The notes beneath the pieces are model-generated. The model saw nothing but the letters and a program-made list of their open reading frames with translations. It ran no database searches and was not told where the DNA came from. A DNA stretch of 63,189 nt, counting the filler, from an uncultured archaeon (lineage in GTDB: Archaea > Nanobdellota > Nanobdellia > Woesearchaeales > CAIVOO01): assembly GCA_903842985.1 (NCBI GenBank). It is 5 parts of 5 records of this genome, joined end to end, with 100 filler letters (N's around TTAATTAATTAA, not from the genome) between each part and the next. Parts side by side here need not be neighbours in the genome. Positions count along the whole stretch, not along the records: positions 21,989 to 44,086 come from CAIMOB010000039.1; 4 more parts are not named here. The stretch is one strand, 5' to 3'. Shown here piece after piece: positions 1 to 63,189 of this stretch. Each line of letters opens with the position of its first letter. The stretch's first letter is position 1. The position numbers were made by a program, and so were the translations under genes.

Positions 1-339
1 GAAGCTTCCTTTGCCGTAATTTATCAGATGATAGTTATTTCTTGTGAACTCAACTGCAGCGATATCAATGAATCCGTCCTTGTTGAAGTCAGCAGGCGCG
101 ACAGAATTAATGTGGCTTGAGGCATAAACAATATGTTTTTCAAACGAAACCTCTGTTATTGGAGTAGGCTTCTCAACTGTTTTTGGCGTTTCTGGAGAAG
201 TTGGCTGCTGCTGGACAGCATTGCCGTCTGTCGGCTGCTCAATTCCGATTGTTATTTTCAAGTTGGACCTCAGAACCAAAAAAAGAAGTCCTGCTATCAG
301 GATAACTGCGAAAATTATAAATGGCGTCTTTTTCATCAT
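1..339 (-). CDS. Membrane-anchored FG-GAP/VCBS (DxDxDG calcium-blade) repeat protein, 3'-truncated by window edge; not in ORF track
   Basis: Hand translation from ATG 339 (GGAGGT SD upstream, ATGA overlap with the upstream gene): MMKKTPFIIFAVILIAGLLFLVL...PTSPETPKTVEKPTP...SVAPADFNKDGFIDIAAV...INYGKGSF. N-terminal TM, Pro/Thr linker, ADFNxDGxxDI motif. Confidence 0.75.
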   Translation of the reverse strand, partial: MMKKTPFIIFAVILIAGLLFLVLRSNLKITIGIEQPTDGNAVQQQPTSPETPKTVEKPTPITEVSFEKHIVYASSHINSVAPADFNKDGFIDIAAVEFTRNNYHLINYGKGSF

Positions 340-545
340 TTACCTCCGGAGCTTGGCGTCTGATTCGACCCCAATACAGTAAGCGAGACCTTGCCTGAAG
401 CTTCTTCATGGATTTCTGCAGGCTGTTTCTCCTTAATACTATTATTCTCTGCCTCCTTTTCAGCAACAATGACAAATAAGAGAACAAGCAGGATTACAAA
501 AACCAATATATGGATCCAATACTTCCTCAAAACACCTCTAACCAT
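336..545 (-). CDS. Small single-TM hypothetical protein
   Basis: 69 aa with N-terminal hydrophobic helix; stop overlaps the next start. Confidence 0.6.
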   Translation of the reverse strand: MVRGVLRKYWIHILVFVILLVLLFVIVAEKEAENNSIKEKQPAEIHEEASGKVSLTVLGSNQTPSSGGK

Positions 546-572
546 CCCCGCTAATTAGGGCTGAACTTATAT

Positions 573-1619
573 TTAAAGCTTTTGCAGGCCTGAAGCAACT
601 GCTGCTGCGCCGTACAATGCAATGTCTGTATTAAGAACAATGTTTACAGGAATCTTTTTCAAGACAGAAGACATTTTGCTGTTATTCACAAACTCATCCA
701 TGAAGTGCTCATTAAACATATCAACATTCTTTGGAGCGATTCCTCCTGCTATATAAACTCCTCCATAGGCAAGTGCTTCCAAAGCGAAGTTGGAAGCGCA
801 TCTGGCGCAGAAAACAACAAATAATTCAAATGCCCTTTCGCAGGTTTTGTCAACCAGCGAGTAGCTGGAAATAAGCTCTGGCTTCTTGCCAGCAGCTGCC
901 TTGTCTATCTCTTTTGTGTATTTTGTCTCTGGAAACTCTTTGATGTATCGCAAAAATGAATAGATGTTCGCAATTCCCGGGCCTGAAACAAGCTCCTCAT
1001 AGCCAAGTGCTGTCTTTGACTTTAATTTTTTGCGCACATAGTTGGCAAGCTCAAGCTCAAAATCATTTACAGGAGGAAAAGTCGCGTGCCCGCCTTCTGA
1101 TGGAAGCACTTTGTCTGCAACAATGGATTTTCCAAGCCCTGTGCCTGCTCCGATAATAACCTTCACGCCGCTGCCTTCCTTTGCCCTTGACAGGGAAAAC
1201 AAATCAGAATGGCTAAGATGGCTGGCTCCAAAGCCAGCTGCCTCAAAATCATTAAGCAAAACAATTGAGCTAAGAAGCGAGTTCTTCAGTGTTTCATGAA
1301 CATCAACTGCCCATTTGAGATTTGTCAGTTTGCAGTGCGTCCGCTCTGCATTGACTGGGCCTGCGCAGGAGAAGCAGGCTTTGCTTACCTCAATCCCGTA
1401 TTTTTCGTGAGCAAACTTAAGAGTCTCATTCATTGCCTCATAGAATTTTTTAATCCTTTTGCTTTCGAACTCCAGCAGGAAAACAGGCCTTATGTGCCTG
1501 TTTACCCCAAACACAGCAAGCCTAGTTGCTGTCCCGCCTATGTCCCCAACTAGAACAAAGAAATGATGCTCCTCTTTTTTGAAATCGCTTTTTGCGAATA
1601 CCTTCAGCCTGTAATTCAT
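573..1619 (-). CDS. glk: Glucokinase (bacterial Glk type)
   Basis: GDIGGT, AGPV, LLNDFEA, GAGTGLG, SEGGH, EELVSGPG, GGVYIAGGI motifs. Confidence 0.9.
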   Translation of the reverse strand: MNYRLKVFAKSDFKKEEHHFFVLVGDIGGTATRLAVFGVNRHIRPVFLLEFESKRIKKFYEAMNETLKFAHEKYGIEVSKACFSCAGPVNAERTHCKLTNLKWAVDVHETLKNSLLSSIVLLNDFEAAGFGASHLSHSDLFSLSRAKEGSGVKVIIGAGTGLGKSIVADKVLPSEGGHATFPPVNDFELELANYVRKKLKSKTALGYEELVSGPGIANIYSFLRYIKEFPETKYTKEIDKAAAGKKPELISSYSLVDKTCERAFELFVVFCARCASNFALEALAYGGVYIAGGIAPKNVDMFNEHFMDEFVNNSKMSSVLKKIPVNIVLNTDIALYGAAAVASGLQKL

Positions 1620-1647
1620 TATGCCTCTTTTTTAAATTTTTACAAAT

Positions 1648-2031
1648 TTAGTATGGTGTCTCCACCTTTAAAATCTTTTCAAAATGCTTTCTGTTTCTTG
1701 TAATTAGTTTTTTTGCGTTTATCGACATTGCAGTTGCGACAATCCCTGCATCAGCGAATAAGATATTAGGTTTTCTTATTATTTCGCCTGTTTTCCTTGC
1801 AATCTCCCTGCCAAAATCGACTCTTTTGAACAGGTTTAGGACATCATCAACAATGTTTTGCTCCTCTGTCGAGTCAAGCTGTTTCCCTGAGAAAAGTTCT
1901 GCTTCTGTTATCGCAGAAAAATGAACATCATATTTCTCCCTTGCACTGATGAAGAATTCCTTTGCCTTTGGCAGGCCCCTGAATAAATCAATAAATATGT
2001 CGCTGTCCACCAAAACTGCCTCTTTTATCAT
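1648..2031 (-). CDS. vapC: PIN-domain (VapC-like) toxin; probable start 2031 rather than 2115
   Basis: LVDSDIFID, SAITEAEL, FADAGIVATA, LITRNRKHF PIN motifs; ATGA overlap with the antitoxin stop. Confidence 0.85.
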   Translation of the reverse strand: MIKEAVLVDSDIFIDLFRGLPKAKEFFISAREKYDVHFSAITEAELFSGKQLDSTEEQNIVDDVLNLFKRVDFGREIARKTGEIIRKPNILFADAGIVATAMSINAKKLITRNRKHFEKILKVETPY

Positions 2032-2279
2032 TTTTTCCAGAGTGTTTTTGCCCTGTCTCCAGCTTCCCTCAGCTTCTTTACATACTCCGTGCTCTCTTCT
2101 TTCATGCCTTTCCACCTGCCGAATGCCCTTTCAACAGGGTCTATCTCAAGCTTCTCAAGCATTACTTTTCCTTTTTCAACAGTTGCTATCATTTTGTCCC
2201 CGATTTTCAGCCCAAGCTGGTCCCTTACGTCCTTGGATATAGTCAGCTGGTTGTTTCTTGTTATTACTCCCATTCCCAT
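2028..2279 (-). CDS. AbrB/MazE/SpoVT-family antitoxin
   Basis: ITRNNQLTISKDVRDQLGLKIGD swapped-hairpin signature, directly upstream of the PIN gene. Confidence 0.85.
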   Translation of the reverse strand: MGMGVITRNNQLTISKDVRDQLGLKIGDKMIATVEKGKVMLEKLEIDPVERAFGRWKGMKEESTEYVKKLREAGDRAKTLWKK

Positions 2280-2291
2280 AGTAATTTCACC

Positions 2292-2323
2292 TATTACAAT
2301 GGTAGTAATAACTTATATTTAAA
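2292..2323 (-). promoter_or_regulatory. TA-operon promoter: TATA-like box with TATTAC-N7-GTAATA inverted repeat (candidate autorepression operator)
   Basis: Inverted repeat at 2292-2310 lies between a TTTAAATA box (about 2316-2323, minus strand) and the antitoxin start; operator role is inference. Confidence 0.45.
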
Positions 2324-2505
2324 CCTTTCCATATATTAGAATTTTATAATATATAAATGCGCGTTGTAGCGATTGCTACAACAGCACCTCCTAAAACAGG
2401 CAGAATCCTAAAAATAGGGTTTTAGGCTTATACAGAGTTAGGTTCAATATATTTTTCTAAGGACTTTCGATAAATTTATTAAATAAGTTCAAATAATCAA
2501 GTATT

Positions 2506-3063
2506 ATGGAGGACATTCACAAATTTAGGATTTTTAATAAGTTAAAAACAATTTATAGATTTAATTCAGTTGAAGATAGAAAAGAAAGTTCCGCAGAACA
2601 TTCTTGGAGTTGTTTGATTCTTGCTGATCTTTTTCTTTCAAAATTTGATTTTAATGTAGATAAGTTAAAAGTTTATGAACTTTTAATGTATCATGATGTT
2701 GTTGAAATTGAATCAGGAGACACTCCTTTACATCCCGAAATTAAAAGATTAGATAAAAAAGATAAAGAAAAAAAAGCAATAGAATTATTACATAAAAGTT
2801 TACCCATCCCATTAAATGATAAATTTGTAAATCTATTTACCGAATTTGAAGAGCAAAAAACTGTAGAATCAAAATTTGCTAAGGCCATAGATGCGCTAGA
2901 TGCTGAAATTCATGAATTAGATTATAAACAAGATTGGAAAGGTTGGACTGAAGAATTTCTTGTAAATAAAAAATTAAAATTTTTTGAAGAGTTTCCAGAA
3001 ATGAAGAAAGTTTTTTTTGAGATACTTGATTATTTGAAAACGAATGATTATTTTAACCACTAA
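2506..3063 (+). CDS. HD-domain phosphohydrolase (YfbR/HDDC2-like), very AT-rich
   Basis: ESSAEHSW...HDVVEIESGD...ESKFAKAIDALD motifs. Confidence 0.85.
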   Translation: MEDIHKFRIFNKLKTIYRFNSVEDRKESSAEHSWSCLILADLFLSKFDFNVDKLKVYELLMYHDVVEIESGDTPLHPEIKRLDKKDKEKKAIELLHKSLPIPLNDKFVNLFTEFEEQKTVESKFAKAIDALDAEIHELDYKQDWKGWTEEFLVNKKLKFFEEFPEMKKVFFEILDYLKTNDYFNH

Positions 3064-3167
3064 CTTCATTAGAAAAATATACTCTTCGGGATTTTTGCTA
3101 TCGCAAAAACCGTTGCACTATCCCTTGGTCAGCTTCGCAAATGAAACTAACATCATTAGTTTCAATT

Positions 3168-4301
3168 TTATTTCGCTGCCTTAATCACCGCTTCTGCAAC
3201 AGCATCGGCAACATTGTCAAACACGCTTGGGATTATCCTGTCAGGCGCCGGCTTTGCAACTAGCGAGGCAATTGCCTCGGCAGCAGCCAGCTTCATCTTC
3301 TCTGTTATCTGCTTCCTGACTTTAAGCGCGCCTTTGAAGATGCCTGGGAAAGCCAGGACATTGTTTATTTGATTCGGAAAATCAGAGCGTCCAGTTGCGA
3401 CAATTTTTGCGCCTCCTTCCAGCGCATCTGCAGGCATTATCTCAGGAACAGGATTTGCCATTGCAAACACAATCGGCTCATTCATTGTTTTAATCATTTC
3501 TTTTGTCACAATGCCGGGAGCTGAAACGCCGATGAAAACATCTGCACCTTTCATTGCATCTGCCATGCTTCCTTTTATCTTCTGAGGATTTGTAACATTA
3601 GCGAGCTCTTCTTTTGCCGAGTTCAGGTTCTTTCTTCCAGAATAGATTGCGCCTTTTGTGTCGCAGACAATTATGTTCTTGAAGCCGTAGCTTAAAAGTA
3701 TTTTCGCGACAGCTGTGCCTGCTGCGCCTGCGCCTGAAATAACTGTTTTGATTTCCTTGCCTTTCTTCAAAATCTTGAGCGCGTTAATCAGTGCAGCCAG
3801 GACAACAATTGCTGTGCCGTGCTGGTCGTCATGGAAAACAGGGATGTCTAGTTTCTCCTTCAGCTTCTCTTCAACCTCAAAGCATCGCGGAGCAGAAATA
3901 TCTTCTAAGTTAATTCCGCCGAAAACAGGCGAGATTTTTACAACTATGTCAACTATTTCATCAACTTCCTTTGTTTTCAGGCAGATTGGGAATGCGTCGA
4001 CATTGCCGAACTGCTTGAACAGGATGCATTTGCCTTCCATGACAGGAATCGCAGCCTCTGGCCCGATGTCACCCAAGCCGAGCACAGCTGTGCCATCAGA
4101 GACAACAGCAACAAGGTTTCCCTTTGAAGTGTATTTGTAAACATTTTCAATATTTTCTGCGATTTTCCTGCACGGCTCTGCAACGCCGGGAGTATAAGCC
4201 AAAGACAGGTCATTCTTGGTGGCAAGCGGAACCTTTGAAACTACCTCAATCTTGCCTTTATGCTTCTCGTGCAGTTTGAGAGCGTCTTCTTGCAGGCTCA
4301 T
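3168..4301 (-). CDS. NAD(P)-dependent malic enzyme
   Basis: LSLAYTPGVA, DGTAVLGLG, PVMEGK, NLEDI, FHDDQHGTA, GAGAAG, GRSDFPNQINN. Confidence 0.95.
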   Translation of the reverse strand: MSLQEDALKLHEKHKGKIEVVSKVPLATKNDLSLAYTPGVAEPCRKIAENIENVYKYTSKGNLVAVVSDGTAVLGLGDIGPEAAIPVMEGKCILFKQFGNVDAFPICLKTKEVDEIVDIVVKISPVFGGINLEDISAPRCFEVEEKLKEKLDIPVFHDDQHGTAIVVLAALINALKILKKGKEIKTVISGAGAAGTAVAKILLSYGFKNIIVCDTKGAIYSGRKNLNSAKEELANVTNPQKIKGSMADAMKGADVFIGVSAPGIVTKEMIKTMNEPIVFAMANPVPEIMPADALEGGAKIVATGRSDFPNQINNVLAFPGIFKGALKVRKQITEKMKLAAAEAIASLVAKPAPDRIIPSVFDNVADAVAEAVIKAAK

Positions 4302-4305
4302 AAAA

Positions 4306-4692
4306 TCATTTCCTCAACTTCCTCTTTTGTTTAGTTTTTTTCAATAAGATTATATTTAAAATTAAGCCAAAAACAGAAATCCCTGTCATTAAATAAGTAT
4401 AAAATAAAATATCATTCTGTGGTGCATGTCTAAGATTAAGCGACATATTAACCAGGCTCAGAGCTCCAGCTCCTATCCAAAATCCAATCCCAAAATATCT
4501 ACATATTTTTATTCCTTCTTTAGTGTTTGTATCTTTTTTCACTAATAAAGATATTATGAATGTTACTGCAAATACTATCAATCCAAATATCAACAAATGA
4601 TTTATATTCCAGCTTGGATGAACAAGTTTCGCTATCCCCATCGCAACCACTCCAATAGGCAACGATAAAAGCATTTTAATTGCATCCTTCAT
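4306..4692 (-). CDS. Hypothetical 4-TM membrane protein (AT-rich)
   Basis: Four hydrophobic segments, basic C-tail, GGAGGG SD. Confidence 0.7.
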   Translation of the reverse strand: MKDAIKMLLSLPIGVVAMGIAKLVHPSWNINHLLIFGLIVFAVTFIISLLVKKDTNTKEGIKICRYFGIGFWIGAGALSLVNMSLNLRHAPQNDILFYTYLMTGISVFGLILNIILLKKTKQKRKLRK

Positions 4693-4716
4693 CAGTATCC
4701 CTCCAGTCTTGGAATC

Positions 4717-4839
4717 TCAAATCAATTGGCTTATTGCGAGCCCTATTATTATTCCTGCTATTAAAGCACAGAACATTAATATCCGCACTTCTCTAATATG
4801 CCTATATTTGATCAAAGCTTTAATATCAAATAGTTTCAT
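4717..4839 (-). CDS. 40-aa membrane micropeptide; not in ORF track
   Basis: MKLFDIKALIKYRHIREVRILMFCALIAGIIIGLAISQLI*; its TGGAGGGATACT(A/G)ATGAA initiation context is shared with the downstream gene. Confidence 0.6.
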   Translation of the reverse strand: MKLFDIKALIKYRHIREVRILMFCALIAGIIIGLAISQLI

Positions 4840-4873
4840 TAGTATCCCTCCAATTTTAGTGCATCCAAGGATA

Positions 4874-5767
4874 TCATTTTAGCCTAAGAAATTTGTAGGC
4901 GGAAAATGCGGCATTTGCGCCGTCGCCGCACGCAGTTATTATCTGCTTTAATTGCTTGGATACAATGTCGCCTGCTGCATAGCAGCCTTCGACATTTGTC
5001 TCCATGCCTGCATTGACCTTTACAAAACCCTTGTCATCGGCATCAACGCCAATTTCTTTTAGGATTGCAAGCGAAGGGACCATGCCTATCTCAATGAAAA
5101 CACCATCAAGAGGTATGTTTTTGCCGTCGCCAAGCACAACTGAATTGACTGTCTTGTCGCCCTTGATTTCAGCAACATCTGTATTGTAAAGAATCTCAAT
5201 TTTCTTGTTGCCCTTTACCCTTTCAAGGTTTACGGGCTCTCCTGTAACTGCTGCGCCTTTTACAAACATGAAAACTTTTGAAGCGTATTCTGCAACCAAA
5301 AGCGCTGCCTTGCAGGCTGAGTCGCCGCCTCCGACAACACCTGCTGTCTTGTTCTTGAAGAACGCCGCGTCGCAGGTTGCGCAGTGTGAAACTCCCTTTC
5401 CGATGAATATATCCTCTCCTTTGACATTGAGTTTTCTTCTCTGTGTGCCAAGTGCAATAATAACTGCCTTGCATTCATACTTGTTGTCTGAAGTCGCAAC
5501 AGTAAAAATATTGTTTTGCTTGCTTACTTCAACAACTTCATCTTCCTTTATCTCAACTCCTAGGGAAGTAACCTGCTCTTTCATGTTTTTTGTCAGGTCA
5601 ACGCCAGAAATTAATTTTGAGGCAGGATAGTTCTCAATGTCAGCTGCATACATCATCAGGCCGCCTGTCTCCTTTGATATTACAACTGTGCTGAGCTTGT
5701 ATCTTGCTGCATAAACAGCAGCTGTAAGCCCTGCTGGTCCTCCTCCTATAATAACAATGTCATACAT
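4874..5767 (-). CDS. trxB: Thioredoxin-disulfide reductase; probable start 5767
   Basis: MYDIVIIGGGPAG, CATCD redox motif, VGGGDSA, YAAGD. Confidence 0.92.
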   Translation of the reverse strand: MYDIVIIGGGPAGLTAAVYAARYKLSTVVISKETGGLMMYAADIENYPASKLISGVDLTKNMKEQVTSLGVEIKEDEVVEVSKQNNIFTVATSDNKYECKAVIIALGTQRRKLNVKGEDIFIGKGVSHCATCDAAFFKNKTAGVVGGGDSACKAALLVAEYASKVFMFVKGAAVTGEPVNLERVKGNKKIEILYNTDVAEIKGDKTVNSVVLGDGKNIPLDGVFIEIGMVPSLAILKEIGVDADDKGFVKVNAGMETNVEGCYAAGDIVSKQLKQIITACGDGANAAFSAYKFLRLK

Positions 5768-5844
5768 ACTGCTATGGAATATACAATCATATTTAAATGT
5801 TTTTAGCCAAACATTTATATATTTCAATTCATAACTGCAGAGGT

Positions 5845-8307
5845 ATGACAAAACTGGAATTCTATCCTGTGGATGTGACTTATAAAATAACAGAGGACAA
5901 GCCAGTCATATACATGTTCGGCAGGACAAAGGCAGGCGAGCGAATATGCGTCATTGATGAAAGGTTCATGCCTTACTTTTATGTTCTCCCGAAAAAAGGT
6001 GAAAATACAGAATTCCTTATTGACAGGCTGAAAAGGCTTGAGTCAAAAAAAAGAGATGATTATTTCAGGGTGATTGGCGCAGAGTTCATTGACAGGAATT
6101 TCCTTGGAAGCCCGATGACTGTGATAAAGGTTTATGCAAACACTCCTGCAGGCGTTCCTGTTTTAAGGGAGGAAATAAGGAGTTGGAATGAAGTTGAAAA
6201 TATCTATGAAGCTGATATCCTTTTTGTAAGACGGTACCTGATAGACAGGGGAATAGTGCCGATGACATTGACAGAAGTGGAAGGCGACTTTGCAAGCGTC
6301 AAGTCAAGGGTTCCTGTCTTCAAGGCAGAAAAAATAATGCAGTCAAGCAATGAGAGCCTGCAGCCGAGAATTCTTGCGTTTGACATTGAAACCTACAATC
6401 CGAGCAACGCAATTGACATGGAAAAAAATCCGATAATTATGGTCAGCTTTTATGCAAAAGATTTCCAGAAAGTCATAACCTGGAAAAGGTTCAATACAAA
6501 ACTTAATTATGTTGAGTTTGTAGACGGCGAGGCAGAGCTGATTGAAAGATTTGCAAGGATAATTGAAGAGTACGGGCCTGACCTGATTGCCGGATATTTC
6601 TCTGACGGCTTTGACTGGCCATACATAAAGGCAAGGGCTGACAAGTACAGGATAAGGCTTGACCTTGGATGGGATTACAGCCTGATGAAGTTAAAGGCAG
6701 GAAAAGCAGAGGCAATCCAGATGAATGGGCCTGTGAGCCTGGATATTTTCAAGCACATTGACAGGGTTGTGAGCAGAAAGCTGAGGACAGACAGCAAGAA
6801 GCTTGGGGATGTTGCGCAGGAATTGATTGGAAAAGGGAAAACGTACGTTGACATGGATAAGTTTGCAGAAGTTTGGGATGAAGGCTCTGACGAGCTTGAG
6901 GAATACTGCAAATACAACTACAATGATTCCCTTGTTGCCTACGAACTTACAGAGGCGCTGCTCCCGAATCTTGTTGAGATGGTGAAGATTGTCGGGCAGC
7001 CGATTTATGATGTTAACATGATGAGCATGTCCCAGCTTGTTGAATGGTATCTTATGAGGCAGGCGCCTAGTTTCAATGAGCTTGCGCCGAACAGGCCTTC
7101 GCACGACGAAATCAAAAAAAGAAGGATGCAGACATACATGGGCGCATTTGTCTTCGAGCCGAAGCCGGGGCTGTTCCATGACATAATTGTCTTTGACTTC
7201 AGGAGCCTGTATCCGTCAATAATCGCATCGCATAATGTCTCGCCTTCAAGCCTGAACTGCAGCTGCTGTGCAGACACAGCAGAGATGATTCCGGAAATCA
7301 GGGGAAAGATGCACTACTGGTTCTGCCAGAAAAAGAAAGGATTCATGTCCTATGTCATAGAAGACATAATCGCGAGAAGGATGAGAGTCAAGGAGATAAT
7401 GAAGACAACAGATGATGAAACTAAACAAAAAATCCTGGATGCAAGGCAGGACGGGCTGAAGCTTCTGTCAAATTCATTCTACGGCTACTTTGGATTCTTC
7501 GGCGCAAGATGGTATTCAATCGAATGCGCGAGGGCGACAACTGCATATGCAAGATTCTACATAAAGGATGTCATAAATAAAGCGCAGGATGCCGGCTTCG
7601 AGGTTCTTTACTCTGACACAGACTCGATTTTCATGCTTCTTCACGGAAAAGACAGGGTGGTTGCAAAGAAATTCATTGATAAGATAAACCTTGAACTGCC
7701 AAAACTGATGGAGCTTGAGTATGAGGGATACTACACCTCAGGATTATTTGTTGCAGTAAAGGAGCAGAGCTACGGCGCCAAGAAGAAATATGCATTGCTT
7801 TCAAAGGATGGACACATAAAAATCAAGGGCTTTGAAATGGTTAGGAGGAACTGGAGCTTTGTGGCAAAAGATGTCCAGCAGGAGGTCATCAGGATTATTC
7901 TTCAGGAGAATGATGTTGAAAAGGCGCTGAATTTTGTGAAAGACACAATCAAGGATTTGAAGCAGAGGAAAGTTCCGCTGAGCAAGGTTGTGATTCACAC
8001 GCAGCTGCAGAAGCCGATTGCTGAGTATGAGAATGTCGGACCGCATGTCGCAGTTGCGAAGCGGATGCAGGACAGCGGAGAGGAAGTTGGTCCGGGCTCG
8101 ATGATAAAATATGTTGTTGTGCAGGGCACAGGCAAGATAAGGGACAGGGCAAAGATGCCGGATGAAGTCATGGGGAATGAGTATGATTATGATTACTACA
8201 TCAACAACCAGGTGCTTCCTGCTGTTGAATCAATATTCTCTGTCCTCGGGCACAAGAAAGAGGAGCTTGTCCAGCCAGAGCAGAGCAAGCTGGGCGGATT
8301 CTTTTAG
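5845..8307 (+). CDS. polB: Family B DNA polymerase; probable start 5845
   Basis: Exo DIET, DFRSLYPSII, KLLSNSFYGY, YSDTDS, KKKYA; C-terminal PIP box QSKLGGFF. Confidence 0.97.
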   Translation: MTKLEFYPVDVTYKITEDKPVIYMFGRTKAGERICVIDERFMPYFYVLPKKGENTEFLIDRLKRLESKKRDDYFRVIGAEFIDRNFLGSPMTVIKVYANTPAGVPVLREEIRSWNEVENIYEADILFVRRYLIDRGIVPMTLTEVEGDFASVKSRVPVFKAEKIMQSSNESLQPRILAFDIETYNPSNAIDMEKNPIIMVSFYAKDFQKVITWKRFNTKLNYVEFVDGEAELIERFARIIEEYGPDLIAGYFSDGFDWPYIKARADKYRIRLDLGWDYSLMKLKAGKAEAIQMNGPVSLDIFKHIDRVVSRKLRTDSKKLGDVAQELIGKGKTYVDMDKFAEVWDEGSDELEEYCKYNYNDSLVAYELTEALLPNLVEMVKIVGQPIYDVNMMSMSQLVEWYLMRQAPSFNELAPNRPSHDEIKKRRMQTYMGAFVFEPKPGLFHDIIVFDFRSLYPSIIASHNVSPSSLNCSCCADTAEMIPEIRGKMHYWFCQKKKGFMSYVIEDIIARRMRVKEIMKTTDDETKQKILDARQDGLKLLSNSFYGYFGFFGARWYSIECARATTAYARFYIKDVINKAQDAGFEVLYSDTDSIFMLLHGKDRVVAKKFIDKINLELPKLMELEYEGYYTSGLFVAVKEQSYGAKKKYALLSKDGHIKIKGFEMVRRNWSFVAKDVQQEVIRIILQENDVEKALNFVKDTIKDLKQRKVPLSKVVIHTQLQKPIAEYENVGPHVAVAKRMQDSGEEVGPGSMIKYVVVQGTGKIRDRAKMPDEVMGNEYDYDYYINNQVLPAVESIFSVLGHKKEELVQPEQSKLGGFF

Positions 8308-8309
8308 TC

Positions 8310-8963
8310 TTAACACTGAAATAGTCTCAATTGAAGAGGAGGCTGCGCAATTATTACATAACTGTCTTTTGTGTCAGCTCCTTGAATGCCAATGTAATCG
8401 CTGGGCACAATTATTGGATTTATTTCTTTTAACCTGATTCTGTATCCAGCCCAATTTAATATTTCCTCAGCCCGGTAAAACTCATCTTCGCGGACCAATG
8501 TCAGGAATAAAGTTGCGTCACTTGTCATAAATCTCGACAGGTCCTCAAAAACATCTGGCCAATAATCAAAAACTCTGTCTCTGAAGGCGTCATAGTTTGG
8601 ATTTAACGGGACATTTCTTCCCATTACAAGATTAAATTTTCCTTTTACGTGCCTGTCAAGCTCCCGCACATCGCCAATTTTCACAGATTTTCTTCCAAGT
8701 TCGTTTAATAACGATTCAAGGCCTTTGTTGTTATCGAGACTTATCAGCTCGGTTTTTTTGCCAAAATGCCTAACCAGCAGCGGCTCTTCGTTTGCCACAC
8801 CGCAGCAGATGTCCAGTATTCTTGAATTTTTATTGCACACATTAGGGAAGTAATTAATTAGAACCTGCCAGAACCCATCCTGTTCGCTGGCTATACGCTT
8901 CAAATAATGCTGCGCACCATCCATGGAAAATACAGAAAGGATTAATTTTATATAGTTTTCCAA
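8310..8963 (-). CDS. Class I SAM-dependent methyltransferase-like protein
   Basis: ILDICCG motif I, SLD acidic site, GDV. Confidence 0.6.
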   Translation of the reverse strand: MENYIKLILSVFSMDGAQHYLKRIASEQDGFWQVLINYFPNVCNKNSRILDICCGVANEEPLLVRHFGKKTELISLDNNKGLESLLNELGRKSVKIGDVRELDRHVKGKFNLVMGRNVPLNPNYDAFRDRVFDYWPDVFEDLSRFMTSDATLFLTLVREDEFYRAEEILNWAGYRIRLKEINPIIVPSDYIGIQGADTKDSYVIIAQPPLQLRLFQC

Positions 8964-8987
8964 AACGCAAAAGCTTGGCGGGTTCTT

Positions 8988-9416
8988 TTAGTAATAAATA
9001 TCAGTTTCAGCTGAAGGTCTACTTTGGCGGGATTTAGCCGCCTCGTCCACCTCTTTAATATGTATAGTCATCTCTGCTTCGTACTTTATCATCTCTATTC
9101 CTATAAGCAAACTTAATCTATCTTCTGCATCCAAAAGAGTTTTGACATCAACAAAATGGCCTTCCCCGCCCTCGAACGTAGGGCATGCGCCATAGCTTAA
9201 AGTCACTTCATATCTTACATCCCGCATGACTCCACATAATTCCACTTCCCTATCTCCAAATTCACGTGGAATCTCTTTTTTAGAAATATTTTGAAGGTTA
9301 TTCTCCACTAATGCCTGAAGGCCATCAAACTTGCAGCCCAAAGCCATGACATGCATGCGATTTATTCTATGCTCCTTTGAAGTTTCGATATCGCTTGTGA
9401 ATTCGTAATCTGCCAT
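8988..9416 (-). CDS. Hypothetical protein (probable start MADYEF)
   Basis: ORF with TTTATAAA box just upstream of the internal ATG. Confidence 0.5.
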   Translation of the reverse strand: MADYEFTSDIETSKEHRINRMHVMALGCKFDGLQALVENNLQNISKKEIPREFGDREVELCGVMRDVRYEVTLSYGACPTFEGGEGHFVDVKTLLDAEDRLSLLIGIEMIKYEAEMTIHIKEVDEAAKSRQSRPSAETDIYY

Positions 9417-9508
9417 GCAATAATAGAATTGGATTAAATTTATAAATATATTGCCAGGCAGAGCTATCTCAAGCACTCAATTAAAAAAATAAAAAAATCA
9501 GAATTTAT

Positions 9509-9625
9509 TCAGAGTCCTTCGTCTGAGTCGTCTTCTTCATCGTCCGCGTCTTCATCGTCACTTACGTCTTCGTCATCACTTACGTCTTTGTCTTCATTTT
9601 CATAGTTTTCATCTTCATGTGCCAT
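9509..9625 (-). CDS. 38-aa ultra-acidic micropeptide; not in ORF track
   Basis: MAHEDENYENEDKDVSDDEDVSDDEDADDEEDDSDEGL*; GAGGTG SD, TTTAAAAA box upstream, T-rich tract downstream. Confidence 0.7.
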   Translation of the reverse strand: MAHEDENYENEDKDVSDDEDVSDDEDADDEEDDSDEGL

Positions 9626-9771
9626 AATATACCACCTCACGGGTTAAGGTGCGGTAAAAGAGGTTATTTTTAAACCTTTCGGCTTTTTTGTATAGTTTAT
9701 AAATGGTAATATTTTTAAATAATCATATATTTACTCATATCTAAAGCCAAGTTGGCTTAAGGAGGTAAAAA

Positions 9772-9975
9772 ATGATGGGACTATATGTGCCGCTTTTTTT
9801 GGTTGCGTTATGCTGGTCTTTGGTCTGGAAAGGAATTGCACTGTGGAAGTCTGCCAGAAACAGCCAGAAGGTCTGGTTTGTTGTTCTGCTGATTGTGAAC
9901 ACAGTTGGAATACTTGATATAATATATCTCTACTTTTTCCAGAAAAAAGAAACCAAGAAGAAGGTGAAAAAATGA
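9772..9975 (+). CDS. DUF5652-like small membrane protein
   Basis: WSLVWKGIALWKSARNSQKVWFVVLLIVNTVGIL pattern recalled as typical of CPR/DPANN DUF5652; GGAGGT SD. Confidence 0.7.
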   Translation: MMGLYVPLFLVALCWSLVWKGIALWKSARNSQKVWFVVLLIVNTVGILDIIYLYFFQKKETKKKVKK

Positions 9976-10403
9976 GACCGTTAAAAATAATTTTGTCAGC
10001 ATTGATAGCAACAATAATTTCAATGGTGCTGCACACTGTTGCTGCATTGGTTGAAATGCCATACTACCTGATGGCTAATTACTTCAGCGTATGGAGCAAG
10101 CTGATGATGCCAACAGCAGGGCCTCCGCCAACATCGTTTTATGTTTATTCTGCAGTGTTTGCATTGATAGGCTATCTGCTTTTCGCGCTTGTCTACAATG
10201 TTGTGAAAAGCTCGCTTCCAGGCAAGGCATGGAAGAAAGGCTTGCTGTATGGATTGCTTGTTTTCGCAGTTGCGTCTGTCCCAAGCTCGCTTTCGCTTGT
10301 GCTGCTGATTAATCTTCCAGTTGGGCTTGTGGGTCTGTGGGCAGCAGAAGGATTGATCATGTCATTGTTTGCAGGGCTTGTTACGGCAGGAATCAACAGG
10401 TAG
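9972..10403 (+). CDS. Hypothetical 4-TM membrane protein
   Basis: Hydrophobic helices, KGLLYGLL; overlaps the previous stop. Confidence 0.7.
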   Translation: MRPLKIILSALIATIISMVLHTVAALVEMPYYLMANYFSVWSKLMMPTAGPPPTSFYVYSAVFALIGYLLFALVYNVVKSSLPGKAWKKGLLYGLLVFAVASVPSSLSLVLLINLPVGLVGLWAAEGLIMSLFAGLVTAGINR

Positions 10404-10434
10404 TTTTTTATATTTTTCTTCTTTTTTATATGTT

Positions 10435-10719
10435 ATGGACAGCAAAAAACAAGAATATGATGGCAGTGTTAAAGAGTATGTATTTTATCCTTTAACCATA
10501 GCCAAGATAATATCTTTTTCAGATGGCTCCAAACTGAATTTGCCAAAAGAAACTAGGTATATAGGTTACCAAATACTTAATGACTGTTTTCTTGTTTACC
10601 CAAGAAATAAAACAGGTAAGGGGATTGGGGAATTTAAATTTAACAGAAATGTTCTAAGCGAGCTGGAAGCTGAAATAGAAAAATTTTCAAAAAAACCGAA
10701 GAATTCCAAAGCTGTATAA
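10435..10719 (+). CDS. Hypothetical protein (probable start MDSKK)
   Basis: ORF only. Confidence 0.45.
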   Translation: MDSKKQEYDGSVKEYVFYPLTIAKIISFSDGSKLNLPKETRYIGYQILNDCFLVYPRNKTGKGIGEFKFNRNVLSELEAEIEKFSKKPKNSKAV

Positions 10720-10720
10720 A

Positions 10721-10966
10721 CTAAATCTCTTTATACTCATTCTTATCAGCTACCGGGATGAAGCAAGTTAATACGCTGTAAAGAACAGGGCTTTTCTCTT
10801 CAATGTGGCGCATCCTTCTGTTGTACCTGTCCTCGATTTTCCCGGAAATGTCATCAACAGCTTTTGCAATGCTCTCTTTTGCTCTAGAAAAATTTAATCT
10901 GCCAACTACTCCTGTATCAGCCTCTTTTGGGGGTGCTGAACCAGCGCAGTCATCCACGCTATTCAT
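10721..10966 (-). CDS. Hypothetical protein
   Basis: ORF with TTTATA box upstream. Confidence 0.45.
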   Translation of the reverse strand: MNSVDDCAGSAPPKEADTGVVGRLNFSRAKESIAKAVDDISGKIEDRYNRRMRHIEEKSPVLYSVLTCFIPVADKNEYKEI

Positions 10967-11018
10967 GCAAAAAGAAAATAGTTTACACTATATAAATTTT
11001 TTCAAAAAAAATATGAAA

Positions 11019-13943
11019 ACCAAATACATTGGAAAGGTTAGAGCGATTAGTGGCTGCATGCTGAACACGTCGTTGCCTTCGTGCTTACACATCAGCTCTA
11101 TCAAACCTGTCTTTTGCAGGAGCTCCATGAATGTCTCTTTTCGAGGGGGGCTTCGTGCTTAGATGCTTTCAGCACTTATCCCCGTATGGCGTAGCTGCCC
11201 GGCTTACCTTGTCAGATAACCGGTAGACCAGAGGCCACGAACGCTCGTTCCTCTCGTACTAAAGCTTCCTTCCCCTCAGACATTCCACACCTCTAGTAGA
11301 TATTACACATACTGCCTCACAGCGTATTGAACCCAGCTAGCATCCCTTTTAATGGGTGAACACCCCCACCCTTAGACGCTTCTGCACGCCTAGGATAGGA
11401 AGAGCCGACGTCGATGAAGCAAGACGCGCCGTCGATATGAGCTATTGGGCGCGACCACTCTGTTATCCCCGGGGTAACTTTTCCGTCACACCTAACTCCC
11501 ACAAAAGGAGTATAGGGGATCGCTAGACCATGCTTTCGCATTTGGATTCGGGGTTGTTGCGAATCCAATCAGGCTAGCTTTTGCTCTTGCACTCTACGCC
11601 CGATTTCTGACCGGGCTGAGCTAACCTTTGGGCCCTCTTGATATCCTTTCAAGAGGGTGCCACCCCAGCCAAACTGTCTGCCTGCTGCGGTCTCAATCTT
11701 TCGATCGGTTAGCAGTACAGGTCCTGAAGGGTAGTGTTTCATTGACGTTTACGCTCAAGCTAGCGCCTGAGTTTCAAACAACTACTACCTACGCTACACA
11801 GCAAAACCCATACCGCAACAACAAACTACAGTAAAGTTCCACGGGGTCTTCACTTCCCACTAGAGGTCTCCGGATTTTGCACCGGAAAATAGTGTTCGGG
11901 AGGTTCCAAGTAGGGACAGTAGGGACCTCGTTACGCCATTCATGCGCGTCGTCAATCAAACGACAAGGTATTTCGCTACCTTAAGAAAGTTATAGTTACT
12001 TCCGCCGTTTACCGGTCCTTAGCTCCCTTGAAAAGGAGTTTGAGATACCGGCACTGGGCAGGCGTCACCTTTCATACTCATCCTTGCGGACTGGCGAAAG
12101 GTTAAGTTTTTGTTAAACAGTCGGGACCCTCTTGTCACTGAGCCCTGCTAACGCATTCATACGAACACAACAGCAGGGACCCCTTATGCCGAAGGCACGG
12201 GGCTAATTTGCCGAATTCCCTTACTCGGATTACACTCTCACACCTTAGGCTTCTCACCTAGGGGCACCAGTGCTGGTTCTGGGTATGGTTGACTAGAATT
12301 TTTCTCTGTTCCTTTTTCATGGACTCCAGGCATCAGCCGAACGACTCGTACGAGCCGCCGTTCCTAAATTTAATCTGGTTCTCACCATTACGATACTTCC
12401 CAGATTTGCTTCAGTTAGCAGCAACGACAGTTGCTGTCGACCTAGCCAGAAGCGTCAGAAACAGAGCTTGTGTTGCCACGCATATCTAATCAGTACAGGA
12501 ATATTAACCTGTTTCCCTTTCCCCGAAATTCTATTATGAACTCGAGTTAGGACCAACTGACTCTTGGCTGATCTACATTGCCAAGAAACCCTTGCCCTTT
12601 CGGTGGCAGAGACTCTTGCTCTGCTACGATCCTACTACCGCCAGGATTTTTATTTCTGCAAGGTCCACTTCTTCTCAAGAAGAAGCTTCTGCCCTAACAG
12701 AACACCTGCCTACCGTATACCTTTCGGTAACCCATGGTATCGGTAATCAATTTAGCCCCGATTATTTTCAGAGCACACATCCTTGACAAGTAAGTTGTTA
12801 CACACTTTTTAAAGGGTGGCTGCTTCTGAGCCTACCTTCTTGCTGTCTGTGGATGTGCACATCCTTCACCCGTTCACACTTAATTGATCTTAGGGACCTT
12901 AACCATGGTCTGGGTTGTTCCCCTCTCGGTGACCAAGTTTACCCCGGACACCCGTTTCCCGACTTCTACGACGTTGAAGCATTCGGAGTTGGACAAAGAA
13001 TCGAAGGGTTTCCCCTCCTAAATCCTAGATCCGTCGCTCTACCGCTTCAACAGTCTCCGTCGAGACTTGACTACGGCCAACTTTGGCAGGAACCAGCTAT
13101 CTTCCGTCTCGATTGGCTTTTTACCCCTATTCCCAAGTTAGAAGAACACGTGCACGTAGAACCTCTTCAGGCCTCCACGAAGTTTTACCTTCGATTCGCC
13201 TTACTCAGGAATAGATCGCCGGATTTCGAGTCATACCCGAGTGACTGTGCCCACTTTCATAGGCCTGCTCCTCATTTCTTGCGAGCAAGTTGCTTTCGCT
13301 TTGGATACCTTAGTTATCCTCGCCACTCGAATAAACTTCCTGGCACGTTTTTCAAAACGCACGGCAGAACCCCAAAGGGCCCTGCCTTACCATAACTATT
13401 AGGTTTCAGGTTCTTTTCACTCTCTGTAAAGAGTTCTTTTGAACTTTCCCTCGCGGTACTGGTTCGCTATCGGTCTCAAAACGTATTTAGGATTGGAAGT
13501 TAATGGCTCCCAGTTTCCTGCTCAATTGTCGATGAGCAGTACTCAACATCCTGTCAATAGCCCTCTGAACTTCAACTACGGGGCTTTCACCCTCTTTGGC
13601 ACTCCATTCCAGGAGACTTTGTTTCGCTCAGTTAGAGTTTAGTAGACAGTGTTACAACCCCACATCCCTGACGCGTTATGCGCCAGAGTCGGTTTGTCCT
13701 GTGCCGTGTTCGCTCGCCGTTACTAGCGGCATCTCAATTGATTTCTTTTCCTGCGGTTACTAAGACGATTCAATTCACCGCGTTCCCCATCCTTTCGGAT
13801 TCAAGGAGAAGTCTCATTCGGAAATCTCCGGTTCAAAGGCTGCATGCGCCTCGCCGGAGCTTATCGCAGCTTGCCACGTCCTTCGTCAGCGTTTGAGCCA
13901 AGTCATCCACCTAATAGTATTCTGCCTCTCCAATGTACTTGGT
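11019..13943 (-). rRNA. rrl: 23S rRNA (archaeal); ends approximate, includes the terminal stem
   Basis: Universal LSU motifs, e.g. sarcin-ricin AGTACGAGAGGAAC, GGATAACAG, GTAACTATAAC. 13926-13943 and 11019-11036 form an 18-bp terminal helix in the RNA. Confidence 0.97.
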
Positions 13944-14037
13944 CATCAAAATGAAATATGAGATGACCTTGATTTGGAAATTCAATTTTCCAAACCATTT
14001 TGTTTGCCTGGATTTCTTTGTTGATCCTTAAGACAAC

Positions 14038-14133
14038 TGGACCCGGCGGGATTCGAACCCGCGGCCCCCGCCTTTCTTTCCGGACATTTGTCCGATGCAA
14101 GGGCGATGCTCTACCAGGCTGAGCTACAGGCCC
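14038..14133 (-). tRNA. tRNA-Ala(UGC) with a 22-nt intron at 37/38, in the 16S-23S spacer
   Basis: GGGCCTGTAGCTCAGCCTGGTAGAGCATCGCCCTTGCA[TCGGACAAATGTCCGGAAAGAA]AGGCGGGGGCCGCGGGTTCGAATCCCGCCGGGTCCA; G3:U70 Ala identity pair; intron 14074-14095. Confidence 0.93.
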
Positions 14134-14349
14134 AAAATTAGAGAATCACGCAAGTGACTCTCGAGCCTTTTGGATTCATTTTATTGAGCATGATTAAAAA
14201 AATAAAAAAAAGCAAAGCCCACAAAACGCAGTGCGTTTTGGGGCGCAAAAAATCTTTTGGATTTTTATGCGCATGTAACTGAGTTTTATTTTTCAAATTA
14301 ATAACACAAAATTTTTGCCCGACTCAACTAAGGGCAAAAAAAGTGTTAA

Positions 14350-15810
<1,461 letters not shown>

Positions 15811-15962
15811 TATTATTGAAATTTGGTCGCTGATATAGAGAAAAACTAAAACTCAGTTTAATTCATGCGACAAGCTCAGCTTGTGCATACATGCTTTGCT
15901 TCAAGAGTATAAAGAATGGAGGCGAAATTGAATCCAAAGCTGTATACAAGAAAAAAGGGGGT

Positions 15963-15978
15963 CATATATAAAGGTTAT
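15963..15978 (-). promoter_or_regulatory. Probable rRNA operon promoter (TATA box)
   Basis: Minus strand ATAACCTTTATATATG about 155 nt upstream of the 16S 5' end. Confidence 0.55.
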
Positions 15979-16065
15979 GGTGATTTAGGATGTATGGGGT
16001 TTAGGAGATATGTATGGTTATAATTTGCAGATAATTTTTTATACTTCTGCAGTTTAAAACATGCT

Positions 16066-16314
16066 GTGAAGAAAAAAACCATCTTAATAACTCTGTTGAT
16101 ACTGATTGTTGTTGTTTTGCTGTTTTTAATTTTCTATAGATACCAAATATTAGGTATTTCACCGGAAGGATGCATTTCAAAGGGAGGACGCGTATCTAGT
16201 ATGATGACTGAGGTGGATGGAGTTTTAAAAAATGAGTGTTATAAAAATGAAACAAACATTGGAGAAGTAAACGAAGTACTGTGTCCATGCATCTGTTGCG
16301 TACCAAAGAAATAA
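16066..16314 (+). CDS. Small membrane-anchored Cys-rich protein
   Basis: N-terminal TM; CISKGG...C...CPCICC C-terminus. Confidence 0.65.
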   Translation: MKKKTILITLLILIVVVLLFLIFYRYQILGISPEGCISKGGRVSSMMTEVDGVLKNECYKNETNIGEVNEVLCPCICCVPKK

Positions 16315-16362
16315 AAAATTGCTTACCAAAACATTTAATAACTGCCAAATTTTGTAATTCTC

Positions 16363-16788
16363 ATGAAAGAATTCCCAAGAAGCACTGTTGGCATCATGAT
16401 TCTCAACCTTGAGGATGAAATGATCCTGTTGAATTCTCCAAAATGGAATGGGGAGTACATTATCCCCTGCGGACATATTAAAAAAAATGAGAGAATAGAA
16501 GATGCGGTAAGAAGGGAGGCTCGTGAAGAAACCGGACTCAAAGTTTATGATTTAATACACCTAAGAGTTCATGAATTCATAAGCCCGAAGCAGTACCACA
16601 AGAAAAATCTGCATTTTATTGGACTGCAGTATTTCTGCAGGACAAAAGATAAGGCTGTCAAGCTAAATCACGAAGCTACAAGCTATCTCTGGACCCCGCC
16701 TCAAAAAGCGCTTGAACTTGATTTGGAATCAGGAACAAGAGAAACGATTGAGTATTACATTGAGAAAAATTGGAACGGATTAATTTAA
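16363..16788 (+). CDS. NUDIX hydrolase
   Basis: Nudix box variant GHIKKNERIEDAVRREAREETGL. Confidence 0.9.
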   Translation: MKEFPRSTVGIMILNLEDEMILLNSPKWNGEYIIPCGHIKKNERIEDAVRREAREETGLKVYDLIHLRVHEFISPKQYHKKNLHFIGLQYFCRTKDKAVKLNHEATSYLWTPPQKALELDLESGTRETIEYYIEKNWNGLI

Positions 16789-16801
16789 AAAAAATAAAAA
16801 A

Positions 16802-16924
16802 TTACCTGCTCTTCACAGCAACCTTCTGGCATTTGTCGCAAAGATATTTCTGCGACTCTTCCTTGCCGGTGACGTACCTTATCCTGCAGTTTCTGCAGAA
16901 GTGGACTATGTTGTAGCCCACCAT
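16802..16924 (-). CDS. 40-aa CxxC-x15-CxxC zinc-ribbon microprotein; not in ORF track
   Basis: MVGYNIVHFCRNCRIRYVTGKEESQKYLCDKCQKVAVKSR*; start overlaps the helicase stop (TGATG). Confidence 0.7.
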   Translation of the reverse strand: MVGYNIVHFCRNCRIRYVTGKEESQKYLCDKCQKVAVKSR

Positions 16925-18141
16925 CAGTTGTATCTCCTTTTGAAGAAACGCCCTCTCCGCATTGGCCTTCTTCCATTGTTGCTTTCGTCGCTGTTTCCGT
17001 CACTGCTGCTAATCGCAATAAATTTAATCTGTTCGAGATAGGGCCTTTCTGCTTTTTCAATGTTGAATTCCCTGTAGTCTGACATTATCCTCGAGAAATT
17101 GTCATAGTCATAGTCGCACACAAGATTTATTGCCTGCCCTGACTCACCTGCCCTTGCTGTCCTTCCAATCCTGTGGACATAATCCTTTGAGTCCTTTGGA
17201 AGGTCGTAGTTGTAGATGTTCGAGACGTTGTCGATGTGCAGTCCTCTTGCTGCAACGTCGGTGCAAACCAAAACATGGGCCTTTGCATCGTTGAACATGT
17301 CAATTGTTCTTGTCCTCTTGTTCTGCGAAAGCCCGCCATGGATTGCAATTGCATCAATCTTGTTCGCACGGAGATTCTTCGTCACAAAGTCAACATTTTT
17401 CCTTGTGTTGCAGAAGACCATCACCAGGCCTGAGTTCTCTTGTTTAATCAGATGCACAAGCAAGGACATCTTCATGCTTCTCTGCACGTCGTAGTAGACC
17501 TGCTTCAGCTTGCTAGGGTCAACAAGATTCACTGCCAAAGCTTCCTTCGGCTGAAACATGTATCTCTTTGCCAGCTCCTTGACACGCGAAGAGATTGTCG
17601 CTGAAAAAAACAAAGTCTGCCTTTTTGAAGGGCATGACCTTATTATCCTCTCGACATCCTCTATGAAACCCATGTCAAACATCCTGTCTGCCTCGTCGAG
17701 AACAAGGATTTTTATTTTTGAAACATTAATTGTATTCCTTTCAAGATGGTCCAAAAATCTTCCTGGTGTTGCGACAACAACATCTGCGCTGCGCAATCCG
17801 TCTATCTGCGGGTTAATTGAAACTCCGCCGTAGATTGATATGACATTAAGATGGTTGTGTCTTGAAAGCTGCCTGAGAGATTCTTTTACCTGCTCTGTCA
17901 GCTCCCTTGTTGGAGTCAGGATTAGCGCCTGCAGTCCCTCTCCATGCTTTACATTGTCTGTTATGCAGCAGCCGAATGCCAGTGTCTTTCCTGAGCCTGT
18001 CGCTGATTCACCTATAATATCCTTTCCCTGCATTATGTGCGGGATGGATAGCTGCTGGATCTGCGTAGGCTGGGTTATTCCCAGCTCGTTTATTGCTGTC
18101 AACAGTTGTTGGCTTAAGCCAAAATTTTCAAATATATTCAT
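16924..18141 (-). CDS. DEAD-box RNA helicase
   Basis: Q motif, ATGSGKT, PTREL, TPGR, DEAD, SAT, ARGL, HRIGRTAR. Confidence 0.96.
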   Translation of the reverse strand: MNIFENFGLSQQLLTAINELGITQPTQIQQLSIPHIMQGKDIIGESATGSGKTLAFGCCITDNVKHGEGLQALILTPTRELTEQVKESLRQLSRHNHLNVISIYGGVSINPQIDGLRSADVVVATPGRFLDHLERNTINVSKIKILVLDEADRMFDMGFIEDVERIIRSCPSKRQTLFFSATISSRVKELAKRYMFQPKEALAVNLVDPSKLKQVYYDVQRSMKMSLLVHLIKQENSGLVMVFCNTRKNVDFVTKNLRANKIDAIAIHGGLSQNKRTRTIDMFNDAKAHVLVCTDVAARGLHIDNVSNIYNYDLPKDSKDYVHRIGRTARAGESGQAINLVCDYDYDNFSRIMSDYREFNIEKAERPYLEQIKFIAISSSDGNSDESNNGRRPMRRGRFFKRRYN

Positions 18142-18247
18142 TTGTTTTTACCTCATTTCTATATATTATTTTATGTTAGTAGCACTTCTCTAGAAAAAGC
18201 CAAATGTTCATTACTGAGCAAGCGCTCTCTCGTCACTGATTATGCTC

Positions 18248-18347
18248 NNNNNNNNNNNNNNNNNNNNNNNNNNNNNNNNNNNNNNNNNNNNTTAATTAAT
18301 TAANNNNNNNNNNNNNNNNNNNNNNNNNNNNNNNNNNNNNNNNNNNN
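18248..18347. other. Artificial contig linker (N-TTAATTAATTAA-N)
   Basis: 100-bp N run with a six-frame stop spacer. Confidence 0.97.
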
Positions 18348-18379
18348 CATAAAATTTTAACTATTTAAGAATGGTTAAT

Positions 18380-18499
18380 TTATTCAAATCCCCCATCATC
18401 AGTATCTTCTTCGCTTTCAGCATCATCTTCTGTATCATCATCTCCATAAATGTCATCTGATTTGTCCCCGTCTTCGCCAAAGCTGAAATCATCACTCAT
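18380..18499 (-). CDS. 39-aa ultra-acidic micropeptide; not in ORF track
   Basis: MSDDFSFGEDGDKSDDIYGDDDTEDDAESEEDTDDGGFE*; AGGTGA SD, TTTAAATA box upstream. Confidence 0.7.
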   Translation of the reverse strand: MSDDFSFGEDGDKSDDIYGDDDTEDDAESEEDTDDGGFE

Positions 18500-18556
18500 T
18501 ATCAAATCACCTTCTTTTTGTTTTGTCAGAACTGATATTTAAACGTTTTGTATATA

Positions 18557-18952
18557 CTAGAACAGCGACCTTATTATAATCCCAAGTATAACTCCAACAA
18601 CAAATCCTATTGCAAAGTCAATAACGCCGCGCAGGAGAATCTCTTTTGAGCTGTGCTTGTCTATTTCGCTGACAGCTTCAACTTCATTCAGCCTCTTCCT
18701 GATTATGCTGGCCATCCTTGTCCTTGAAGCTTTTTCTATGTCAAAAGCCAGTCCTGCATCCTTGAAAACACCCTTAACCCAAGCTGAGAAATCATTTTTT
18801 CCGGTTGTGTGGTGCCTGAATGATTCCTCTGACATTACATCAAGCTCGCTTGCAAGTTCGCGCAGGCTCTTTACTTTCGGGCCTGAGTAAATGTAGAATG
18901 CCTTGTCCTCGCTAGCCTCTGCAAGGATTTTTTCTGTCTTATTAATGTCCAT
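18557..18952 (-). CDS. DUF5752-like protein with C-terminal TM
   Basis: AFY..G..VKSLRELA..L..MS.E.F.HH...KNDFSAWV pattern, recalled as neighbouring glycogen genes. Confidence 0.6.
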   Translation of the reverse strand: MDINKTEKILAEASEDKAFYIYSGPKVKSLRELASELDVMSEESFRHHTTGKNDFSAWVKGVFKDAGLAFDIEKASRTRMASIIRKRLNEVEAVSEIDKHSSKEILLRGVIDFAIGFVVGVILGIIIRSLF

Positions 18953-19021
18953 ATTAGTTACTAACTGAAGCGAGTTTATTTATTTTTGTGACTTTTCGGG
19001 AGTGGATACTCGCTGATTAAC

Positions 19022-20236
19022 CTATTTTATCTTTCTCATCAAATTCAAGAATCTTGCATAAGCCGAAGGCTTGCTGTTCTTCAGCCTCTGCGAGATGTCG
19101 TTGATTATGTTCATGAATATTATATATGCATCATAGGGTGTATTGTATGGGTTGAAATATTTGTGGACGTCGCCGTCAGAGAAATACTTTATGCACATGT
19201 AGTAGAAATGGTCTGATGTCTGCAGGTTCCTCCAGTCGCTTATCAATTCTTTGTCGCCTGTCGCCTTTATCTCATTCTCCAATTTATACAATTCAGTAAG
19301 CGCTGACTGCTGCATCCTGTTCCCTGTCCAGGCAGATGTGTCCCTTTCAAGGTCTGCCCACGAAATTGTGTTCGGCACAGAAAGCTCTGCAACAGAATCC
19401 ATCTTTATCGCCTCAGAAGGTGTCTTGAAATCAATGTTGTAGTTCCCGACTTCATGCGGAAGCTGCCTCATGAAATTAAAGATGCCTGTGTCCTCCCACT
19501 GGTGCTCGCCAAATGTTTCATAATCCATAAATAGATTTATGACCTGCCCCTGCACAGAATTCAGCCAGGCAGCATATTTCGGGGCAGTTAGCGGCCACTC
19601 TGTCCAGCCCTTGTTCGAAAACCTGAATGCCACATCGTCGCTGAGCTTGTAGTTCTTCAGCAGAAGCTTTATTTTTTTTGTGCCAGCTGGCCTGTAGACA
19701 AAATTCGGGCTTCTCCATTCAAGTATTGGGTCCCAGCCTTCTGCAAGTATTCCCTTAAAACCCATGCTTTCTGCAAGCTTCGCAATCTCGTTGTTGTAAA
19801 TCAGCTCAGTGTTCCTGAATATCTTCGGCTTCTGCCCGAAAAGATTCTTTATCCTTTTGGTATGGAGATTTATCTGCTCAACAAATTCTTTTTTTGAGTA
19901 AAGCGAAGCAAGCGCATGGTGCTCTGTCTCTGTCAGGAATTCCACATTGCCTGTGTCAGCAAGCCTCTGGAAGCTTTCAAGGACATCTGGTGCGAATCTC
20001 TCAAACTGGTCAAGCGCTGTACCGCTTATGCTGTATGACGCCTTCACATTCTTGTTCTTTATCAAATCTAGAATCAGCGCATTTGTCGGGAGATAGCATT
20101 TTCCGGCAACCTTTTCAATGACCTCCTTGTTTTTCTTGTCGTCGAAATAATAATGATTTTTTCCAATGTCAAATACAGAATAGTGCCTCAGCCTTGACGG
20201 CTGGTGCACCTGGAAATAAAAGCAGATTGATGTCAT
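19022..20236 (-). CDS. Glycoside hydrolase family 57 (alpha-amylase-like)
   Basis: FQVHQP, CYLP, FRNTEL, LSDDVAFRF, FMDYETFGEH, QTSDHFYYM. Confidence 0.92.
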   Translation of the reverse strand: MTSICFYFQVHQPSRLRHYSVFDIGKNHYYFDDKKNKEVIEKVAGKCYLPTNALILDLIKNKNVKASYSISGTALDQFERFAPDVLESFQRLADTGNVEFLTETEHHALASLYSKKEFVEQINLHTKRIKNLFGQKPKIFRNTELIYNNEIAKLAESMGFKGILAEGWDPILEWRSPNFVYRPAGTKKIKLLLKNYKLSDDVAFRFSNKGWTEWPLTAPKYAAWLNSVQGQVINLFMDYETFGEHQWEDTGIFNFMRQLPHEVGNYNIDFKTPSEAIKMDSVAELSVPNTISWADLERDTSAWTGNRMQQSALTELYKLENEIKATGDKELISDWRNLQTSDHFYYMCIKYFSDGDVHKYFNPYNTPYDAYIIFMNIINDISQRLKNSKPSAYARFLNLMRKIK

Positions 20237-21432
20237 CTTCCAAGCACCTTCCTGTAAACATCATAGCATGTGTCAGCTGACTTGTCCCAGCTTATGCTTC
20301 CAAGCTCGCGCTGCTCTTGTGAAAGCAGTTCGTCTTTCAGCGGCTGATGCCTCAAGACAGCGCATATCTTGTTTGCCAGCTCGTTCACGTCCCAGAAATC
20401 AACCTTCAGTGCGTTTTTCAGCACCTCTGAGACGCCTGACTGCTTTGAAATTATTACCGGCGTTCCGTTCTTGATTGCTTCCAACGGCGTCAGGCCAAAC
20501 GGCTCTGAAACAGACGGCATTACATAAACATCCGCCATCCTGTATGCCCTGTCAATGTCCGGTCCTCTAAGGAATCCCGTGAACAGAACCTTGTCGCCGA
20601 TGCCGTAATGCGACGCCCTTTCTATCATCTTCCCAGTCATGTCCCCGCTTCCCGCAACAACAAACCTCACATCAGGGTAGACCTCAATGACCTTTTTCGC
20701 AGCGTCGATGAAATAGTCCGGACCTTTCTGTATTGTGACTCTGCCGAGGAAAAGCACGGTTTTCTGCGGAAGCTTGTGCGGTTCAACATCTGCCTTCTCA
20801 AACTCAACTGCATTGTGGACAACATGTATCTTATCTGGATTTATTCCGTAATGCTGGACAATCAGCTCTTTTGTGAAGTGGCTTACAGGTGTGACAGCGT
20901 CTGCTGCTTCCATCCCCTGTTTCTCAATATCATAAACATGTTGGTTGACGCCCTGCCTTCCTGTCCTGTCAAACTCTGTTGCGTGAACATGAGTCACCAA
21001 CGGCTTCTTTGAAACCTTCTTGGCTTCGATTCCGGCGAGGAAAGTTAGCCAGTCATGCGCGTGGATTATGTCAAAGCTTTCCTGCTCTGCAATCTTTCTT
21101 GCTGCAAGCGCGTATCTTTTTACCTCTTCAAAAAGGTTTGCGCCGTAAAGCTCGCTGCCACCACCTCCCTTTTTCAGCATGTCCTTGTATGATTCTGAAT
21201 TTATGTATGGTGTCAGAAGCGAAGGAATCTCCTTGATAATTAATTTCTCTCCAAAAACCTCCTCTGCTGAAACAAGATTGACGTGCGTCTTGATGTCAGA
21301 CGGCTTTCGGGGAATTACAAAAGTGACCTCTACTCCTTTCTTGACCAGCCCTTTGGTTAGGCCGGCGCATGCCGGACCAAGCCCGCCCGAGTAGAACGGC
21401 GGGAATTCCCATCCAAACATCAAAACTTTCAT
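20233..21432 (-). CDS. Glycosyltransferase family 4 (glycogen-synthase-like)
   Basis: GWEFPP..SGGLG, IHAHDWLT, GRVTIQKG, PSVSEPFGL.PLEA. Confidence 0.9.
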   Translation of the reverse strand: MKVLMFGWEFPPFYSGGLGPACAGLTKGLVKKGVEVTFVIPRKPSDIKTHVNLVSAEEVFGEKLIIKEIPSLLTPYINSESYKDMLKKGGGGSELYGANLFEEVKRYALAARKIAEQESFDIIHAHDWLTFLAGIEAKKVSKKPLVTHVHATEFDRTGRQGVNQHVYDIEKQGMEAADAVTPVSHFTKELIVQHYGINPDKIHVVHNAVEFEKADVEPHKLPQKTVLFLGRVTIQKGPDYFIDAAKKVIEVYPDVRFVVAGSGDMTGKMIERASHYGIGDKVLFTGFLRGPDIDRAYRMADVYVMPSVSEPFGLTPLEAIKNGTPVIISKQSGVSEVLKNALKVDFWDVNELANKICAVLRHQPLKDELLSQEQRELGSISWDKSADTCYDVYRKVLGR

Positions 21433-21433
21433 T

Positions 21434-21772
21434 TTATATCAAGAATATTTTTGTCTCCCCCTCCTTTTTTATGAACTTCAGGATGCCTTTCGGATTTATC
21501 TGCTCTGCAACTTCTTTGCCCTTGTCAGTAATTTCAAATATTCTGGCGTAGGGCGAGCTGAATACTTCTTTTGCCAGCCCTTTTCCTATCAGGTAAGTCA
21601 GATGATTCTCTGTCGTCTTCCAGTTAACGCCTGCGATGCTTGAAAGGCTGTTTATTGTTGTCTTTCCCTTTGACAGTTGCAGAAGAAGTATGTTTCTTAT
21701 CTCTACAAATTTCCTCTTTACCATTTGGGGTGTTAATGCAATTTTATTTAAAAATCTTTCGATTTTAGTCAT
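21434..21772 (-). CDS. Winged-helix DNA-binding protein
   Basis: TINSLS...VNWKTTENHL.YL..KG...FEITDKG. Confidence 0.75.
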   Translation of the reverse strand: MTKIERFLNKIALTPQMVKRKFVEIRNILLLQLSKGKTTINSLSSIAGVNWKTTENHLTYLIGKGLAKEVFSSPYARIFEITDKGKEVAEQINPKGILKFIKKEGETKIFLI

Positions 21773-21888
21773 ACATTAATACCAAAATAGACATACCTAC
21801 TCAATAATTTGGTCGTTTTAATTGGGTAGTTAATACTTAAATAGTTATAACTTATAATTATAAACCTAAATTAAACTATAAGCTAGTA

Positions 21889-21988
21889 NNNNNNNNNNNN
21901 NNNNNNNNNNNNNNNNNNNNNNNNNNNNNNNNTTAATTAATTAANNNNNNNNNNNNNNNNNNNNNNNNNNNNNNNNNNNNNNNNNNNN
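21889..21988. other. Artificial contig linker
   Basis: 100-bp N run with TTAATTAATTAA. Confidence 0.97.
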
Positions 21989-23157
21989 TAAATTTGCTTG
22001 ACAATTTTCACGGTTTTATCCTGTTCTGAGTAAGTTTTAAAGTAAGTAAGCAAATCAGGTGTCAGCTGTTCAGCAACATCCTCCCATTTTGGGTCTATTT
22101 TCCCTGTGTTTTCCGCTTTTTTAATTGCTTTAAGGATGACTCCTTTTCCTATGGTATATGACGCAACTGCAAACTTTTTTTTGTCGCTATATCTATCAAA
22201 AGCGACAAGTAGATCTCCGAGATAATGCGCTTCTGCATCAATTTCTTTTTCAGGGATAAGTCTGTCGTCCTTTTCAATGCAATATCTCCTGCCGCTTCCT
22301 CCTGAAGGTGGGCAGTTGCTTCCGTCGCTGAGTTTGCAGTCGCAAAGCCCGTATTGATATGCAGTTGTCCTGCAGAACTGCGCTATTCCGCTACATCCTT
22401 GTTCTTTATTAACAAGATTCGGATTGCCGGTTGACTCCATCATTATTATTCCTGCAATCATTTCCTCAGGAACTTTGTATTTTACGCTTGCCTCCTTTAT
22501 TAGAGTACCATAATTCTTGTAAATATTTGCCAACGCATCTTTGTCTGTTTTTGCAGGAGTATACTTTACTAAAGGGATATAATTTACAGTAGGTATTGTT
22601 GGTGTTGTAGGTGTTGTAACAGGCACGCCAGCAACAGGTGTTTTTACAGCTTCTGCCCTGGAGATCACATCTATCTGAATGTTGTTTATTGCGCTCCCAA
22701 CAACAGTGAGTTTTGGAGAAACAGCTGAATATCTATAATCTGCTGGAAGGTTCAATTCTTTATAATTTGAAAGGTATATTTTTAAGCCCGCATCAATATG
22801 GTAAAGTATGCTGCTTTTAACATCTTCAGGCGAAGGGTAGCATTCTGCATCTTTTGCTGTCCAAAGATTAAATCCCATATAAGTTCCGCATTTCGGCTCA
22901 AAGCTGTACCCTCCTTCAAAAGCAGTGCCAACAACTGCCTGCTGCGCAGCGAGATTTGCAGAAGCATCGAGATAAACAAGCGAATTCTCTGCAGCCATCG
23001 CAGCCTCGAACACCTGCTGCTGCGATTCGCCTATGTTAGGCAGTTTCCCGAATTTCTGGTTTAAGAAAATAACTGCAGTTGTGAGAACTACGAATGCTAC
23101 CAGTACTAAACCAGGAACCCAGATTGGTATTATTGCTGCTTTTTTGTTTTTAATCAT
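21989..23157 (-). CDS. Prepilin-like protein with C-terminal lytic transglycosylase (SLT/GH23) domain; 3'-truncated at contig end
   Basis: MIKNKKA + hydrophobic helix; Pro/Thr linker; ASVKYKVPEEMIAGIIMMESTGNP (catalytic ES), GCSGIAQF, PEKEIDAEAHYL, ASYTIG. Confidence 0.85.
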
Positions 23158-23596
23158 ATGGCAAGTAGAGTATTATTTTTATTGTCCCTCCGTTTGGAGC
23201 TGGAATAAACGAAGACACCTGATTGTATCTGTATAAACTTGCTGCCCTGTTGATTGAAAGTTGCCTGTCTGGATAAAATATGTCTATGCCATACTTTGGA
23301 AACTTCCCAGTTATGCTGTTGGATTCTTCAATCAACTTAGTGTAATCGCCTGTAATATGAGCGTCTATAATCAGCTGCGACATCTGGATTTCTTTTCCAT
23401 CAACGCTGACAGGCGTCCTTAAATACGCCTCCAATACTGCATTTGTAACAAGCGTCTGCTGCCTTGCCTTTATATCTTCGCTTCCTCCAACTGTTGACTG
23501 TATAATATAATAAAAAACAATTATTATGAATATGAATATGATTATGCTCCAGAAATCAACAAGCGGTGCTGCTAGTATTGCTTTTTTGTTTCTCAT
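23150..23596 (-). CDS. Prepilin-like (class III signal) protein
   Basis: MRNKKA|ILAAPLVDFWSIIIFIFIIIVF. Confidence 0.7.
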   Translation of the reverse strand: MRNKKAILAAPLVDFWSIIIFIFIIIVFYYIIQSTVGGSEDIKARQQTLVTNAVLEAYLRTPVSVDGKEIQMSQLIIDAHITGDYTKLIEESNSITGKFPKYGIDIFYPDRQLSINRAASLYRYNQVSSFIPAPNGGTIKIILYLPYD

Positions 23597-23597
23597 G

Positions 23598-24119
23598 TTA
23601 GCTCTTTGGTATTAAAACAGTTATGTTCATTATTCCTTTGTTTATTTTTCCGTCTGGTGTGCTGTAAAGTGTATAAATGCTGAAGGGATACTCTGAAACA
23701 GCCCCTGCTCCGCTTTCGCCTGTCAGCGGGAACCATCCGTCATAGTAGGGCTTGTTGTAGTACGCCACAAACTTTACTGGCTTGCTGTCAAAATCATAAA
23801 TCTCGATTTTGGCTGCGAGCATTGTGTTCTTGTCACCGAAGCTGAATGCGCTGTCAAGTGTCATATCATTAAGCCTTCCAGTGTCAACTATTCCCAGCAT
23901 AGGCCTTCCTGAAAACTCATCATAATAAACAATCGAGTCTGGGGAATAAAGGAAATGGTTAACAAGGAGGTTTGCTTCAAGCTCTTCTGTATTCGACTGG
24001 GTTGTGATGCAGAGCCTTACTAAGGTTACCACTGAGACAATGACTATTATCAGGAATATTGCCCTTGCGATCCAGTAAATCATTTCAAATGTTGTTATCG
24101 CGCTTTTATCTCTTTTCAT
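23598..24119 (-). CDS. Prepilin-like protein
   Basis: MKRDKSA|ITTFEMIYWIARAIFLIIVIV (E at +5). Confidence 0.7.
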   Translation of the reverse strand: MKRDKSAITTFEMIYWIARAIFLIIVIVSVVTLVRLCITTQSNTEELEANLLVNHFLYSPDSIVYYDEFSGRPMLGIVDTGRLNDMTLDSAFSFGDKNTMLAAKIEIYDFDSKPVKFVAYYNKPYYDGWFPLTGESGAGAVSEYPFSIYTLYSTPDGKINKGIMNITVLIPKS

Positions 24120-24969
24120 TCAAAAACCTCTTTGCTGCCGCAGCAATCTGCTTCTCCAAACTTTTGCCTGCCTGCGTGATATCCAGATTGACAAGCACTG
24201 AAACATCATTTTTCAGCCTGTCTGACTCTGAAGGGAGTATTACCGAGCTTATCCCCTGGCTCTTCAGATTATTTGATATCAAACAGGCAAGCCTTATGCC
24301 CCTTAGCGTTGAAAGCCTTTCTGTTTTGTTCAATTTAAAATAAATTTCAGCGTTGACGTCGCTTACATAACCATACTCTAGGATTATCAAAGGGTTATTT
24401 TTGTCTGTTCCAATTTTCAACATTGAAAGCAGGACTTGTACGCCCAATTCCTTGCTGGGCGCATTAATCTCTACTGTATTGCCTGGCATCGAAATAACTG
24501 GGCAGACCCTGTAGTCAATATTTTCATCCAATGGGTTTATTTCAAAACTATCTGTCTTTTTGAAGACAAGCTTTGTTTTTGTTTCAGTAATTTCTTTTGA
24601 GATTGGACTGGCTGGGTAGATGAAATTCAGGTTCGTGCTGTTTGCAAACAAATAATAAATTGAGTATGTGAATGATACTGTTGCTTCGGGGTCGTAGACC
24701 TCAACCCTGTTGTTCTTGAAATTATACTTGAACCCGAATGACTCGTTGTAATAAAACAAAACATTTCCAGGCACAGACTGCATTGCATCAATCAGGAATG
24801 AAATGTCCTTTGCATGATGTATCTTATAATAAAGCGTGTCATCCTTTATTCTGCCTGCATATGACATCAGGGCAACAGCCACCATGCCCACGAAAAATAT
24901 CTCAGTAACGAGCAAAAGAATGTCCTGGAGTAATTCTGTGCCTCTTTTATGCTTTAAAAGCCTCATCAA
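24106..24969 (-). CDS. Prepilin-like protein
   Basis: KHKRG|TELLQDILLLVTEIFFVGMVAVAL. Confidence 0.7.
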   Translation of the reverse strand: MMRLLKHKRGTELLQDILLLVTEIFFVGMVAVALMSYAGRIKDDTLYYKIHHAKDISFLIDAMQSVPGNVLFYYNESFGFKYNFKNNRVEVYDPEATVSFTYSIYYLFANSTNLNFIYPASPISKEITETKTKLVFKKTDSFEINPLDENIDYRVCPVISMPGNTVEINAPSKELGVQVLLSMLKIGTDKNNPLIILEYGYVSDVNAEIYFKLNKTERLSTLRGIRLACLISNNLKSQGISSVILPSESDRLKNDVSVLVNLDITQAGKSLEKQIAAAAKRFLNEKR

Positions 24970-25005
24970 TGTAATTTAAAAGAAAGGTATTTATATTATT
25001 TTTGC

Positions 25006-25629
25006 TTATTTGCATTCGGACGAGTCCAATTGATGCCATCCTATTTTGCTTTTGCAATCTTCACTTGATAGAACGCTCTTATCCATGGTTGGTTTAGCAC
25101 TAGCCTCGGTACCTGACTTTATGTACTCGCAGCAAACAAGTTCCAGGGAGGAGGTTGAGCTTTCAATGTTTATAACCCCCCCCACTTTGTTCACTAACAA
25201 TAAACTCATCGTGCTAGTCACTGCTTTTTGACTCATGCCCGGAAGATGTATCGTAACTTTGTCTGCTTTAAAGCATTCTCTCTTCTTCCAACTGCCGCAA
25301 CCAATAGATGGGTCTCCTATTTTTGTTTTGCAGATGCAGATGCAGTTTTGCGGATAGCAGTCAGTATCCTGATCCATTGTCACAAGTTTTATATTATCTT
25401 TAAGGTTTATGTGATAAGGCACAGCTATTGGATTGTCATTGTCTTTCAAGTTGTTTATCTCCCACACAAGCCTTTCAAAATTATAATTGGTAACTGCGCT
25501 TGGCCCTGGGAAGATAACTGCAGAAACTTCATCATAAAACCCGAATAAAGCAACTATGATGAGCGCAGCCATGCAAATACCGAGTATCTGTGTAAGAGAA
25601 AGTCCAAGTACATCTGCTTTTTTGTTCAT
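25006..25629 (-). CDS. Cys-rich prepilin-like protein; probable start 25629
   Basis: MNKKA|DVLGLSLTQILGICMAALIIV; CYPQNCICIC. Confidence 0.7.
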   Translation of the reverse strand: MNKKADVLGLSLTQILGICMAALIIVALFGFYDEVSAVIFPGPSAVTNYNFERLVWEINNLKDNDNPIAVPYHINLKDNIKLVTMDQDTDCYPQNCICICKTKIGDPSIGCGSWKKRECFKADKVTIHLPGMSQKAVTSTMSLLLVNKVGGVINIESSTSSLELVCCEYIKSGTEASAKPTMDKSVLSSEDCKSKIGWHQLDSSECK

Positions 25630-25928
25630 TTGGCTGGTGCTGCAGGGGTTGTTGTTTGCTCTTTTTCTACAATACAGCAATAATCCCTTGTATTTGTTGT
25701 GTCTGTTTTTTCAGGACAGCCGTAATGCCAGAAAGCCTCTCCATGTTTAAAATCGCAATCTGCTTTGGTTTCGCATGTTCCGCCCCTTGATTGGCAGGAT
25801 GACAATCCCTCGTACCCTGTCTGCGCTGCTTTTGTCTGCTTGTAAAAGATATAGCCTGCTACAAAAAGAACCATCAGTGCAAGCACCATTCCAATTATTA
25901 CCCAGTTGACATCTGCTTTCTTTTTCAT
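25626..25928 (-). CDS. Small pilin-like protein with six-Cys tip
   Basis: MKKKA|DVNWVIIGMVLALMV; C-x6-C-x5-C-x12-C-x12-CC. Confidence 0.8.
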   Translation of the reverse strand: MKKKADVNWVIIGMVLALMVLFVAGYIFYKQTKAAQTGYEGLSSCQSRGGTCETKADCDFKHGEAFWHYGCPEKTDTTNTRDYCCIVEKEQTTTPAAPAK

Positions 25929-26236
25929 TTTCCAAGTTCAACGCAACATTTTCCAACTTCAGAGCTGCTTGGGTCTGAGTCATAGCCTGTTACCGGACTC
26001 CCTTTTGGAACGCATCCTTTTGCATAAACCAGCACTGGCCTTGACGGCTCCCACTGGTCGCAGTTCTGATCTGCCTGGAGCAGACATGTGCCGCCTCTTT
26101 CCTGGCAGCTCTGCCCTGTTGATTTTGCGAATATTGTTGATTTTCCCACAAATATGTAAATCAAGACAACGAGAACTACCAATACAATTATTGCGACTAT
26201 TATTGTCTCCAATGCTAATTCTGCTCCCCTTTTCAT
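25925..26236 (-). CDS. Small pilin-like protein with six-Cys tip; probable start 26236
   Basis: MKRG|AELALETIIVAIIVLVV; C-x6-C-x7-C-x15-C-x21-CC. Confidence 0.8.
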   Translation of the reverse strand: MKRGAELALETIIVAIIVLVVLVVLIYIFVGKSTIFAKSTGQSCQERGGTCLLQADQNCDQWEPSRPVLVYAKGCVPKGSPVTGYDSDPSSSEVGKCCVELGK

Positions 26237-26490
26237 CCCGCTTGTATGCAGCATGCGTATTGGCAGTCTGTTTTTTCAGGCACTGTTGCAAATCCACTAG
26301 GACACACAAGACCGCCTGAAATCTTCTCGCTGCACTGCCCTCCTTTTGAAGCGCAAGTTGTTGTTGATTTCCCGAAAATATTTAGTTTTCCTGTAAAAAT
26401 TGCTATCATTACAATAAGCACGATTAGGACAATAATTGCAATAACTATCACTGAAAGCGAAAGCTCTGACCCTCTTTTGTTTTTAGCCAT
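26233..26490 (-). CDS. Small pilin-like protein with six-Cys tip; probable start 26490
   Basis: MAKNKRG|SELSLSVIVIAIIVLIV; C-x6-C-x9-C-x12-C-x3-CC. Confidence 0.8.
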   Translation of the reverse strand: MAKNKRGSELSLSVIVIAIIVLIVLIVMIAIFTGKLNIFGKSTTTCASKGGQCSEKISGGLVCPSGFATVPEKTDCQYACCIQAG

Positions 26491-26791
26491 AGCAGCAAGG
26501 CGTGCAGTCAAAGCTCCCTGCAACTTCGCTATCTCCTTCCTTACAAGGACCGCAGTACCTTCCTGTTCCGGGAACTGCGCAGGTTGTTGCCTGGTATTGT
26601 TTTTCTGACTCTGTTGTTCCCTTGCCGAACTGCCCAATCTTGCCTGCAAATATGATTGCAAGAACAACCAGAACAATAAGTACAAGAATTGCTATGATTA
26701 TGACATTCAGCGGCATTCCCTGTGCTCTTTTAGAGCGCAGGTCTGATAATCTCGATGTAGTCGGGATTATCTTTATCTGTGCTTTTTTCAT
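26483..26791 (-). CDS. Small pilin-like protein with six-Cys tip and duplicated leader; probable start 26791
   Basis: MKKAQ...SKRA|QGMPLNVIIIAILVLIV; C-x8-C-x2-C-x12-C-x2-CC. Confidence 0.8.
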   Translation of the reverse strand: MKKAQIKIIPTTSRLSDLRSKRAQGMPLNVIIIAILVLIVLVVLAIIFAGKIGQFGKGTTESEKQYQATTCAVPGTGRYCGPCKEGDSEVAGSFDCTPCCYG

Positions 26792-26795
26792 CTTA

Positions 26796-27077
26796 TCAAG
26801 ATGATACTGATACGCAGCACCAGCCATCCTTTCCTCCAAACTCGAATTTCTCATCGCCGTTGAGGTCGCATGCTCGCTCAGACATTACCCTTTGGTACTG
26901 GCCTGTGCATTCTTCCTGTGTTGCAACACATGCCCCGCCGTAAACTGCGCATTTGTCAGATTCCTTGACAAATGTTCCTGTCTTGCCTGTGAATATTATC
27001 GCAAGAATCACAAGAACAAGTAGGCCAAGCGCTGCTATTATTATGACGTTCAATGGCATTCCCTGGGCTTTTTTCAT
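26796..27077 (-). CDS. Small pilin-like protein with six-Cys tip (candidate major pilin)
   Basis: MKKA|QGMPLNVIIIAALGLLV; C-x6-C-x6-C-x12-C-x16-CC; GAGGTG SD and own TATA box. Confidence 0.82.
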   Translation of the reverse strand: MKKAQGMPLNVIIIAALGLLVLVILAIIFTGKTGTFVKESDKCAVYGGACVATQEECTGQYQRVMSERACDLNGDEKFEFGGKDGWCCVSVSS

Positions 27078-27119
27078 TTATGACACCTCTTTTGTCTTTT
27101 TATGCATATTTAGTATATG

Positions 27120-27140
27120 TTATATATAAAAGTTATGCTT
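27120..27140 (-). promoter_or_regulatory. Internal TATA promoter in front of the small-pilin block
   Basis: Minus strand AAGCATAACTTTTATATATA in the largest intergenic gap (84 bp) of the array. Confidence 0.55.
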
Positions 27141-27161
27141 TTTTAAGGCAATATTAAGTAT

Positions 27162-28223
27162 TTAATTTACACATTCTTTAAATTTACCTTCGCTGTCCTT
27201 AACAATTGAGCATTTGCCGCACTTAGTGGCTATCTCATTGCATGTTGGAGAATAAATATCATTGTATTGGTTACAATTAACATCCTTGCAGTCTCTGCAT
27301 CCATGAAAGTTTATTGTATCTCCGGCATATGACTTCAGTATAAAATAAACCGTAAAACATTTTGGATTGTTTTTGCATGAACTCTCATCAGGCATAGTTT
27401 TGCACTCGTCTTTCACGCATTTTGCATCACCAACAATTGCAGTATCATCAATAAGATATTTTCCCCATCTGCACAGGTATTTCATCTTGCTTTCGCAGAT
27501 TTCTGAACCAACACTGCAGCAGTCCTTGTCAATGTTGCCGAGCGTTGCATTCAGCAGATTTACTTTATCAGCAATATCTTTAAAATCAGGTGGGACTTTC
27601 ATCCCACCAATAATCGGTTTTAAGGTCTTCAGCTGAATGCAATTATCATTTGCTGTTTTCTCAGCTGCAGCCAGCTCTGCATCAGTCAGCACATTTTTAT
27701 AATTTAGCTTGGCTGTTGGCTGCGGGAGCGAAGAATAATAGGTATAACGAGAAGTGGCGTATACATGTGCAAAGTCAAGCTTCATCTTCATTTCACTGAA
27801 CTTAATCCACTCGTCTGTGCCTGTTTCCTTTAATTTATTTTGTTCATCTGTTGCGTAGCCCTTTGCCTTATTGTAAAATCCTTCCACCTTTTTGCTTCGC
27901 TCCAACGCTGAATAGTCTGCAAAAGTTTTTACGCCTGCGCCAAAATAAACTTCAAATCCGCCTTTACTAAATTTTTCAACCCTTGCATCAATTTGTTTGA
28001 TTTGTGTATCAGGATTGTCTTCAAGCAGAATAGGAAGGTAATTCTGTTCTATTATGTCGGTTGGCGTCGTTGGGCCAATGAACCCTTTTGCCTTCTCCCC
28101 GAGAGATGTGGCGAATTCCTTTGCATAGCTGATTCCGCGCAGCCCAAAAAGCAGGACAAGGACAACTAATAAAACTAGCGCACCCTTGATTATATATTCC
28201 CAACTGTCTGCTTTCTTGTTCAT
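27162..28223 (-). CDS. Prepilin-like protein with helical stalk and Cys-rich C-terminus; probable start 28223
   Basis: MNKKA|DSWEYIIKGALVLLVVLV; many Cys in the last 120 aa. Confidence 0.7.
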   Translation of the reverse strand: MNKKADSWEYIIKGALVLLVVLVLLFGLRGISYAKEFATSLGEKAKGFIGPTTPTDIIEQNYLPILLEDNPDTQIKQIDARVEKFSKGGFEVYFGAGVKTFADYSALERSKKVEGFYNKAKGYATDEQNKLKETGTDEWIKFSEMKMKLDFAHVYATSRYTYYSSLPQPTAKLNYKNVLTDAELAAAEKTANDNCIQLKTLKPIIGGMKVPPDFKDIADKVNLLNATLGNIDKDCCSVGSEICESKMKYLCRWGKYLIDDTAIVGDAKCVKDECKTMPDESSCKNNPKCFTVYFILKSYAGDTINFHGCRDCKDVNCNQYNDIYSPTCNEIATKCGKCSIVKDSEGKFKECVN

Positions 28224-28378
28224 TTTCCAAACCTGAATAAGTTTGCCAGGCCATCCCACATCTTGTTGCCCACGCCTGTAATCGAGCCTATGACAACCAG
28301 CAGGACAACTACCAGCGCAAGCACCAGAATCCACTTGCCAATTTCTTCCCACGCCATTGACGCTTTTTTTCCTTTCAT
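28220..28378 (-). CDS. 52-aa minimal (Flp-sized) pilin-like peptide; not in ORF track
   Basis: MKGKKA|SMAWEEIGKWILVLALVVVLLVVIGSITGVGNKMWDGLANLFRFGK*; E at +5; ATGA overlap with the next gene. Confidence 0.8.
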   Translation of the reverse strand: MKGKKASMAWEEIGKWILVLALVVVLLVVIGSITGVGNKMWDGLANLFRFGK

Positions 28379-28404
28379 TTTAACCTTGATATTTTCTTGG
28401 TATT

Positions 28405-29328
28405 TTAATCTTTTGGCCTGTACTGCTGGACAACGGGGAATTCCTTGCAGCCGAGGTCCTCCAATGTCTTCTTATCATACTCTTTTATCAAAAATGATGA
28501 AATCCATTGCGGCTTTTCACCTGATGTGGCAACTTCGTACGCAGCAAATAGGCCGCCTGCTGCTCCAATTGCCAGCGCAACTGTGCCGCCAGAACCTATA
28601 ATCAGTGCTGCTGTTGCATAGGTTAGAACAGCGCCGCCTGCACCCAATTTGGCAGTTGATGACCAGCCGCCTCCAAAGTAATCCTTCATGTTCGAAAACC
28701 AGTCCTTTTCCTTGGTGTACACAAATATTATCGCATAATCTTTTGATGTGTCAATTTCATCTGCCACTTGCTTATCAGGTGGAAGCGTTTTCTTGCGCGC
28801 TTCAAATTCCTTAAGCAGATTGTCTGTGTCTGTCTTGTAAACTGCACATCTCTCCACATATTTCTCATTTGTTCCCGGCGCATTTGTTTTCAGAAGATAT
28901 TCATACATGCCAGGAACCTTTCCTTCTTTCTCAAAATTAACAACAGCATAAACTGCGCAGTATGTGCCTTCCTGCTTGAAAAGCTCATATTTCCCATTTT
29001 CAAAAACATCGCAGGCATCAAGCCAAAGGTCAGCCAGCTCCCTCTTAATCATCTCCTTCCCTGTTTCTGTGCCAGGGTCATAATTCAGTATAAAATAGTT
29101 TGTCTGGCATTTTAGGTCTATGGGAATTCCGACTGCTGCTGTCGTGGCGTGCATCAGGAAGCTCTTTTTGCACTCCTCTTTTTTAGCTAGATAGCCGGCA
29201 GTATTGCTTGATTTTGTTATGAAAATTATTAAAAGGATGATAAGAAACGCAACTAAAATAAATGCTGCAACCGCCTCATGTGACAGCCCTTTCTTAGTTA
29301 TAGATTTCTGTGCATGACTTCTCGACAT
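28405..29328 (-). CDS. Prepilin-like protein with internal Gly/Ala-zipper segment; paralog of 29294-30004; start uncertain
   Basis: TKKG|LSHEAVAAFILVAFLII; CKKS...LKC...KRELA...C; GAGGAVLTYATAALIIGSGGTVALAIGAAGGLF. Confidence 0.7.
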   Translation of the reverse strand: MSRSHAQKSITKKGLSHEAVAAFILVAFLIILLIIFITKSSNTAGYLAKKEECKKSFLMHATTAAVGIPIDLKCQTNYFILNYDPGTETGKEMIKRELADLWLDACDVFENGKYELFKQEGTYCAVYAVVNFEKEGKVPGMYEYLLKTNAPGTNEKYVERCAVYKTDTDNLLKEFEARKKTLPPDKQVADEIDTSKDYAIIFVYTKEKDWFSNMKDYFGGGWSSTAKLGAGGAVLTYATAALIIGSGGTVALAIGAAGGLFAAYEVATSGEKPQWISSFLIKEYDKKTLEDLGCKEFPVVQQYRPKD

Positions 29329-30004
29329 CCTCTGCCCCCGCAATCTTCATTTTTATTTTTGGATCTATCCTTGCCTTAGTGATGCTGATATCTGCTGTAA
29401 TTGGAATATACAGATAATAAGTTCCCGCCGCAGATATGCTCTCTGTTCCGCTTACATCTTTTCCGAAATAATCACTGTATTTTGTGTCCCTGCCAAGCGG
29501 GCCGTTTGAATTAAGCCAGTCCTTGAAATTTGTAAAGCCTGCTTTTTTAAAGTCCTTGGCAAACTTTATCCTTGTGCAGAGCAGGCATTTTGTTTCGCTA
29601 AGAGTAAACCCAAAGCCTCCGAATGGATTTTCCCCTGAAGCATTCACGTCCGCAACCTGGTACCAGCAGTCATACATCTCGTTTGCAACTGCCCGCTTCA
29701 GCTTCTCTTCAGCATCTGTGCTTCCGAATTTATCCTTGAGGTTTCCGTTTATGCTTACGCCTTTGTCATCCACATCCATGAAAAGCATTTTGCACTTTAA
29801 TTTTATCGGGCTTGCGACCACCTGCCTTCCTAAAATTTTAAAATCTGTCTTTGCCGCAGCAATAATGCTCAGCCTGCAGACCTCCCTTGTGTTTGTTTCC
29901 TGAAATATCCCAAGTATTTGGCCTGCGAGAATTAAGACGACAATTGCAATAAAGGCAAACAACAATATTGTCCCAAGCGTCCACTGCATCTGTGATTTTT
30001 TCAT
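29294..30004 (-). CDS. Prepilin-like protein
   Basis: MKKS|QMQWTLGTILLFAFIAIV; CRLS...LKC...KRAVANEMYDCW...CLLC. Confidence 0.72.
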   Translation of the reverse strand: MKKSQMQWTLGTILLFAFIAIVVLILAGQILGIFQETNTREVCRLSIIAAAKTDFKILGRQVVASPIKLKCKMLFMDVDDKGVSINGNLKDKFGSTDAEEKLKRAVANEMYDCWYQVADVNASGENPFGGFGFTLSETKCLLCTRIKFAKDFKKAGFTNFKDWLNSNGPLGRDTKYSDYFGKDVSGTESISAAGTYYLYIPITADISITKARIDPKIKMKIAGAEDVEKSCTEIYN

Positions 30005-30120
30005 CCTAGTGACCCTGTTATTTTTTTGATTATAAGCCAGACAACCATGATTATTACTATAGTCAGTATTACTATCGCCAGCACCTTCATCATCTCTGAC
30101 TGCGCCTTCTTCAACTGCAT
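30001..30120 (-). CDS. 39-aa minimal pilin-like peptide; not in ORF track
   Basis: MQLKKA|QSEMMKVLAIVILTIVIIMVVWLIIKKITGSLG*; fills the gap and overlaps both neighbours. Confidence 0.75.
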   Translation of the reverse strand: MQLKKAQSEMMKVLAIVILTIVIIMVVWLIIKKITGSLG

Positions 30121-30623
30121 ATTCCCAGCTCCACGGTCATTGAGCCTGCCTGCAGGGGCAGGTAGTAAAACTCTTTCTGAAGTTCACCTTGCCCTCCTAC
30201 AAAGCATTCATCAACTCTGTAAGTTATATTAATATTTGGGTCTGTTCTTTTTACATAGGCAAGGAAAGAGTATTTTTTGTTCCAGTGATTTAATGTTTCA
30301 TTCAGCATTGAGGATATTGTTTCATTAAGGTATTTACAGACTGAAAGCTCGGCTCCGCTTTGCTCGCTCTTGCATGCAAGCGGCCAATCCCTTCCGCAGT
30401 CAATCATCAGTGTGCTTATCCTCTCATTATTGCAGTTTGTTGTTGTTGAAAGCATTGAACCAAGTATGTTTGTCGCGAGCTGCTTCTCAGAATAGGACTG
30501 CTTCAGGCTCGGCTCCGACGACTTATTCATGACAGTTCCCACGATTATGAGTATGCCTATTGAAAGCAAAAGTATGACAATTGCCATTCCAAGCATTTCT
30601 GTCTGCGCTCTTTTCATGCTCAT
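30111..30623 (-). CDS. Prepilin-like protein
   Basis: MKRA|QTEMLGMAIVILLLSIGILII. Confidence 0.78.
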   Translation of the reverse strand: MSMKRAQTEMLGMAIVILLLSIGILIIVGTVMNKSSEPSLKQSYSEKQLATNILGSMLSTTTNCNNERISTLMIDCGRDWPLACKSEQSGAELSVCKYLNETISSMLNETLNHWNKKYSFLAYVKRTDPNINITYRVDECFVGGQGELQKEFYYLPLQAGSMTVELGICS

Positions 30624-31138
30624 GTTGTGGTGTAAACCCTCACATCAAGGTAGCCGAAGCTGTATGTTGCATTTATCGGGTCGTAGATTGCTATTGGAAC
30701 CTGTGTTGTCCTGTATGAATTGGAACCATCAGTGGCATATGGCTTGTCGTAAACATTGTAGCTTCTCTTTTGTGGATAAATTGAAACCACAGTTATGTTG
30801 CTGAAGCTTAATGTGTCAAAATAATGAAGCTTTGCCTTGTCAGCAGCCGCTTGTTCACTCGCATCTTGGCCCGCCATAAAAAGTTCAGCCATCTTGTTTA
30901 TCTTGATTGTGTCAAAACAGTTGAATTTTATCACCTCCTGCGTTGAGCACTGAAGCTCAGGCAGGTATGAAACAATCTGTGAAATCTTTACTGCCTTTGT
31001 AAGCGACTCCTCATCTGTCTTCGCAGCAATTGATGACTGGCTGTACTTCGACCAAAAAATAATTCCGAGAATAACGAGTACAAAAAATATGAAAAGTACT
31101 GCGATGCTTTCCCCGATTTTCAGCTGTGATTTTTTCAT
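30620..31138 (-). CDS. Prepilin-like protein; probable start 31138
   Basis: MKKS|QLKIGESIAVLFIFFVLVILGIIF. Confidence 0.78.
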   Translation of the reverse strand: MKKSQLKIGESIAVLFIFFVLVILGIIFWSKYSQSSIAAKTDEESLTKAVKISQIVSYLPELQCSTQEVIKFNCFDTIKINKMAELFMAGQDASEQAAADKAKLHYFDTLSFSNITVVSIYPQKRSYNVYDKPYATDGSNSYRTTQVPIAIYDPINATYSFGYLDVRVYTTT

Positions 31139-31139
31139 T

Positions 31140-32189
31140 TCAGTAGATTGAAGGGCAGGAGTTCTCAAGATTCTTCTGGTTTGCCAGCTCCAGATTGCTC
31201 ATTTTTCCGAAAATTCCGCTTATGCCATCTGAGCCGTAAATGATTGTTGGAGCTGTGACTATGCCTGTGATGTCTGCTGTTGCGCCTGCGATGAATTCCA
31301 TCGCGCCAGTTGGCCCATTTGCCCTCAGCCCCTTGCATATTGAATCTGCGTATCTGGAATCAGTCGCTATTTCCTCCTCTCTTGCTGCATAAATCTTTGC
31401 AATGTAATGAAGATTGGTAAATGCCTTTTCCATTGAGCATTTGTACATCTCACCATTTTCCGAGAATATCGCACCGAATATTGCAGGGTCGCCGAGGAAA
31501 TAATATTTGATATCCGGAGTTTGGGCGACGAAGTTGCTTCCTTGTTTCACATAAAATTTTACATATTTATCTTTGATGCTGACTGCAGTAACGTCTGCAT
31601 CATTCATATTTGCAATAAATGGTGGAAGAGTTCCGGGGTCAGAGAAGAAATAAACAACCCTTATCTTGTAATTGTTCTTGTCATTGTTTAAATTCATGAT
31701 ATTGGTGACCCTGTCTTTTGTCATGTTCGGTGTGCTGTTAAAAAGCAATGCAGATGTTTCGCCTGCTGTTGAGTCCACAAAAATGTATCTCACATCAGAG
31801 GTTGTTATGTAAAGGAAATTTGTTGCCTTGAACGGCACATTCCAGTCCTGGCTCCAGACAACAAGCTTTATGCCCTTCAGCCTGTCGGGCCCGAAAACAA
31901 TCTTTTCAGGAAACTGCCTTGTAACACCGAAAACAGAAAGCGAGTTGCAGTCAAATCCAAACTCAAGATTGGGCATGTCAAAAAGCTGTCCTGTCTTTGG
32001 CACAGTCAGCCCGCCGCTCATTATCAAATCAATTTTTGAAAGAACGTCAAATGCAAGAGTTTTGTCAGAATTTTTTTTCTGCGAGTTAACGATGCTTACG
32101 AAGAAGATAAGTATGATTGCGCCAACTATTAAGACGAAAACCCAGTTGAATTGGATCTCTACAAAAGCTTTCCTATTGGGGGTGGCCAT
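31140..32189 (-). CDS. Prepilin-like protein (large)
   Basis: NRKA|FVEIQFNWVFVLIVGAIILIFF. Confidence 0.75.
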   Translation of the reverse strand: MATPNRKAFVEIQFNWVFVLIVGAIILIFFVSIVNSQKKNSDKTLAFDVLSKIDLIMSGGLTVPKTGQLFDMPNLEFGFDCNSLSVFGVTRQFPEKIVFGPDRLKGIKLVVWSQDWNVPFKATNFLYITTSDVRYIFVDSTAGETSALLFNSTPNMTKDRVTNIMNLNNDKNNYKIRVVYFFSDPGTLPPFIANMNDADVTAVSIKDKYVKFYVKQGSNFVAQTPDIKYYFLGDPAIFGAIFSENGEMYKCSMEKAFTNLHYIAKIYAAREEEIATDSRYADSICKGLRANGPTGAMEFIAGATADITGIVTAPTIIYGSDGISGIFGKMSNLELANQKNLENSCPSIY

Positions 32190-32202
32190 CTTAAGAATCT
32201 AA

Positions 32203-32685
32203 CTAGCTTATCTTTGCCCTGTCTCCAAGGCCCTCTAATCTCGCATTTATCTGCCCTTGAACAACTGGAAAACACTCAAAGCCCTTTTCCAGCTGGATCT
32301 TCTCAACATAAAACGGCTCTCCATTGGGCATTGGGAATATGTTTTTAAGCACGCCTGATGTCACAGAGTCATAAATCAGCGGATACTTGTTTTTCTGCAT
32401 ATCAAGCGAGTCAGGCGCATCCTTATTCTTGATGCTGTTTGGGTCGACTATGCAGAGTTCTGTAAACATTGAAGGGACTTGAATCGGCTTTGCCCTGACT
32501 GTTCCATAGTCCGGCGCTATTGTGCTTATTATATTTTCAAATCCTGTCTTGAATGTTATGTATTGGAGCTGCTTCTGCTTGTCCCCAAACCCTTTCACAG
32601 CATTGTAACCGTAATAAAGCACAAGACCCACTATAAGAACAGATAGAACATAAATAAAAATCTCATAAGCGAATGCCTTTTTCAT
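32203..32685 (-). CDS. Prepilin-like protein
   Basis: MKKA|FAYEIFIYVLSVLIVGLVL. Confidence 0.75.
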   Translation of the reverse strand: MKKAFAYEIFIYVLSVLIVGLVLYYGYNAVKGFGDKQKQLQYITFKTGFENIISTIAPDYGTVRAKPIQVPSMFTELCIVDPNSIKNKDAPDSLDMQKNKYPLIYDSVTSGVLKNIFPMPNGEPFYVEKIQLEKGFECFPVVQGQINARLEGLGDRAKIS

Positions 32686-35489
32686 TTTCTTAATTCTTCA
32701 ATATCATTTTTCGGCTTCTTTTTTGGCTTGAGCTTTTCAATTCCGCTCTCCTCCTTCCCCTTTCCGAGCCTTTCAAGCTTTGTTCCCTTTCTTATTCTTC
32801 CAAGCTTTTCAAAATCTGTTTTTGAACCTAATCTTTCGAGCGCTTCGTCGCCTCTTCCCCTTCCGAGCCTTTCAAGCCTTGACTCTCCTTTTATTTTTTC
32901 GAGCCTTTCAAATTCTGTTTCCTTTCTTGCAGGAGGCCTTGCGGGTGGAGGGGTAACTGGCGGCTGAGCAGGAGGCCTTGCTGGAGGCCTTGGCGGCGCC
33001 CTTGAAGGCATTGTTAGTGGTGCTTTTGGCATAAACCTGAGATAAGCGATATAACCAATTGAGCTCAAAATTGAAAGAAGGCCGACTGAAATAAGTGCAG
33101 TTTTTGTAACGGGTGTCTTATTTCCGGCACCATTTTTTTCTTCTCCCGCACCCAATTCCTTTTCAGCGCAGATTTTATATTCACCAACGCCTGAACAGTA
33201 GCCTGAAACGCAGTCGCTGTCCACCTTGCACTTTTTAATGTTCTCGCATTTTGCGGGGCAGCTTCCGCCGCAGTCGACATCTGTCTCGTCGCCATTTTCG
33301 TGAAGATCTGAACAGGATGCAACTGTGCAAACATAATCCAGGCAGAAACCTGTTGAGCAGTCTGAATTTGAGATGCAGCTTTGGTTGCCTTCACAGGATT
33401 TACATACAACCCCGCCGCAGTCGACGTCGCTTTCAAATCCATTTTTGACTTTGTCATCGCATGAGACATCCCTGCAAAATCCGCCCTCATCGCAGAAATC
33501 GCTTACGCAGTCGGAATTGATAAAGCATTTTCCGCCTGCCCTGCATCTTTCGCACGTTGTGCTTCCGCCGCAGTCGACATCTGTTTCATTCGAGTCTGAT
33601 ATGCTGTTATTGCAGTGGCTCGCTTCGCTGATTTCTATGTATTCGTATCCATTTGCTTTGTTTCCTGCAATGTCTGAGGCTTCATAGCAGAAATAGGTTG
33701 TTGATTGGACAAGCCTTGTGTACCCCTTATCTTGCACATTATAGGAAAGAGGTCCGCTGGTGCCTAAACATGACTTGTCATCTGACAGCGAGCTGCTGTA
33801 TGAAACGTTATTGCAGCTTGTCTGCATGTCTATGCAGGTAAGATAAACAATATAGCCCTCTGCTGTCTTATTCTTTTTTAGATAAATCAATGGAGGAGTT
33901 TTGTCGCAGCTTTTGCCTGTGTCATCATAAAGTGTGCTGTTGCCTGTTCCCTGGGCTGACCAGAACCCTGCCTTGTCCCTTGCCATTGCCTTGAATGTAT
34001 AAATCTGGTTTGCTGTGAAATTTGAACTGGAAATATCTACAGTTGCAGGACTTCCTGAAACATATCCTGCATTAATAATGCCTGTTACGCTTTCAAGGCT
34101 GTAATTGAATCCGGCAACGCCTGAAAGCGCGTCTGTCGCAGAAAACTTCGCAGAGATTTTCTTTGTGCAGATTGCTGACGGCGCTGATACAATGGGAGTT
34201 GTAGGAGGTGAAAGGTCAATCATAAATATGAAGTCATTCTCCACCGAGCCTTCGGCAGCTGAACAGCTGACTGTAACTGTGTACTTTCCCTCCTCAAGGT
34301 CGCCGAGATTCTTTGAATGGTGCCTTCTGTCTTTGGTGTCAAGCGTTCCTGATTTGTCGCCCAGCTCATAGGAGCATTCTGCAAGCTTTGACGTTGTGAA
34401 ATTGAGGAAAACGGACTTATTTGACGATGCATCAGGCGGGCTTATTTTTGTTATTCTTACTGGCGCAACCAAATTAATCTTTACAGGAACTTTTTTTATA
34501 TCTGAATAATTGCCTGCCCTATTTTTGCAAGAGACATTATAGTCAAATGTGCAGCCGGTAACATTCGTTGCAAGCGCAGTGACATCCACTTCAGTTGCAG
34601 GATTTGTAACATAGCCGTAAAGGTCAGTCTGGTTGTAATTCGCAAAATGAACAAATGAAATTGAAGGAACATAGGTGCAGGTTGTTACACCTGGTTTGTG
34701 CACTGGAACTGAATAATCGCAGACAACCTTGTCATCAGAGACTACCTTGATGTTTGTAACTATCTTTTCATCCTCTGTTTTCTCTACGATAATCTCGGGA
34801 TCTGCATTTGCAGTTATCACTGGCTTTGTAGTGTCGTAGGAAACATTAATAGTCCTTGGATGGATTCTGTTGTCTGTATCCTTGCAGTAGACATAAAGCT
34901 TTTTTTCAGCCCCTGATTTTGTGAGGAAATTATCAGAATTGAAGTTTAGCCTTTTGAAGCTTGACTTTCCATTTAAAGTCCCAAGAGGGATGGTAAAATT
35001 ATTTACTGCCATTCCATAGCCGACATCAATGTATGCATATCTGCATTCCAGTGTCGGATTTTCGGTTGTAACCGTAAGGTTGAACACTCTCTTTGGGGAT
35101 ACAGAATATTTTGGGTCGCTTATCCATATTTTCATATAAGACAAATTGATAACAACTGTCTCATTCCTATAGAGATAGTTGTCAACAATGTCCATTGCAA
35201 CTACCTTCAGCAGATATTCGCCGTTCATCAATGGGTTTGGCGAAACTGCTCTGTAATCTATTGCATAGGTCTTATTATTGGCTGGATTTGGGAGATATGG
35301 CGGTTGGGGCGACATAGTCAGCGGATAGTTTCTTCCTTCCCTTGTAAGGTTTACACTTAACAGCACCACGTCCTCTGTGAATTCAAGCGTAAATGCAGGG
35401 TATACTGATGTTTTGACATAAAGTGTTCCAGCAGCAGCTAATGAAGAAAACAATATAATCCCAATTATCAGTATTGCCTCTTTTTTCAT
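32682..35489 (-). CDS. Type I membrane surface protein: signal peptide, Ig-like domains, three ExDVDCGG Cys-rich repeats, TM, Pro-rich linker and repeat-bearing cytoplasmic tail; probable start 35489
   Basis: MKKEAILIIGII...AAA; DTTKP/DLSPP/DKTPP...DxAG Ig-like boundaries; many NxS/T sequons. Confidence 0.8.
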   Translation of the reverse strand: MKKEAILIIGIILFSSLAAAGTLYVKTSVYPAFTLEFTEDVVLLSVNLTREGRNYPLTMSPQPPYLPNPANNKTYAIDYRAVSPNPLMNGEYLLKVVAMDIVDNYLYRNETVVINLSYMKIWISDPKYSVSPKRVFNLTVTTENPTLECRYAYIDVGYGMAVNNFTIPLGTLNGKSSFKRLNFNSDNFLTKSGAEKKLYVYCKDTDNRIHPRTINVSYDTTKPVITANADPEIIVEKTEDEKIVTNIKVVSDDKVVCDYSVPVHKPGVTTCTYVPSISFVHFANYNQTDLYGYVTNPATEVDVTALATNVTGCTFDYNVSCKNRAGNYSDIKKVPVKINLVAPVRITKISPPDASSNKSVFLNFTTSKLAECSYELGDKSGTLDTKDRRHHSKNLGDLEEGKYTVTVSCSAAEGSVENDFIFMIDLSPPTTPIVSAPSAICTKKISAKFSATDALSGVAGFNYSLESVTGIINAGYVSGSPATVDISSSNFTANQIYTFKAMARDKAGFWSAQGTGNSTLYDDTGKSCDKTPPLIYLKKNKTAEGYIVYLTCIDMQTSCNNVSYSSSLSDDKSCLGTSGPLSYNVQDKGYTRLVQSTTYFCYEASDIAGNKANGYEYIEISEASHCNNSISDSNETDVDCGGSTTCERCRAGGKCFINSDCVSDFCDEGGFCRDVSCDDKVKNGFESDVDCGGVVCKSCEGNQSCISNSDCSTGFCLDYVCTVASCSDLHENGDETDVDCGGSCPAKCENIKKCKVDSDCVSGYCSGVGEYKICAEKELGAGEEKNGAGNKTPVTKTALISVGLLSILSSIGYIAYLRFMPKAPLTMPSRAPPRPPARPPAQPPVTPPPARPPARKETEFERLEKIKGESRLERLGRGRGDEALERLGSKTDFEKLGRIRKGTKLERLGKGKEESGIEKLKPKKKPKNDIEELRK
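33190..33620 (-). repeat. Three ~50-aa Cys-rich repeats (C.D...NG.E(T/S)DVDCGG..C..C.....C....DC.S..C)
   Basis: ccgccgcagtcgac recurs at about 33265, 33412 and 33565. Confidence 0.9.
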
Positions 35490-38400
35490 GATGATGTTGT
35501 TGATGTTGTTGCAGCAACACACTTTGTTGCGAGCGTTGCAAAGTGTATGTATTCGCAGAGGACAGCTTTGTTTGTCTTCTTTGCAAGACTGTATATGCAG
35601 TCATCTCTCAGCAGTTCTGTATAGTCGCATAGTGGGTAGAGTTCGTATCTTCCGATTTCAACTATGTAATCCTCAAAGCATTCTGCAGCTGAAACTTTGG
35701 TTTGGGCCTTGCAAGCACGGGTTATCAAAACTTTATAACAATCTTTAGGATTTTGGGATGAGCTGCATCTGCTCTCCATGTTTCCTGAATCAGTTATGAC
35801 CTCAGCTTCTTCCTGCGCCCCTTCGCCTGCGCATTCTCCCTCAATGCAGATAGTTACCCTTGGCCTTTCTATATCCCTTTCAATGTAATAGCTTTCTCTA
35901 AACTTATTTGATGCATTGTCTATTGCTGTTATGGAGAGCACGTTCGGCGTTACAGCACCGACTTCGCCGATAACTGTTGAATTGGCTTTAAAATAAAATG
36001 CGCCGGTTGTTGAGTTAAAGCAGTTTGTCTTCTTTATTGAAGTGCAGGGCTTAAGTATCTCGCCTATTTGAACTCCTGACCGTTCAAACATGATTGAATT
36101 TACTTTACTCTGGCCGACATCAGTTACAATCCCTGTGACAGATATCAGGTCTTCCTTCACAGTATATTTTTCATACTGGAATACTGGTTGTTCGCCCGGT
36201 GCCATTTCAAGCCCGCGAGTCAGTGTCTCTGACGCCCAATAGATTGGCTTTGCGTTTATTTTAACACTATCATCTAGCGATGGAGGTATTGTGTCAATTA
36301 TCAATGTCGCAGTATTGCTGTCATTATAGTTGCCTGCATAATCTGAGATGTTTGCCAGCAGTGTCCAGGTCTCGTCGTGGCTTAGGTAGATTCCCTCAGC
36401 TGAAAGATTTTCTTGCGTTATGCTGCCGAAGAAGAGGTCCATTGCGGTTTTTGAAACTATGTCTGTCACATAAGCCTGCTGTGTCCTGTTCAGCCTTACA
36501 TTCGCCTTTAATGGGTGCTTTTCAGAACTTCTCTTTATTATTGCTGAGAATTGTACTGGCGATGAATTTGATATGAATTTATTTGCAAGTTCGAAATCAA
36601 TTATTGCAGGCGGCGTGTGGTCAACTGCAAATAGGATGCTGTACTTTGCGTAATCTGATTTTCTTTCTGCAAGCTGCTTGAATGCAGTTATTATTATTTC
36701 ATAATCTCCTTCTGGAAGATTGGTTACCTCAGACGGCAGACTGCATGTAAAGTTGTTGTTTCCATTAGCTATGCAGCTCATATTGTGCGGAAGATTTCTC
36801 AGCCTCATTTCAGATATCGTTACAGGGACTGCGTCAGGGAACTTTACATTGAAATCAGGTCTTGGGAGCGGTGTCATGATGTAGCTGTCTGGCGCGACTC
36901 CGTAGCGGCCAATCACTGTAACATTCGGCCTTCTTGGCGCGAGATTGTCAACATTAAAATCGAATGTCTTGCCAGCACTGTTCCCTGCCAAATCAGTCAC
37001 ATTTAATGTGAGATTGTAATGCCCATTTTCAAATTTCTTAGGAACGTTTACTGTGTACGCCGGTGCAGACCCGCTCTTGGCAGAAGCTATGGTTGCGCCA
37101 TTTAATTCAACACTCCAGTTTAGCAAGTCAAACTGCTCGTAAATGGTAAAGTTAATTCCTTCAAGACTGTGGAAACTGCTTCCTGATGTCAACGCAATTG
37201 TTCCGGCATCAACAAGTGCAGTCTCGGATGTAATATCCGGAGGCGTTGTTTCATAAATTATATTGTACTTGTCTGTTGGCGCCCCTTCGTTTTCAGCCTT
37301 GTCCTGCTGTGAGACATAGAGAGTATTGTTGCTAAATGTTTCGTCTGCCAAAATGTCATTAAGTTCAACCTGCGCAATGAAGTTGTTGCTTGGAAGCTGT
37401 GTGTCATAGATTGTGAATGCTTCACCCTTGGCGACTGTTTTTTCGACGCCCGCATTCAACGTGAGCATTGCACCTGAGCCTGCAGGGGTTGCTCTGCACA
37501 TTCCAGAAGCAGAGTCAAGTGTTGTGCTACGAGGGCAGTCATTTTGTACAGGAGAATATTTGCACAACTTAGCAATTGTATTGTATGTTGTGCCGGAAGG
37601 ACAGTTTGGATTTGCTTCGCATAGTCCACTGGTTGCGTTTAATGTTGTTTCAGCAGGGCAGTCATCTTGCACAGGAGAATATCTGCATAATTTAGCGGGT
37701 ATACTATATCTTGTGCCGGAAGGACAGGTTGGAATTACTGAGCGACCTGGCCAATCCGTTACGTCGCACAATCCACTGGTTGCGTTTAATGTTGTTTCAG
37801 CAGGGCAGTCATCTTGCACAGGAGAGTATTCGCATAACTTATTTGTTGTATCATAAACTGTGCCGGAAGGACATGGATTTACTTCGCATAATCCACTGGA
37901 CGCATTTATTATTGTGCCAGCAGGGCAGTCATCTTGCACAGGAGAATATCTGCATGACATGTCTGCCACATTATATGCTGTGCTGGAAGGACATGAGTTT
38001 GCTTCGCATAATCCAGAAACTAAACTATATTCTGAGCCAGCAGGACAAGGAAGTGTAACGGCGATTATCTTATAGAACTTGCCATAATTACTGTATGACT
38101 GCCTTGAATGCGATTCAAATTTAACATACTTACCTTTGTATGCCTGCATATCTGCAAGTAAGATTCCTGAAACTATCAGCTCATTGCTGCCCTTGTTGAT
38201 TGTGAATGCTGCTACAAATCTTTCATCTGTTGTCGCGTTTGCAAGAGGCTGCTTGTATGTTGCAGCTGTTACTGGCGCATTATTTATCCAGAACTTTAAA
38301 GTTTCCCTTGTCTCTGCTGTTGTTCCGGAAATGTAAATCTGCTTGCTGTTTGTGTAATATGTAAAAGGAGTTTCGAAAAATATGTGAGGGTAGCTCTTGT

Positions 38401-41400
38401 CAATGTTTTCCATGGTTAGATATGTGTTAAGCTCAGGGTCAAGTACAGGAGTCACGTCAGAACCCCATCTGTCGACTGTGACTTTTATAGGCGCTGAAAC
38501 GCCTCTGTTGCCTGCCTCATCAATGACAGCAACAGTTATTGCGCCTTCGTTTCCATCTGGATTAAATGTTTCTGTCAGCGATGGCGGAAGCGCCACAGGA
38601 TATGTTTGTGTCAGTTCTGTTATAGACTGAGCTGTTCTATTGTCAACTTCAACACCATCTATCATGAATTCAATCTCTTTTATTTTTGACTGAGGAAGTT
38701 TTGTTGCTGCTGAATTATTCATCTTAATGGTGACATCTACTTTATTTTCTTTTGTAATCAAATCGCCGCTTGTTATTTCCACCCTTGGCGCGTCCTTGTC
38801 TACCTTTATCTGGTCGCATGGAACCTTTACTGCTTCCATGTTCCCGCCGCTGTCAACTGAAAAATAGCAGAGCTTTTTGTATTCGCTGACTGTAACCCCT
38901 TTTCCTGCAGATGTTGAAGGCGTGCAGTCTGTGTTTGAGATGCAGTATCTTGTGCTGTTGCAGCCGAACTCAGGATAAATGCCAAAGATTGGCGCGTCGT
39001 AGCAGTTAAATGCCACATCCCAACTTTTGCTCCAGTTCGTTGTGGCTTCTGCAGGAACTAGCCCTGTTACAGGCGCTGTCCTGTCAATTGAAAATGCTAT
39101 CTTTGGAGTCATCGAAGATTTTGTAAGCTGCTGCGTGTCAAGGCTCTTGCATCTCACATAGTAGTTAAATGCATTGTTGTCATATCCCCCAAGGTTTTCC
39201 TGAGCAGTATGGTGCCTTTTGTCTGTTGATGTGGTTGAAAAAGACTTTGCTGAACTGAATTGGCTTTCTGAGATTATTGGCGCGCTATCATACCTGCAAT
39301 CTGCGTCAATCATTGTTTCAACAGACAATGTCACAGAATTGTAATTTATTGTTCCGGACGGCTTGCCGTTGAAAACAAGATTGTCCTTGTCAACAAGTAT
39401 TACTTTCTGGGCGCTTGTTGGATTTCCAACCAAGTCATAGCAGGTGTAGTTGTAGTAGTAGATTCCGTCAGTCAGCTGGTAGGTCCTGCTGAAGCTCCTT
39501 GCAGGCTCGTACAGGAGCAGATTGTTCTCTGTCTGCAATGCTTCCCCATCCTGGCTTTTCATTGCTGCATCGCAGGATAGAATATCATCCGAGCTTAAGG
39601 TAACAATTATGTCTGTTCCAATCCCGTAGAGCCAGTTGAATGCTACTGTCGGCGGAATTTTGTCTATTGTAACTGTGAATGGCCTGATTATCTCAAGGTT
39701 ATCTGCTGTGTCCTGCGAATAATAATTAACAGTATAATCCTGCTGTGTATTTGGAGGAATGTCTAAGTATTTTATCTTCCCTTCGCTTGCCTCTGTGAAA
39801 CAAGATTCAGATGGAGTTCCTGCGCAGAGGAATGTCTTTGCGTCGCTTACAGGAGTGCTGTTGAGCGGGTCATAAACAACATAGTCAAAGTTTATTTCAT
39901 TTGCCGTCTTTGGATGAAGCACAACAGTGTAAGGCGGCTGCATGTCTGTCGGATTCGGGTCTCTAAGATTATCATCATTTGCGTCCTTTACGCACTTGAC
40001 TGGATAACTAGTTAAATTAAATTTGCATAGCCCAAAACCAAAGTAATCTGTGCTTTTATTAGCAGGATTAATTGAGTTTGTCACATACTTGTTGGCGCCC
40101 ATATCAACTTTATTTGTGTTTGTTGTTCCGCAGCCATTGTTTGAGCTGTCTTTATAATAAACCTCGCAGCTTGAATCCTTTTTGTTTACGCAGTGCTTGC
40201 CTGTCGTATAGTAGCAGGATGAACTTGTTCCTGCACTGTTACTTCCGTATGCAGTGCATAAGTTCTGGCTGCAGTTAAGGAACAAATCATTGAATTTGCC
40301 TGACTTTTCGCATCTGCTGCAGTCGCGGTTTTTTTCGTCATCTGGCACGCAGACTCCCATTCCAAGGTCAGAGAATGTGGTGTGCGCAACCCAGTGGCAG
40401 GGCATATCCTTTGCACACTTGTTCTGGACGCACGCGGATTCAGACTGGTAATCATAACAGCTTTTTACATTCTTGCAGCTGAAATACTTGTTGACTGCTG
40501 ATTTTGTGTAATCAACATAGCATGCCCTTGCTTCTGGAAATAATGACATATCTGCACTGCATGACACAAGCTCATTTACCCCCTCCCTTGGCACATTAAG
40601 GAAGCCTGCATAGCTGAACATTCCGAGCGGAGGGTTGCACTGCGAGCAGTCAACATCATTAACATAAACTGTTGTTATTTGCGTTTTATACATGCAGATT
40701 GAATTCTTATTTTTTGTTGTGTCACTTATCTCTTTCACTGTATTGTTTGCTCCGCACTTGCTCCTTGTATTATTTACGCAGACTTCATCGCTTCCAGGCA
40801 CCTTTGCAAAGCACTCTGCCTCTCCAAGCGAGATTGTTTTTGGTTCTGAGAATACCTTGTCAAGCAAAAAATTATCATAGTAGGCCATTATCTGGTAATT
40901 GTAAGTTTCTCCTGCCTCAACAGTTAAGTCTGTGTATGACCCTGCATTGTTTAAAATAGAAATTCCGTCTGCTATCGGCTGGAGTGTGCAACCAGCTCCC
41001 TTGCATCTGTAGACATAAACAAGGCCAGGACTGCATTCTGTATTGAATGAAATTCTAACATTTGTTCTTTTGTTTGTTAAATCTTTAAGAAGCTCTATGC
41101 TTGTTATGTTCGGCGATGCAACACCAGTAAGGCACCTTGCAGGAAGAAGCGGGATGTTCTCGCCTGTTGTTGTGGCGACTCCGGATGTCCTTGAACCCTC
41201 AACATATCCTGCCTTCTGCGTGATTAGTGTGTAGTTTGCTGCCATCACTCCTTCAATTTTGTAATTCCCGCTTGAATCTGTCAGAGCTGACTTAACAAGT
41301 TCTGCAAGCGGTGCAGGAATAAAGACAGATGCATCGGCTATCCCATCGCCGGTCATGCTGTCTGTTACCCTTCCGGAGATTGATTTGTCTGCAGCTGAAA

Positions 41401-42631
41401 TCTGTTTCAGCGCTATTGGCACTGTTTTTGTTGGAGCATCAAGCGTTGCTGCTATTGTTTGTGTTTCATAAGTTTCCTTGAAAATAACAATTGTGTAATT
41501 TGCCCTCATCAAGTTTGCAATGAACTGCCCGCTTGAATCTGTTGTTCCTCTTGCAGACTCTGCAACAGCGTCTATTTTTTTAATTACAATTGTTGCGCCT
41601 CCAATGTTTGCTGGAGGAGCTGCGGTGTCTTTGACAATTACTGTCAATGCTGTCATTTCAGCTGCCTTTGACGGCAGGATAAAGTTCTTTGTTATTGTCG
41701 CCTGGATTATGTTTACTACATCGCTTGTTTGCGTAAGGTCTGTACTCGTGCTTGGAGGAGTTGCGCTGGCGGTGTAGGTGCCGATTGGAATGTTTGAAAT
41801 CTCATATCTCCCGTTAGCTCCGGTTATGTTTGAAAAGCCGGCTATTGAAACTATTGCATTTGCAACAGGAACGCTTGCTGAGTTGTAAACAATCCCAGAC
41901 AGCTTTCCGACGACAGCTGCCGGCGGGTTTATCTGGAGCAGACTGAAGTCCTTGCCAGAAAGCGATGTTGCCACATCAGTCAATGTAATTGTCTTGCTTT
42001 CGTAGCCTGGCTTTGAAGCAGAAAGTGTGTAAGTGCCCTGCGGCATGTTTGTTAATGCATATGTTCCATCTGAAATTGTTGTTGTTGTTTTGCCTGCTGC
42101 TGTGACTGTCACGTTTTCAAGAACTCTATTGCTTGTGTCCTTTACAGTGCCTGATATGGTTATTGTAGCTTCCCTAGGCTGTGTCAGCCCTGTGCAAATG
42201 TCCTGATTTGTTGTTGCGCGGAACCAGCTCATGTATGTGGTCTTCAGCGCCTGGCACTGCGCCTGCCCTTCTCTCATATAATAAAAGCCTATTGAATAGA
42301 CATCACCATGGCAGAAAACGCATCCTGTCCTGCAGTCTGAATAAAGTGAGCAGCTGCCTGTCACAAATTTTGAAGGCGCTGAGCAAAGTTTTGGAGAAGA
42401 ATATGTGCCGACTTTTGCAGATTTGCAAGTGTCAATGCAGCAGGAGTCTGTAACAGCGTAGCAGTTTGCAGAGCACTGCGCAGCTGAATCATAGACATTG
42501 CAGTTTGTTGCTGTTGCTGTGCAGAAAAGTGAAGGGTTTGATATGTCAAAACAGCAGCCTGCATTTGCTGAGAAACTAAGAAGTGGTAAAAGTATGAGGA
42601 TTGAAAATATCAAAACGTATTTTTTATACAT
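35486..42631 (-). CDS. Giant (~2380 aa) secreted/surface adhesin-like protein: Cys-rich N-terminus, four carboxypeptidase-regulatory-like beta-sandwich repeats, Cys-rich region, Ig-like domains, internal Cys tandem repeat
   Basis: Signal MYKKYVLIFSILILL...ANA; ISGTVKD...TT..DG.Y...GTYTL.ASK.GY repeats; DxxPP/DxAGN Ig-like motifs. Confidence 0.85.
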   Translation of the reverse strand: MYKKYVLIFSILILLPLLSFSANAGCCFDISNPSLFCTATATNCNVYDSAAQCSANCYAVTDSCCIDTCKSAKVGTYSSPKLCSAPSKFVTGSCSLYSDCRTGCVFCHGDVYSIGFYYMREGQAQCQALKTTYMSWFRATTNQDICTGLTQPREATITISGTVKDTSNRVLENVTVTAAGKTTTTISDGTYALTNMPQGTYTLSASKPGYESKTITLTDVATSLSGKDFSLLQINPPAAVVGKLSGIVYNSASVPVANAIVSIAGFSNITGANGRYEISNIPIGTYTASATPPSTSTDLTQTSDVVNIIQATITKNFILPSKAAEMTALTVIVKDTAAPPANIGGATIVIKKIDAVAESARGTTDSSGQFIANLMRANYTIVIFKETYETQTIAATLDAPTKTVPIALKQISAADKSISGRVTDSMTGDGIADASVFIPAPLAELVKSALTDSSGNYKIEGVMAANYTLITQKAGYVEGSRTSGVATTTGENIPLLPARCLTGVASPNITSIELLKDLTNKRTNVRISFNTECSPGLVYVYRCKGAGCTLQPIADGISILNNAGSYTDLTVEAGETYNYQIMAYYDNFLLDKVFSEPKTISLGEAECFAKVPGSDEVCVNNTRSKCGANNTVKEISDTTKNKNSICMYKTQITTVYVNDVDCSQCNPPLGMFSYAGFLNVPREGVNELVSCSADMSLFPEARACYVDYTKSAVNKYFSCKNVKSCYDYQSESACVQNKCAKDMPCHWVAHTTFSDLGMGVCVPDDEKNRDCSRCEKSGKFNDLFLNCSQNLCTAYGSNSAGTSSSCYYTTGKHCVNKKDSSCEVYYKDSSNNGCGTTNTNKVDMGANKYVTNSINPANKSTDYFGFGLCKFNLTSYPVKCVKDANDDNLRDPNPTDMQPPYTVVLHPKTANEINFDYVVYDPLNSTPVSDAKTFLCAGTPSESCFTEASEGKIKYLDIPPNTQQDYTVNYYSQDTADNLEIIRPFTVTIDKIPPTVAFNWLYGIGTDIIVTLSSDDILSCDAAMKSQDGEALQTENNLLLYEPARSFSRTYQLTDGIYYYNYTCYDLVGNPTSAQKVILVDKDNLVFNGKPSGTINYNSVTLSVETMIDADCRYDSAPIISESQFSSAKSFSTTSTDKRHHTAQENLGGYDNNAFNYYVRCKSLDTQQLTKSSMTPKIAFSIDRTAPVTGLVPAEATTNWSKSWDVAFNCYDAPIFGIYPEFGCNSTRYCISNTDCTPSTSAGKGVTVSEYKKLCYFSVDSGGNMEAVKVPCDQIKVDKDAPRVEITSGDLITKENKVDVTIKMNNSAATKLPQSKIKEIEFMIDGVEVDNRTAQSITELTQTYPVALPPSLTETFNPDGNEGAITVAVIDEAGNRGVSAPIKVTVDRWGSDVTPVLDPELNTYLTMENIDKSYPHIFFETPFTYYTNSKQIYISGTTAETRETLKFWINNAPVTAATYKQPLANATTDERFVAAFTINKGSNELIVSGILLADMQAYKGKYVKFESHSRQSYSNYGKFYKIIAVTLPCPAGSEYSLVSGLCEANSCPSSTAYNVADMSCRYSPVQDDCPAGTIINASSGLCEVNPCPSGTVYDTTNKLCEYSPVQDDCPAETTLNATSGLCDVTDWPGRSVIPTCPSGTRYSIPAKLCRYSPVQDDCPAETTLNATSGLCEANPNCPSGTTYNTIAKLCKYSPVQNDCPRSTTLDSASGMCRATPAGSGAMLTLNAGVEKTVAKGEAFTIYDTQLPSNNFIAQVELNDILADETFSNNTLYVSQQDKAENEGAPTDKYNIIYETTPPDITSETALVDAGTIALTSGSSFHSLEGINFTIYEQFDLLNWSVELNGATIASAKSGSAPAYTVNVPKKFENGHYNLTLNVTDLAGNSAGKTFDFNVDNLAPRRPNVTVIGRYGVAPDSYIMTPLPRPDFNVKFPDAVPVTISEMRLRNLPHNMSCIANGNNNFTCSLPSEVTNLPEGDYEIIITAFKQLAERKSDYAKYSILFAVDHTPPAIIDFELANKFISNSSPVQFSAIIKRSSEKHPLKANVRLNRTQQAYVTDIVSKTAMDLFFGSITQENLSAEGIYLSHDETWTLLANISDYAGNYNDSNTATLIIDTIPPSLDDSVKINAKPIYWASETLTRGLEMAPGEQPVFQYEKYTVKEDLISVTGIVTDVGQSKVNSIMFERSGVQIGEILKPCTSIKKTNCFNSTTGAFYFKANSTVIGEVGAVTPNVLSITAIDNASNKFRESYYIERDIERPRVTICIEGECAGEGAQEEAEVITDSGNMESRCSSSQNPKDCYKVLITRACKAQTKVSAAECFEDYIVEIGRYELYPLCDYTELLRDDCIYSLAKKTNKAVLCEYIHFATLATKCVAATTSTTSS
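37490..38050 (-). repeat. About 4.5 tandem 40-49-aa Cys repeats (CP.GT.Y....LC.YSPVQDDCPA.T.LNA.SGLC)
   Basis: Units at 37531, 37654, 37801 and 37921; a 54-bp segment is identical at 37625-37678 and 37772-37825. Confidence 0.92.
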
Positions 42632-42687
42632 CAATAACACCACTTTTTAAAGAATTTAAAGCAATTTTATTTATAAAGGTTTTGGAA

Positions 42688-44086
42688 TTAAGTGCAGGTT
42701 GTAGCAACATTGGCGCTGCAAGTTACAATTGTACCAGAGGCATCTTTATAACCGCAGCACCTAGTGTTAGTTTTGTCCCACTTAGCACCCATATAATTGC
42801 ATTTGACACATAAATCGCAGTTTGTTGCAAAAGTACCTACCACTACGTTCTTGCACGAATCATTTATGCCATTTCCATTAGAATCAAACATTCGAACTCC
42901 CAAAGATTGTGTTGGATTGCAACCTGATTTCAAGATAGAGCCTGTTGATACAAGTGGCTGGCAGGCGCCTCCAGCAACAGTTGTTGTGCAGTTGCTTACC
43001 TTGCCTGGAGTGCATATGTCCTGAACAGTTGGACCCATGAGTGTTATTGTTGCCTGCTGGTCTGCAAGTCCGCTGACATCCCAGCAGTTTATCGGTTCCT
43101 CTGTATAAGGAGGAGGTGTCGGCGAAGTTTCAAGCTTGCAGAAATATTCGTTGACAGCATATTTGCCTGAACAGCTGTCTTTTAGATTGTATGCAGCAGG
43201 ACTGCAGATGCCTTCAATGCTGGGGTCAAGATTCCACTGCTTAACATTGCAGCCGCCGCTCATTCCATTTATGCTTCCTGCTATTTCTGGGTGTCGCCCC
43301 CCGTCTGAATCATCGCACATCTGTGCATCTTTGTAGCAGTCTGTGCAGTCTGTAACCTTGCTGCATTTGCCTGTTCCATCGCATGTTGCCTTGCAGCTGT
43401 ATTGTGTGACAACTGCGGGGTCTGTCGGCGCAGTTGCATAAGCATTATTTCCAAGACTATCGACACATCTTGGGGTATAGGAGCAGTTTCCTTTTGCGCC
43501 TGCAATGCCCATCACCTTTTCCCAGGTTGTTCCTGCAGGAACACTCACACATTCTGAATGATCCATTGGAGTCATGCTGCAGCCAGCGCATTTTTCATTG
43601 GGTCCTTCTGTTTTTGTGCAGCCAATTGTTTTTATTCTCACTTCAACAGGCGTGCCTGTGCAGGTGTTTCCGCTATCACCTGAACATGTTCCGTTTAGGT
43701 AGCGCTCGAAAACGTAACTTCTATTTTCAGCAGGTATTTGACTAATAAGGTAACTGATAAATACTGGTTGTTTATTGCCATCAATAATTTTATATCTTAT
43801 CATCGGTGTTTGTAAAATGCCTAAGTGATAGACAGATGCATTAAAGTTTGCGTTGTAACAGCCGTATTCTTTGACACTCTGGTAGCAGACTGTTCCAGGA
43901 CCTGCATAACTGCCCCAACCGCCAGCACTGGGTGCCGGAGGATTTGTGTTCGGTGAATTCCCAACGCAGCAGATGTGGTCTGCCTGGTACGGGTCGCTTG
44001 CATTGAATGGGAACGGCGCGTCATGCATTATTGGCGGGGTTGTATCTGAGTGCGGAAGGCACTGATAAAATGTCATGTTGACTGTA
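42688..44086 (-). CDS. Cys-rich surface protein, 5'-truncated at contig end
   Basis: Open frame up to the gap; dense Cys, CDDSDGG...G...DSC...VNEYFC module. Confidence 0.75.
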
Positions 44087-44186
44087 NNNNNNNNNNNNNN
44101 NNNNNNNNNNNNNNNNNNNNNNNNNNNNNNTTAATTAATTAANNNNNNNNNNNNNNNNNNNNNNNNNNNNNNNNNNNNNNNNNNNN
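44087..44186. other. Artificial contig linker
   Basis: 100-bp N run with TTAATTAATTAA. Confidence 0.97.
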
Positions 44187-44522
44187 CTTGAATTTTTTCC
44201 TCAGCTGCTTCTGCAGGTAAACGCTTGTTTCCTTTTCATCAACCCCAATTAATCTTGTAACTCCCGTATTCTTCTTTATTATCTCAAAAGCAGGCTTGTC
44301 TTTCCAGCTGTATGCTTTTATCCCTGTTCCTTTTACGTATGAAATGTCTGTACTAGACGCTATGAGAAAAGGTTTCTTGTCTTTAGGCACAATCAAGAAC
44401 CCAGTTCCAAGGTAATTTGCAAAATAAACAAGATTTGGAGCGGGCTTCATGTCAAAATTAGAAAAAACTGCAAAACCTATTCGCTTTTTCCTGAGCTCCT
44501 GCTGAAGCTGCTTTATCTTCAT
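44187..44522 (-). CDS. Xaa-Pro aminopeptidase/creatinase N-terminal domain, 3'-truncated; probable start 44522
   Basis: MKIKQLQQEL...PNLVYFANY.G.GFLIVP...PFL...IGVD pattern of the M24 N-domain. Confidence 0.6.
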
Positions 44523-44567
44523 AAAACTACAAAAATATATAAATAATATATAAACCTTCTTAGTGCT

Positions 44568-45773
44568 ATGAAGAGCTATACTCTGAAAAATGGGCTGAAA
44601 ATTGTCCTGCACAGGAAGAAATCAAATTCTGTTGTGATTGAAGTAAGCATAAATGTCGGCTCAAACTACGAGGAGCCGGAGCAGAGGGGAATTTCGCATG
44701 TCATAGAGCACATGCTTTTTGAAGGCACATTGAACAGGACCCAGAACCAGATTGCGAATGAGATAGAAAAGCTTGGCGGCGAAATAAACGCTGCGACAAG
44801 CCATGACAGGACATATTTCTACATAAAAATACCGAAGAAGCATTTTGAAATAGGGCTTGATGTGATTGCAGACATGATAAAGAACCCGCTGTTTGATGAA
44901 AAGATAATTGAAAAGGAAAAGAAGGTTGTGATTGACGAGATAAATCTCGTGCTTGACGAGCCGAGATTCTACCGCTGGGTTTTGTTTTTGAAAAAGCTTT
45001 ACAAAAAACATCCTATTAAAAATCCAATTTACGGCTTCAAGGAAACCGTGAAAGCCATGACAAAAGCAGATTTAATAAAATTTTATGAAAAATACTACAT
45101 CCCAAACAACATGATTGTCTCTGTTGTCGGCGGTGTCAGCAGCATAGCCAATGTTAAAAAGGCATTTGGTGATTTGAAGAGAGGAAGGGAAGTCAAGATC
45201 GAAAAGATAAGCGAGCCGAGGCAGAGAACTGCGCAGAAAATAGTTGAAAAGCGAAAGACAATGCAGTCCTATGTTGTAATTGGCTACAAAACAGTTGAAA
45301 GGATAAAAAAAGAGAGCTATGTGCTTGATGTGATTGCTGCAATTCTTGGGAGAGGACAGTCAGGCAAGCTGTTCAATGAGATAAGGACAAAGCGCGGCCT
45401 TGCATATGATGTTGGCGTTTATCATGAGACATCCAAGAACTACGGATTTTTTGGGGTTTATGTTGATACAAACAAGAAAAACATAATGACAGTCAAAAAA
45501 ATAGTCAGCGACGAGCTTGAAAAGCTGAAAAACGTAAGCGACAAGGAGATAAAGGAAGCAAAAACATTCATAGAGGGCAAATTCGTGCTTAATGAAGAGG
45601 ACAACAGGAAATTCGCTGACTTCATCTGCTTCTGGGAGAACATTGGCAATGCCAATTACCTTAACAGCTACATCAAGAACATAAACAATGTCAGGAAGTC
45701 TGATGTTGTGAGGGTTGTGAAGAAATACCTTGGCAAGAACTATGTGCTGGCAGTGATTGAGCAGAAACCATAA
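44568..45773 (+). CDS. M16 family zinc peptidase
   Basis: LKNGL, GISHVIEHMLFEGT (HxxEH), INAATS, LFNEIRTKRGLAY. Confidence 0.93.
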   Translation: MKSYTLKNGLKIVLHRKKSNSVVIEVSINVGSNYEEPEQRGISHVIEHMLFEGTLNRTQNQIANEIEKLGGEINAATSHDRTYFYIKIPKKHFEIGLDVIADMIKNPLFDEKIIEKEKKVVIDEINLVLDEPRFYRWVLFLKKLYKKHPIKNPIYGFKETVKAMTKADLIKFYEKYYIPNNMIVSVVGGVSSIANVKKAFGDLKRGREVKIEKISEPRQRTAQKIVEKRKTMQSYVVIGYKTVERIKKESYVLDVIAAILGRGQSGKLFNEIRTKRGLAYDVGVYHETSKNYGFFGVYVDTNKKNIMTVKKIVSDELEKLKNVSDKEIKEAKTFIEGKFVLNEEDNRKFADFICFWENIGNANYLNSYIKNINNVRKSDVVRVVKKYLGKNYVLAVIEQKP

Positions 45774-46739
45774 TTATTTGAACTGCTTTCTTATTGGAGT
45801 AATTATGTCAATTAATCTGTCAGAAACAAAATTTTTCAGGTCGAGCGGATGCAGCTCCTTGCCCGTAAATGCCTTTTCCAAATCTTTGTAATTGCTAAAC
45901 TTAAGGTTGCCCCCAAATTTTGGAGTTCTTTTTATCTCAATATCATTATATCTTGGAAAGATTATTAATTTTGCAATTGACAGGATTGGATTTTCCTCAA
46001 CAACGCCTTCCTCGCAGTATGCCTTCTTAATTTTTCTTATTATTTCGTCGTCGCTATCCCTGATTGAAATCATCGACTCTGGAACAGATGAGCTCATCTT
46101 GCTTCCAGGCCCCTGAAGCGATGGAATCAATGGAGTGTGGACAAAAACTGGCTTCTTGTAGTCAATAAAAGGCAGGACCTCTGTGCCAAGCATATGTATC
46201 TTTCTTTGCTCTATCCCTGCCTGGACTAAATCTACGCCAAGGTGCTTTATGTCGGTTATCTGCATCAGCGGATAGATTACCTGCGAAACCTTTGCGTTTT
46301 CAATGTCCCTTGCAACCTGCTGCATGCTCCTCAACGCCCTCTGAAGCGTTGTCTTCACAGCTATTTTCATAACATCATCGATATAATCAAGTTTTCTTTG
46401 GAATGAGCTTCCAAGAACGAATTCTGCATCATTCAAACCTGCTGCCTTAAACCCTTTTTCCCAGACTTTAATTTCGTTGTGTATGAAATCCCAGTCACCT
46501 TTCTGGTTAAGCCAGGTATGCCAGTCCGCGAACAAAACTTTTACATGAAATCCTGCTTTCATCAAATCAAGCAGCTTTGTGATTGTAACCAGATGCCCAA
46601 GATGGATCTCCCCGGATGTTTCATAGCCGCAGTATGTAACTGGCTTCTTTTTTTGTTTTAGAAGGGAAGGAAGTTGTTCTTCATCTATAATTTCTTCAGT
46701 ATTCCGCTTTATCAGCGCAATTTTCTCATTGATGTCCAT
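45774..46739 (-). CDS. tyrS: Tyrosine--tRNA ligase (archaeal)
   Basis: YCGYETSGEIHLGH, YPLMQITD, EQRKIH, KMSSS, LHPLDLK. Confidence 0.95.
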   Translation of the reverse strand: MDINEKIALIKRNTEEIIDEEQLPSLLKQKKKPVTYCGYETSGEIHLGHLVTITKLLDLMKAGFHVKVLFADWHTWLNQKGDWDFIHNEIKVWEKGFKAAGLNDAEFVLGSSFQRKLDYIDDVMKIAVKTTLQRALRSMQQVARDIENAKVSQVIYPLMQITDIKHLGVDLVQAGIEQRKIHMLGTEVLPFIDYKKPVFVHTPLIPSLQGPGSKMSSSVPESMISIRDSDDEIIRKIKKAYCEEGVVEENPILSIAKLIIFPRYNDIEIKRTPKFGGNLKFSNYKDLEKAFTGKELHPLDLKNFVSDRLIDIITPIRKQFK

Positions 46740-46940
46740 GCCCCTGTTAAAACGCTGTTTATTTAAAAATCTTTCTTATATGAAAGCTGCGATTTTAGCG
46801 CTTTAAAACAGAAACACAGGAAATGCTTTAAAGCATTTCCGGGCTTCGGAAATCTGCTGATTTCCGAAACATTTAAATATAACTTATGCCAAAACAGATT
46901 ATAGAATTTTCACTTAAAAATAAATAAAAAGGTGACACAA

Positions 46941-47219
46941 ATGGATGTAAAACCCCAGAAAGAAGCTGACAAATTATTCTCAAAGCAAGTTATTGGAAAA
47001 ATAGTGGTAAGCAAAACAGGAAAGAAATTTGGAGAAGTTGAAGACCTTATCTTTGAAACAAGGACAGGCGAGCTTATCAACCTCGTTTTAACAAGCCCAA
47101 CAACATACGCAGAGAGGCTTGAGCTTGAAAAAGACAAAGAAGGGGACATCCTGATACCTTTCAGCGCTGTTACAGCAATCGGCGATTTCCTTGTTGTTGC
47201 AGAAGAAGAGATAGTTTAA
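46941..47219 (+). CDS. PRC-barrel domain protein (CdpB-like candidate)
   Basis: IGKIVVSKTGKKFGEVEDL.F...TGEL...IPFSAVTAIGDFLVV. Confidence 0.85.
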   Translation: MDVKPQKEADKLFSKQVIGKIVVSKTGKKFGEVEDLIFETRTGELINLVLTSPTTYAERLELEKDKEGDILIPFSAVTAIGDFLVVAEEEIV

Positions 47220-47274
47220 TTTCTTTTTAATAATCTTTATAAATAAAGCTGATTTTAGTGTAGCTGGGGGAATT

Positions 47275-48225
47275 ATGAATATTATCTGGACAGAAAAGTA
47301 CAGGCCTAATGATTTTTCTGACATCTATGGCCAAGAAAGCATTGTTAAAAAGGTAGAGGCATTTGTAAAGCAGAAGAACATGCCCCATCTTCTTTTTGTC
47401 GGCCCGCCAGGAATTGGAAAAACCTCGCTTGCGCTGGTTATTGCAAGGGTTCTCTTCAAGGATATGTGGAAGCAGAATTTTCTTGAGTTGAACGCGTCTG
47501 ATGAAAGGGGCATTGATATAATAAGAAACAAGGTGAAGGATTTTGCAAGGACAAGGGCAATTGGTGATGTGCCGTTCAAGATAATTTACCTTGACGAATG
47601 CGATGCATTGACAAGAGAGGCTCAGCAGGCATTGAGAAGAACAATGGAAAACTTCACCCAGACCTGCAGGTTTGTGCTTTCTGCAAACTACAGCAGCAAG
47701 ATAATTGATCCGATACAGTCGAGATGTGCCATATTCAGGTTTAAGCCGTTGGACAAGGAAGATATGATTAAAATAATTGATAATATAGCAAAACAGGAAA
47801 ACCTTAAAGTTGAGGCAAAGGCAAAGGAGGCGCTTTTTGAGGTTTCAAGCGGCGACTGCAGAAGAACAGAGAATATAATGCAGAGCTGCGCAGCAATCTC
47901 CCAGAAAATAACAGAAGATATAATCTACTCGCTTGCATCAATGGCAAAGCCAAAGGAATTAAGGGAAGCGCTTGAAATGGCCATTGACGGAAAGTTTGTT
48001 GAAGCCAGGGACAAGATTCTGGACGTAATGCTTAAATACGGGCTTTCAGGTACTGATGCTATTAAGCAAATACAGCGCGAAATACTCAATTTAAGCACAA
48101 ATAATAAAAATAAGATGATACTTACTGAGAAATGTGGCGAGGCAGAATTCAGGATGAATGAGGGAAGCGACGAATTCATCCAGCTTGAAGCGTTCCTTGC
48201 CCAAGTATGCTTAGTTGGAAAATGA
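47275..48225 (+). CDS. rfcS: Replication factor C small subunit
   Basis: WTEKYRP, GPPGIGKT, LELNASDERG, LDECD, SRC. Confidence 0.96.
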   Translation: MNIIWTEKYRPNDFSDIYGQESIVKKVEAFVKQKNMPHLLFVGPPGIGKTSLALVIARVLFKDMWKQNFLELNASDERGIDIIRNKVKDFARTRAIGDVPFKIIYLDECDALTREAQQALRRTMENFTQTCRFVLSANYSSKIIDPIQSRCAIFRFKPLDKEDMIKIIDNIAKQENLKVEAKAKEALFEVSSGDCRRTENIMQSCAAISQKITEDIIYSLASMAKPKELREALEMAIDGKFVEARDKILDVMLKYGLSGTDAIKQIQREILNLSTNNKNKMILTEKCGEAEFRMNEGSDEFIQLEAFLAQVCLVGK

Positions 48226-49142
48226 ATGCTGAAAACTTTTTAAAAGAGGCAAATAGTGTATTGAGCGAGATTGGCGAGAGCAAAAAGCTGATTTACTCTC
48301 TTTCTGAAGAAAACAAGCTGCTGAAAAGGAAGCTTCTTGAAAAGATGGATATGATTGACAGCCTTGGAAAGACTCTTCAGGAGATGAACCAGCTCAAAAA
48401 TGGCAGAAGTGAGCTGATCAGCCAAAACAGCATACTGAAGATGAAGCTAAAGGAAAAGATTTCCCAGATAGAAGTGTTTTCTAGCAAAATAGATATGCTT
48501 ACAAGGACGCTTGTCAAGGGCGATAAATTTATACATGACTTAAAAGCAAGCTATGACACAAAAGAGAAAGAAGTGGATTTATTGTCAAAACAAATAAGAT
48601 TTCTTACCTCAGACCAGAAGACTAGGCTTACTGATCTTAAGAAAAATATAGAAGAAGATGCAAGGCTGATTGACTTCCTGAAGGGTAAAGTTGGAGAACT
48701 AAACTCGCTTGAAAATGTTAATGAGGAAAAAGTTGTTGAATCAAATATGAGGGAGAATGAAATAGAAAGGCTGTCAAGCCTTGTCAATCAGTTCAGAGGA
48801 AAAGCTGACAGTCTTATGGAAATAAATAAAAAACTTACGAGGGAGAACCAGGAGCTTGAATTCAGGCTAAGCGAGGCTGAAAAGTCAAGACCAAGGGCTT
48901 CTGAAGTGAAAAAGATTCCTGTTGGGAGTTTTATTGAAAGGGAGATAGAAGAAAGGATGAAAAATCCTAATGTAAAAATTGCCGGCTTCAGGCTGGATGA
49001 TCTGGAGATGAATGAGATAAATGCGGTCATCAAGACTGCGCTTGCGCACGGCGATTCATTGAATAGGATAAAGAATTCTTTAGTAAGCTGCGGATATAAA
49101 GAAGAAAAAATAGAAAGGTGTTTAGCCTTTCACAACAACTGA
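48222..49142 (+). CDS. Coiled-coil hypothetical protein; probable start 48222
   Basis: Heptad-rich K/E/L sequence; C-terminal small helical domain (IKTALAHG..LNRIK.SLV..GY). Confidence 0.65.
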   Translation: MNAENFLKEANSVLSEIGESKKLIYSLSEENKLLKRKLLEKMDMIDSLGKTLQEMNQLKNGRSELISQNSILKMKLKEKISQIEVFSSKIDMLTRTLVKGDKFIHDLKASYDTKEKEVDLLSKQIRFLTSDQKTRLTDLKKNIEEDARLIDFLKGKVGELNSLENVNEEKVVESNMRENEIERLSSLVNQFRGKADSLMEINKKLTRENQELEFRLSEAEKSRPRASEVKKIPVGSFIEREIEERMKNPNVKIAGFRLDDLEMNEINAVIKTALAHGDSLNRIKNSLVSCGYKEEKIERCLAFHNN

Positions 49143-50042
49143 TTTTGAAGTTGAAACCTTGTGGTCATATCCAAGCGTTATCTCAACTGTCTTTACAAAG
49201 TCGCCCTGCCCTCCTGTTTTCTGCGTGCAGGTTATCTGCCTTTCGCCATTGTAAAGTGTTACATCACCTGAAACAGTTCCAGTTCCTGTGCTTATTCCGC
49301 TGCAGCTTAGCTCGCTTGTCATTCCTGTATTAATCTTAAAATTCACAACATTCTCGTTGCTTATTCCTGATGCGCAGTTTAGGCCGCTTTTGAATATCTC
49401 TCCTGTTCCTGTCTGCTTTAAGACGATTGTAAGAAGAATTGAATCCTTCCCACCTGCAGACTGTCTGACTGAAAATACCTGAACAGGCGCTCCTGAATTT
49501 GCGACAGGCCTGTCTGAGTCTACTATGCAAACTGAGGTATCAACCTTTGTCAGGTCCTTCTTGATGCATGTGCTTGTCAATGCCTTTGTTCCATATGCAT
49601 AGCATGCATCTGCCTTTATTGTGTGCTGTACATCTCCAGGCAAGTCAGCCTTGTAGCTGAATCCTGGGAATGTGAATACAAGCTGGGAGCCCTGTATAAT
49701 CGCGCCTGCTGAGTCCTTTTTTGTTGCTGAAAGCAAAGTATCTGAACTTTTCTGCATATTGGCATCTACCATTCCAAAATCAACAGGGTCTACTCCAGAA
49801 AGGCTTATTTTTAGGCTGCCAACTGGCACGTCCCATTCGCCAGCATTCTTAACCTGGACAGCAACCTGAAATTCTGCCCTATTTGCATCATAAACAGTAT
49901 CTGGCGGCGCATCCTGCAAGAAATTAATAAGCAGTCCGTTTGTTCCGCCAACAAATGATGGTCCTGCAACACCTTGGTCCTGCGTTTGGCAGCCAAATAA
50001 TAAGAGCGTAAACGCCATTAAAACAATAAGCATTTTTTTCAT
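49122..50042 (-). CDS. Lipoprotein, paralog 3 of 3; probable start MKKML
   Basis: LLFGC lipobox; GL.INF...APP..VY, N.GE.D, ACYAYGT, SGAPVQV, LGYDH. Confidence 0.75.
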   Translation of the reverse strand: MKKMLIVLMAFTLLLFGCQTQDQGVAGPSFVGGTNGLLINFLQDAPPDTVYDANRAEFQVAVQVKNAGEWDVPVGSLKISLSGVDPVDFGMVDANMQKSSDTLLSATKKDSAGAIIQGSQLVFTFPGFSYKADLPGDVQHTIKADACYAYGTKALTSTCIKKDLTKVDTSVCIVDSDRPVANSGAPVQVFSVRQSAGGKDSILLTIVLKQTGTGEIFKSGLNCASGISNENVVNFKINTGMTSELSCSGISTGTGTVSGDVTLYNGERQITCTQKTGGQGDFVKTVEITLGYDHKVSTSKSVVVKG

Positions 50043-50091
50043 TTTAACACCTCGCATAATATGTTTTGTTTTATTTAATTTAAAAAACTTT

Positions 50092-50997
50092 CTATATCTT
50101 TTTGAATTTTACTGACTTTTGTATAGTATTCATATAACCGTAATTAAGCATTAAATTCAAGGTTGATGTGAACGCCTGGTTCTGTGCAATATTAAAAATG
50201 CATGTCAGTGTTGCTTTGCCATTAACCAAAATAAGCGGGCTTGGTGGTGAGCAGGTTGTCGGCAGGTTGCTTGTTCCAATTTTTATATCAGAATAATCTA
50301 TTCTGTCAATATCTGAATATTTTAAATCTAAACAATGCGTTATTGCATCTTTTAAATAAGCCTGACCATTTCCTGAATTTGAAATAGTCATCTTAAATAT
50401 TGCCTTGCCTGGCAATGATTCCTGCTGAACAGATGTTATTGCAAGCGGTGCGCCCTGGCTTCCTGCAGCAATTGCATGGGGTATGCATGCCTTTGCAATT
50501 ACGACGCCGTACGGGTCCGGATCTACGCAGATAGGCAGGCTTGCCTGTGTTTCATAATAATAGCAGGCTGCTACCATCAGATTAAATGAAAGCTCGTCTG
50601 TGCCTGGAGGAAGATTTACTACCCCAATTGCCTTGTTGAATTCTGTGAAACCGCCCTGTGTATTTTGCGTGCTTCTTCCTTCCAAAGAGCCAACTGAAGT
50701 TCGCGAGCTGTCAAGGTTCCTGAAAATATTTGGATCAAACCCCAGCAGATAAATATCTGGTGTTGCCGTGTATGCGCCTTCATTTTTTATATCCACAACA
50801 AGGTCGTAAGGCACTTCTGTTGAATCTGATTGAATAAACATTGAGGCAGGAGGAGTATTTTGAAGAAAGCTCATTGTTATGCCTTTTGTCCCTGTATGAG
50901 GCACCTGTGCTGTCTCTGCATTTTGCTTTCCAATCTGAAGACTGGTGCAGCCTGTAAGGAGAATAACAGCAATAAATAGCATAACTAGTTTTTTCAT
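50092..50997 (-). CDS. Lipoprotein, paralog 2 of 3
   Basis: LLTGC lipobox; GITMSFLQNTPP, NEGA, ACYYYET...ICVD, SQGAPLAIT, LNYGY. Confidence 0.75.
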   Translation of the reverse strand: MKKLVMLFIAVILLTGCTSLQIGKQNAETAQVPHTGTKGITMSFLQNTPPASMFIQSDSTEVPYDLVVDIKNEGAYTATPDIYLLGFDPNIFRNLDSSRTSVGSLEGRSTQNTQGGFTEFNKAIGVVNLPPGTDELSFNLMVAACYYYETQASLPICVDPDPYGVVIAKACIPHAIAAGSQGAPLAITSVQQESLPGKAIFKMTISNSGNGQAYLKDAITHCLDLKYSDIDRIDYSDIKIGTSNLPTTCSPPSPLILVNGKATLTCIFNIAQNQAFTSTLNLMLNYGYMNTIQKSVKFKKI

Positions 50998-51039
50998 TTT
51001 TATTTTTAATATATCCTCAATATATAAATTTTTCTTATT

Positions 51040-52038
51040 TTAGTCAACTGGAGTATGTAATGATGGGTTTTTTATTATTGAAATTGATTTTGATATTGTT
51101 TGGGTATAGCCATAGGTAAGGTTTATTACCAGAGTTGTCTGGTAGGCAACTGCTGACATTATCGAACTGGTGTATACACATCTTACATAATCTTCGTCGC
51201 TTTTAAGCTTCATTGGAATAGGTGTGCATTCAAATTGGCCGTTTTCCTCGCCGCCAAGGCTCAGTGTTATGTCAACAATGTTCCACAAATCCTTTTTATC
51301 TTCAGGGGTTATTTTCGGGCTGCAGGCAAGCCCAATCTTTTCCTTGTTGATGACCTCTCCGCTGCCTTTATTTTTTATGTATATTTTGAATTCTGGCTTT
51401 ACTGTGTTCCCGCCGGACGGAAGCATTGCCGATTCTATTTTTGTTATCGCGACCGGCGCACCCTGGCTCGTGAATGTCAAATCCTTCACAGTGCACGGCT
51501 TTACCCCTCCTGTTTCATATGGGTTTGTGTCTATGCAGACTGCTGCTGATTGGACAGTTGAATAATCATAGCATGAAATGATTTGCAAAAGCGAGTCGTG
51601 CTTTTCACTGAGCTCATCAAGCATTTTTGTTTTCAGCTTGTTTGTGAACATCTTCTGCTCGCCAGCGGGATTTTGGATTGACTTTCCATTTAATACAAAA
51701 CTTGTTGTTTTTTCTTGTGTAGAAAAAAGATCATCTACTGTCCAGCCTCCGTTAGGCGCAAGTTCGACATAATCCTCTTCATAAGCGAGCATAAGGTAGC
51801 CCTGCTTTATGTCTGATGCGCCCTTGTTGGCGAGCGTTGCAGAAAATTCAAAAATTCCTTCATAGCCGCCCTGTCCGCTCTCATAAACACTTGTCGGCGG
51901 AGTTCCCTGCACAAAGTTCATAACCAGCCCGTCTGTTCCTGTTCTAATGTCTGTATCTATTGCTGATTTTTTTGATGGAATAAGTGTGCACGAACTAAAG
52001 ATGAATGCAATCAATGCTATTAAAATTATTTTTTTCAT
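51040..52038 (-). CDS. Lipoprotein, paralog 1 of 3
   Basis: IFSSC lipobox-like; GLVMNFVQGTPP.SVY, NKGA.D, SCYDYST...VCID, SQGAPVAIT, LTYGY. Confidence 0.75.
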   Translation of the reverse strand: MKKIILIALIAFIFSSCTLIPSKKSAIDTDIRTGTDGLVMNFVQGTPPTSVYESGQGGYEGIFEFSATLANKGASDIKQGYLMLAYEEDYVELAPNGGWTVDDLFSTQEKTTSFVLNGKSIQNPAGEQKMFTNKLKTKMLDELSEKHDSLLQIISCYDYSTVQSAAVCIDTNPYETGGVKPCTVKDLTFTSQGAPVAITKIESAMLPSGGNTVKPEFKIYIKNKGSGEVINKEKIGLACSPKITPEDKKDLWNIVDITLSLGGEENGQFECTPIPMKLKSDEDYVRCVYTSSIMSAVAYQTTLVINLTYGYTQTISKSISIIKNPSLHTPVD

Positions 52039-54329
52039 GCGAACTTGTCCTTAAAATTTGAGTAGTAGCCCATAACATTTGAAACATACTTGTTTATCTC
52101 GTCCACTTTTGCCTGTCTTTTTTGGTCGTCCCAGCATTGCCCTGCGCTCCAGCAGCTGTTGTAGTCATCCATTGTTTTTAAAAGGCTTGGGGTCAGTTGT
52201 TTTGAGGCATCTTCCCACGTCGGATTAGGGCCTGCATTTGCCATGGCTTTTAGTATCAGCCCTTCTCCCCCATTATAAGAGGCTGCGATGAAGTATTCCT
52301 TGTATCCCTCTCTTGCAGATACAAATTTGTTTCTTAAGGTAGCCAGATATTCTGAACCTGCCTTAATTGATTTTTCCGGGTCGGTTCTGTAATCGTATGT
52401 TCTGCATGCCTCATCCCCGCAAAGCTTGTATAATGCAGCTGTTGCTTTGCAGAACTGCAGCAGCCCTGTGCATCCTGTCGGCGATGTTGCTGTCGGATCA
52501 AGTGCAGGGTCCTCTGCAGCCATTACTGAGGCAACAAGCGCATGCTGCTCTTTTGTTCCTGTCTGGCTTTCAATGATTTGCTTGTATGTCTTGTCATTGG
52601 ATTTCTTTTCCTCTAGCGATTTTAAAAACTCCTCAGGATTTTTAACTGGCTGAAGCACTGTTGGCGGCTTTGCATATGAGTAAAGCCCTGTTTTAACCTG
52701 CACAGATAGTGTTTTCGAAGTTTCATAATCATAATTTACTGTTGCCTTGAAGTATCTTGTTGTGATTGGCGTAGTGCCAAGGATTTTGTCAACATCAGAT
52801 ATTGTCAGCATGCATTTGAATGTCTGGAACCCCCTTATTTCCTGCTGCTCCTTCAAATGCAGTATTGATGGGTCTTTTTCGTCAAGCTTGTACGCCACAT
52901 ACCCCTCTTGTTTTTCTGTTGAGTTTGGAGTGTACAGCTCAAACTTATTGCTGCAGTCTCCCACGTCATCAATTTTGCCGGGAGCTCCTGTGTTTATTGT
53001 AAATCCTTCTGGAATGAAAATTGTAAGGTCTTTAATGTCACGAAGCTTCCCTTCCCATCTGTTGCTTATTGTCAACCCGAATGCAGGCGGAATTGCCTCG
53101 ATATCTATTCCTATCGGAGGTGTTGAAATGTCCATGCCAATCATGACTGGTCCATTGGTGTATATTGCAACTGGTGTTTTGTCTGTTATTTTATACTGTG
53201 TTAATGGGTCTATTCCCTCCCTTTGCATAGACCTTAATTTATTCCTGTCCATAAAATAAGCTTTCATGTAAGACATTGTTGGAAAATTAAAGACTGCGCT
53301 GACTTTAACTGTGTGGCTGCCTACAGGCATGTCTGAAATCCTGCATTCTATGTCCTGCTCTTCCAAAGAAAATATCGTAAAGCTTGTTCTTTGATTGCCA
53401 AGCTCGTTGCCAAGCATCATTTTGCCTAGATATTTTTCATTGTCTGCAGAGCATGAAGGAGTTATTGTAACTTCCTTATCTATTGTTTTCGCCTTTACAG
53501 TTGCCCATACTGCTGCCTCTTCTCCTTCATAAAAAAATGCATCTGTTGATTGAAGATTTTCAATATAAACGCCGAGTGGTTCTGCCTTGTTCTGCTCAAC
53601 TTGCCCCATATAATAGTCTCCTGCCGCATATGCAACCTGCGTCTGCCAGAGTTTTGAGATTACTTGAGGGAAATCTTTTGCATTTTTAACTACTTCTTGC
53701 GCAACTATGCCAATTTTTCCCACAAGCCCCACATTTGCTGTGAGCTGCTCAGACGTTATCCCCATATCATTTAGGATTGAATTGACGCTGCCTGTCAGGA
53801 TTATAAATGTTATAAAAGAGACAATGTATAAAAAAAGAAGAATTTGTGCGAATTTTGACTGAGATGATGCCTGAAGCAATAGAACTACAAACCAGATTGG
53901 AACCGCCACTATAAAAAACTGAAGCACACCTATGTTTGACAGGAAAGGGGTGTTAAGCACAACAAGCGGAAGTGCAAATGCCAGCAGCGAAAGAATTGCT
54001 GCTTCTTTCAGCCCAACATATCTCGCTGCCACAGCCCAGCTAAGTACAATTATATAAAATAAAAACCTAATAAGCCAAGGCATTGTAAACCCAAAAAAGA
54101 CATCCATCGTATGAAATGCCAGAAGAATTATCAGAAAAATTCCGACGCCAGAAAAGTTTCTTGTAACTGCGCCTGCTGTTGATTTTCCAGCTCCCCACAT
54201 CTTTGACCCCAATGAAGAAAATACTGACCCTATTGCTTTTGCAGTTTCTTTTGCCGTATTTTTTTGTTCTGGTTGATTTATTATAATTGTTGGTTCCTTA
54301 CCTTCCTTTTTATCTTCATTACCGGGCAT
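52035..54329 (-). CDS. Multi-pass membrane protein with extracellular beta domains and C-terminal lytic transglycosylase (SLT/GH23) domain
   Basis: About 5 TM helices; VASVMAAEDP...ATSPTGCTGLLQF, DPEKSIKAGSEYL, AASYNGG, EINKYVSNV. Confidence 0.85.
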   Translation of the reverse strand: MPGNEDKKEGKEPTIIINQPEQKNTAKETAKAIGSVFSSLGSKMWGAGKSTAGAVTRNFSGVGIFLIILLAFHTMDVFFGFTMPWLIRFLFYIIVLSWAVAARYVGLKEAAILSLLAFALPLVVLNTPFLSNIGVLQFFIVAVPIWFVVLLLQASSQSKFAQILLFLYIVSFITFIILTGSVNSILNDMGITSEQLTANVGLVGKIGIVAQEVVKNAKDFPQVISKLWQTQVAYAAGDYYMGQVEQNKAEPLGVYIENLQSTDAFFYEGEEAAVWATVKAKTIDKEVTITPSCSADNEKYLGKMMLGNELGNQRTSFTIFSLEEQDIECRISDMPVGSHTVKVSAVFNFPTMSYMKAYFMDRNKLRSMQREGIDPLTQYKITDKTPVAIYTNGPVMIGMDISTPPIGIDIEAIPPAFGLTISNRWEGKLRDIKDLTIFIPEGFTINTGAPGKIDDVGDCSNKFELYTPNSTEKQEGYVAYKLDEKDPSILHLKEQQEIRGFQTFKCMLTISDVDKILGTTPITTRYFKATVNYDYETSKTLSVQVKTGLYSYAKPPTVLQPVKNPEEFLKSLEEKKSNDKTYKQIIESQTGTKEQHALVASVMAAEDPALDPTATSPTGCTGLLQFCKATAALYKLCGDEACRTYDYRTDPEKSIKAGSEYLATLRNKFVSAREGYKEYFIAASYNGGEGLILKAMANAGPNPTWEDASKQLTPSLLKTMDDYNSCWSAGQCWDDQKRQAKVDEINKYVSNVMGYYSNFKDKFA

Positions 54330-54350
54330 CTTAAAACAGAAAACCTCTTT

Positions 54351-55544
54351 TTATTCGTAAGTTACTTTCAAATCGATTATTTCAAGATTCGCGGACGGGA
54401 TTATCTTGATTGCATTATTGTCCTGCTTCACAAAATCACTTAGGTCCTTTATGAATTCCTTCTTGGTTGTGTCCAGGCTTGTTTTTATCCCGTTAATTCT
54501 TAATTCTGCTCTTTTACTTTCAAAATCATCTGTAAACAGCATTCTCAGCTTTATCTTCTTTGTGCCTTGTGTTATTTTGTCAAATCTTTTTGATGATAAG
54601 TCAAAGTAATATGTCGGATAAACTGGCTCTTTCAACTTCAGCTTTACAAGTAGGTTATCAAGTGTGTAATAAGCTGTTGTTGGGCCTGCAAACTTTGTCC
54701 TGAACTCCATTGAGTTCTCCCCACTTATCAGTATTGCTGGGTCAAATTCCTGCTGTACATAGTCGCCGCAAAGCGGAAGCTGTGAATAAATCAAATGGTT
54801 ATTTATCGACACTTCAAGCTTGTCAAGCTCAAGTTTTTTGTCGCAGCTGACATAGAATCTTGCTGTGCTCTGATCAAGATTATTTATCTCTGTTGATGAG
54901 ATTATGAAATTTGTTTTTGACGCCTGTTTTGTGATGTCTGTTATGTCTGCCAGAACCTGAACATTCGAAAGCTCGTAAGCATTTGTTGACCAGAATTTAA
55001 TTCCGACAGATGAAACTGAAAACACAAGCTTGTTCTGGTCTTTTATGTCTGACTTATCAAGATTAATTACAACATTTGCCTCTTTTATCTCTTTGTCATA
55101 TATCAATTTATCATTTAGCTTCACCATTAAGTTTCCCTGTGCCTTGTCCAGATTAAAGTTAAGCATGAAATTATCTGAGTTTTTCAAATCAGAGACAGGG
55201 AATATCATCTCATATGTTTGTGTGGCAAACCAGCTGTTCTTGACTGTTATGAAATCCTGTTTTTTAACAACTGCTGATCCTGTCTTTATGTAAAGCGAAA
55301 ATGAAGGTATTGATTTCTCATACTCTGTTGTTGGAAGATACTCCAACAGCATAGGATGCTCCAAAAGCAGCGTGATGTTACCTTCGGTTGTTCCTCCCGT
55401 TTCTGAAGTTTCGTTTACTGTCTGATTGTAAAGAAGGCGCTCTCTTTCAGAAGGAGGCAGAAACAATATGTACAGTATAATGAGACCCATTATAATCGCT
55501 ACAAGCATCGCTGCCTTTGAGCCGCTCTGGCTTTTTTTATTCAT
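54351..55544 (-). CDS. Prepilin-like membrane-anchored beta-rich protein
   Basis: MNKKS|QSGSKAAMLVAIIMGLIILYILF. Confidence 0.7.
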   Translation of the reverse strand: MNKKSQSGSKAAMLVAIIMGLIILYILFLPPSERERLLYNQTVNETSETGGTTEGNITLLLEHPMLLEYLPTTEYEKSIPSFSLYIKTGSAVVKKQDFITVKNSWFATQTYEMIFPVSDLKNSDNFMLNFNLDKAQGNLMVKLNDKLIYDKEIKEANVVINLDKSDIKDQNKLVFSVSSVGIKFWSTNAYELSNVQVLADITDITKQASKTNFIISSTEINNLDQSTARFYVSCDKKLELDKLEVSINNHLIYSQLPLCGDYVQQEFDPAILISGENSMEFRTKFAGPTTAYYTLDNLLVKLKLKEPVYPTYYFDLSSKRFDKITQGTKKIKLRMLFTDDFESKRAELRINGIKTSLDTTKKEFIKDLSDFVKQDNNAIKIIPSANLEIIDLKVTYE

Positions 55545-55596
55545 AACTGCTGAATAAATAAGAATATATATAAATGTTTTTCTATTTTAAGCGCCC

Positions 55597-56646
55597 ATGA
55601 AGGTTATTTATAAGGATTTCAAGAAAGGAGAGGTAAAGGTAAAAATAGACAGTGCAGATGACCTTTGGTTTTTAAGTGCGCTGGTGGAGCAGTCTGACAT
55701 AGTTTATGGAAGGGCTGAAAGAAAGATTAAAATCGGTGAAAGTGAGAAATCTGTTAAAAAGTCCATTTCTGTTGCAATATCTGTTGAAAAGGTTGAGTTT
55801 GACCCTTACGCAGGCGCGCTCAGGGTGAACGGAAAGGTTGTTGAAGGTTCTGAAGACGTTCCAAAAGGTGTGCATCAGACAATTGAAGTTGAAGAAAATT
55901 CAATAATAAAGGTAACAAAGGAGAGATGGTTTGAGTACCAGAAAAAAAGGCTTGAGGAAGCCACGAAAAACCTGAGCCTGAATGTCCTTATTGTGGTGTT
56001 TGACAGGGAAAATGCAATTTTCGCCCTGCTTAAGAAATATGGCTATGATGTGCTTTCGAGCATTGAAGGCGATGTTGAGAAGAAAGGAGTGCCAAAACAG
56101 AAGGAAAGCACATTTTTTTTGGACATAGTAAAACAGATTAAGCTTTACGACGACAGGCTTGATTTTTACAAAATTGTTGTTGCCAGCCCCGCATTCTGGA
56201 AAGAGGAGATTGTAAAACTGATAAAAGATAGCAAACTCAAGGAAAAGATTGTGTCTGCTTCGTGCAACTCAGTCAGTAAAAATGGGATTGATGAGGTATT
56301 GAAAAGAGGCGAGATAAAAACTGTCCTGAGGGAAGAAAGGGCTGTGAGGGAGATGAACCTTGTTGAAGAGCTTCTTGGCGAGATAGGAAAGAACGGCCTC
56401 GCGGGGTATGGCATTGATGAAGCTGAAAATCTCGCAAATGCCAGCAATGTGAGGGTCCTGCTTGTTACAGACAAATTCATAAAATCAAACAGGCTGGAAA
56501 AAACATTTGACAGGATTGACAGCCTAATGAAAGCTGTTGATAAAATTAAGGGAGAGATTCATGTAGTGAGCTCTGAGCATGAAGGCGGTAAAAAACTTGA
56601 CGGGCTTGGCGGGATTGCTGCACTGATGCGCTACAAGAATTACTGA
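55597..56646 (+). CDS. pelA: mRNA surveillance protein Pelota (aDom34)
   Basis: DDLWFL, LRVNG, HQTIEV, VASPAFWK, HEGGKKLDGLGGIAALMRY. Confidence 0.93.
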   Translation: MKVIYKDFKKGEVKVKIDSADDLWFLSALVEQSDIVYGRAERKIKIGESEKSVKKSISVAISVEKVEFDPYAGALRVNGKVVEGSEDVPKGVHQTIEVEENSIIKVTKERWFEYQKKRLEEATKNLSLNVLIVVFDRENAIFALLKKYGYDVLSSIEGDVEKKGVPKQKESTFFLDIVKQIKLYDDRLDFYKIVVASPAFWKEEIVKLIKDSKLKEKIVSASCNSVSKNGIDEVLKRGEIKTVLREERAVREMNLVEELLGEIGKNGLAGYGIDEAENLANASNVRVLLVTDKFIKSNRLEKTFDRIDSLMKAVDKIKGEIHVVSSEHEGGKKLDGLGGIAALMRYKNY

Positions 56647-58019
56647 GTTTTCTCAAATCTTTTTATAAGAATCTGCATCGCCCTTGCGACCCTTTTCGGG
56701 TCCTGAAAATTCGGGATGTTGCTTGCCTCAAGAAGATTGATCCCCTTCCTGACATTCTCGCCGCCCATAAAACAGCAGATAATTGGCTTGTCTGGATATT
56801 TGTGGTGCGCGTCTATGACTACGCGTGCGTTTCTTTCGGGATTTGTCATTGTCTGCAGCGTCTGTATCACGACCAGGCCGCCAATGTGCTTCTCTTCAAG
56901 AATTATGTTGATTGCTGCTTCGTACCTTTCAGGAAGCGCATCCCCAATAATATCCAATGGGTTTCTTCTTGAGTATGCAGGATGCATCAGTCCTGTCTTG
57001 TCAAGTTTTTTGATTGTTGATTTTTCAAACTCAGGAACATTTATGCCAAGCTCCTGGCAGTAATCTGCGCACAAGACACCGACTCCGCCGCCGTTAGTGA
57101 TTATTGCTATGTCCCCCCTGCACGGCTTTTGCTTTGCAAGCGTTTTTGCTATGTCAAATAGCTCTTCGATTGAATCTGCAATTTCGATTCCGCATTGTTT
57201 GAATGCTGCCTCATATGTTTTGTATGCTGTGGCAAGCTTTCCTGTATGCGAGCTTATTGCCTTCAGCCCGTTTTCAGCCCTGCCTGCCTTCAAAACAACA
57301 ATTGGCTTTGTTTTGTTAACCCTCTCTGCGATTTTCATGAATTTCGCGCCGTCGTCTATTCCTTCAACATAAAGTGCAATTACTTTTGTGTTTTCGTCTG
57401 TTGAAAGCAGTTCAATAAAATCAGCAGTATCCATATCTGCCTGGTTGCCTGTGCTTATTATTGTGCTAAGTCCGTATTTTTCTGTAATCGCCCAGTCAAT
57501 TATGCTGTCTGCCAGCGCGCCTGACTGCGTGATAAATGCAACATCCCCAACAGGAGGCATGCTTGGCGCGAAGCTTGCATTCATCTTGCTTGTAAGTATC
57601 CCAAGGCAGTTTGGTCCAATCAGCCTGATTTTTCCTTTCGCTGCCTCCAGCAGTTTTTCCTGCAGTTTTTTGCCTTCTTCGCCGTCTTCGGCAAAGCCAG
57701 ATGAGATTATTATTGCTGCCCTGACCTTCTTTTTTATGCAGTCCTTGATAACCTGCAGAACAAGTTTTGAAGGAACGCAGATTATTGCCAAGTCCACTTC
57801 ATCATTTACGTTTTTTATGTTTGGATGGCATTTAATGTTAAGTATCCAGTCGGCGTTTGGGTTTACTGCGTAAACCTTGCCCTGGAACGGCCTGCAGTAT
57901 TCGCTGTGAAAAACGCCGCCGCTTATCAGATTTTTAAGGATGCCAAAACCAACTGAATTTTTATCCCTTGACGCACCGATTACCGCTATTGTCCTTGGGT
58001 TTAAAATTGCGTTTTGCAT
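56640..58019 (-). CDS. acdA: Acetate--CoA ligase (ADP-forming) alpha subunit
   Basis: IAVIGAS, ISSGFAE, IGPNCLG, TQSGA, SSHTG (phospho-His), NPLDIIGDA. Confidence 0.9.
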   Translation of the reverse strand: MQNAILNPRTIAVIGASRDKNSVGFGILKNLISGGVFHSEYCRPFQGKVYAVNPNADWILNIKCHPNIKNVNDEVDLAIICVPSKLVLQVIKDCIKKKVRAAIIISSGFAEDGEEGKKLQEKLLEAAKGKIRLIGPNCLGILTSKMNASFAPSMPPVGDVAFITQSGALADSIIDWAITEKYGLSTIISTGNQADMDTADFIELLSTDENTKVIALYVEGIDDGAKFMKIAERVNKTKPIVVLKAGRAENGLKAISSHTGKLATAYKTYEAAFKQCGIEIADSIEELFDIAKTLAKQKPCRGDIAIITNGGGVGVLCADYCQELGINVPEFEKSTIKKLDKTGLMHPAYSRRNPLDIIGDALPERYEAAINIILEEKHIGGLVVIQTLQTMTNPERNARVVIDAHHKYPDKPIICCFMGGENVRKGINLLEASNIPNFQDPKRVARAMQILIKRFEKTQ

Positions 58020-58663
58020 TATTCCACCATTATTTTAAAGTCTGCCGCAACAGCCTCTTTTTGATTAACTATGACTGGGTTCAGGTCAATTTCTGAAATA
58101 TTTTTGTTGGCTGTAACTAACTTTGAGACATTCACAATTATTTTTTTTAATTCCTCAATATTTACTTCTTTTTCGTCCCTTGCGCCTTTCAGAATCTGGT
58201 AGCCTTTTATCTCCTTTATCATCTCTTCAGCATCCTTTTCATTGACAGGAACTATTCTAAGGGAAACATCTTTGAAAATTTCAACAAATATCCCGCCAAG
58301 GCCGAACAGCAGAACATGATTAAACTGCGGGTCTTTTTTCACACCAATTATCACTTCTTTTCCAAATTTGACTTCCTGGAGGATAACTCCCTTTACCCTG
58401 GCTTTTGGCATTTTTTTCCTTGTGTTCTTGATGACTTGATTGTATGCTTCAAGCAGCTGCTCCTCCTTTTCAACTTTTTTAACTGCACCAATGTCTGTTT
58501 TGTGCGCCAAATCCGGAGAATTCACCTTGATAAATAGTGGATAGCCTGTAATTTTTGCGGCGTTGAAAAGCTCTTTTTTCGAGTTAACAAGCTTTGTTTT
58601 TGGAATGGGTATCTTGTTCTTTGCAAGAATGCTTATAATCTTGTCTGTCGGTAGCAGTTTCAT
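58019..58663 (-). CDS. acdB: Acetate--CoA ligase (ADP-forming) beta subunit (ATP-grasp)
   Basis: GYPL.IK..S..LAHKTDIGAV, EVIIG...DPQF, FGLGGIFVE.FKDVS, EIDLNP. Confidence 0.9.
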   Translation of the reverse strand: MKLLPTDKIISILAKNKIPIPKTKLVNSKKELFNAAKITGYPLFIKVNSPDLAHKTDIGAVKKVEKEEQLLEAYNQVIKNTRKKMPKARVKGVILQEVKFGKEVIIGVKKDPQFNHVLLFGLGGIFVEIFKDVSLRIVPVNEKDAEEMIKEIKGYQILKGARDEKEVNIEELKKIIVNVSKLVTANKNISEIDLNPVIVNQKEAVAADFKIMVE

Positions 58664-58886
58664 CTCCTTTAAAGAACTTTTGACTTAGTATAAATATTTT
58701 TTGGCTGTTTTTTTGTCTACCGAGAAGTGTAAAAACAATTTTTTATTGTATTAGGACAAAAAGTATGGAAAAATTTAAATAGTAGCTATAATTAATCACT
58801 CTCCAAGGGGTGTTTTAGCTTTAGACGATTTTTGTCACTTTAAAGTTAAACATCATACAATAAAAGAGGCAAAGGGGGTTTTAGAA

Positions 58887-59696
58887 ATGATTGTTAAAGA
58901 AGAATTTTTAGCCAAATTAAGAAGGTATTTCTCATTGAACTTGTATGAAGTAAAAATATGGACTGCTCTACTTTCCAGAGGGGTTTCAACAGCAGGCGAA
59001 TTGTCTGATATCGCAAATGTTCCAAGATCAAGAAGCTACGATGTTCTTGAATCACTAGAAAAAAAAGGGTTTGCAATAACAAAACTTGGCAAGCCGATAA
59101 AATACATTGCTGTACCTCCAACAGAAGTTGTTGAAAGGGTCAAGAAAAATGTTGAGGAAGAGTCAAAAGACAGGGTTAAGCGTCTTGAAGATTTGAAAGG
59201 GACTGAAGTTGTGACTGAGTTGAATCAGCTGCACACACAGGGAATAGAGCTTGTTGATCCTGCGGATCTTTCGGGTTCTTTGAGGGGAAGGCATAACCTG
59301 TACAACCACCTTGAACTTACAATAAAGAATGCAGAGAAGACAGTTACAATGATGACAACAACCCAGGGCCTGATGAGGAAGCTTGAGGGATTCAAGCCAG
59401 TCTTTGAGAAGCTGAAGAAAAAGGGAGTGAAGATAAGAATAGCTGCTCCTTTGTCAAAGGAAACCAACAATTTGGTGAAGGAACTGGGCAATACTGTAGA
59501 AATAAGGCATACTGACAGCAAGGCAAGATTTGTTGTTGTTGATGGAAAGGAGATTGTGTTTATGGTTATGGACGACGCAGAAGTTCATCCAACCTATGAT
59601 GTTGGAATCTGGGTAAACACGCCTTTCTTTGCAAACGCGCTTGAAAGTTTATTTGATACTTCCTGGAAAAACATGAAGCCAGTTGGCACCAAATAA
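58887..59696 (+). CDS. trmB: TrmB-family transcriptional regulator
   Basis: LNLYEVKIW.ALL...TAGELSDIANVPRSRSYDVLESLEKKGF; C-terminal ARFVVVDGKE. Confidence 0.9.
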   Translation: MIVKEEFLAKLRRYFSLNLYEVKIWTALLSRGVSTAGELSDIANVPRSRSYDVLESLEKKGFAITKLGKPIKYIAVPPTEVVERVKKNVEEESKDRVKRLEDLKGTEVVTELNQLHTQGIELVDPADLSGSLRGRHNLYNHLELTIKNAEKTVTMMTTTQGLMRKLEGFKPVFEKLKKKGVKIRIAAPLSKETNNLVKELGNTVEIRHTDSKARFVVVDGKEIVFMVMDDAEVHPTYDVGIWVNTPFFANALESLFDTSWKNMKPVGTK

Positions 59697-59760
59697 TTTT
59701 TTTCTTTTATTATTAATATAAAAGCGAATATTTTTAAATAATTATCAAATACGTGCATAT

Positions 59761-59934
59761 ATGAACATAAAACTGTTAATTGAGGGGTTAAGCGGTTCTG
59801 AAAGAAAAATACTGCCATTCCTTTCTAAATATTCAAGTGTGGCTGATATTGTAAGGGTTTCTGGATTAAAGGAAATTGAGGTTATGCGGGCGTTGCAGTG
59901 GCTTGAAAACAAAAAGGCGGTTGAACTGGAGAGC
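59761..59934 (+). CDS. pheS: Probable phenylalanine--tRNA ligase alpha subunit N-terminus (wHTH), truncated
   Basis: LS..ERKILPFL...SGL..IEVMRALQWLENK resembles the archaeal PheRS-alpha N-terminal domain; only 58 aa visible. Confidence 0.5.
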
Positions 59935-60034
59935 NNNNNNNNNNNNNNNNNNNNNNNNNNNNNNNNNNNNNNNNNNNNTTAATTAATTAANNNNNNNNNN
60001 NNNNNNNNNNNNNNNNNNNNNNNNNNNNNNNNNN
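59935..60034. other. Artificial contig linker
   Basis: 100-bp N run with TTAATTAATTAA. Confidence 0.97.
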
Positions 60035-60185
60035 AGAGAACATTTAAAAAACCTAAAAACCAATAATAGATAAGAAAAAGAGGGTAAAATCAAAAAGCAG
60101 ACTAAAGCTTCGCTTTGGCCACAGAAGCTTTTTGATATTCAGAAATTAAAAATTTCTGACTGTTCTTTTTGTAAACAAAAATAAC

Positions 60186-61019
60186 ATGGCAAAAAGCAAA
60201 AAATCACCAAATTCTAAAAAGCCAAATCCAAAGGATTTTCCGTCATTGAACATTGTCTCTGATTCTGAAATAGCCATGGATTTTGCAAAACGAGTCTATC
60301 AGAGGTTTGACAAGCTCATCAAAGCAGTTGTCCTTTTCGGCTCAGCAACGAAAAAAACAACAACCAGCGGCTCAGACTTAGATATCATAGTCATTGTTGA
60401 TGATGCTTCAGTGAAATTCGACCAGGAACTGACTGCCTGGTACAGGGAAGAGCTTGGGAAAGTCCTATCTGCAAACCCCTACAAGCGCGAATTGCACATA
60501 AACACAGTCAAGCTTACTACCTGGTGGAGCGATTTGATGCGCGGAGACCCTGTTGTTATCAATGTGCTTCGCTATGGCGAAGAAATTCTTGATGTCGGAG
60601 GATTTTTCAGGCCGCTTAAGATTCTTTTGCAGGAAGGCAGGATTAAAGCGACTCCAGAAGCCATCTATACTTCATTGCAAAGAGCTCCGATTCACCTGGC
60701 AAATAGCAAGAGGGCAGAGATGAGCGCTGTTGAAGGCCTCTATTGGGCTATGGTTGATGCATCGCATGCACTGTTAATCTCAGCTAAAGTAAGCCCGCCA
60801 AGTCCAGAGCATATTCCAGCATTGCTGAATGAAAATTTCGTGAGCAAAAAACTGCTTGATTCAAAATATGTCTCATGGTATGAAGAAGTTTACAATCTTT
60901 ACAAGGGGATAATGCATGGCTCTGTCACAGGTGTAAAAGGCCAGGTTCTCGATGACTTGCAGCAGAAAACTGAAAAATTCATCGGAGAAGTCGCTGGATT
61001 AATAAAAGATATAGTTTAG
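60186..61019 (+). CDS. Nucleotidyltransferase (Pol-beta/MNT) fused to a HEPN-like domain
   Basis: VVLFGS...SDLDIIVIVDD; C-terminal LYWAMVDASHALL...PPSPEHI. Confidence 0.8.
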   Translation: MAKSKKSPNSKKPNPKDFPSLNIVSDSEIAMDFAKRVYQRFDKLIKAVVLFGSATKKTTTSGSDLDIIVIVDDASVKFDQELTAWYREELGKVLSANPYKRELHINTVKLTTWWSDLMRGDPVVINVLRYGEEILDVGGFFRPLKILLQEGRIKATPEAIYTSLQRAPIHLANSKRAEMSAVEGLYWAMVDASHALLISAKVSPPSPEHIPALLNENFVSKKLLDSKYVSWYEEVYNLYKGIMHGSVTGVKGQVLDDLQQKTEKFIGEVAGLIKDIV

Positions 61020-61030
61020 CAAAGCAATTT

Positions 61031-61834
61031 TTAAGCAGCCATCGGTAATTCTTCTGGAGACTCTTCCTTTTCTTGGATGCCTTTCTTTGAATTGTACAAG
61101 GCTGTTGCAATGTCATTATAGACTGCTGATTTGTCTTTATCTTCACATTTGGCTATTGCGCTTGTTATGTATTTTTTTACCCTGCCAATATCGGGCCTGT
61201 ATACGGTCTCCTTGCCATCTTGAACCTGTATGCTCAGATTTTGGTTCATGAAATATTTTTTCCCGTTATCAACATAGTCTTCCATATAATGCTTAATGAG
61301 TTCTGCATTGCGAGGTTCTAATATATCCTTCTTCGCTTTTTCATCTTCGAATATTTCCGCATAAATCTTTCTTGCTGCTTTCATGTCACCTCTTCGCATG
61401 TACTTGTTGATTTGGACATATTCTTTGCCTTTACCTGGCAGCATAGCCGCTATTTCTACCAAGGTTTTTTCATCCATCGCTGTTAAAAGCCTATCAAGAT
61501 TTCTTGCAGCATAGCCAGCCATGTTTTTGTATCCGCGTTCTAGTAACACCTCTGCCTGTTTTAAGGCAGCAAAGGGGTTTTGCAATATCTCCATATTCTT
61601 GGCTTTGTATCCGGGCATATATTTGAGGGCGATTTCTGCAAGTCCCCTGAGGGCGCCTATATCTCCGCCATTTTTGCTATCGATTATTTTGCTGTGACAA
61701 GCATTAAGACTGAACAAGTCTTCTGCTCTCTCTAAAAATTCTTTTTCAGAATATCTTGAATCTGGGTCTATTCCGAAGCTTCTTCCCCTGATTTCATCGA
61801 ATGCTTCACTTCCCACTAATTGTTCAAGTTCCAT
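61031..61834 (-). CDS. Hypothetical helical protein (probable paralog of 61836-62909)
   Basis: 267-aa ORF; GYKNMAGYAARNLDRLL segment. Confidence 0.65.
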   Translation of the reverse strand: MELEQLVGSEAFDEIRGRSFGIDPDSRYSEKEFLERAEDLFSLNACHSKIIDSKNGGDIGALRGLAEIALKYMPGYKAKNMEILQNPFAALKQAEVLLERGYKNMAGYAARNLDRLLTAMDEKTLVEIAAMLPGKGKEYVQINKYMRRGDMKAARKIYAEIFEDEKAKKDILEPRNAELIKHYMEDYVDNGKKYFMNQNLSIQVQDGKETVYRPDIGRVKKYITSAIAKCEDKDKSAVYNDIATALYNSKKGIQEKEESPEELPMAA

Positions 61835-61835
61835 T

Positions 61836-62909
61836 TTAAGTTTTTAATCCCCGCATTTTATCTTCAGCTTTTCTTTCTTCTTTGTCTTCATCTTTGTCTA
61901 ATTTATAGTGTTTCTTTTCAGGGCCAAGCAGCGCTCTTGCAAGTTCGACATAATGCGGCTTGAGATTATCATTCCATCTGTCAGATTTCTCTTTATCATA
62001 CCTGTCATCATCGTCTATAATCTCCTCTATGACTCTATAAGTGTCTTCAAGGAATTCTACCATTGCTGCTTTGTTAAAACTCTTGCCATCTTTGAACAGG
62101 CCATCACGAGCGTTTGTTATTACGTATGTTACACTAGTTGCTAAAGAGGTATTCATTTCAGGGCAGATCTGCCTGAATGCGTTTTGCTCTTCGGGTATAT
62201 ATTTGATTAGGTATGCTACATCATTTTGTATAACTGCTGCCATGCCCCTCTCTCCCTGTTCAGATGTAGCTTGTCTTATCTGGTTTGATTTGTTTACCAG
62301 ATTTGCTGCCCTGTCATGCTCGTCATCTCCGCTCATGTAAAAAGTAAGGCCGGGATTATTAAGCACAGAATCCAGTTGTTCTGCAGATAATTTCTTGAGA
62401 ATCCTGTCCCTGTTGTTCTTGTGCCAGTTCAAGGACCAGTATTTGGTGTCGTGGGGGTCCTTTCCGACAAATTGTGCTAGATTGAGGTATCCAGAATCAG
62501 TATATGCCTTCGCTAAATTCAGCGATCTACAAGGCTCTTGTAACCTTTCGGCTATCCTTCTAGCTACCCTTTCCTTTACCATCGGGTCATCAAACCCAGG
62601 CAGATCAAGATTATACAGACCATCTACTATTTTGCCTGTGAAATCACTAATGGCGTCTACATCACTGCTGTTCTGTCTTAATTTCCCGAGATATTGTTCT
62701 AAATCGAATAACCTATCGGCTTTGTTTACAAAATTGTCCCTTACTTTATCCGAGGTAGATTCTGAAACACAATCCATGTCTGAATAATACTGCATATTGG
62801 GATCTAGAAGGAATTGTTCCGTAGCAGAGGCATCAATAATTGCGTCAATCATCTCTCCAGTTATTTTTTGAGCCGGTTTTTCAGCTGGTCGTTTAGGTCC
62901 TGCTTGCAC
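61836..62909 (-). CDS. Hypothetical helical protein with Q/P-rich N-terminus; start uncertain
   Basis: 357-aa ORF; GYLNLAQFVG...NRDRIL segment. Confidence 0.65.
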   Translation of the reverse strand: MQAGPKRPAEKPAQKITGEMIDAIIDASATEQFLLDPNMQYYSDMDCVSESTSDKVRDNFVNKADRLFDLEQYLGKLRQNSSDVDAISDFTGKIVDGLYNLDLPGFDDPMVKERVARRIAERLQEPCRSLNLAKAYTDSGYLNLAQFVGKDPHDTKYWSLNWHKNNRDRILKKLSAEQLDSVLNNPGLTFYMSGDDEHDRAANLVNKSNQIRQATSEQGERGMAAVIQNDVAYLIKYIPEEQNAFRQICPEMNTSLATSVTYVITNARDGLFKDGKSFNKAAMVEFLEDTYRVIEEIIDDDDRYDKEKSDRWNDNLKPHYVELARALLGPEKKHYKLDKDEDKEERKAEDKMRGLKT

Positions 62910-63043
62910 AGATGCTGGTTGCTGAGTAGGCTGTTGGGGAAGTTGCTGACTAACTTGTTCATATCCTCTTTCATCTGGTTGTTCGGGTGCTACTTGTCCT
63001 GGCTGTTCCTTTCGCTATAGGTCTTTCGGTTTATATTTTTCTG

Positions 63044-63187
63044 TTAATCAGGGCTGAAGTTGCAGTCGTGAGCTGGGGGTATCCGCATAACCTCCAAAAC
63101 CTGATAAGGCATTTCACTGCAAAACAATTTAATGTATGGATGTTTTCCTCCTGGCAAAATGCCGAAAAGCAATTTAATTATTTTGTT
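63044..63187 (-). CDS. Possible 3' end of a gene cut by the window edge
   Basis: Frame open from the window end: NKIIKLLFGILPGG...HDCNFSPD*. Confidence 0.35.
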   Translation of the reverse strand, partial: NKIIKLLFGILPGGKHPYIKLFCSEMPYQVLEVMRIPPAHDCNFSPD

Positions 63188-63189
63188 TC

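Follow-up and report, generated by a model that had tools for sequence, protein, structure and literature searches.

A conserved prepilin-like gene cluster ending in a predicted lytic transglycosylase subunit in a Woesearchaeota-type archaeon

Archaeal type IV filaments rely on class III leaders, an A24 peptidase, a VirB11-type ATPase and a TadC/FlaJ platform, and their pilin loci may sit away from the ATPase locus (PMC4858521, PMC13705601). According to the available part of a census (PLoS Genet 2026, PMC13705601), such filaments are widespread except in Asgard and DPANN archaea. In bacteria, the modular type IV pilins PilB and PilC of S. sanguinis start with a class III leader and a hydrophobic helix; a small module then serves as the carrier, to which a functional module is grafted through a short linker. 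A tip position has been proposed for them (Raynaud et al. 2021, PMC8179133). The last gene of the locus described here, g17, has the same layout and differs in being archaeal, in having an unannotated carrier without a match to a solved pilin, and in having peptidoglycan hydrolases as payloads. The InterPro numbers that we looked for in the architecture table of that study are presumably those of peptidoglycan hydrolase (PGH) families. These accessions are absent from the table, bar one M23 entry on the sheet 'Unclear', and the main text mentions neither peptidoglycan nor hydrolase; filament incorporation has been demonstrated for PilB (PMC8179133), whereas for g17 it would be a prediction.

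For archaea of the same lineage that encode a transglycosylase of this class, binding or degradation of bacterial walls has been proposed (2021, PMC8204110; Vigneron et al. 2022, PMC9723730). In the accessible text of these two papers the enzyme is treated alone and pili or pilins are mentioned zero times, whereas here it is one of many swappable payloads on a carrier that ends a 19-gene operon. Strock et al. (2025, PMC12352652) described archaeal peptidoglycan hydrolases that kill bacteria and report them to be prominent and diverse among Nanoarchaeota, and the present locus likewise suggests archaeal murein hydrolases directed at bacteria; the count in that study covered hydrolases bearing a wall-binding module, the enzymes that it assayed were secreted ones from halophiles, and its available text leaves pili, pilins and class III signals unmentioned. 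Our literature search found no paper tying such hydrolases to pilin-type leaders. Wall-piercing enzymes carried on machines include FlgJ (a rod cap with a muramidase), phage tail lysins and the hydrolases fused to T6SS spikes. The likeness is that a structural N-terminal module docks into a fibre or needle and bears swappable murein hydrolases; their machines and carriers are unrelated to those considered here, and FlgJ cuts the wall of its own producer, whereas the producer here is apparently murein-free.

An archaeal contig with nineteen prepilin-like genes

Five contigs make up the window, that is, the whole stretch of 63,189 nucleotides that was analysed, with 44 N, TTAATTAATTAA and 44 N standing as a spacer between each contig and the next. 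Positions 21989..44086 are exactly the entire contig C39 (22,098 bp), in which the genes at both ends are truncated by the contig ends. Since the parts are spacer-joined and C39 is a whole contig, the flanking genes of the window are no physical neighbours of the C39 genes. The source genome is of Woesearchaeota type (0.88 Mb, 92.65% complete), and C39 is archaeal, chromosomal and correctly binned, as the initial annotation had assumed. The tetranucleotide correlation of C39 with the remaining genome (0.928, fifth lowest among 38 contigs of at least 5 kb) would fit a bacterial contig or one put in an archaeal bin by mistake, but we consider this practically negligible. C9, C24 and C39 are linked by exact 141-bp overlaps at contig ends (C24 ends in 141 bp that recur unchanged at the end of C39), C9 has a correlation of 0.988 and encodes archaeal RNase P p30, and in relatives the operon lies on contigs of 104-205 kb beside TopoVI A/B, RadA and RPA. 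The lowest correlation of all (0.85) belongs to C24, which is likewise packed with surface-protein genes, so that the compositional deviation tracks gene content.

The features upstream of g17 are as follows (leaders are written with a slash after the -1 residue):

42688..44086, minus strand: Cys-rich protein, C-terminal part, 462 aa of a protein of about 1182 aa
35486..42643, minus strand: giant secreted surface protein, 2381 aa from the likely start at 42631 (ORF 2385 aa)
32682..35522, minus strand: surface protein, 935 aa from the likely start at 35489 (ORF 946 aa)
32203..32685, minus strand: g01, 160 aa, leader MKKA/FAYEIFIYVL...
31140..32189, minus strand: g02, 349 aa, leader NRKA/FVEIQFNWVFVLIVG...
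30620..31138, minus strand: g03, 172 aa, leader MKKS/QLKIGESIAVLFIFF...
30111..30617, minus strand: g04, 168 aa, leader MKRA/QTEMLGMAIVILLL...
30001..30120, minus strand: mini-gene g04b, 39 aa, leader MQLKKA/QSEMMKVLAIVIL...
29294..30004, minus strand: g05, 236 aa, leader MKKS/QMQWTLGTILLFAF...
28405..29328, minus strand: g06, 307 aa, leader ...TKKG/LSHEAVAAFILVAF...
28220..28378, minus strand: mini-gene g06b, 52 aa, leader MKGKKA/SMAWEEIGKWILVLAL...
27162..28223, minus strand: g07, 353 aa, leader MNKKA/DSWEYIIKGALVLLVV..., Cys-rich C-terminus
25626..27077, minus strand: g08-g12, five tandem small Cys-rich pilin-like paralogues of 93, 102, 85, 103 and 100 aa, leaders in order KKA/QG.., KRA/QG.., KRG/SE.., KRG/AE.., KKA/DV..
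25006..25629, minus strand: g13, 207 aa, leader MNKKA/DVLGLSLTQILGICMAAL...
24106..24966, minus strand: g14, 286 aa, leader ...HKRG/TELLQDILLLVTEIFFVG...
23598..24119, minus strand: g15, 173 aa, leader MKRDKS/AITTFEMIYWIARAIFLII...
23150..23596, minus strand: g16, 148 aa, leader MRNKKA/ILAAPLVDFWSIIIFIF..., overlapping g17 by 8 bases

The three large Cys-rich proteins that had been noted upstream of the cluster were recovered. The first is split between two contigs: its N-terminus, with a class-III-type leader (...SKRA/QITVFIIIG...), lies at the end of C24, and a tblastn search with the 925-aa orthologue from G093, a relative of the same family, matches both C24 and C39. Four CarboxypepD_reg domains and a Big_13 Ig-like domain were identified in the 2381-aa protein, along with Cys-rich repeats and a Sec-type signal (orthologue in G093, E 1.8e-189). 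The 935-aa protein also has a Sec-type signal, and its other features are three Cys-rich DVDCGG modules, a C-terminal membrane helix and a tail that is Pro-rich and basic (orthologue in G093, E 2.9e-177). Neither the split protein nor the 935-aa protein matches a Pfam family.

From 32685 down to 21989 follow 19 genes, all on the minus strand (17 of at least 85 aa and two mini-genes of 52 and 39 aa), with no intergenic gap above 84 bases and many junctions overlapping by 4-14 bases. Reading of the ORFs and leaders thus bore out the co-oriented, frequently overlapping prepilin-like array that had been described. An ATG precedes the leader in every gene, and in all 19 a hydrophobic stretch some 20 residues long follows [KR][GAS] directly, 18 of the genes having [KR][KR][GAS]; the -1 residue is A in 12, G in four and S in three. 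The exact class III leader consensus is that of the FlaFind literature, and basic residues ahead of a membrane helix are also found in plain signal-anchor proteins. In a crude ORF census of the genome, 232 of 1009 ORFs had an N-terminal hydrophobic segment, preceded by [KR][KR][GAS] in 43, of which 12 were on C39 and nine on C38, the canonical pilus locus; the ORF caller missed or over-extended some C39 genes in this count. The assignment of the 19 leaders to class III (prepilin) type, already made in the initial annotation, is supported by these sequence features. None of the 19 proteins exceeded the cut-off of any Pfam or NCBIfam pilin or archaellin profile: g04 gave a weak match to the minor pilin PilV (TIGR02523, 20.4 bits vs a cut-off of 52.2), and g08-g12 gave an AtDEF-like match alone, also below cut-off. 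That no C39 protein reaches the threshold of a known pilin family sets the locus apart from the archaeal filaments described so far, and hydrolase payloads are unmentioned in the available text on these (PMC4858521, PMC13705601).

A survey of relatives, a kind of check that the initial annotation had called for, found distinct orthologues in the same order for 16 of the 19 genes in G093 and for 17 of the 19 in G017. The most conserved member is g02 (E 2.2e-83 in G093 and 5.2e-48 in G017), whose look-alikes in the ESM Atlas (0.97-0.98) are all unnamed clusters, mostly from Nanobdellota. Orthologues of g01 are present in G093, G017 and a third relative, G078, and g06b, hardly more than a helix once the presumed cleavage has occurred, has counterparts of 51 aa that occupy the equivalent place in G093 and G017. 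The same three relatives yielded no phmmer orthologue of g07 and no orthologue of g04b, which is for this reason the least certain gene. All three also have tandem paralogues like g08-g12, which are candidates for major-subunit proteins. Among 41 loci, a member of the g16 family was found in 14 and the g15 family stood upstream of the terminal gene in 18, many of the 41 being too short to contain g15. Judged from these comparisons, the cluster would be a conserved machine rather than a pilin variant array.

The modular terminal gene g17

The last gene of the cluster comprises three parts:

22648..23157, minus strand: carrier module, aa 1-170, leader MIKNKKA/A, membrane helix aa 10-36
22573..22647, minus strand: Pro/Thr-rich flexible linker, about aa 171-195
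21989..22572, minus strand: SLT/GH23 module, about aa 196-389, C-terminus truncated by the contig end

The carrier is a conserved alpha/beta domain with G43, C90 and C106 invariant in two homologue alignments. Of the 19 proteins g17 was modelled, and its carrier gave an AF2 model with a pLDDT of 87.8, comprising helix 10-36, a break, helices 44-80 and 110-135 and two hairpins; the model had no match among solved structures, solved pilins included. In the pilin fold, a long N-terminal helix packs on a beta-sheet. In Pfam and NCBIfam, g17 does not match the bacterial N-terminal methylation/pilin motif (IPR012902), by which the published set of modular pilins was delimited, which we take to be the equivalent of Pfam N_methyl and which, to our knowledge, archaeal pilins generally lack. 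The carrier profile matches 238 of 301 sampled genomes of the phylum, nearly always in single copy, and the family has 2132 library representatives; in the best 150 of these the domain is always N-terminal (150/150). Among carrier-family proteins from genomes, [KR][KR][GAS] is found in 69 of 77 and [KR][GAS] in 74 of 77, and the leader motif recurs in 136 of the 150 library representatives (K/R followed by a small -1 residue in 143). This conserved, mostly single-copy carrier domain is a new result of the analysis.

The linker has a pLDDT below 50 over aa 167-195 and is 39% Pro plus Thr over aa 165-200. Behind it, the SLT domain claimed for this gene was confirmed by profile and by fold: Pfam SLT (PF01464) matches aa 219-353 with 51.6 bits (cut-off 21.3; profile positions 2-113 of 117), and the AF2 model, with a pLDDT mostly of 89-98 over aa 205-388 and dips to 64-78 at aa 271-290, has 42 Foldseek hits at E <= 0.001, among them MltF (best, 4oxv, E 6.2e-07), MltE (2y8p, target-normalised TM 0.60) and MltC. 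A goose-lysozyme-like helical fold is common to MltE, MltC, MltF and Slt70. The g17 segment ...IIMMESTGNP... aligns with ...IMQIESSFNP... of MltC (9vi7), a Glu-Ser motif in which we take the Glu of MltC to be the catalytic acid; the predicted catalytic residue of g17 is Glu241 (codon 22435-22437). By its Pfam match, predicted fold and Glu-Ser motif, the domain is a family-1 lytic transglycosylase (GH23), and it looks active. Such enzymes split the bond between MurNAc and GlcNAc and yield 1,6-anhydro-MurNAc, a reaction that would be predicted for g17. In summary, the sequence of g17 (leader and carrier at aa 1-170, disordered linker at 167-195, SLT at 205-388) shows a modular subunit with a conserved N-terminal carrier, a flexible Pro/Thr linker and a predicted enzyme payload.

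In the same order, the carrier bears SLT, M23, Amidase_2/3, 3D, M15/VanY/M15_4, M74, NlpC/P60 or GH73 payloads, often several hydrolase domains in tandem (NlpC/P60+GDSL+SLT+YkuD, Amidase_3+M74, M23+SLT), with YkuD and GDSL esterase found alongside the hydrolases; known wall-binding domains are mostly absent from the carrier-fused hydrolases. A payload exceeded the Pfam cut-off in 11/17, 13/19 and 20/30 same-order homologues (three sets), and there was no recognisable hydrolase in 22 of 66 same-order homologues and 37 of 79 long representatives. Among the best 110 of the 2132 representatives, 43 carry a payload, fn3 being the sole non-wall family. None of ten homologues sampled from other orders has a recognisable payload, which suggests that the payload was probably added later than the operon rather than inherited with it.

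Three Pfam searches with positive controls found no Mur_ligase_M, Transgly or Transpeptidase in the 92.65%-complete genome, and the archaeon thus appears to make no murein of its own. Hence, the substrate of the payload would be the bacterial wall, and the reading of the locus as directed at bacteria is strengthened because relatives bear other murein hydrolase classes on the same carrier. SLT genes are classical members of bacterial filament and secretion operons, and g17 could be a space-making enzyme for the cell's own wall, of the VirB1, FlgJ or BfpH type, inherited with a bacterial pilus operon. This is very unlikely, given that no Mur ligase, GT51 transglycosylase or transpeptidase was found in the 92.65%-complete genome, and given the absence of payloads from the ten other-order homologues, and the fact that the carrier and the other 18 families are unannotated, with archaeal look-alikes.

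Machinery and proposed assembly

The initial annotation had made its pilus reading depend on the genome holding the assembly genes, and a genome-wide search located them: a Peptidase_A24 protein on C54 (49.9 bits, 279 aa), T2SSE ATPases on C38 (104 bits) and C27 (55-57 bits), and two T2SSF platform proteins on C38, where the pilins adjoining the ATPase bear the same leader type as the C39 cluster. Neither the locus and its C24 extension nor the 20-35 kb contexts read in G093, G078 and G017 contain an ATPase or platform gene. In G093, the extended cluster has a Peptidase_A24 gene next to it (27.4 bits vs a cut-off of 26.5).

The locus may be the core of a surface machine that presents wall-cutting enzymes to bacteria, class-wide in Nanobdellota (DPANN), a proposal for and against which we find the case evenly balanced. 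About 19-22 different proteins, each with a class III (prepilin-type) leader, would make up the machine. The short basic leaders would be cut off by the A24 prepilin peptidase of the genome, and a type-IV-filament ATPase and platform encoded elsewhere (C38, perhaps C27) would assemble the subunits, whose N-terminal hydrophobic helices may hold them together in a fibre resembling a pilus or pseudopilus. Most of this fibre would consist of the small tandem Cys-rich proteins, with the remaining proteins as low-copy subunits. The payload, here a predicted family-1 lytic transglycosylase and in relatives any of at least eight other peptidoglycan hydrolase classes, would be displayed at the contact site, where it may allow the archaeon to break into a bacterial host or prey cell, anchor itself there or draw nutrients from it.

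A membrane-anchored surface complex that forms no fibre is unlikely by comparison, while still a serious alternative. The leaders would then be uncleaved signal anchors, or would be cleaved with the proteins staying in the membrane, as in the Sulfolobus bindosome; the 19 proteins would make up an assembly associated with the envelope, and the hydrolase would be a tethered ecto-enzyme acting only at contact of the archaeal membrane with a bacterium, or on wall debris. The separation of the membrane helix from the globular domain in the carrier model is consistent with this, as are the lack of resemblance of that model to any solved pilin, the absent pilin HMM matches, the locus without an ATPase and the long flexible linker, which fits a tethered enzyme. 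Archaeal prepilin peptidases, in the part of the literature available, also process non-pilus substrate-binding proteins (Makarova 2016, PMC4858521). On the other hand, the positive-inside rule alone hardly explains a small -1 residue after K/R in 74/77 and 143/150 carrier proteins and 19/19 cluster genes, and the 39- and 52-aa genes would encode bare helices. Such bare-helix products resemble Flp-type pilins. The small tandem paralogues, too, look like major-pilin arrays, and the A24 peptidase gene beside the G093 cluster also argues against this alternative.

The filament-like machine directed at bacteria may also be set against a secretion or scavenging device, in which a type-II-secretion-like pseudopilus or a bindosome-like assembly exports or positions the adjoining giant proteins, and the hydrolases digest free peptidoglycan in sediment, without cell-to-cell attack; the fragments would yield amino sugars and amino acids. 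Giant secreted proteins are encoded beside the cluster in every context examined, the next gene in G093 encodes a 1737-aa GH3, Metallophos and NAGPA protein that could process sugar products, and the DNA runs containing part of the stretch are labelled freshwater sediment. We nevertheless hold this to be distinctly improbable, as the tandem payload sets seem more like lysins that open intact sacculi than like scavenging enzymes, and as separate non-carrier SLT proteins, which this genome also has (one of them SLT+LysM), could do the scavenging.

A candidate apparatus for contact with bacteria

The question addressed is that of the hosts and lifestyle of Woesearchaeota-type DPANN archaea, for which we know of no cultured Woesearchaeota-partner pair. 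The vague hint of a murein transglycosylase in some genomes becomes a testable object with a conserved carrier and a fixed operon position. Among recognised payloads, the carrier nearly always bears a peptidoglycan hydrolase of some class, which argues for bacteria, not archaea, as the partners of many such lineages. The payload type may be a readout of the partner's wall chemistry, the carrier could be a marker gene for spotting such interactions in metagenomes, and the payloads would be a natural library of archaeal wall-cutting enzymes. The modular-pilin idea would thereby be extended to archaea and to enzymatic wall-degrading payloads.

Tentatively, and with somewhat more doubt than belief, we go further and suggest that Nanobdellota of the class own an ancient, dedicated, type-IV-filament-derived organelle of about 20 distinct subunits, the terminal subunit of which became, in Woesearchaeales, a plug-in socket for murein hydrolases. 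The organelle would be a pilus-borne drill with which an archaeon opens the wall of its bacterial host or prey, the enzyme set of each lineage being matched to the wall chemistry of its partner. If true, episymbiosis or predation of archaea on bacteria would for the first time have a defined molecular apparatus.

Contig structure and archaeal origin of the locus

The window joins five contigs through four spacers and is not one molecule.

Spacers (each 44 N + TTAATTAATTAA + 44 N), window positions
18248-18347, spacer
21889-21988, spacer
44087-44186, spacer
59935-60034, spacer

Because of this concatenation, gene neighbourhoods across the spacers are artificial, and genes outside 21989-44086 are no neighbours of the locus. 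Positions 21989-44086 are exactly one contig, C39 (22,098 bp), of the Woesearchaeales genome G000 (878,927 bp, 60 contigs, 92.65% complete, 1.64% contaminated). Every gene of C39 lies on the minus strand, and the contig ends truncate the SLT gene (3′ end) and a 462-aa gene (5′ end). In four DNA runs from one study, 0.23-0.46 of the sampled words were present; no RNA run containing them was listed. Exact 141-bp end overlaps are common to four contig pairs of the genome, including C33-C40 and C38-C49, so the assembly can be extended; C40 (window 44187-59934) joins C33 in this way. C24 has its last 141 bases in common with the end of C39 and its start in common with that of C9, base for base, which gives a chain C9-C24-C39 of ~57 kb. 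The SLT end of C39 has no end overlap with any other contig of the genome.

We considered whether C39 could be bacterial or misbinned, as its tetranucleotide correlation with the rest of the genome (0.928) is the fifth lowest of the 38 contigs of at least 5 kb. This deviation was dismissed after the contig overlaps and archaeal synteny had been seen. C9, at the far end of the chain, has a correlation of 0.988, and its housekeeping genes include those for RNase P subunit p30, pyruvate:ferredoxin oxidoreductase and ThiI. The lowest correlation (0.85) belongs to C24, which is likewise full of surface-protein genes, and the deviation thus tracks gene content. Other genomes of the order have this operon on contigs of 104-205 kb: G093, from the same family, has orthologues of 16 of the 19 array genes with their order kept, then RPA and, nearby, topoisomerase VI A and B, and G017 has orthologues of 17, then RPA and RadA. 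One homologue in the databases carries the label 'Candidatus Woesearchaeota archaeon'. Misbinning of C39 is hence close to excluded. In G000, RPA, the same small hydrolase and RadA follow one another on contig C2, which probably comes after the SLT end of C39, judging from synteny with G093 only.

The array of pilin-like genes and its surroundings

Between 32685 and 21989 we reached the same count as the initial annotation, 19 leader-type genes in succession. Seventeen of them encode 85-389 aa, and the other two are mini-genes.

Mini-genes of the array
28220-28378, minus strand, 52 aa, leader and helix
30001-30120, minus strand, 39 aa, leader and helix

Each gene starts with ATG and a short basic leader, followed by a small residue and then ~20 hydrophobic residues. 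The assignment of these leaders to the class III type was borne out by the translations, which have [KR][GAS] before the helix in 19/19 and [KR][KR][GAS] in 18/19, the sole exception being g15 (RDKS); at position -1, 12 genes have A, four G and three S. Neighbouring genes are at most 84 bases apart, and at many junctions they overlap by 4-14 bases. A crude genome-wide census gave 1009 ORFs, 232 with an N-terminal hydrophobic segment, 43 of which have [KR][KR][GAS] before the segment; nine of these 43 lie on C38 and 12 on C39, the latter an undercount, as the ORF caller lost some C39 genes.

No NCBIfam match above cut-off was obtained for any of the 22 proteins, and in neither Pfam nor NCBIfam did any of the 19 score high enough for a pilin family, g04 being weakly PilV-like in score. 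The look-alikes of g02 in the ESM Atlas are unnamed archaeal clusters, mostly of Nanobdellota. The small Cys-rich g12 (window 25626-25928, minus strand) gave a below-cut-off Pfam match to a plant defensin-like family, AtDEF-like (20.7 bits versus 25), which probably reflects only a disulfide-rich knot. An extended double leader, with two KK[AG]Q-type sites in tandem ahead of the helix, is common to the proteins encoded at window 26483-26791 (minus strand; MKKAQIKIIPTTSRLSDLRSKRAQ...) and from C24:7331 (MQKKGQTKIIPTLSGLSRLRSKRAQ...).

Three large Cys-rich proteins are encoded upstream of the array. The 2385-aa protein has four CarboxypepD_reg domains and one Big_13 domain (Pfam), and both it and the 946-aa protein have ordinary Sec-type signals and no class III leaders. 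Read from its likely start, the latter protein is 935 aa long (window 32682-35489, minus strand); it has a membrane helix and a Pro-rich stretch, then repeated ...LERLG.../...EKLG... units, which are presumably cytoplasmic. Across the C24-C39 join, the 462-aa fragment becomes the C-terminal part of a ~1182-aa protein that begins on C24 with a class-III-type leader (...SKRA, then QITVFIIIG...). As C24, which joins C39, contributes two further leader-bearing genes (167 and 417 aa), the extended locus comprises 22 such genes; C24 also encodes a further giant protein (at least 1834 aa), in which TSP_3, PKD and Ig domains are present. The corresponding extension in G093 ends at a Peptidase_A24 gene (27.4 bits versus a cut-off of 26.5). 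On C9 there is a strong match to Lgt, the prolipoprotein diacylglyceryl transferase (261.7 bits, L098:6933-7718); together with genes that have lipobox-like signals, it suggests bacterial-type lipoprotein maturation in an archaeal genome.

A conserved carrier domain with interchangeable payloads

The last gene of the array, g17, has an SLT match at aa 219-353 (51.6 bits versus a Pfam cut-off of 21.3). Its AlphaFold2 model, built from 37 homologues (mean pLDDT 84.8), has four parts.

Predicted parts of g17 (AlphaFold2)
aa 10-36, membrane helix
aa 44-156, alpha/beta domain
aa 167-195, disordered Pro/Thr linker
aa 205-388, confident helical domain

The lysozyme fold expected for the C-terminal part was recovered by Foldseek, in which the helical domain matches MltF, MltE, MltC, MltD and Slt70 (best E 6.2e-07; 42 matches at E <= 0.001), and in a sequence alignment Glu241-Ser242 falls onto the Glu-Ser motif of MltC (9vi7). 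By fold and alignment, the domain therefore belongs to the family-1 lytic transglycosylases, and it looks catalytically competent. Two other SLT genes were noted in G000: a separate SLT+LysM gene, and one at window 52035-54329 (minus strand) for a 764-aa protein that has SLT at aa 591-705 and no carrier domain and whose N-terminal region is hydrophobic, possibly with several membrane helices. Downstream of the latter are two genes whose lipoprotein-like N-termini end in Cys.

When the whole of g17 was searched against 201 genomes of the order, three of them unpublished, 132 had matches, most to aa 1-170 only, in reading frames of 180 to >1400 aa. An alignment of 37 N-terminal regions has G43, C90 and C106 invariant and W99 and P108 nearly so, and at the level of sequence this region is a real domain, here called the carrier. 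Of 301 genomes drawn from across the phylum (two of them unpublished), 238 have a match to its profile, nearly always a single one, and the profile also matches 2132 representatives in a library of 1.84 billion proteins (1494 at E <= 1e-10, 382 at E <= 1e-30). Among the best 150 of these representatives the domain is always N-terminal and the leader is kept in 136, and the genome-derived homologues have [KR][KR][GAS] in 69/77 and [KR][GAS] in 74/77 (-1 residue G in 35, A in 28, S in six). A homologue (29% identity over aa 1-140) also lies on a 6.6-kb contig, CAYMFI010000032.1, of a MAG labelled 'uncultured Methanosarcinales archaeon', to which that contig may have been wrongly assigned. A model of the carrier by itself (pLDDT 87.8) has a membrane helix and, after a short break, two long helices together with two hairpins. 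This model had no Foldseek match to solved structures at E <= 0.001, and the best named cluster for the carrier in the ESM Atlas (0.84) is a lead only.

The payloads, C-terminal to the carrier, were read with Pfam in five samples. The first (n=17), biased toward SLT, comprises 17 of the 19 best full-length matches to the whole of g17, omitting L022 (a frame without N-terminus) and L028 (cut by the locus end), and gave SLT in ten, M23 in one above and two below cut-off, Glucosaminidase in one below, and none in three. In the second, 19 matches to the carrier part only, the payloads were M23 (five), 3D (three), M15/VanY (two), Amidase_2, SLT, and NlpC/P60 with a GDSL esterase (one each), with none in six. 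The third consists of 30 further same-order homologues from the profile search of the 301 genomes, picked blind to payload, ten long frames being included on purpose; at least one wall hydrolase was above cut-off in 20, and several in many, with the tandems M15_4+SLT, Amidase_3+M74, M23+SLT, NlpC/P60+SLT, Amidase_2+3D+GDSL, C39_2+NAGPA+SLT and, in an 1855-aa protein, NlpC/P60+GDSL+SLT+YkuD. One protein of this sample, from G067 (L087), combines NlpC/P60 with a transglycosylase in 1178 aa. The fourth sample, ten homologues belonging to other orders of the class, had lengths of only 240-295 aa and no Pfam domain. The fifth, the best 110 of the 2132 library representatives, had a wall hydrolase family at E <= 1e-5 in 43 (42/79 of those of at least 320 aa and 1/31 of the shorter ones), the only other family being fn3, in four. 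Overall, a murein hydrolase can be recognised in 44 of the 66 same-order homologues, and the predicted payload classes between them cut every kind of peptidoglycan bond. The swapping of payloads at one fixed position speaks for selection on wall cutting in itself and for a carrier role of the N-terminal domain. The short payload-free forms of other orders suggest that the machine would be older than its use against murein and that this order is where the hydrolases were added.

In giant payload proteins (L084, L085, L086 and L048), SLT or NlpC/P60 is repeatedly accompanied by GDSL/SGNH esterase domains. By analogy with bacterial Ape enzymes, these domains might strip off the O-acetyl groups by which transglycosylases are blocked. 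The carrier-SLT gene of G093 is followed by a gene (L031:14123-19336) for a secreted protein of 1737 aa that has GH3, Metallophos and NAGPA domains and may process sugars released when the wall is cleaved; G000 encodes a 502-aa relative of the C-terminal part of this protein at the start of C2 (L100:84-1592).

Assembly, target and relation to known systems

The processing and assembly genes that had been left to be sought were found elsewhere in the genome: one Peptidase_A24, the prepilin peptidase family, on C54, and a 543-aa T2SSE ATPase with two T2SSF platform proteins on C38, beside four or five pilin-like genes with the same leader type as the array. A second T2SSE ATPase (755 aa) lies at the end of C27; a third match, on C4, is no pilus ATPase and belongs to a PIN-KH-ATPase protein. 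The label 'pilin-like', which has no recognised pilin fold behind it, is used on four grounds: a conserved leader followed by a helix, the genes for the peptidase and for assembly, small paralogues in tandem, and mini-genes that are helix only. With these components, the A24 peptidase might process the subunits and an assembled fibre might present the enzyme, a course of events to which we give roughly even chances. None of the T2SSE, T2SSF and Peptidase_A24 genes of G000 lies inside the locus, and no such ATPase or platform genes were seen in the contexts read in G093 (~55 kb), G078 and G017 (20 kb each). The main rival is a membrane-tethered complex with no fibre, which is possible though rather unlikely. 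A secretion or scavenging device, the next rival, appears improbable. A complex prediction of the soluble parts of g15 and g16 with the g17 carrier (0.12 versus a mark of 0.32) is evidence neither way.

Regarding the target, Mur_ligase_M, GT51 transglycosylase and transpeptidase had no match in the genome and gave matches in control genomes, and remodelling of the cell's own wall by the hydrolase is close to excluded. Bacterial peptidoglycan is therefore very likely the target, and g17 is very likely an exported, helix-borne carrier of an active-type transglycosylase and part of a conserved multi-subunit surface system. What the initial annotation observed is confirmed, and its reading, which had placed the muramidase in a pilus directed at bacterial walls, is thus supported in part: its central idea is strengthened, and assembly into a fibre is something we infer.

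The system is akin to two kinds already described, namely modular subunits of pilin type and the murein hydrolases of archaea. For the former, the supplement to the work on bacteria was searched with InterPro numbers that we take to denote the hydrolase families. That work (PMC8179133) established modular pilins for bacteria, and in its available text and supplements the families sought are absent, save one M23 entry on a sheet headed 'Unclear'. The available sections of the archaeal type IV filament surveys (PMC4858521, PMC13705601) make no mention of hydrolase payloads, and the 2026 census among them (PMC13705601) describes such filaments as widespread save in Asgard and DPANN archaea. For the latter, Castelle 2021 (PMC8204110) and Vigneron 2022 (PMC9723730) report murein transglycosylases in Woesearchaeota/Pacearchaeota and propose bacterial targets, with no occurrence of pili or pilin in the available main text, and Strock 2025 (PMC12352652) describes diverse hydrolases in Nanoarchaeota, with pili and class III signals unmentioned in the available part. 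No paper linking pilin-type leaders with murein hydrolases in DPANN archaea was found in the full-text literature searched; the carrier domain and the 19-22-gene operon are unannotated, and neither was found described there. In summary, the question of the bacterial partners of these archaea becomes directly testable.

Follow-up and report, generated by a model that had tools for sequence, protein, structure and literature searches.

What does a Woesearchaeal archaeon do with a lytic transglycosylase that is anchored in the membrane and encoded amid four other surface proteins? The question is raised by a five-gene block of the uncultured archaeon represented by assembly GCA_903842985.1, located in a stretch of 63,189 nucleotides (the window) that is composed of five contigs joined by N spacers. 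Archaeal murein hydrolases are already published. The idea that Woesearchaeota live on bacteria has so far rested on scattered GH23 matches, and a bacterial host of a Woesearchaeote is not demonstrated in the accessible parts of the literature on the lineage. The block itself was not found in published literature, nor was a paper found that treats peptidoglycan hydrolases together with pilins in Nanoarchaeota, or pilins together with prepilin peptidases in Woesearchaeota. The features of the block suggest an apparatus for holding on to bacteria and breaching them, and we give roughly even credence to the view that it is a membrane-anchored contact complex, equipped in some lineages with enzymes against the bacterial wall.

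Organization and soundness of the locus

An earlier note on this DNA had described five co-oriented genes, and the five open reading frames are all present where it placed them, on the minus strand at 49122-55544. They encode a 397-residue protein (P397, 54351..55544), the 764-residue carrier of the lytic transglycosylase (SLT) domain (52035..54329), and lipoproteins 3 (332 residues, 51040..52038), 2 (301 residues, 50092..50997) and 1 (311 residues, 49122..50057). The intergenic distances from P397 to lipoprotein 1 are 21, -4, 42, and 34 bp, the negative value being a 4-bp overlap between the carrier stop and the start of lipoprotein 3. The divergently oriented Pelota gene (55597..56646, plus strand) lies outside the block and serves as a landmark. 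Three of the junctions between genes (52035-52038, 50997-51040, and 55544-55597) are spanned by independent contigs from sediment metagenomes. A pattern scan with a single protein returned one locus.

The block is on contig C40, and a pilin-leader protein bearing another SLT domain is encoded on contig C39 (21989..23157, minus strand), where it is truncated by the contig end and represents a separate, second hydrolase slot. That both contigs derive from one organism is borne out by their tetranucleotide correlations with the genome mean (r of 0.986 for C40 and 0.923 for C39) and by the presence of both loci in the same-family genomes G003, G004, and G005; mis-binning is disfavored on the same grounds. 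A mobile element was also considered and rejected, since housekeeping genes flank the block across the order.

Distribution of the block

The five-gene block is near-universal in Nanobdellota, and its order is kept. Among 201 genomes, profile matches were obtained in 190 for the lipoprotein, in 194 for P397, and in 157 for the carrier ectodomain; 10 of 11 genomes examined among the 44 missed by the carrier profile hold a divergent carrier beside other block genes. P397 is found no more than two genes upstream of the carrier in 91 of 103 carrier loci, and a lipoprotein no more than three genes downstream in 97 of the 103. The block is mostly single-copy, and its neighborhood is of a housekeeping character (pelota, RFC), with pelota present in 60 of these loci. 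None of the three profiles has a match in families f79 and f82 as far as their genomes were sampled, although genomes of f79 do carry SLT proteins.

The carrier and its lipoprotein paralogues

Five hydrophobic helices occupy residues 61-178 of the carrier, with AlphaFold placing helices at 61-179 (53793..54149, minus strand), and relatives have one to eight membrane helices. A helical linker, a two-Ig-domain ectodomain (residues 253-546, 52692..53573, minus strand), and a C-terminal lytic transglycosylase domain in a variable slot (residues 565-759, 52053..52637, minus strand) follow, so that each element of the architecture recognized earlier, namely about five transmembrane segments, extracellular beta domains, and a C-terminal SLT, is found. 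The SLT domain is predicted to be extracellular: among 75 carriers, the positive-inside bias of the last helix fits an extracellular C-terminus in 54 and is against it in 8. The Ig domains match generic Ig folds (Z 8-10), and a search of viral structures matched the SLT domain and nothing specific for the carrier ectodomain.

The three small proteins are mutually homologous (phmmer E values from 1e-27 to 1.5e-9), lipoprotein 1 having the clearest orthologue in other orders among the three paralogues. Judged by sequence, they are predicted prokaryotic lipoproteins with the expected signal peptide and lipobox Cys: the signal-peptide Cys is present in all three, the lipobox Cys is invariant in 61 of 61 lipoprotein sequences, and a lipobox-like pattern occurs in 181 of 198. 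The motifs said to be shared are present, but the spacing from CY.Y.T to the following C is six residues rather than four, and SQGAP and LxYGY are not common to all three, the 311-residue protein having NSGAP and LGYDH instead. Among the 61 sequences, Pfam gives two weak single-member hits and no family; NCBIfam yields signal-peptide matches only, PDB sequences nothing below E 0.01, and the Atlas hypothetical archaeal clusters only. The lipoprotein profile matches 4217 clusters at 50% identity. The five are core surface proteins for which Pfam, NCBIfam, and PDB hold no relatives in sequence, and they are candidates for a contact apparatus.

Profile comparison identifies the two-Ig module of the carrier as a fourth paralogue of the lipoproteins (HHalign global, 95.0%, E 9e-9; controls at most 0.2%). 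This match is significant only with deeper profiles, an earlier comparison with narrower alignments having given only 6.4% against 2.0% for a reversed control. A fourth match of the lipoprotein profile in this genome (G000) was considered as the carrier and proved to be a signal-peptide match to another protein.

The lytic transglycosylase domain

By Pfam cut-off, fold, and motifs, the carrier SLT is a family 1 lytic transglycosylase (GH23/SLT), for which murein cleavage is predicted. The Pfam SLT match covers residues 591-705 (E 1.6e-16; 60.3 bits against a cut-off of 21.3), and the domain matches the fold of MltF (5aa1) with a Z of 18.4 and an rmsd of 3.0 over 175 aligned residues at 26% identity, chitinase and GH124 cellulase appearing in the same list at lower Z. 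The family motifs are named GLMQ and AYNxG. In the carrier GLLQ and SYNGG stand in their place, and Glu606 (codon 52512-52514) aligns with the catalytic Glu of MltC. Glu606 is followed directly by Asp, whereas Ser is found there in most members of the family, and six Cys lie inside the domain. Of 42 archaeal SLT rows, 40 keep the catalytic Glu, as do 20 of 20 divergent tails; the same-family orthologue L033 has Ala at this position. The catalytic site of the carrier itself appears intact from its residues.

The carrier SLT and the pilin-leader SLT match at 34% over 166 residues (E 7e-19). Their proposed paralogy stands as homology, with all three quoted motif pairs present, but they are not sisters in the tree, where the 764-residue protein's SLT groups with those of its own orthologues, away from the pilin-borne one; a forced pairing of the two is not rejected (AU p 0.069), and, with unstarred support, some SLTs of carriers fall among those of pilins. 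The further suggestion that one lytic domain had been shuffled onto two envelope carriers survives insofar as lytic domains have moved among carriers, but the tree does not support the copying of one and the same domain between these two. A search with the SLT domain alone for longer proteins yielded none among 556 candidates, and hence no bacterial donor is identified; the four outgroups of the tree are too few to name one.

A variable hydrolase slot

Among 64 carriers of the same order, 21 end in a peptidoglycan hydrolase, 19 in another domain, and 24 in nothing, a recognized hydrolase being absent from 43; in other orders 0 of 20 carriers are armed and all 20 are tail-less. The armed fraction is probably overstated, since the selection of carrier loci followed score and in part favored long reading frames. 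Pfam searches of about 160 carriers return seven peptidoglycan-cleaving families (SLT, Glucosaminidase, Phage_lysozyme2, Amidase_2, Peptidase_M23, Peptidase_M15_4, and NLPC_P60) and no enzyme family beyond these, the remaining tails being Ig, FN3, or Cys-rich domains. Seven such families in the slot of one near-universal block constitute stronger evidence for life on bacteria than any single domain. At least three changes of armed state are forced by starred branches, and the best tree has 12. Because most carriers are unarmed, the core job of the block needs no hydrolase; the tail-less carrier is the widespread and probably the older state, with hydrolases as add-ons gained, swapped, and lost by lineages. 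The second slot, on the pilin carrier at the end of the pilin-like cluster, is occupied by peptidoglycan enzymes in 11 of 21 relatives. The paralogy of carrier and lipoproteins and the optional slot with its seven hydrolase families both go beyond the earlier note.

P397

The gene previously called pilin-like encodes P397, and the label is apt with respect to its class III-like leader (KKS/Q), in which basic residues and a small residue precede a hydrophobic helix (KKS/QSGSKAAMLVAII), but not with respect to the +5 position, which is Lys instead of Glu. Of the 77 homologues listed, 65 fit a loose leader pattern, with a few of the matches misplaced, and Glu is rare at +5 among the 77. Type IV pilins carry Glu at +5, although some minor pilins are without it. 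The single membrane helix (residues 9-28) forms a short anchor in the structure model, followed by a kink, a flexible, disordered linker holding three N-glycosylation sequons, and an ectodomain of three beta-sandwich domains, two of which resemble carbohydrate-binding jelly rolls. Structure matches include PNGase F (Z 12.3), BcsB (Z 11.6), and many carbohydrate-binding modules (CBMs), with no type IV pilin among those listed, and the model makes P397 a likely glycan-binding subunit. With BcsB, a cellulose synthase subunit, and CBM jelly rolls it shares membrane-anchored tandem jelly rolls; it differs from BcsB in its class III-like leader, with no adjacent synthase noted, and the comparison has an rmsd of 19 over the domain pair at 12% identity. 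The jelly-roll matches, as well as the Ig matches of the carrier, are to generic folds and show no function.

Proposed function and alternatives

In the contact complex that we propose, the carrier would very probably be inserted with its C-terminus outside, alongside three lipid-anchored lipoproteins. The four Ig paralogues would probably form a hetero-oligomer, to be joined by P397 after trimming by prepilin peptidase, and the P397 jelly rolls might, with about equal chances either way, bind surface glycans of the partner. The carrier SLT would very likely be active on bacterial murein and, by analogy with transglycosylases bound to phage and secretion-system machinery, the balance tips slightly toward a tethered enzyme that would open the wall locally at the contact site. 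Slot content is a candidate genomic marker for likely bacterial hosts. A broader reading, which we hold to be doubtful and advance tentatively, is that the block may be an undescribed class-wide host-contact machine of Nanoarchaeia, older than its weapons, in which three or four paralogous Ig modules and a lectin-like, prepilin-processed subunit would form the hetero-oligomer and Woesearchaeal lineages would repeatedly have armed the membrane-bound subunit with unrelated hydrolases of the bacterial wall. In that case, what this single slot contains would record which archaea turned to bacterial hosts.

A general envelope scaffold (an S-layer anchor, spacer, or pore), whose displayed hydrolase digests murein debris for food without contact with live cells, would suit a near-universal, mostly single-copy block in a housekeeping neighborhood, the tail-less state of 24/64 same-order and 20/20 other-order carriers, and the Ig, FN3, or Cys-rich domains of other tails; the available part of one report also describes Ig-rich surface proteins as common in Nanobdella (10.1101/2023.10.27.564410). 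It appears rather unlikely, however, given that the slot holds peptidoglycan enzymes only and no general proteases or glycosidases, that single bond-cutters of different folds interchange there, which fits breaching better than full digestion, and that four non-identical paralogues in a fixed order would be easier to reconcile with a defined complex than with a lattice.

According to the earlier proposal, the locus may encode the basal or envelope part of the same machine; we consider it unlikely that the block belongs to a type IV pilus made of C39 pilins, with both slots on one machine. The P397 leader (loose pattern in 65/77), the prepilin peptidase near the block in 15 of 106 loci (12 of the 20 from other orders), the pilus-type ATPases and prepilin peptidase of G000 (the latter on a contig other than that of the block), the parallel hydrolase slots, and the placement, with unstarred support, of some carrier SLTs among those of pilins are consistent with such a pilus. 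Yet pilus ATPase genes, for which the earlier note had suggested checking next to orthologous carriers, are found in none of 106 loci spanning 3-19 kb, and neither are TadC-like genes (the queries were two ATPases and two TadC-like proteins from G000, the TadC label being a reading and not a library match); P397 is without the +5 Glu and its model appears to show a hinged anchor with jelly rolls rather than a pilin head, and the best tree does not place the two SLTs of G000 as sisters. That the SLT domain is no weapon against a host, but a binding module, an enzyme for a chitin-like glycan, or a deterrent to competing bacteria, might be argued from the Asp after Glu606, the Ala of L033, and the lower-Z matches to chitinase and GH124 cellulase. 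This is highly improbable with the catalytic Glu kept in 40/42 rows and with murein-peptide amidases and peptidases sharing the slot, which a chitin substrate cannot explain.

Comparison with known systems

VirB1 and flagellar enzymes are machine-bound transglycosylases. With such enzymes, including phage T7 gp16, to which it gives weak matches, the carrier SLT has in common that a domain for cutting the wall is attached to an apparatus at the surface; unlike theirs, the enzyme of the block is optional and interchangeable, and the other four proteins have no homology to transglycosylase-bearing machines in Pfam, NCBIfam, PDB sequence, or viral structure searches. The carrier SLT has the fold of family 1 enzymes (GH23; MltF, MltC, Slt70; PF01464), together with their motifs II and III and their catalytic Glu, and differs from them in being archaeal, in its five-helix carrier and an Ig module unknown to Pfam, in the Asp after Glu, and in its six Cys.

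In the accessible portion of its report, which names no subunits, the Nanobdellota attachment organelle is described as one stacked structure for contact that includes a portal and a filament (10.64898/2026.06.04.730037); it occurs in the same phylum as the block, but its hosts are archaea without murein, and that portion offers no evidence of a link. Woesearchaeota and Pacearchaeota also have large murein-lytic proteins that are extracellular (fam00969; 1947 aa, TMHMM 1.0 in Table S3), for which bacterial hosts were proposed (Castelle et al., 2021; PMC8204110). As far as the consulted sections describe them, they share with the carrier the GH23 domain, extracellular location, lineages, and host proposal. 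Compared by description only, the 764-residue carrier differs in its five helices, and the carriers here are about 390-1370 aa long, mostly multi-helix in this order, and part of a five-gene block that those sections do not mention. Modular peptidoglycan hydrolases whose catalytic domains are replaced have also been reported from archaea, and prominently from Nanoarchaeota (Strock et al., 2025; PMC12352652). In the sections available, these are defined by a known wall-binding domain and are patchy and plasmid-biased, whereas in the carrier only SLT is found at E up to 0.1, with no wall-binding domain, and the protein is membrane-tethered and belongs to the chromosomal core.

Gene content, spread and order of the block

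The five minus-strand genes at 49122–55544, encoding P397 (397 aa, class III-like leader), a 764-aa membrane protein ending in an SLT domain (the carrier) and lipoproteins 3, 2 and 1, are predicted to form a surface module that is nearly universal, so far undescribed, and fitted in some lineages with a wall-cutting domain in an optional slot. The features listed in the earlier note (five reading frames, membrane helices, SLT, quoted motifs) were all recovered, with the corrections that six residues, not four, lie between CY.Y.T and the following C and that the 311-aa lipoprotein has NSGAP and LGYDH instead of SQGAP and LxYGY. The source genome (G000; 879 kb in 60 contigs, 92.65% complete, 1.64% contaminated) contributes five contigs, separated by N spacers, to the window; homologues bearing names belong to Candidatus Woesearchaeota or Nanoarchaeota. 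On contig C40 the block has a pelota gene on one side and a coiled-coil/RFC/PRC-barrel group on the other, the putative RFC being read by eye from its sequence. Contigs of independent sediment metagenomes bridge three of its gene junctions, and none was found to hold the whole block. A 311-aa coiled-coil gene on the opposite strand (48207–49142) shares 21 bp with the 3′ end of the lipoprotein 1 gene, and a gene of variable length is frequent at this spot in relatives. Elsewhere in the window, 11600–15100 has few ORFs and a GC content raised to 0.48–0.49, and perhaps holds structural RNA genes.

All three profiles were run against one set of 201 high-quality genomes from the phylum, G000 among them. 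Matches were obtained in 190 genomes for the lipoproteins (usually three per genome in the order of G000, one to three in other orders), in 194 for P397, and in 157, almost always once each, for the carrier ectodomain. Eleven of the 44 genomes missed by the carrier profile were inspected: a deeper profile recovered a divergent carrier adjoining the other block genes in 10, and the eleventh has big lipoprotein-like proteins there. Of 106 fetched loci, 103 contain the carrier; P397 is found no more than two genes upstream of it in 91, and a lipoprotein no more than three genes downstream in 97. Pelota occurs in 60, and several exceptions in gene order are contig ends. Given this spread and kept gene order, the block belongs to the core genome and not to an island.

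None of the three profiles matches the sampled genomes of families f79 (G066, G111, G132, G212) and f82 (G090), where the genes have either disappeared or diverged beyond the reach of the profiles; G066 and G132 nevertheless have SLT domains in frames >2000 aa. Family f78 keeps P397 beside pelota and has the carrier with two lipoproteins at another site, in three loci near genes resembling glycosyltransferases by eye; it is included among the loci L092–L095, L100, L104, L214 and L215. Longer variants of P397 (540–600 aa) and of the lipoproteins (420–680 aa) occur in L040, L042, L052, L054, L118, L135, L142, L143 and L148, suggesting additional inserted domains. The Atlas returned similar proteins in Aenigmatarchaeota (score 0.90), as a lead only.

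Architecture of the carrier, lipoproteins and P397

In its AlphaFold model (pLDDT 86), the carrier comprises five helices (61–179), a helical linker, two beta domains (253–546) and a helical domain (565–759). The last superposes on MltF (Z 18.4, rmsd 3.0, 175 aligned residues) and also matches MltC, MltE and Slt70; in the alignment Glu606 takes the place of the catalytic Glu in MltC, with GLLQ and SYNGG behind it. The SLT is a new member of a known enzyme family. Only generic Ig matches of ~95 residues each, spanning 253–548, were obtained for the beta part, and they suggest one Ig domain with a second inserted into it. Lys and Arg are richer before than after the last membrane helix in 54 of 75 carriers, with the opposite bias in 8, which predicts that the C-terminal part faces out and speaks against a cytoplasmic SLT.

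Profile alignment by HHalign of 81 carrier ectodomains with 111 lipoproteins gave 95.0% globally (E 9e-9) and 85.3% locally, against ≤0.2% for the reversed and P397 controls; an earlier attempt with narrower profiles had given 6.4%. Cross-searches with either family returned almost only the other, and in deep-branching loci single proteins are matched by both profiles. The block thus contains four paralogous versions of a single two-Ig module.

In the P397 model (pLDDT 89) an anchor helix leads into a disordered linker, which has three glycosylation sequons, and three beta sandwiches make up the rest. Two of the sandwiches resemble jelly rolls that bind carbohydrate, with matches to PNGase F (Z 12.3), BcsB (Z 11.6), CBM36 and CBM16. 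Its likeness to pilins is confined to the leader.

A variable C-terminal slot

Pfam scans of ~160 carrier sequences (58 at E 1e-4, plus 42, 56 and 3, from partly overlapping protein and genome sets) identified seven enzyme families behind the Ig module, namely SLT, Glucosaminidase, Phage_lysozyme2, Amidase_2, Peptidase_M23, Peptidase_M15_4 and NLPC_P60, all of which we take to be peptidoglycan-cleaving and to span five folds. No further enzyme family was matched in these carriers, the other matches being fn3, crystallin and one DUF. Cys-rich tails that Pfam mostly missed form an SLT-like cluster (HHalign 98.4%), with the Glu kept in 20/20.

Counting one locus per genome in the order of G000, with four whose profile end was unreached left unscored, 21 of 64 carriers are armed with a peptidoglycan hydrolase, 19 have other tails and 24 are tail-less; the armed comprise 14 SLT-like, 2 GH73, 2 M23, 1 amidase, 1 M15 and 1 NlpC plus SLT-like. 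The earlier note had asked whether orthologous carriers bear an SLT: some in this order do, and all 20 from other orders are tail-less. In the protein set 39 of 69 carriers are armed (two unscored), as are 10 of 36 scored loci found by the ectodomain alone; the real armed share may be lower than counted because score, and in part the length of the reading frame, guided the choice of these loci. Conversely, the count may be slightly low, since some tails in the "other" class have a lysozyme-like or M23-like look by eye (L043:424-2364, L140:7214-9196, P0009, P0043).

A quick tree was built from 68 ectodomains, leaving out the gap-split L033 as well as 15 of the 20 rows from other orders; on it there are 12 changes of the armed state, of which the starred branches force only 3. 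The family of G000 itself includes three carriers with SLT-type tails, two without a tail and one with another tail. In L033:1283-3867 (G004) the carrier is broken by an assembly gap, and Ala stands in place of the catalytic Glu in its SLT.

Possible function and relation to pili

The reading we favour, at about even odds, is that the four paralogues and P397 would assemble as one surface complex gripping a partner cell, presumably a bacterial host, and that the hydrolase, where attached and if active, would open the wall locally. A general envelope scaffold displaying a scavenging enzyme is a tentative alternative that we regard as rather doubtful, and a non-lytic or defensive role for the slot domain seems very improbable. 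That the block forms the base of the pilus of contig C39 is unlikely: neither an ATPase nor a TadC-like gene occurs in any of the 106 loci, so that the adjacency to T4P ATPase genes considered in the earlier note was not found. The pilus-type ATPases of G000 lie on C38 and C27 and its prepilin peptidase on C54. Prepilin peptidase is encoded in 15 of the 106 loci (other orders supply 12, out of their 20 loci; Pfam backs two of the assignments), which supports processing of P397 by this peptidase but falls short of marking the block as a pilus base. Of the earlier note, the observation is confirmed and the interpretation partly supported.

Murein transglycosylases in these lineages are reported, and bacterial hosts or prey proposed, in the accessible parts of Castelle et al. 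(2021; PMC8204110), Vigneron et al. (2022; PMC9723730) and PMC10936187; the block families may be listed without annotation in Table S3 of the first. The survey of Strock et al. (2025; PMC12352652), as far as its available text describes it, was restricted to enzymes with a known wall-binding domain and would therefore miss the carrier. Nanobdellota surfaces and an attachment organelle are the subjects of 10.1101/2023.10.27.564410 and 10.64898/2026.06.04.730037, respectively, judging from the portions available. No description of the five-gene block, the paralogy or the slot was found in the partly accessible literature, in which subscription titles are thinly covered.

The SLT domains and the C39 cluster

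The second SLT of the earlier note lies on C39, on a pilin-leader protein (21989–23157) whose gene is cut off by the contig end. The two SLTs are homologous (34% over 166 aa), as that note held; a recent copy within G000 is unsupported by the tree. With 46 rows, P0001 and P0002 join the carrier SLT at support 99/94, within a clade of seven SLTs from carriers (83/84), and the pilin SLT is left unplaced; forcing the carrier and pilin SLTs together is 25.6 log-likelihood units worse (p 0.069, not rejected). Carrier SLTs change six times on this tree, two of them forced, making exchange among carriers likely at depth.

The C39 protein is also a conserved carrier, the last gene of a pilin-like cluster, with an SLT, M23, Amidase_2, 3D or NlpC/P60 tail in 11 of 21 relatives, three of which had been picked up via their SLT; one tail has a GDSL domain. 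The cluster (21989–32685) has ~16 genes, mostly with pilin-type leaders, and is syntenic in relatives. Upstream (32682–44076) lie three large surface proteins of 946 aa, 2385 aa (carboxypeptidase-regulatory and Ig repeats) and at least 462 aa (Cys-rich). A third SLT protein of G000 (423 aa; C4:22555-23826, outside the window) stands on a long branch, with no relation to the carrier and pilin SLTs, and Pfam SLT occurs in 107 of 201 phylum genomes, in proteins of <200 to >3000 aa.
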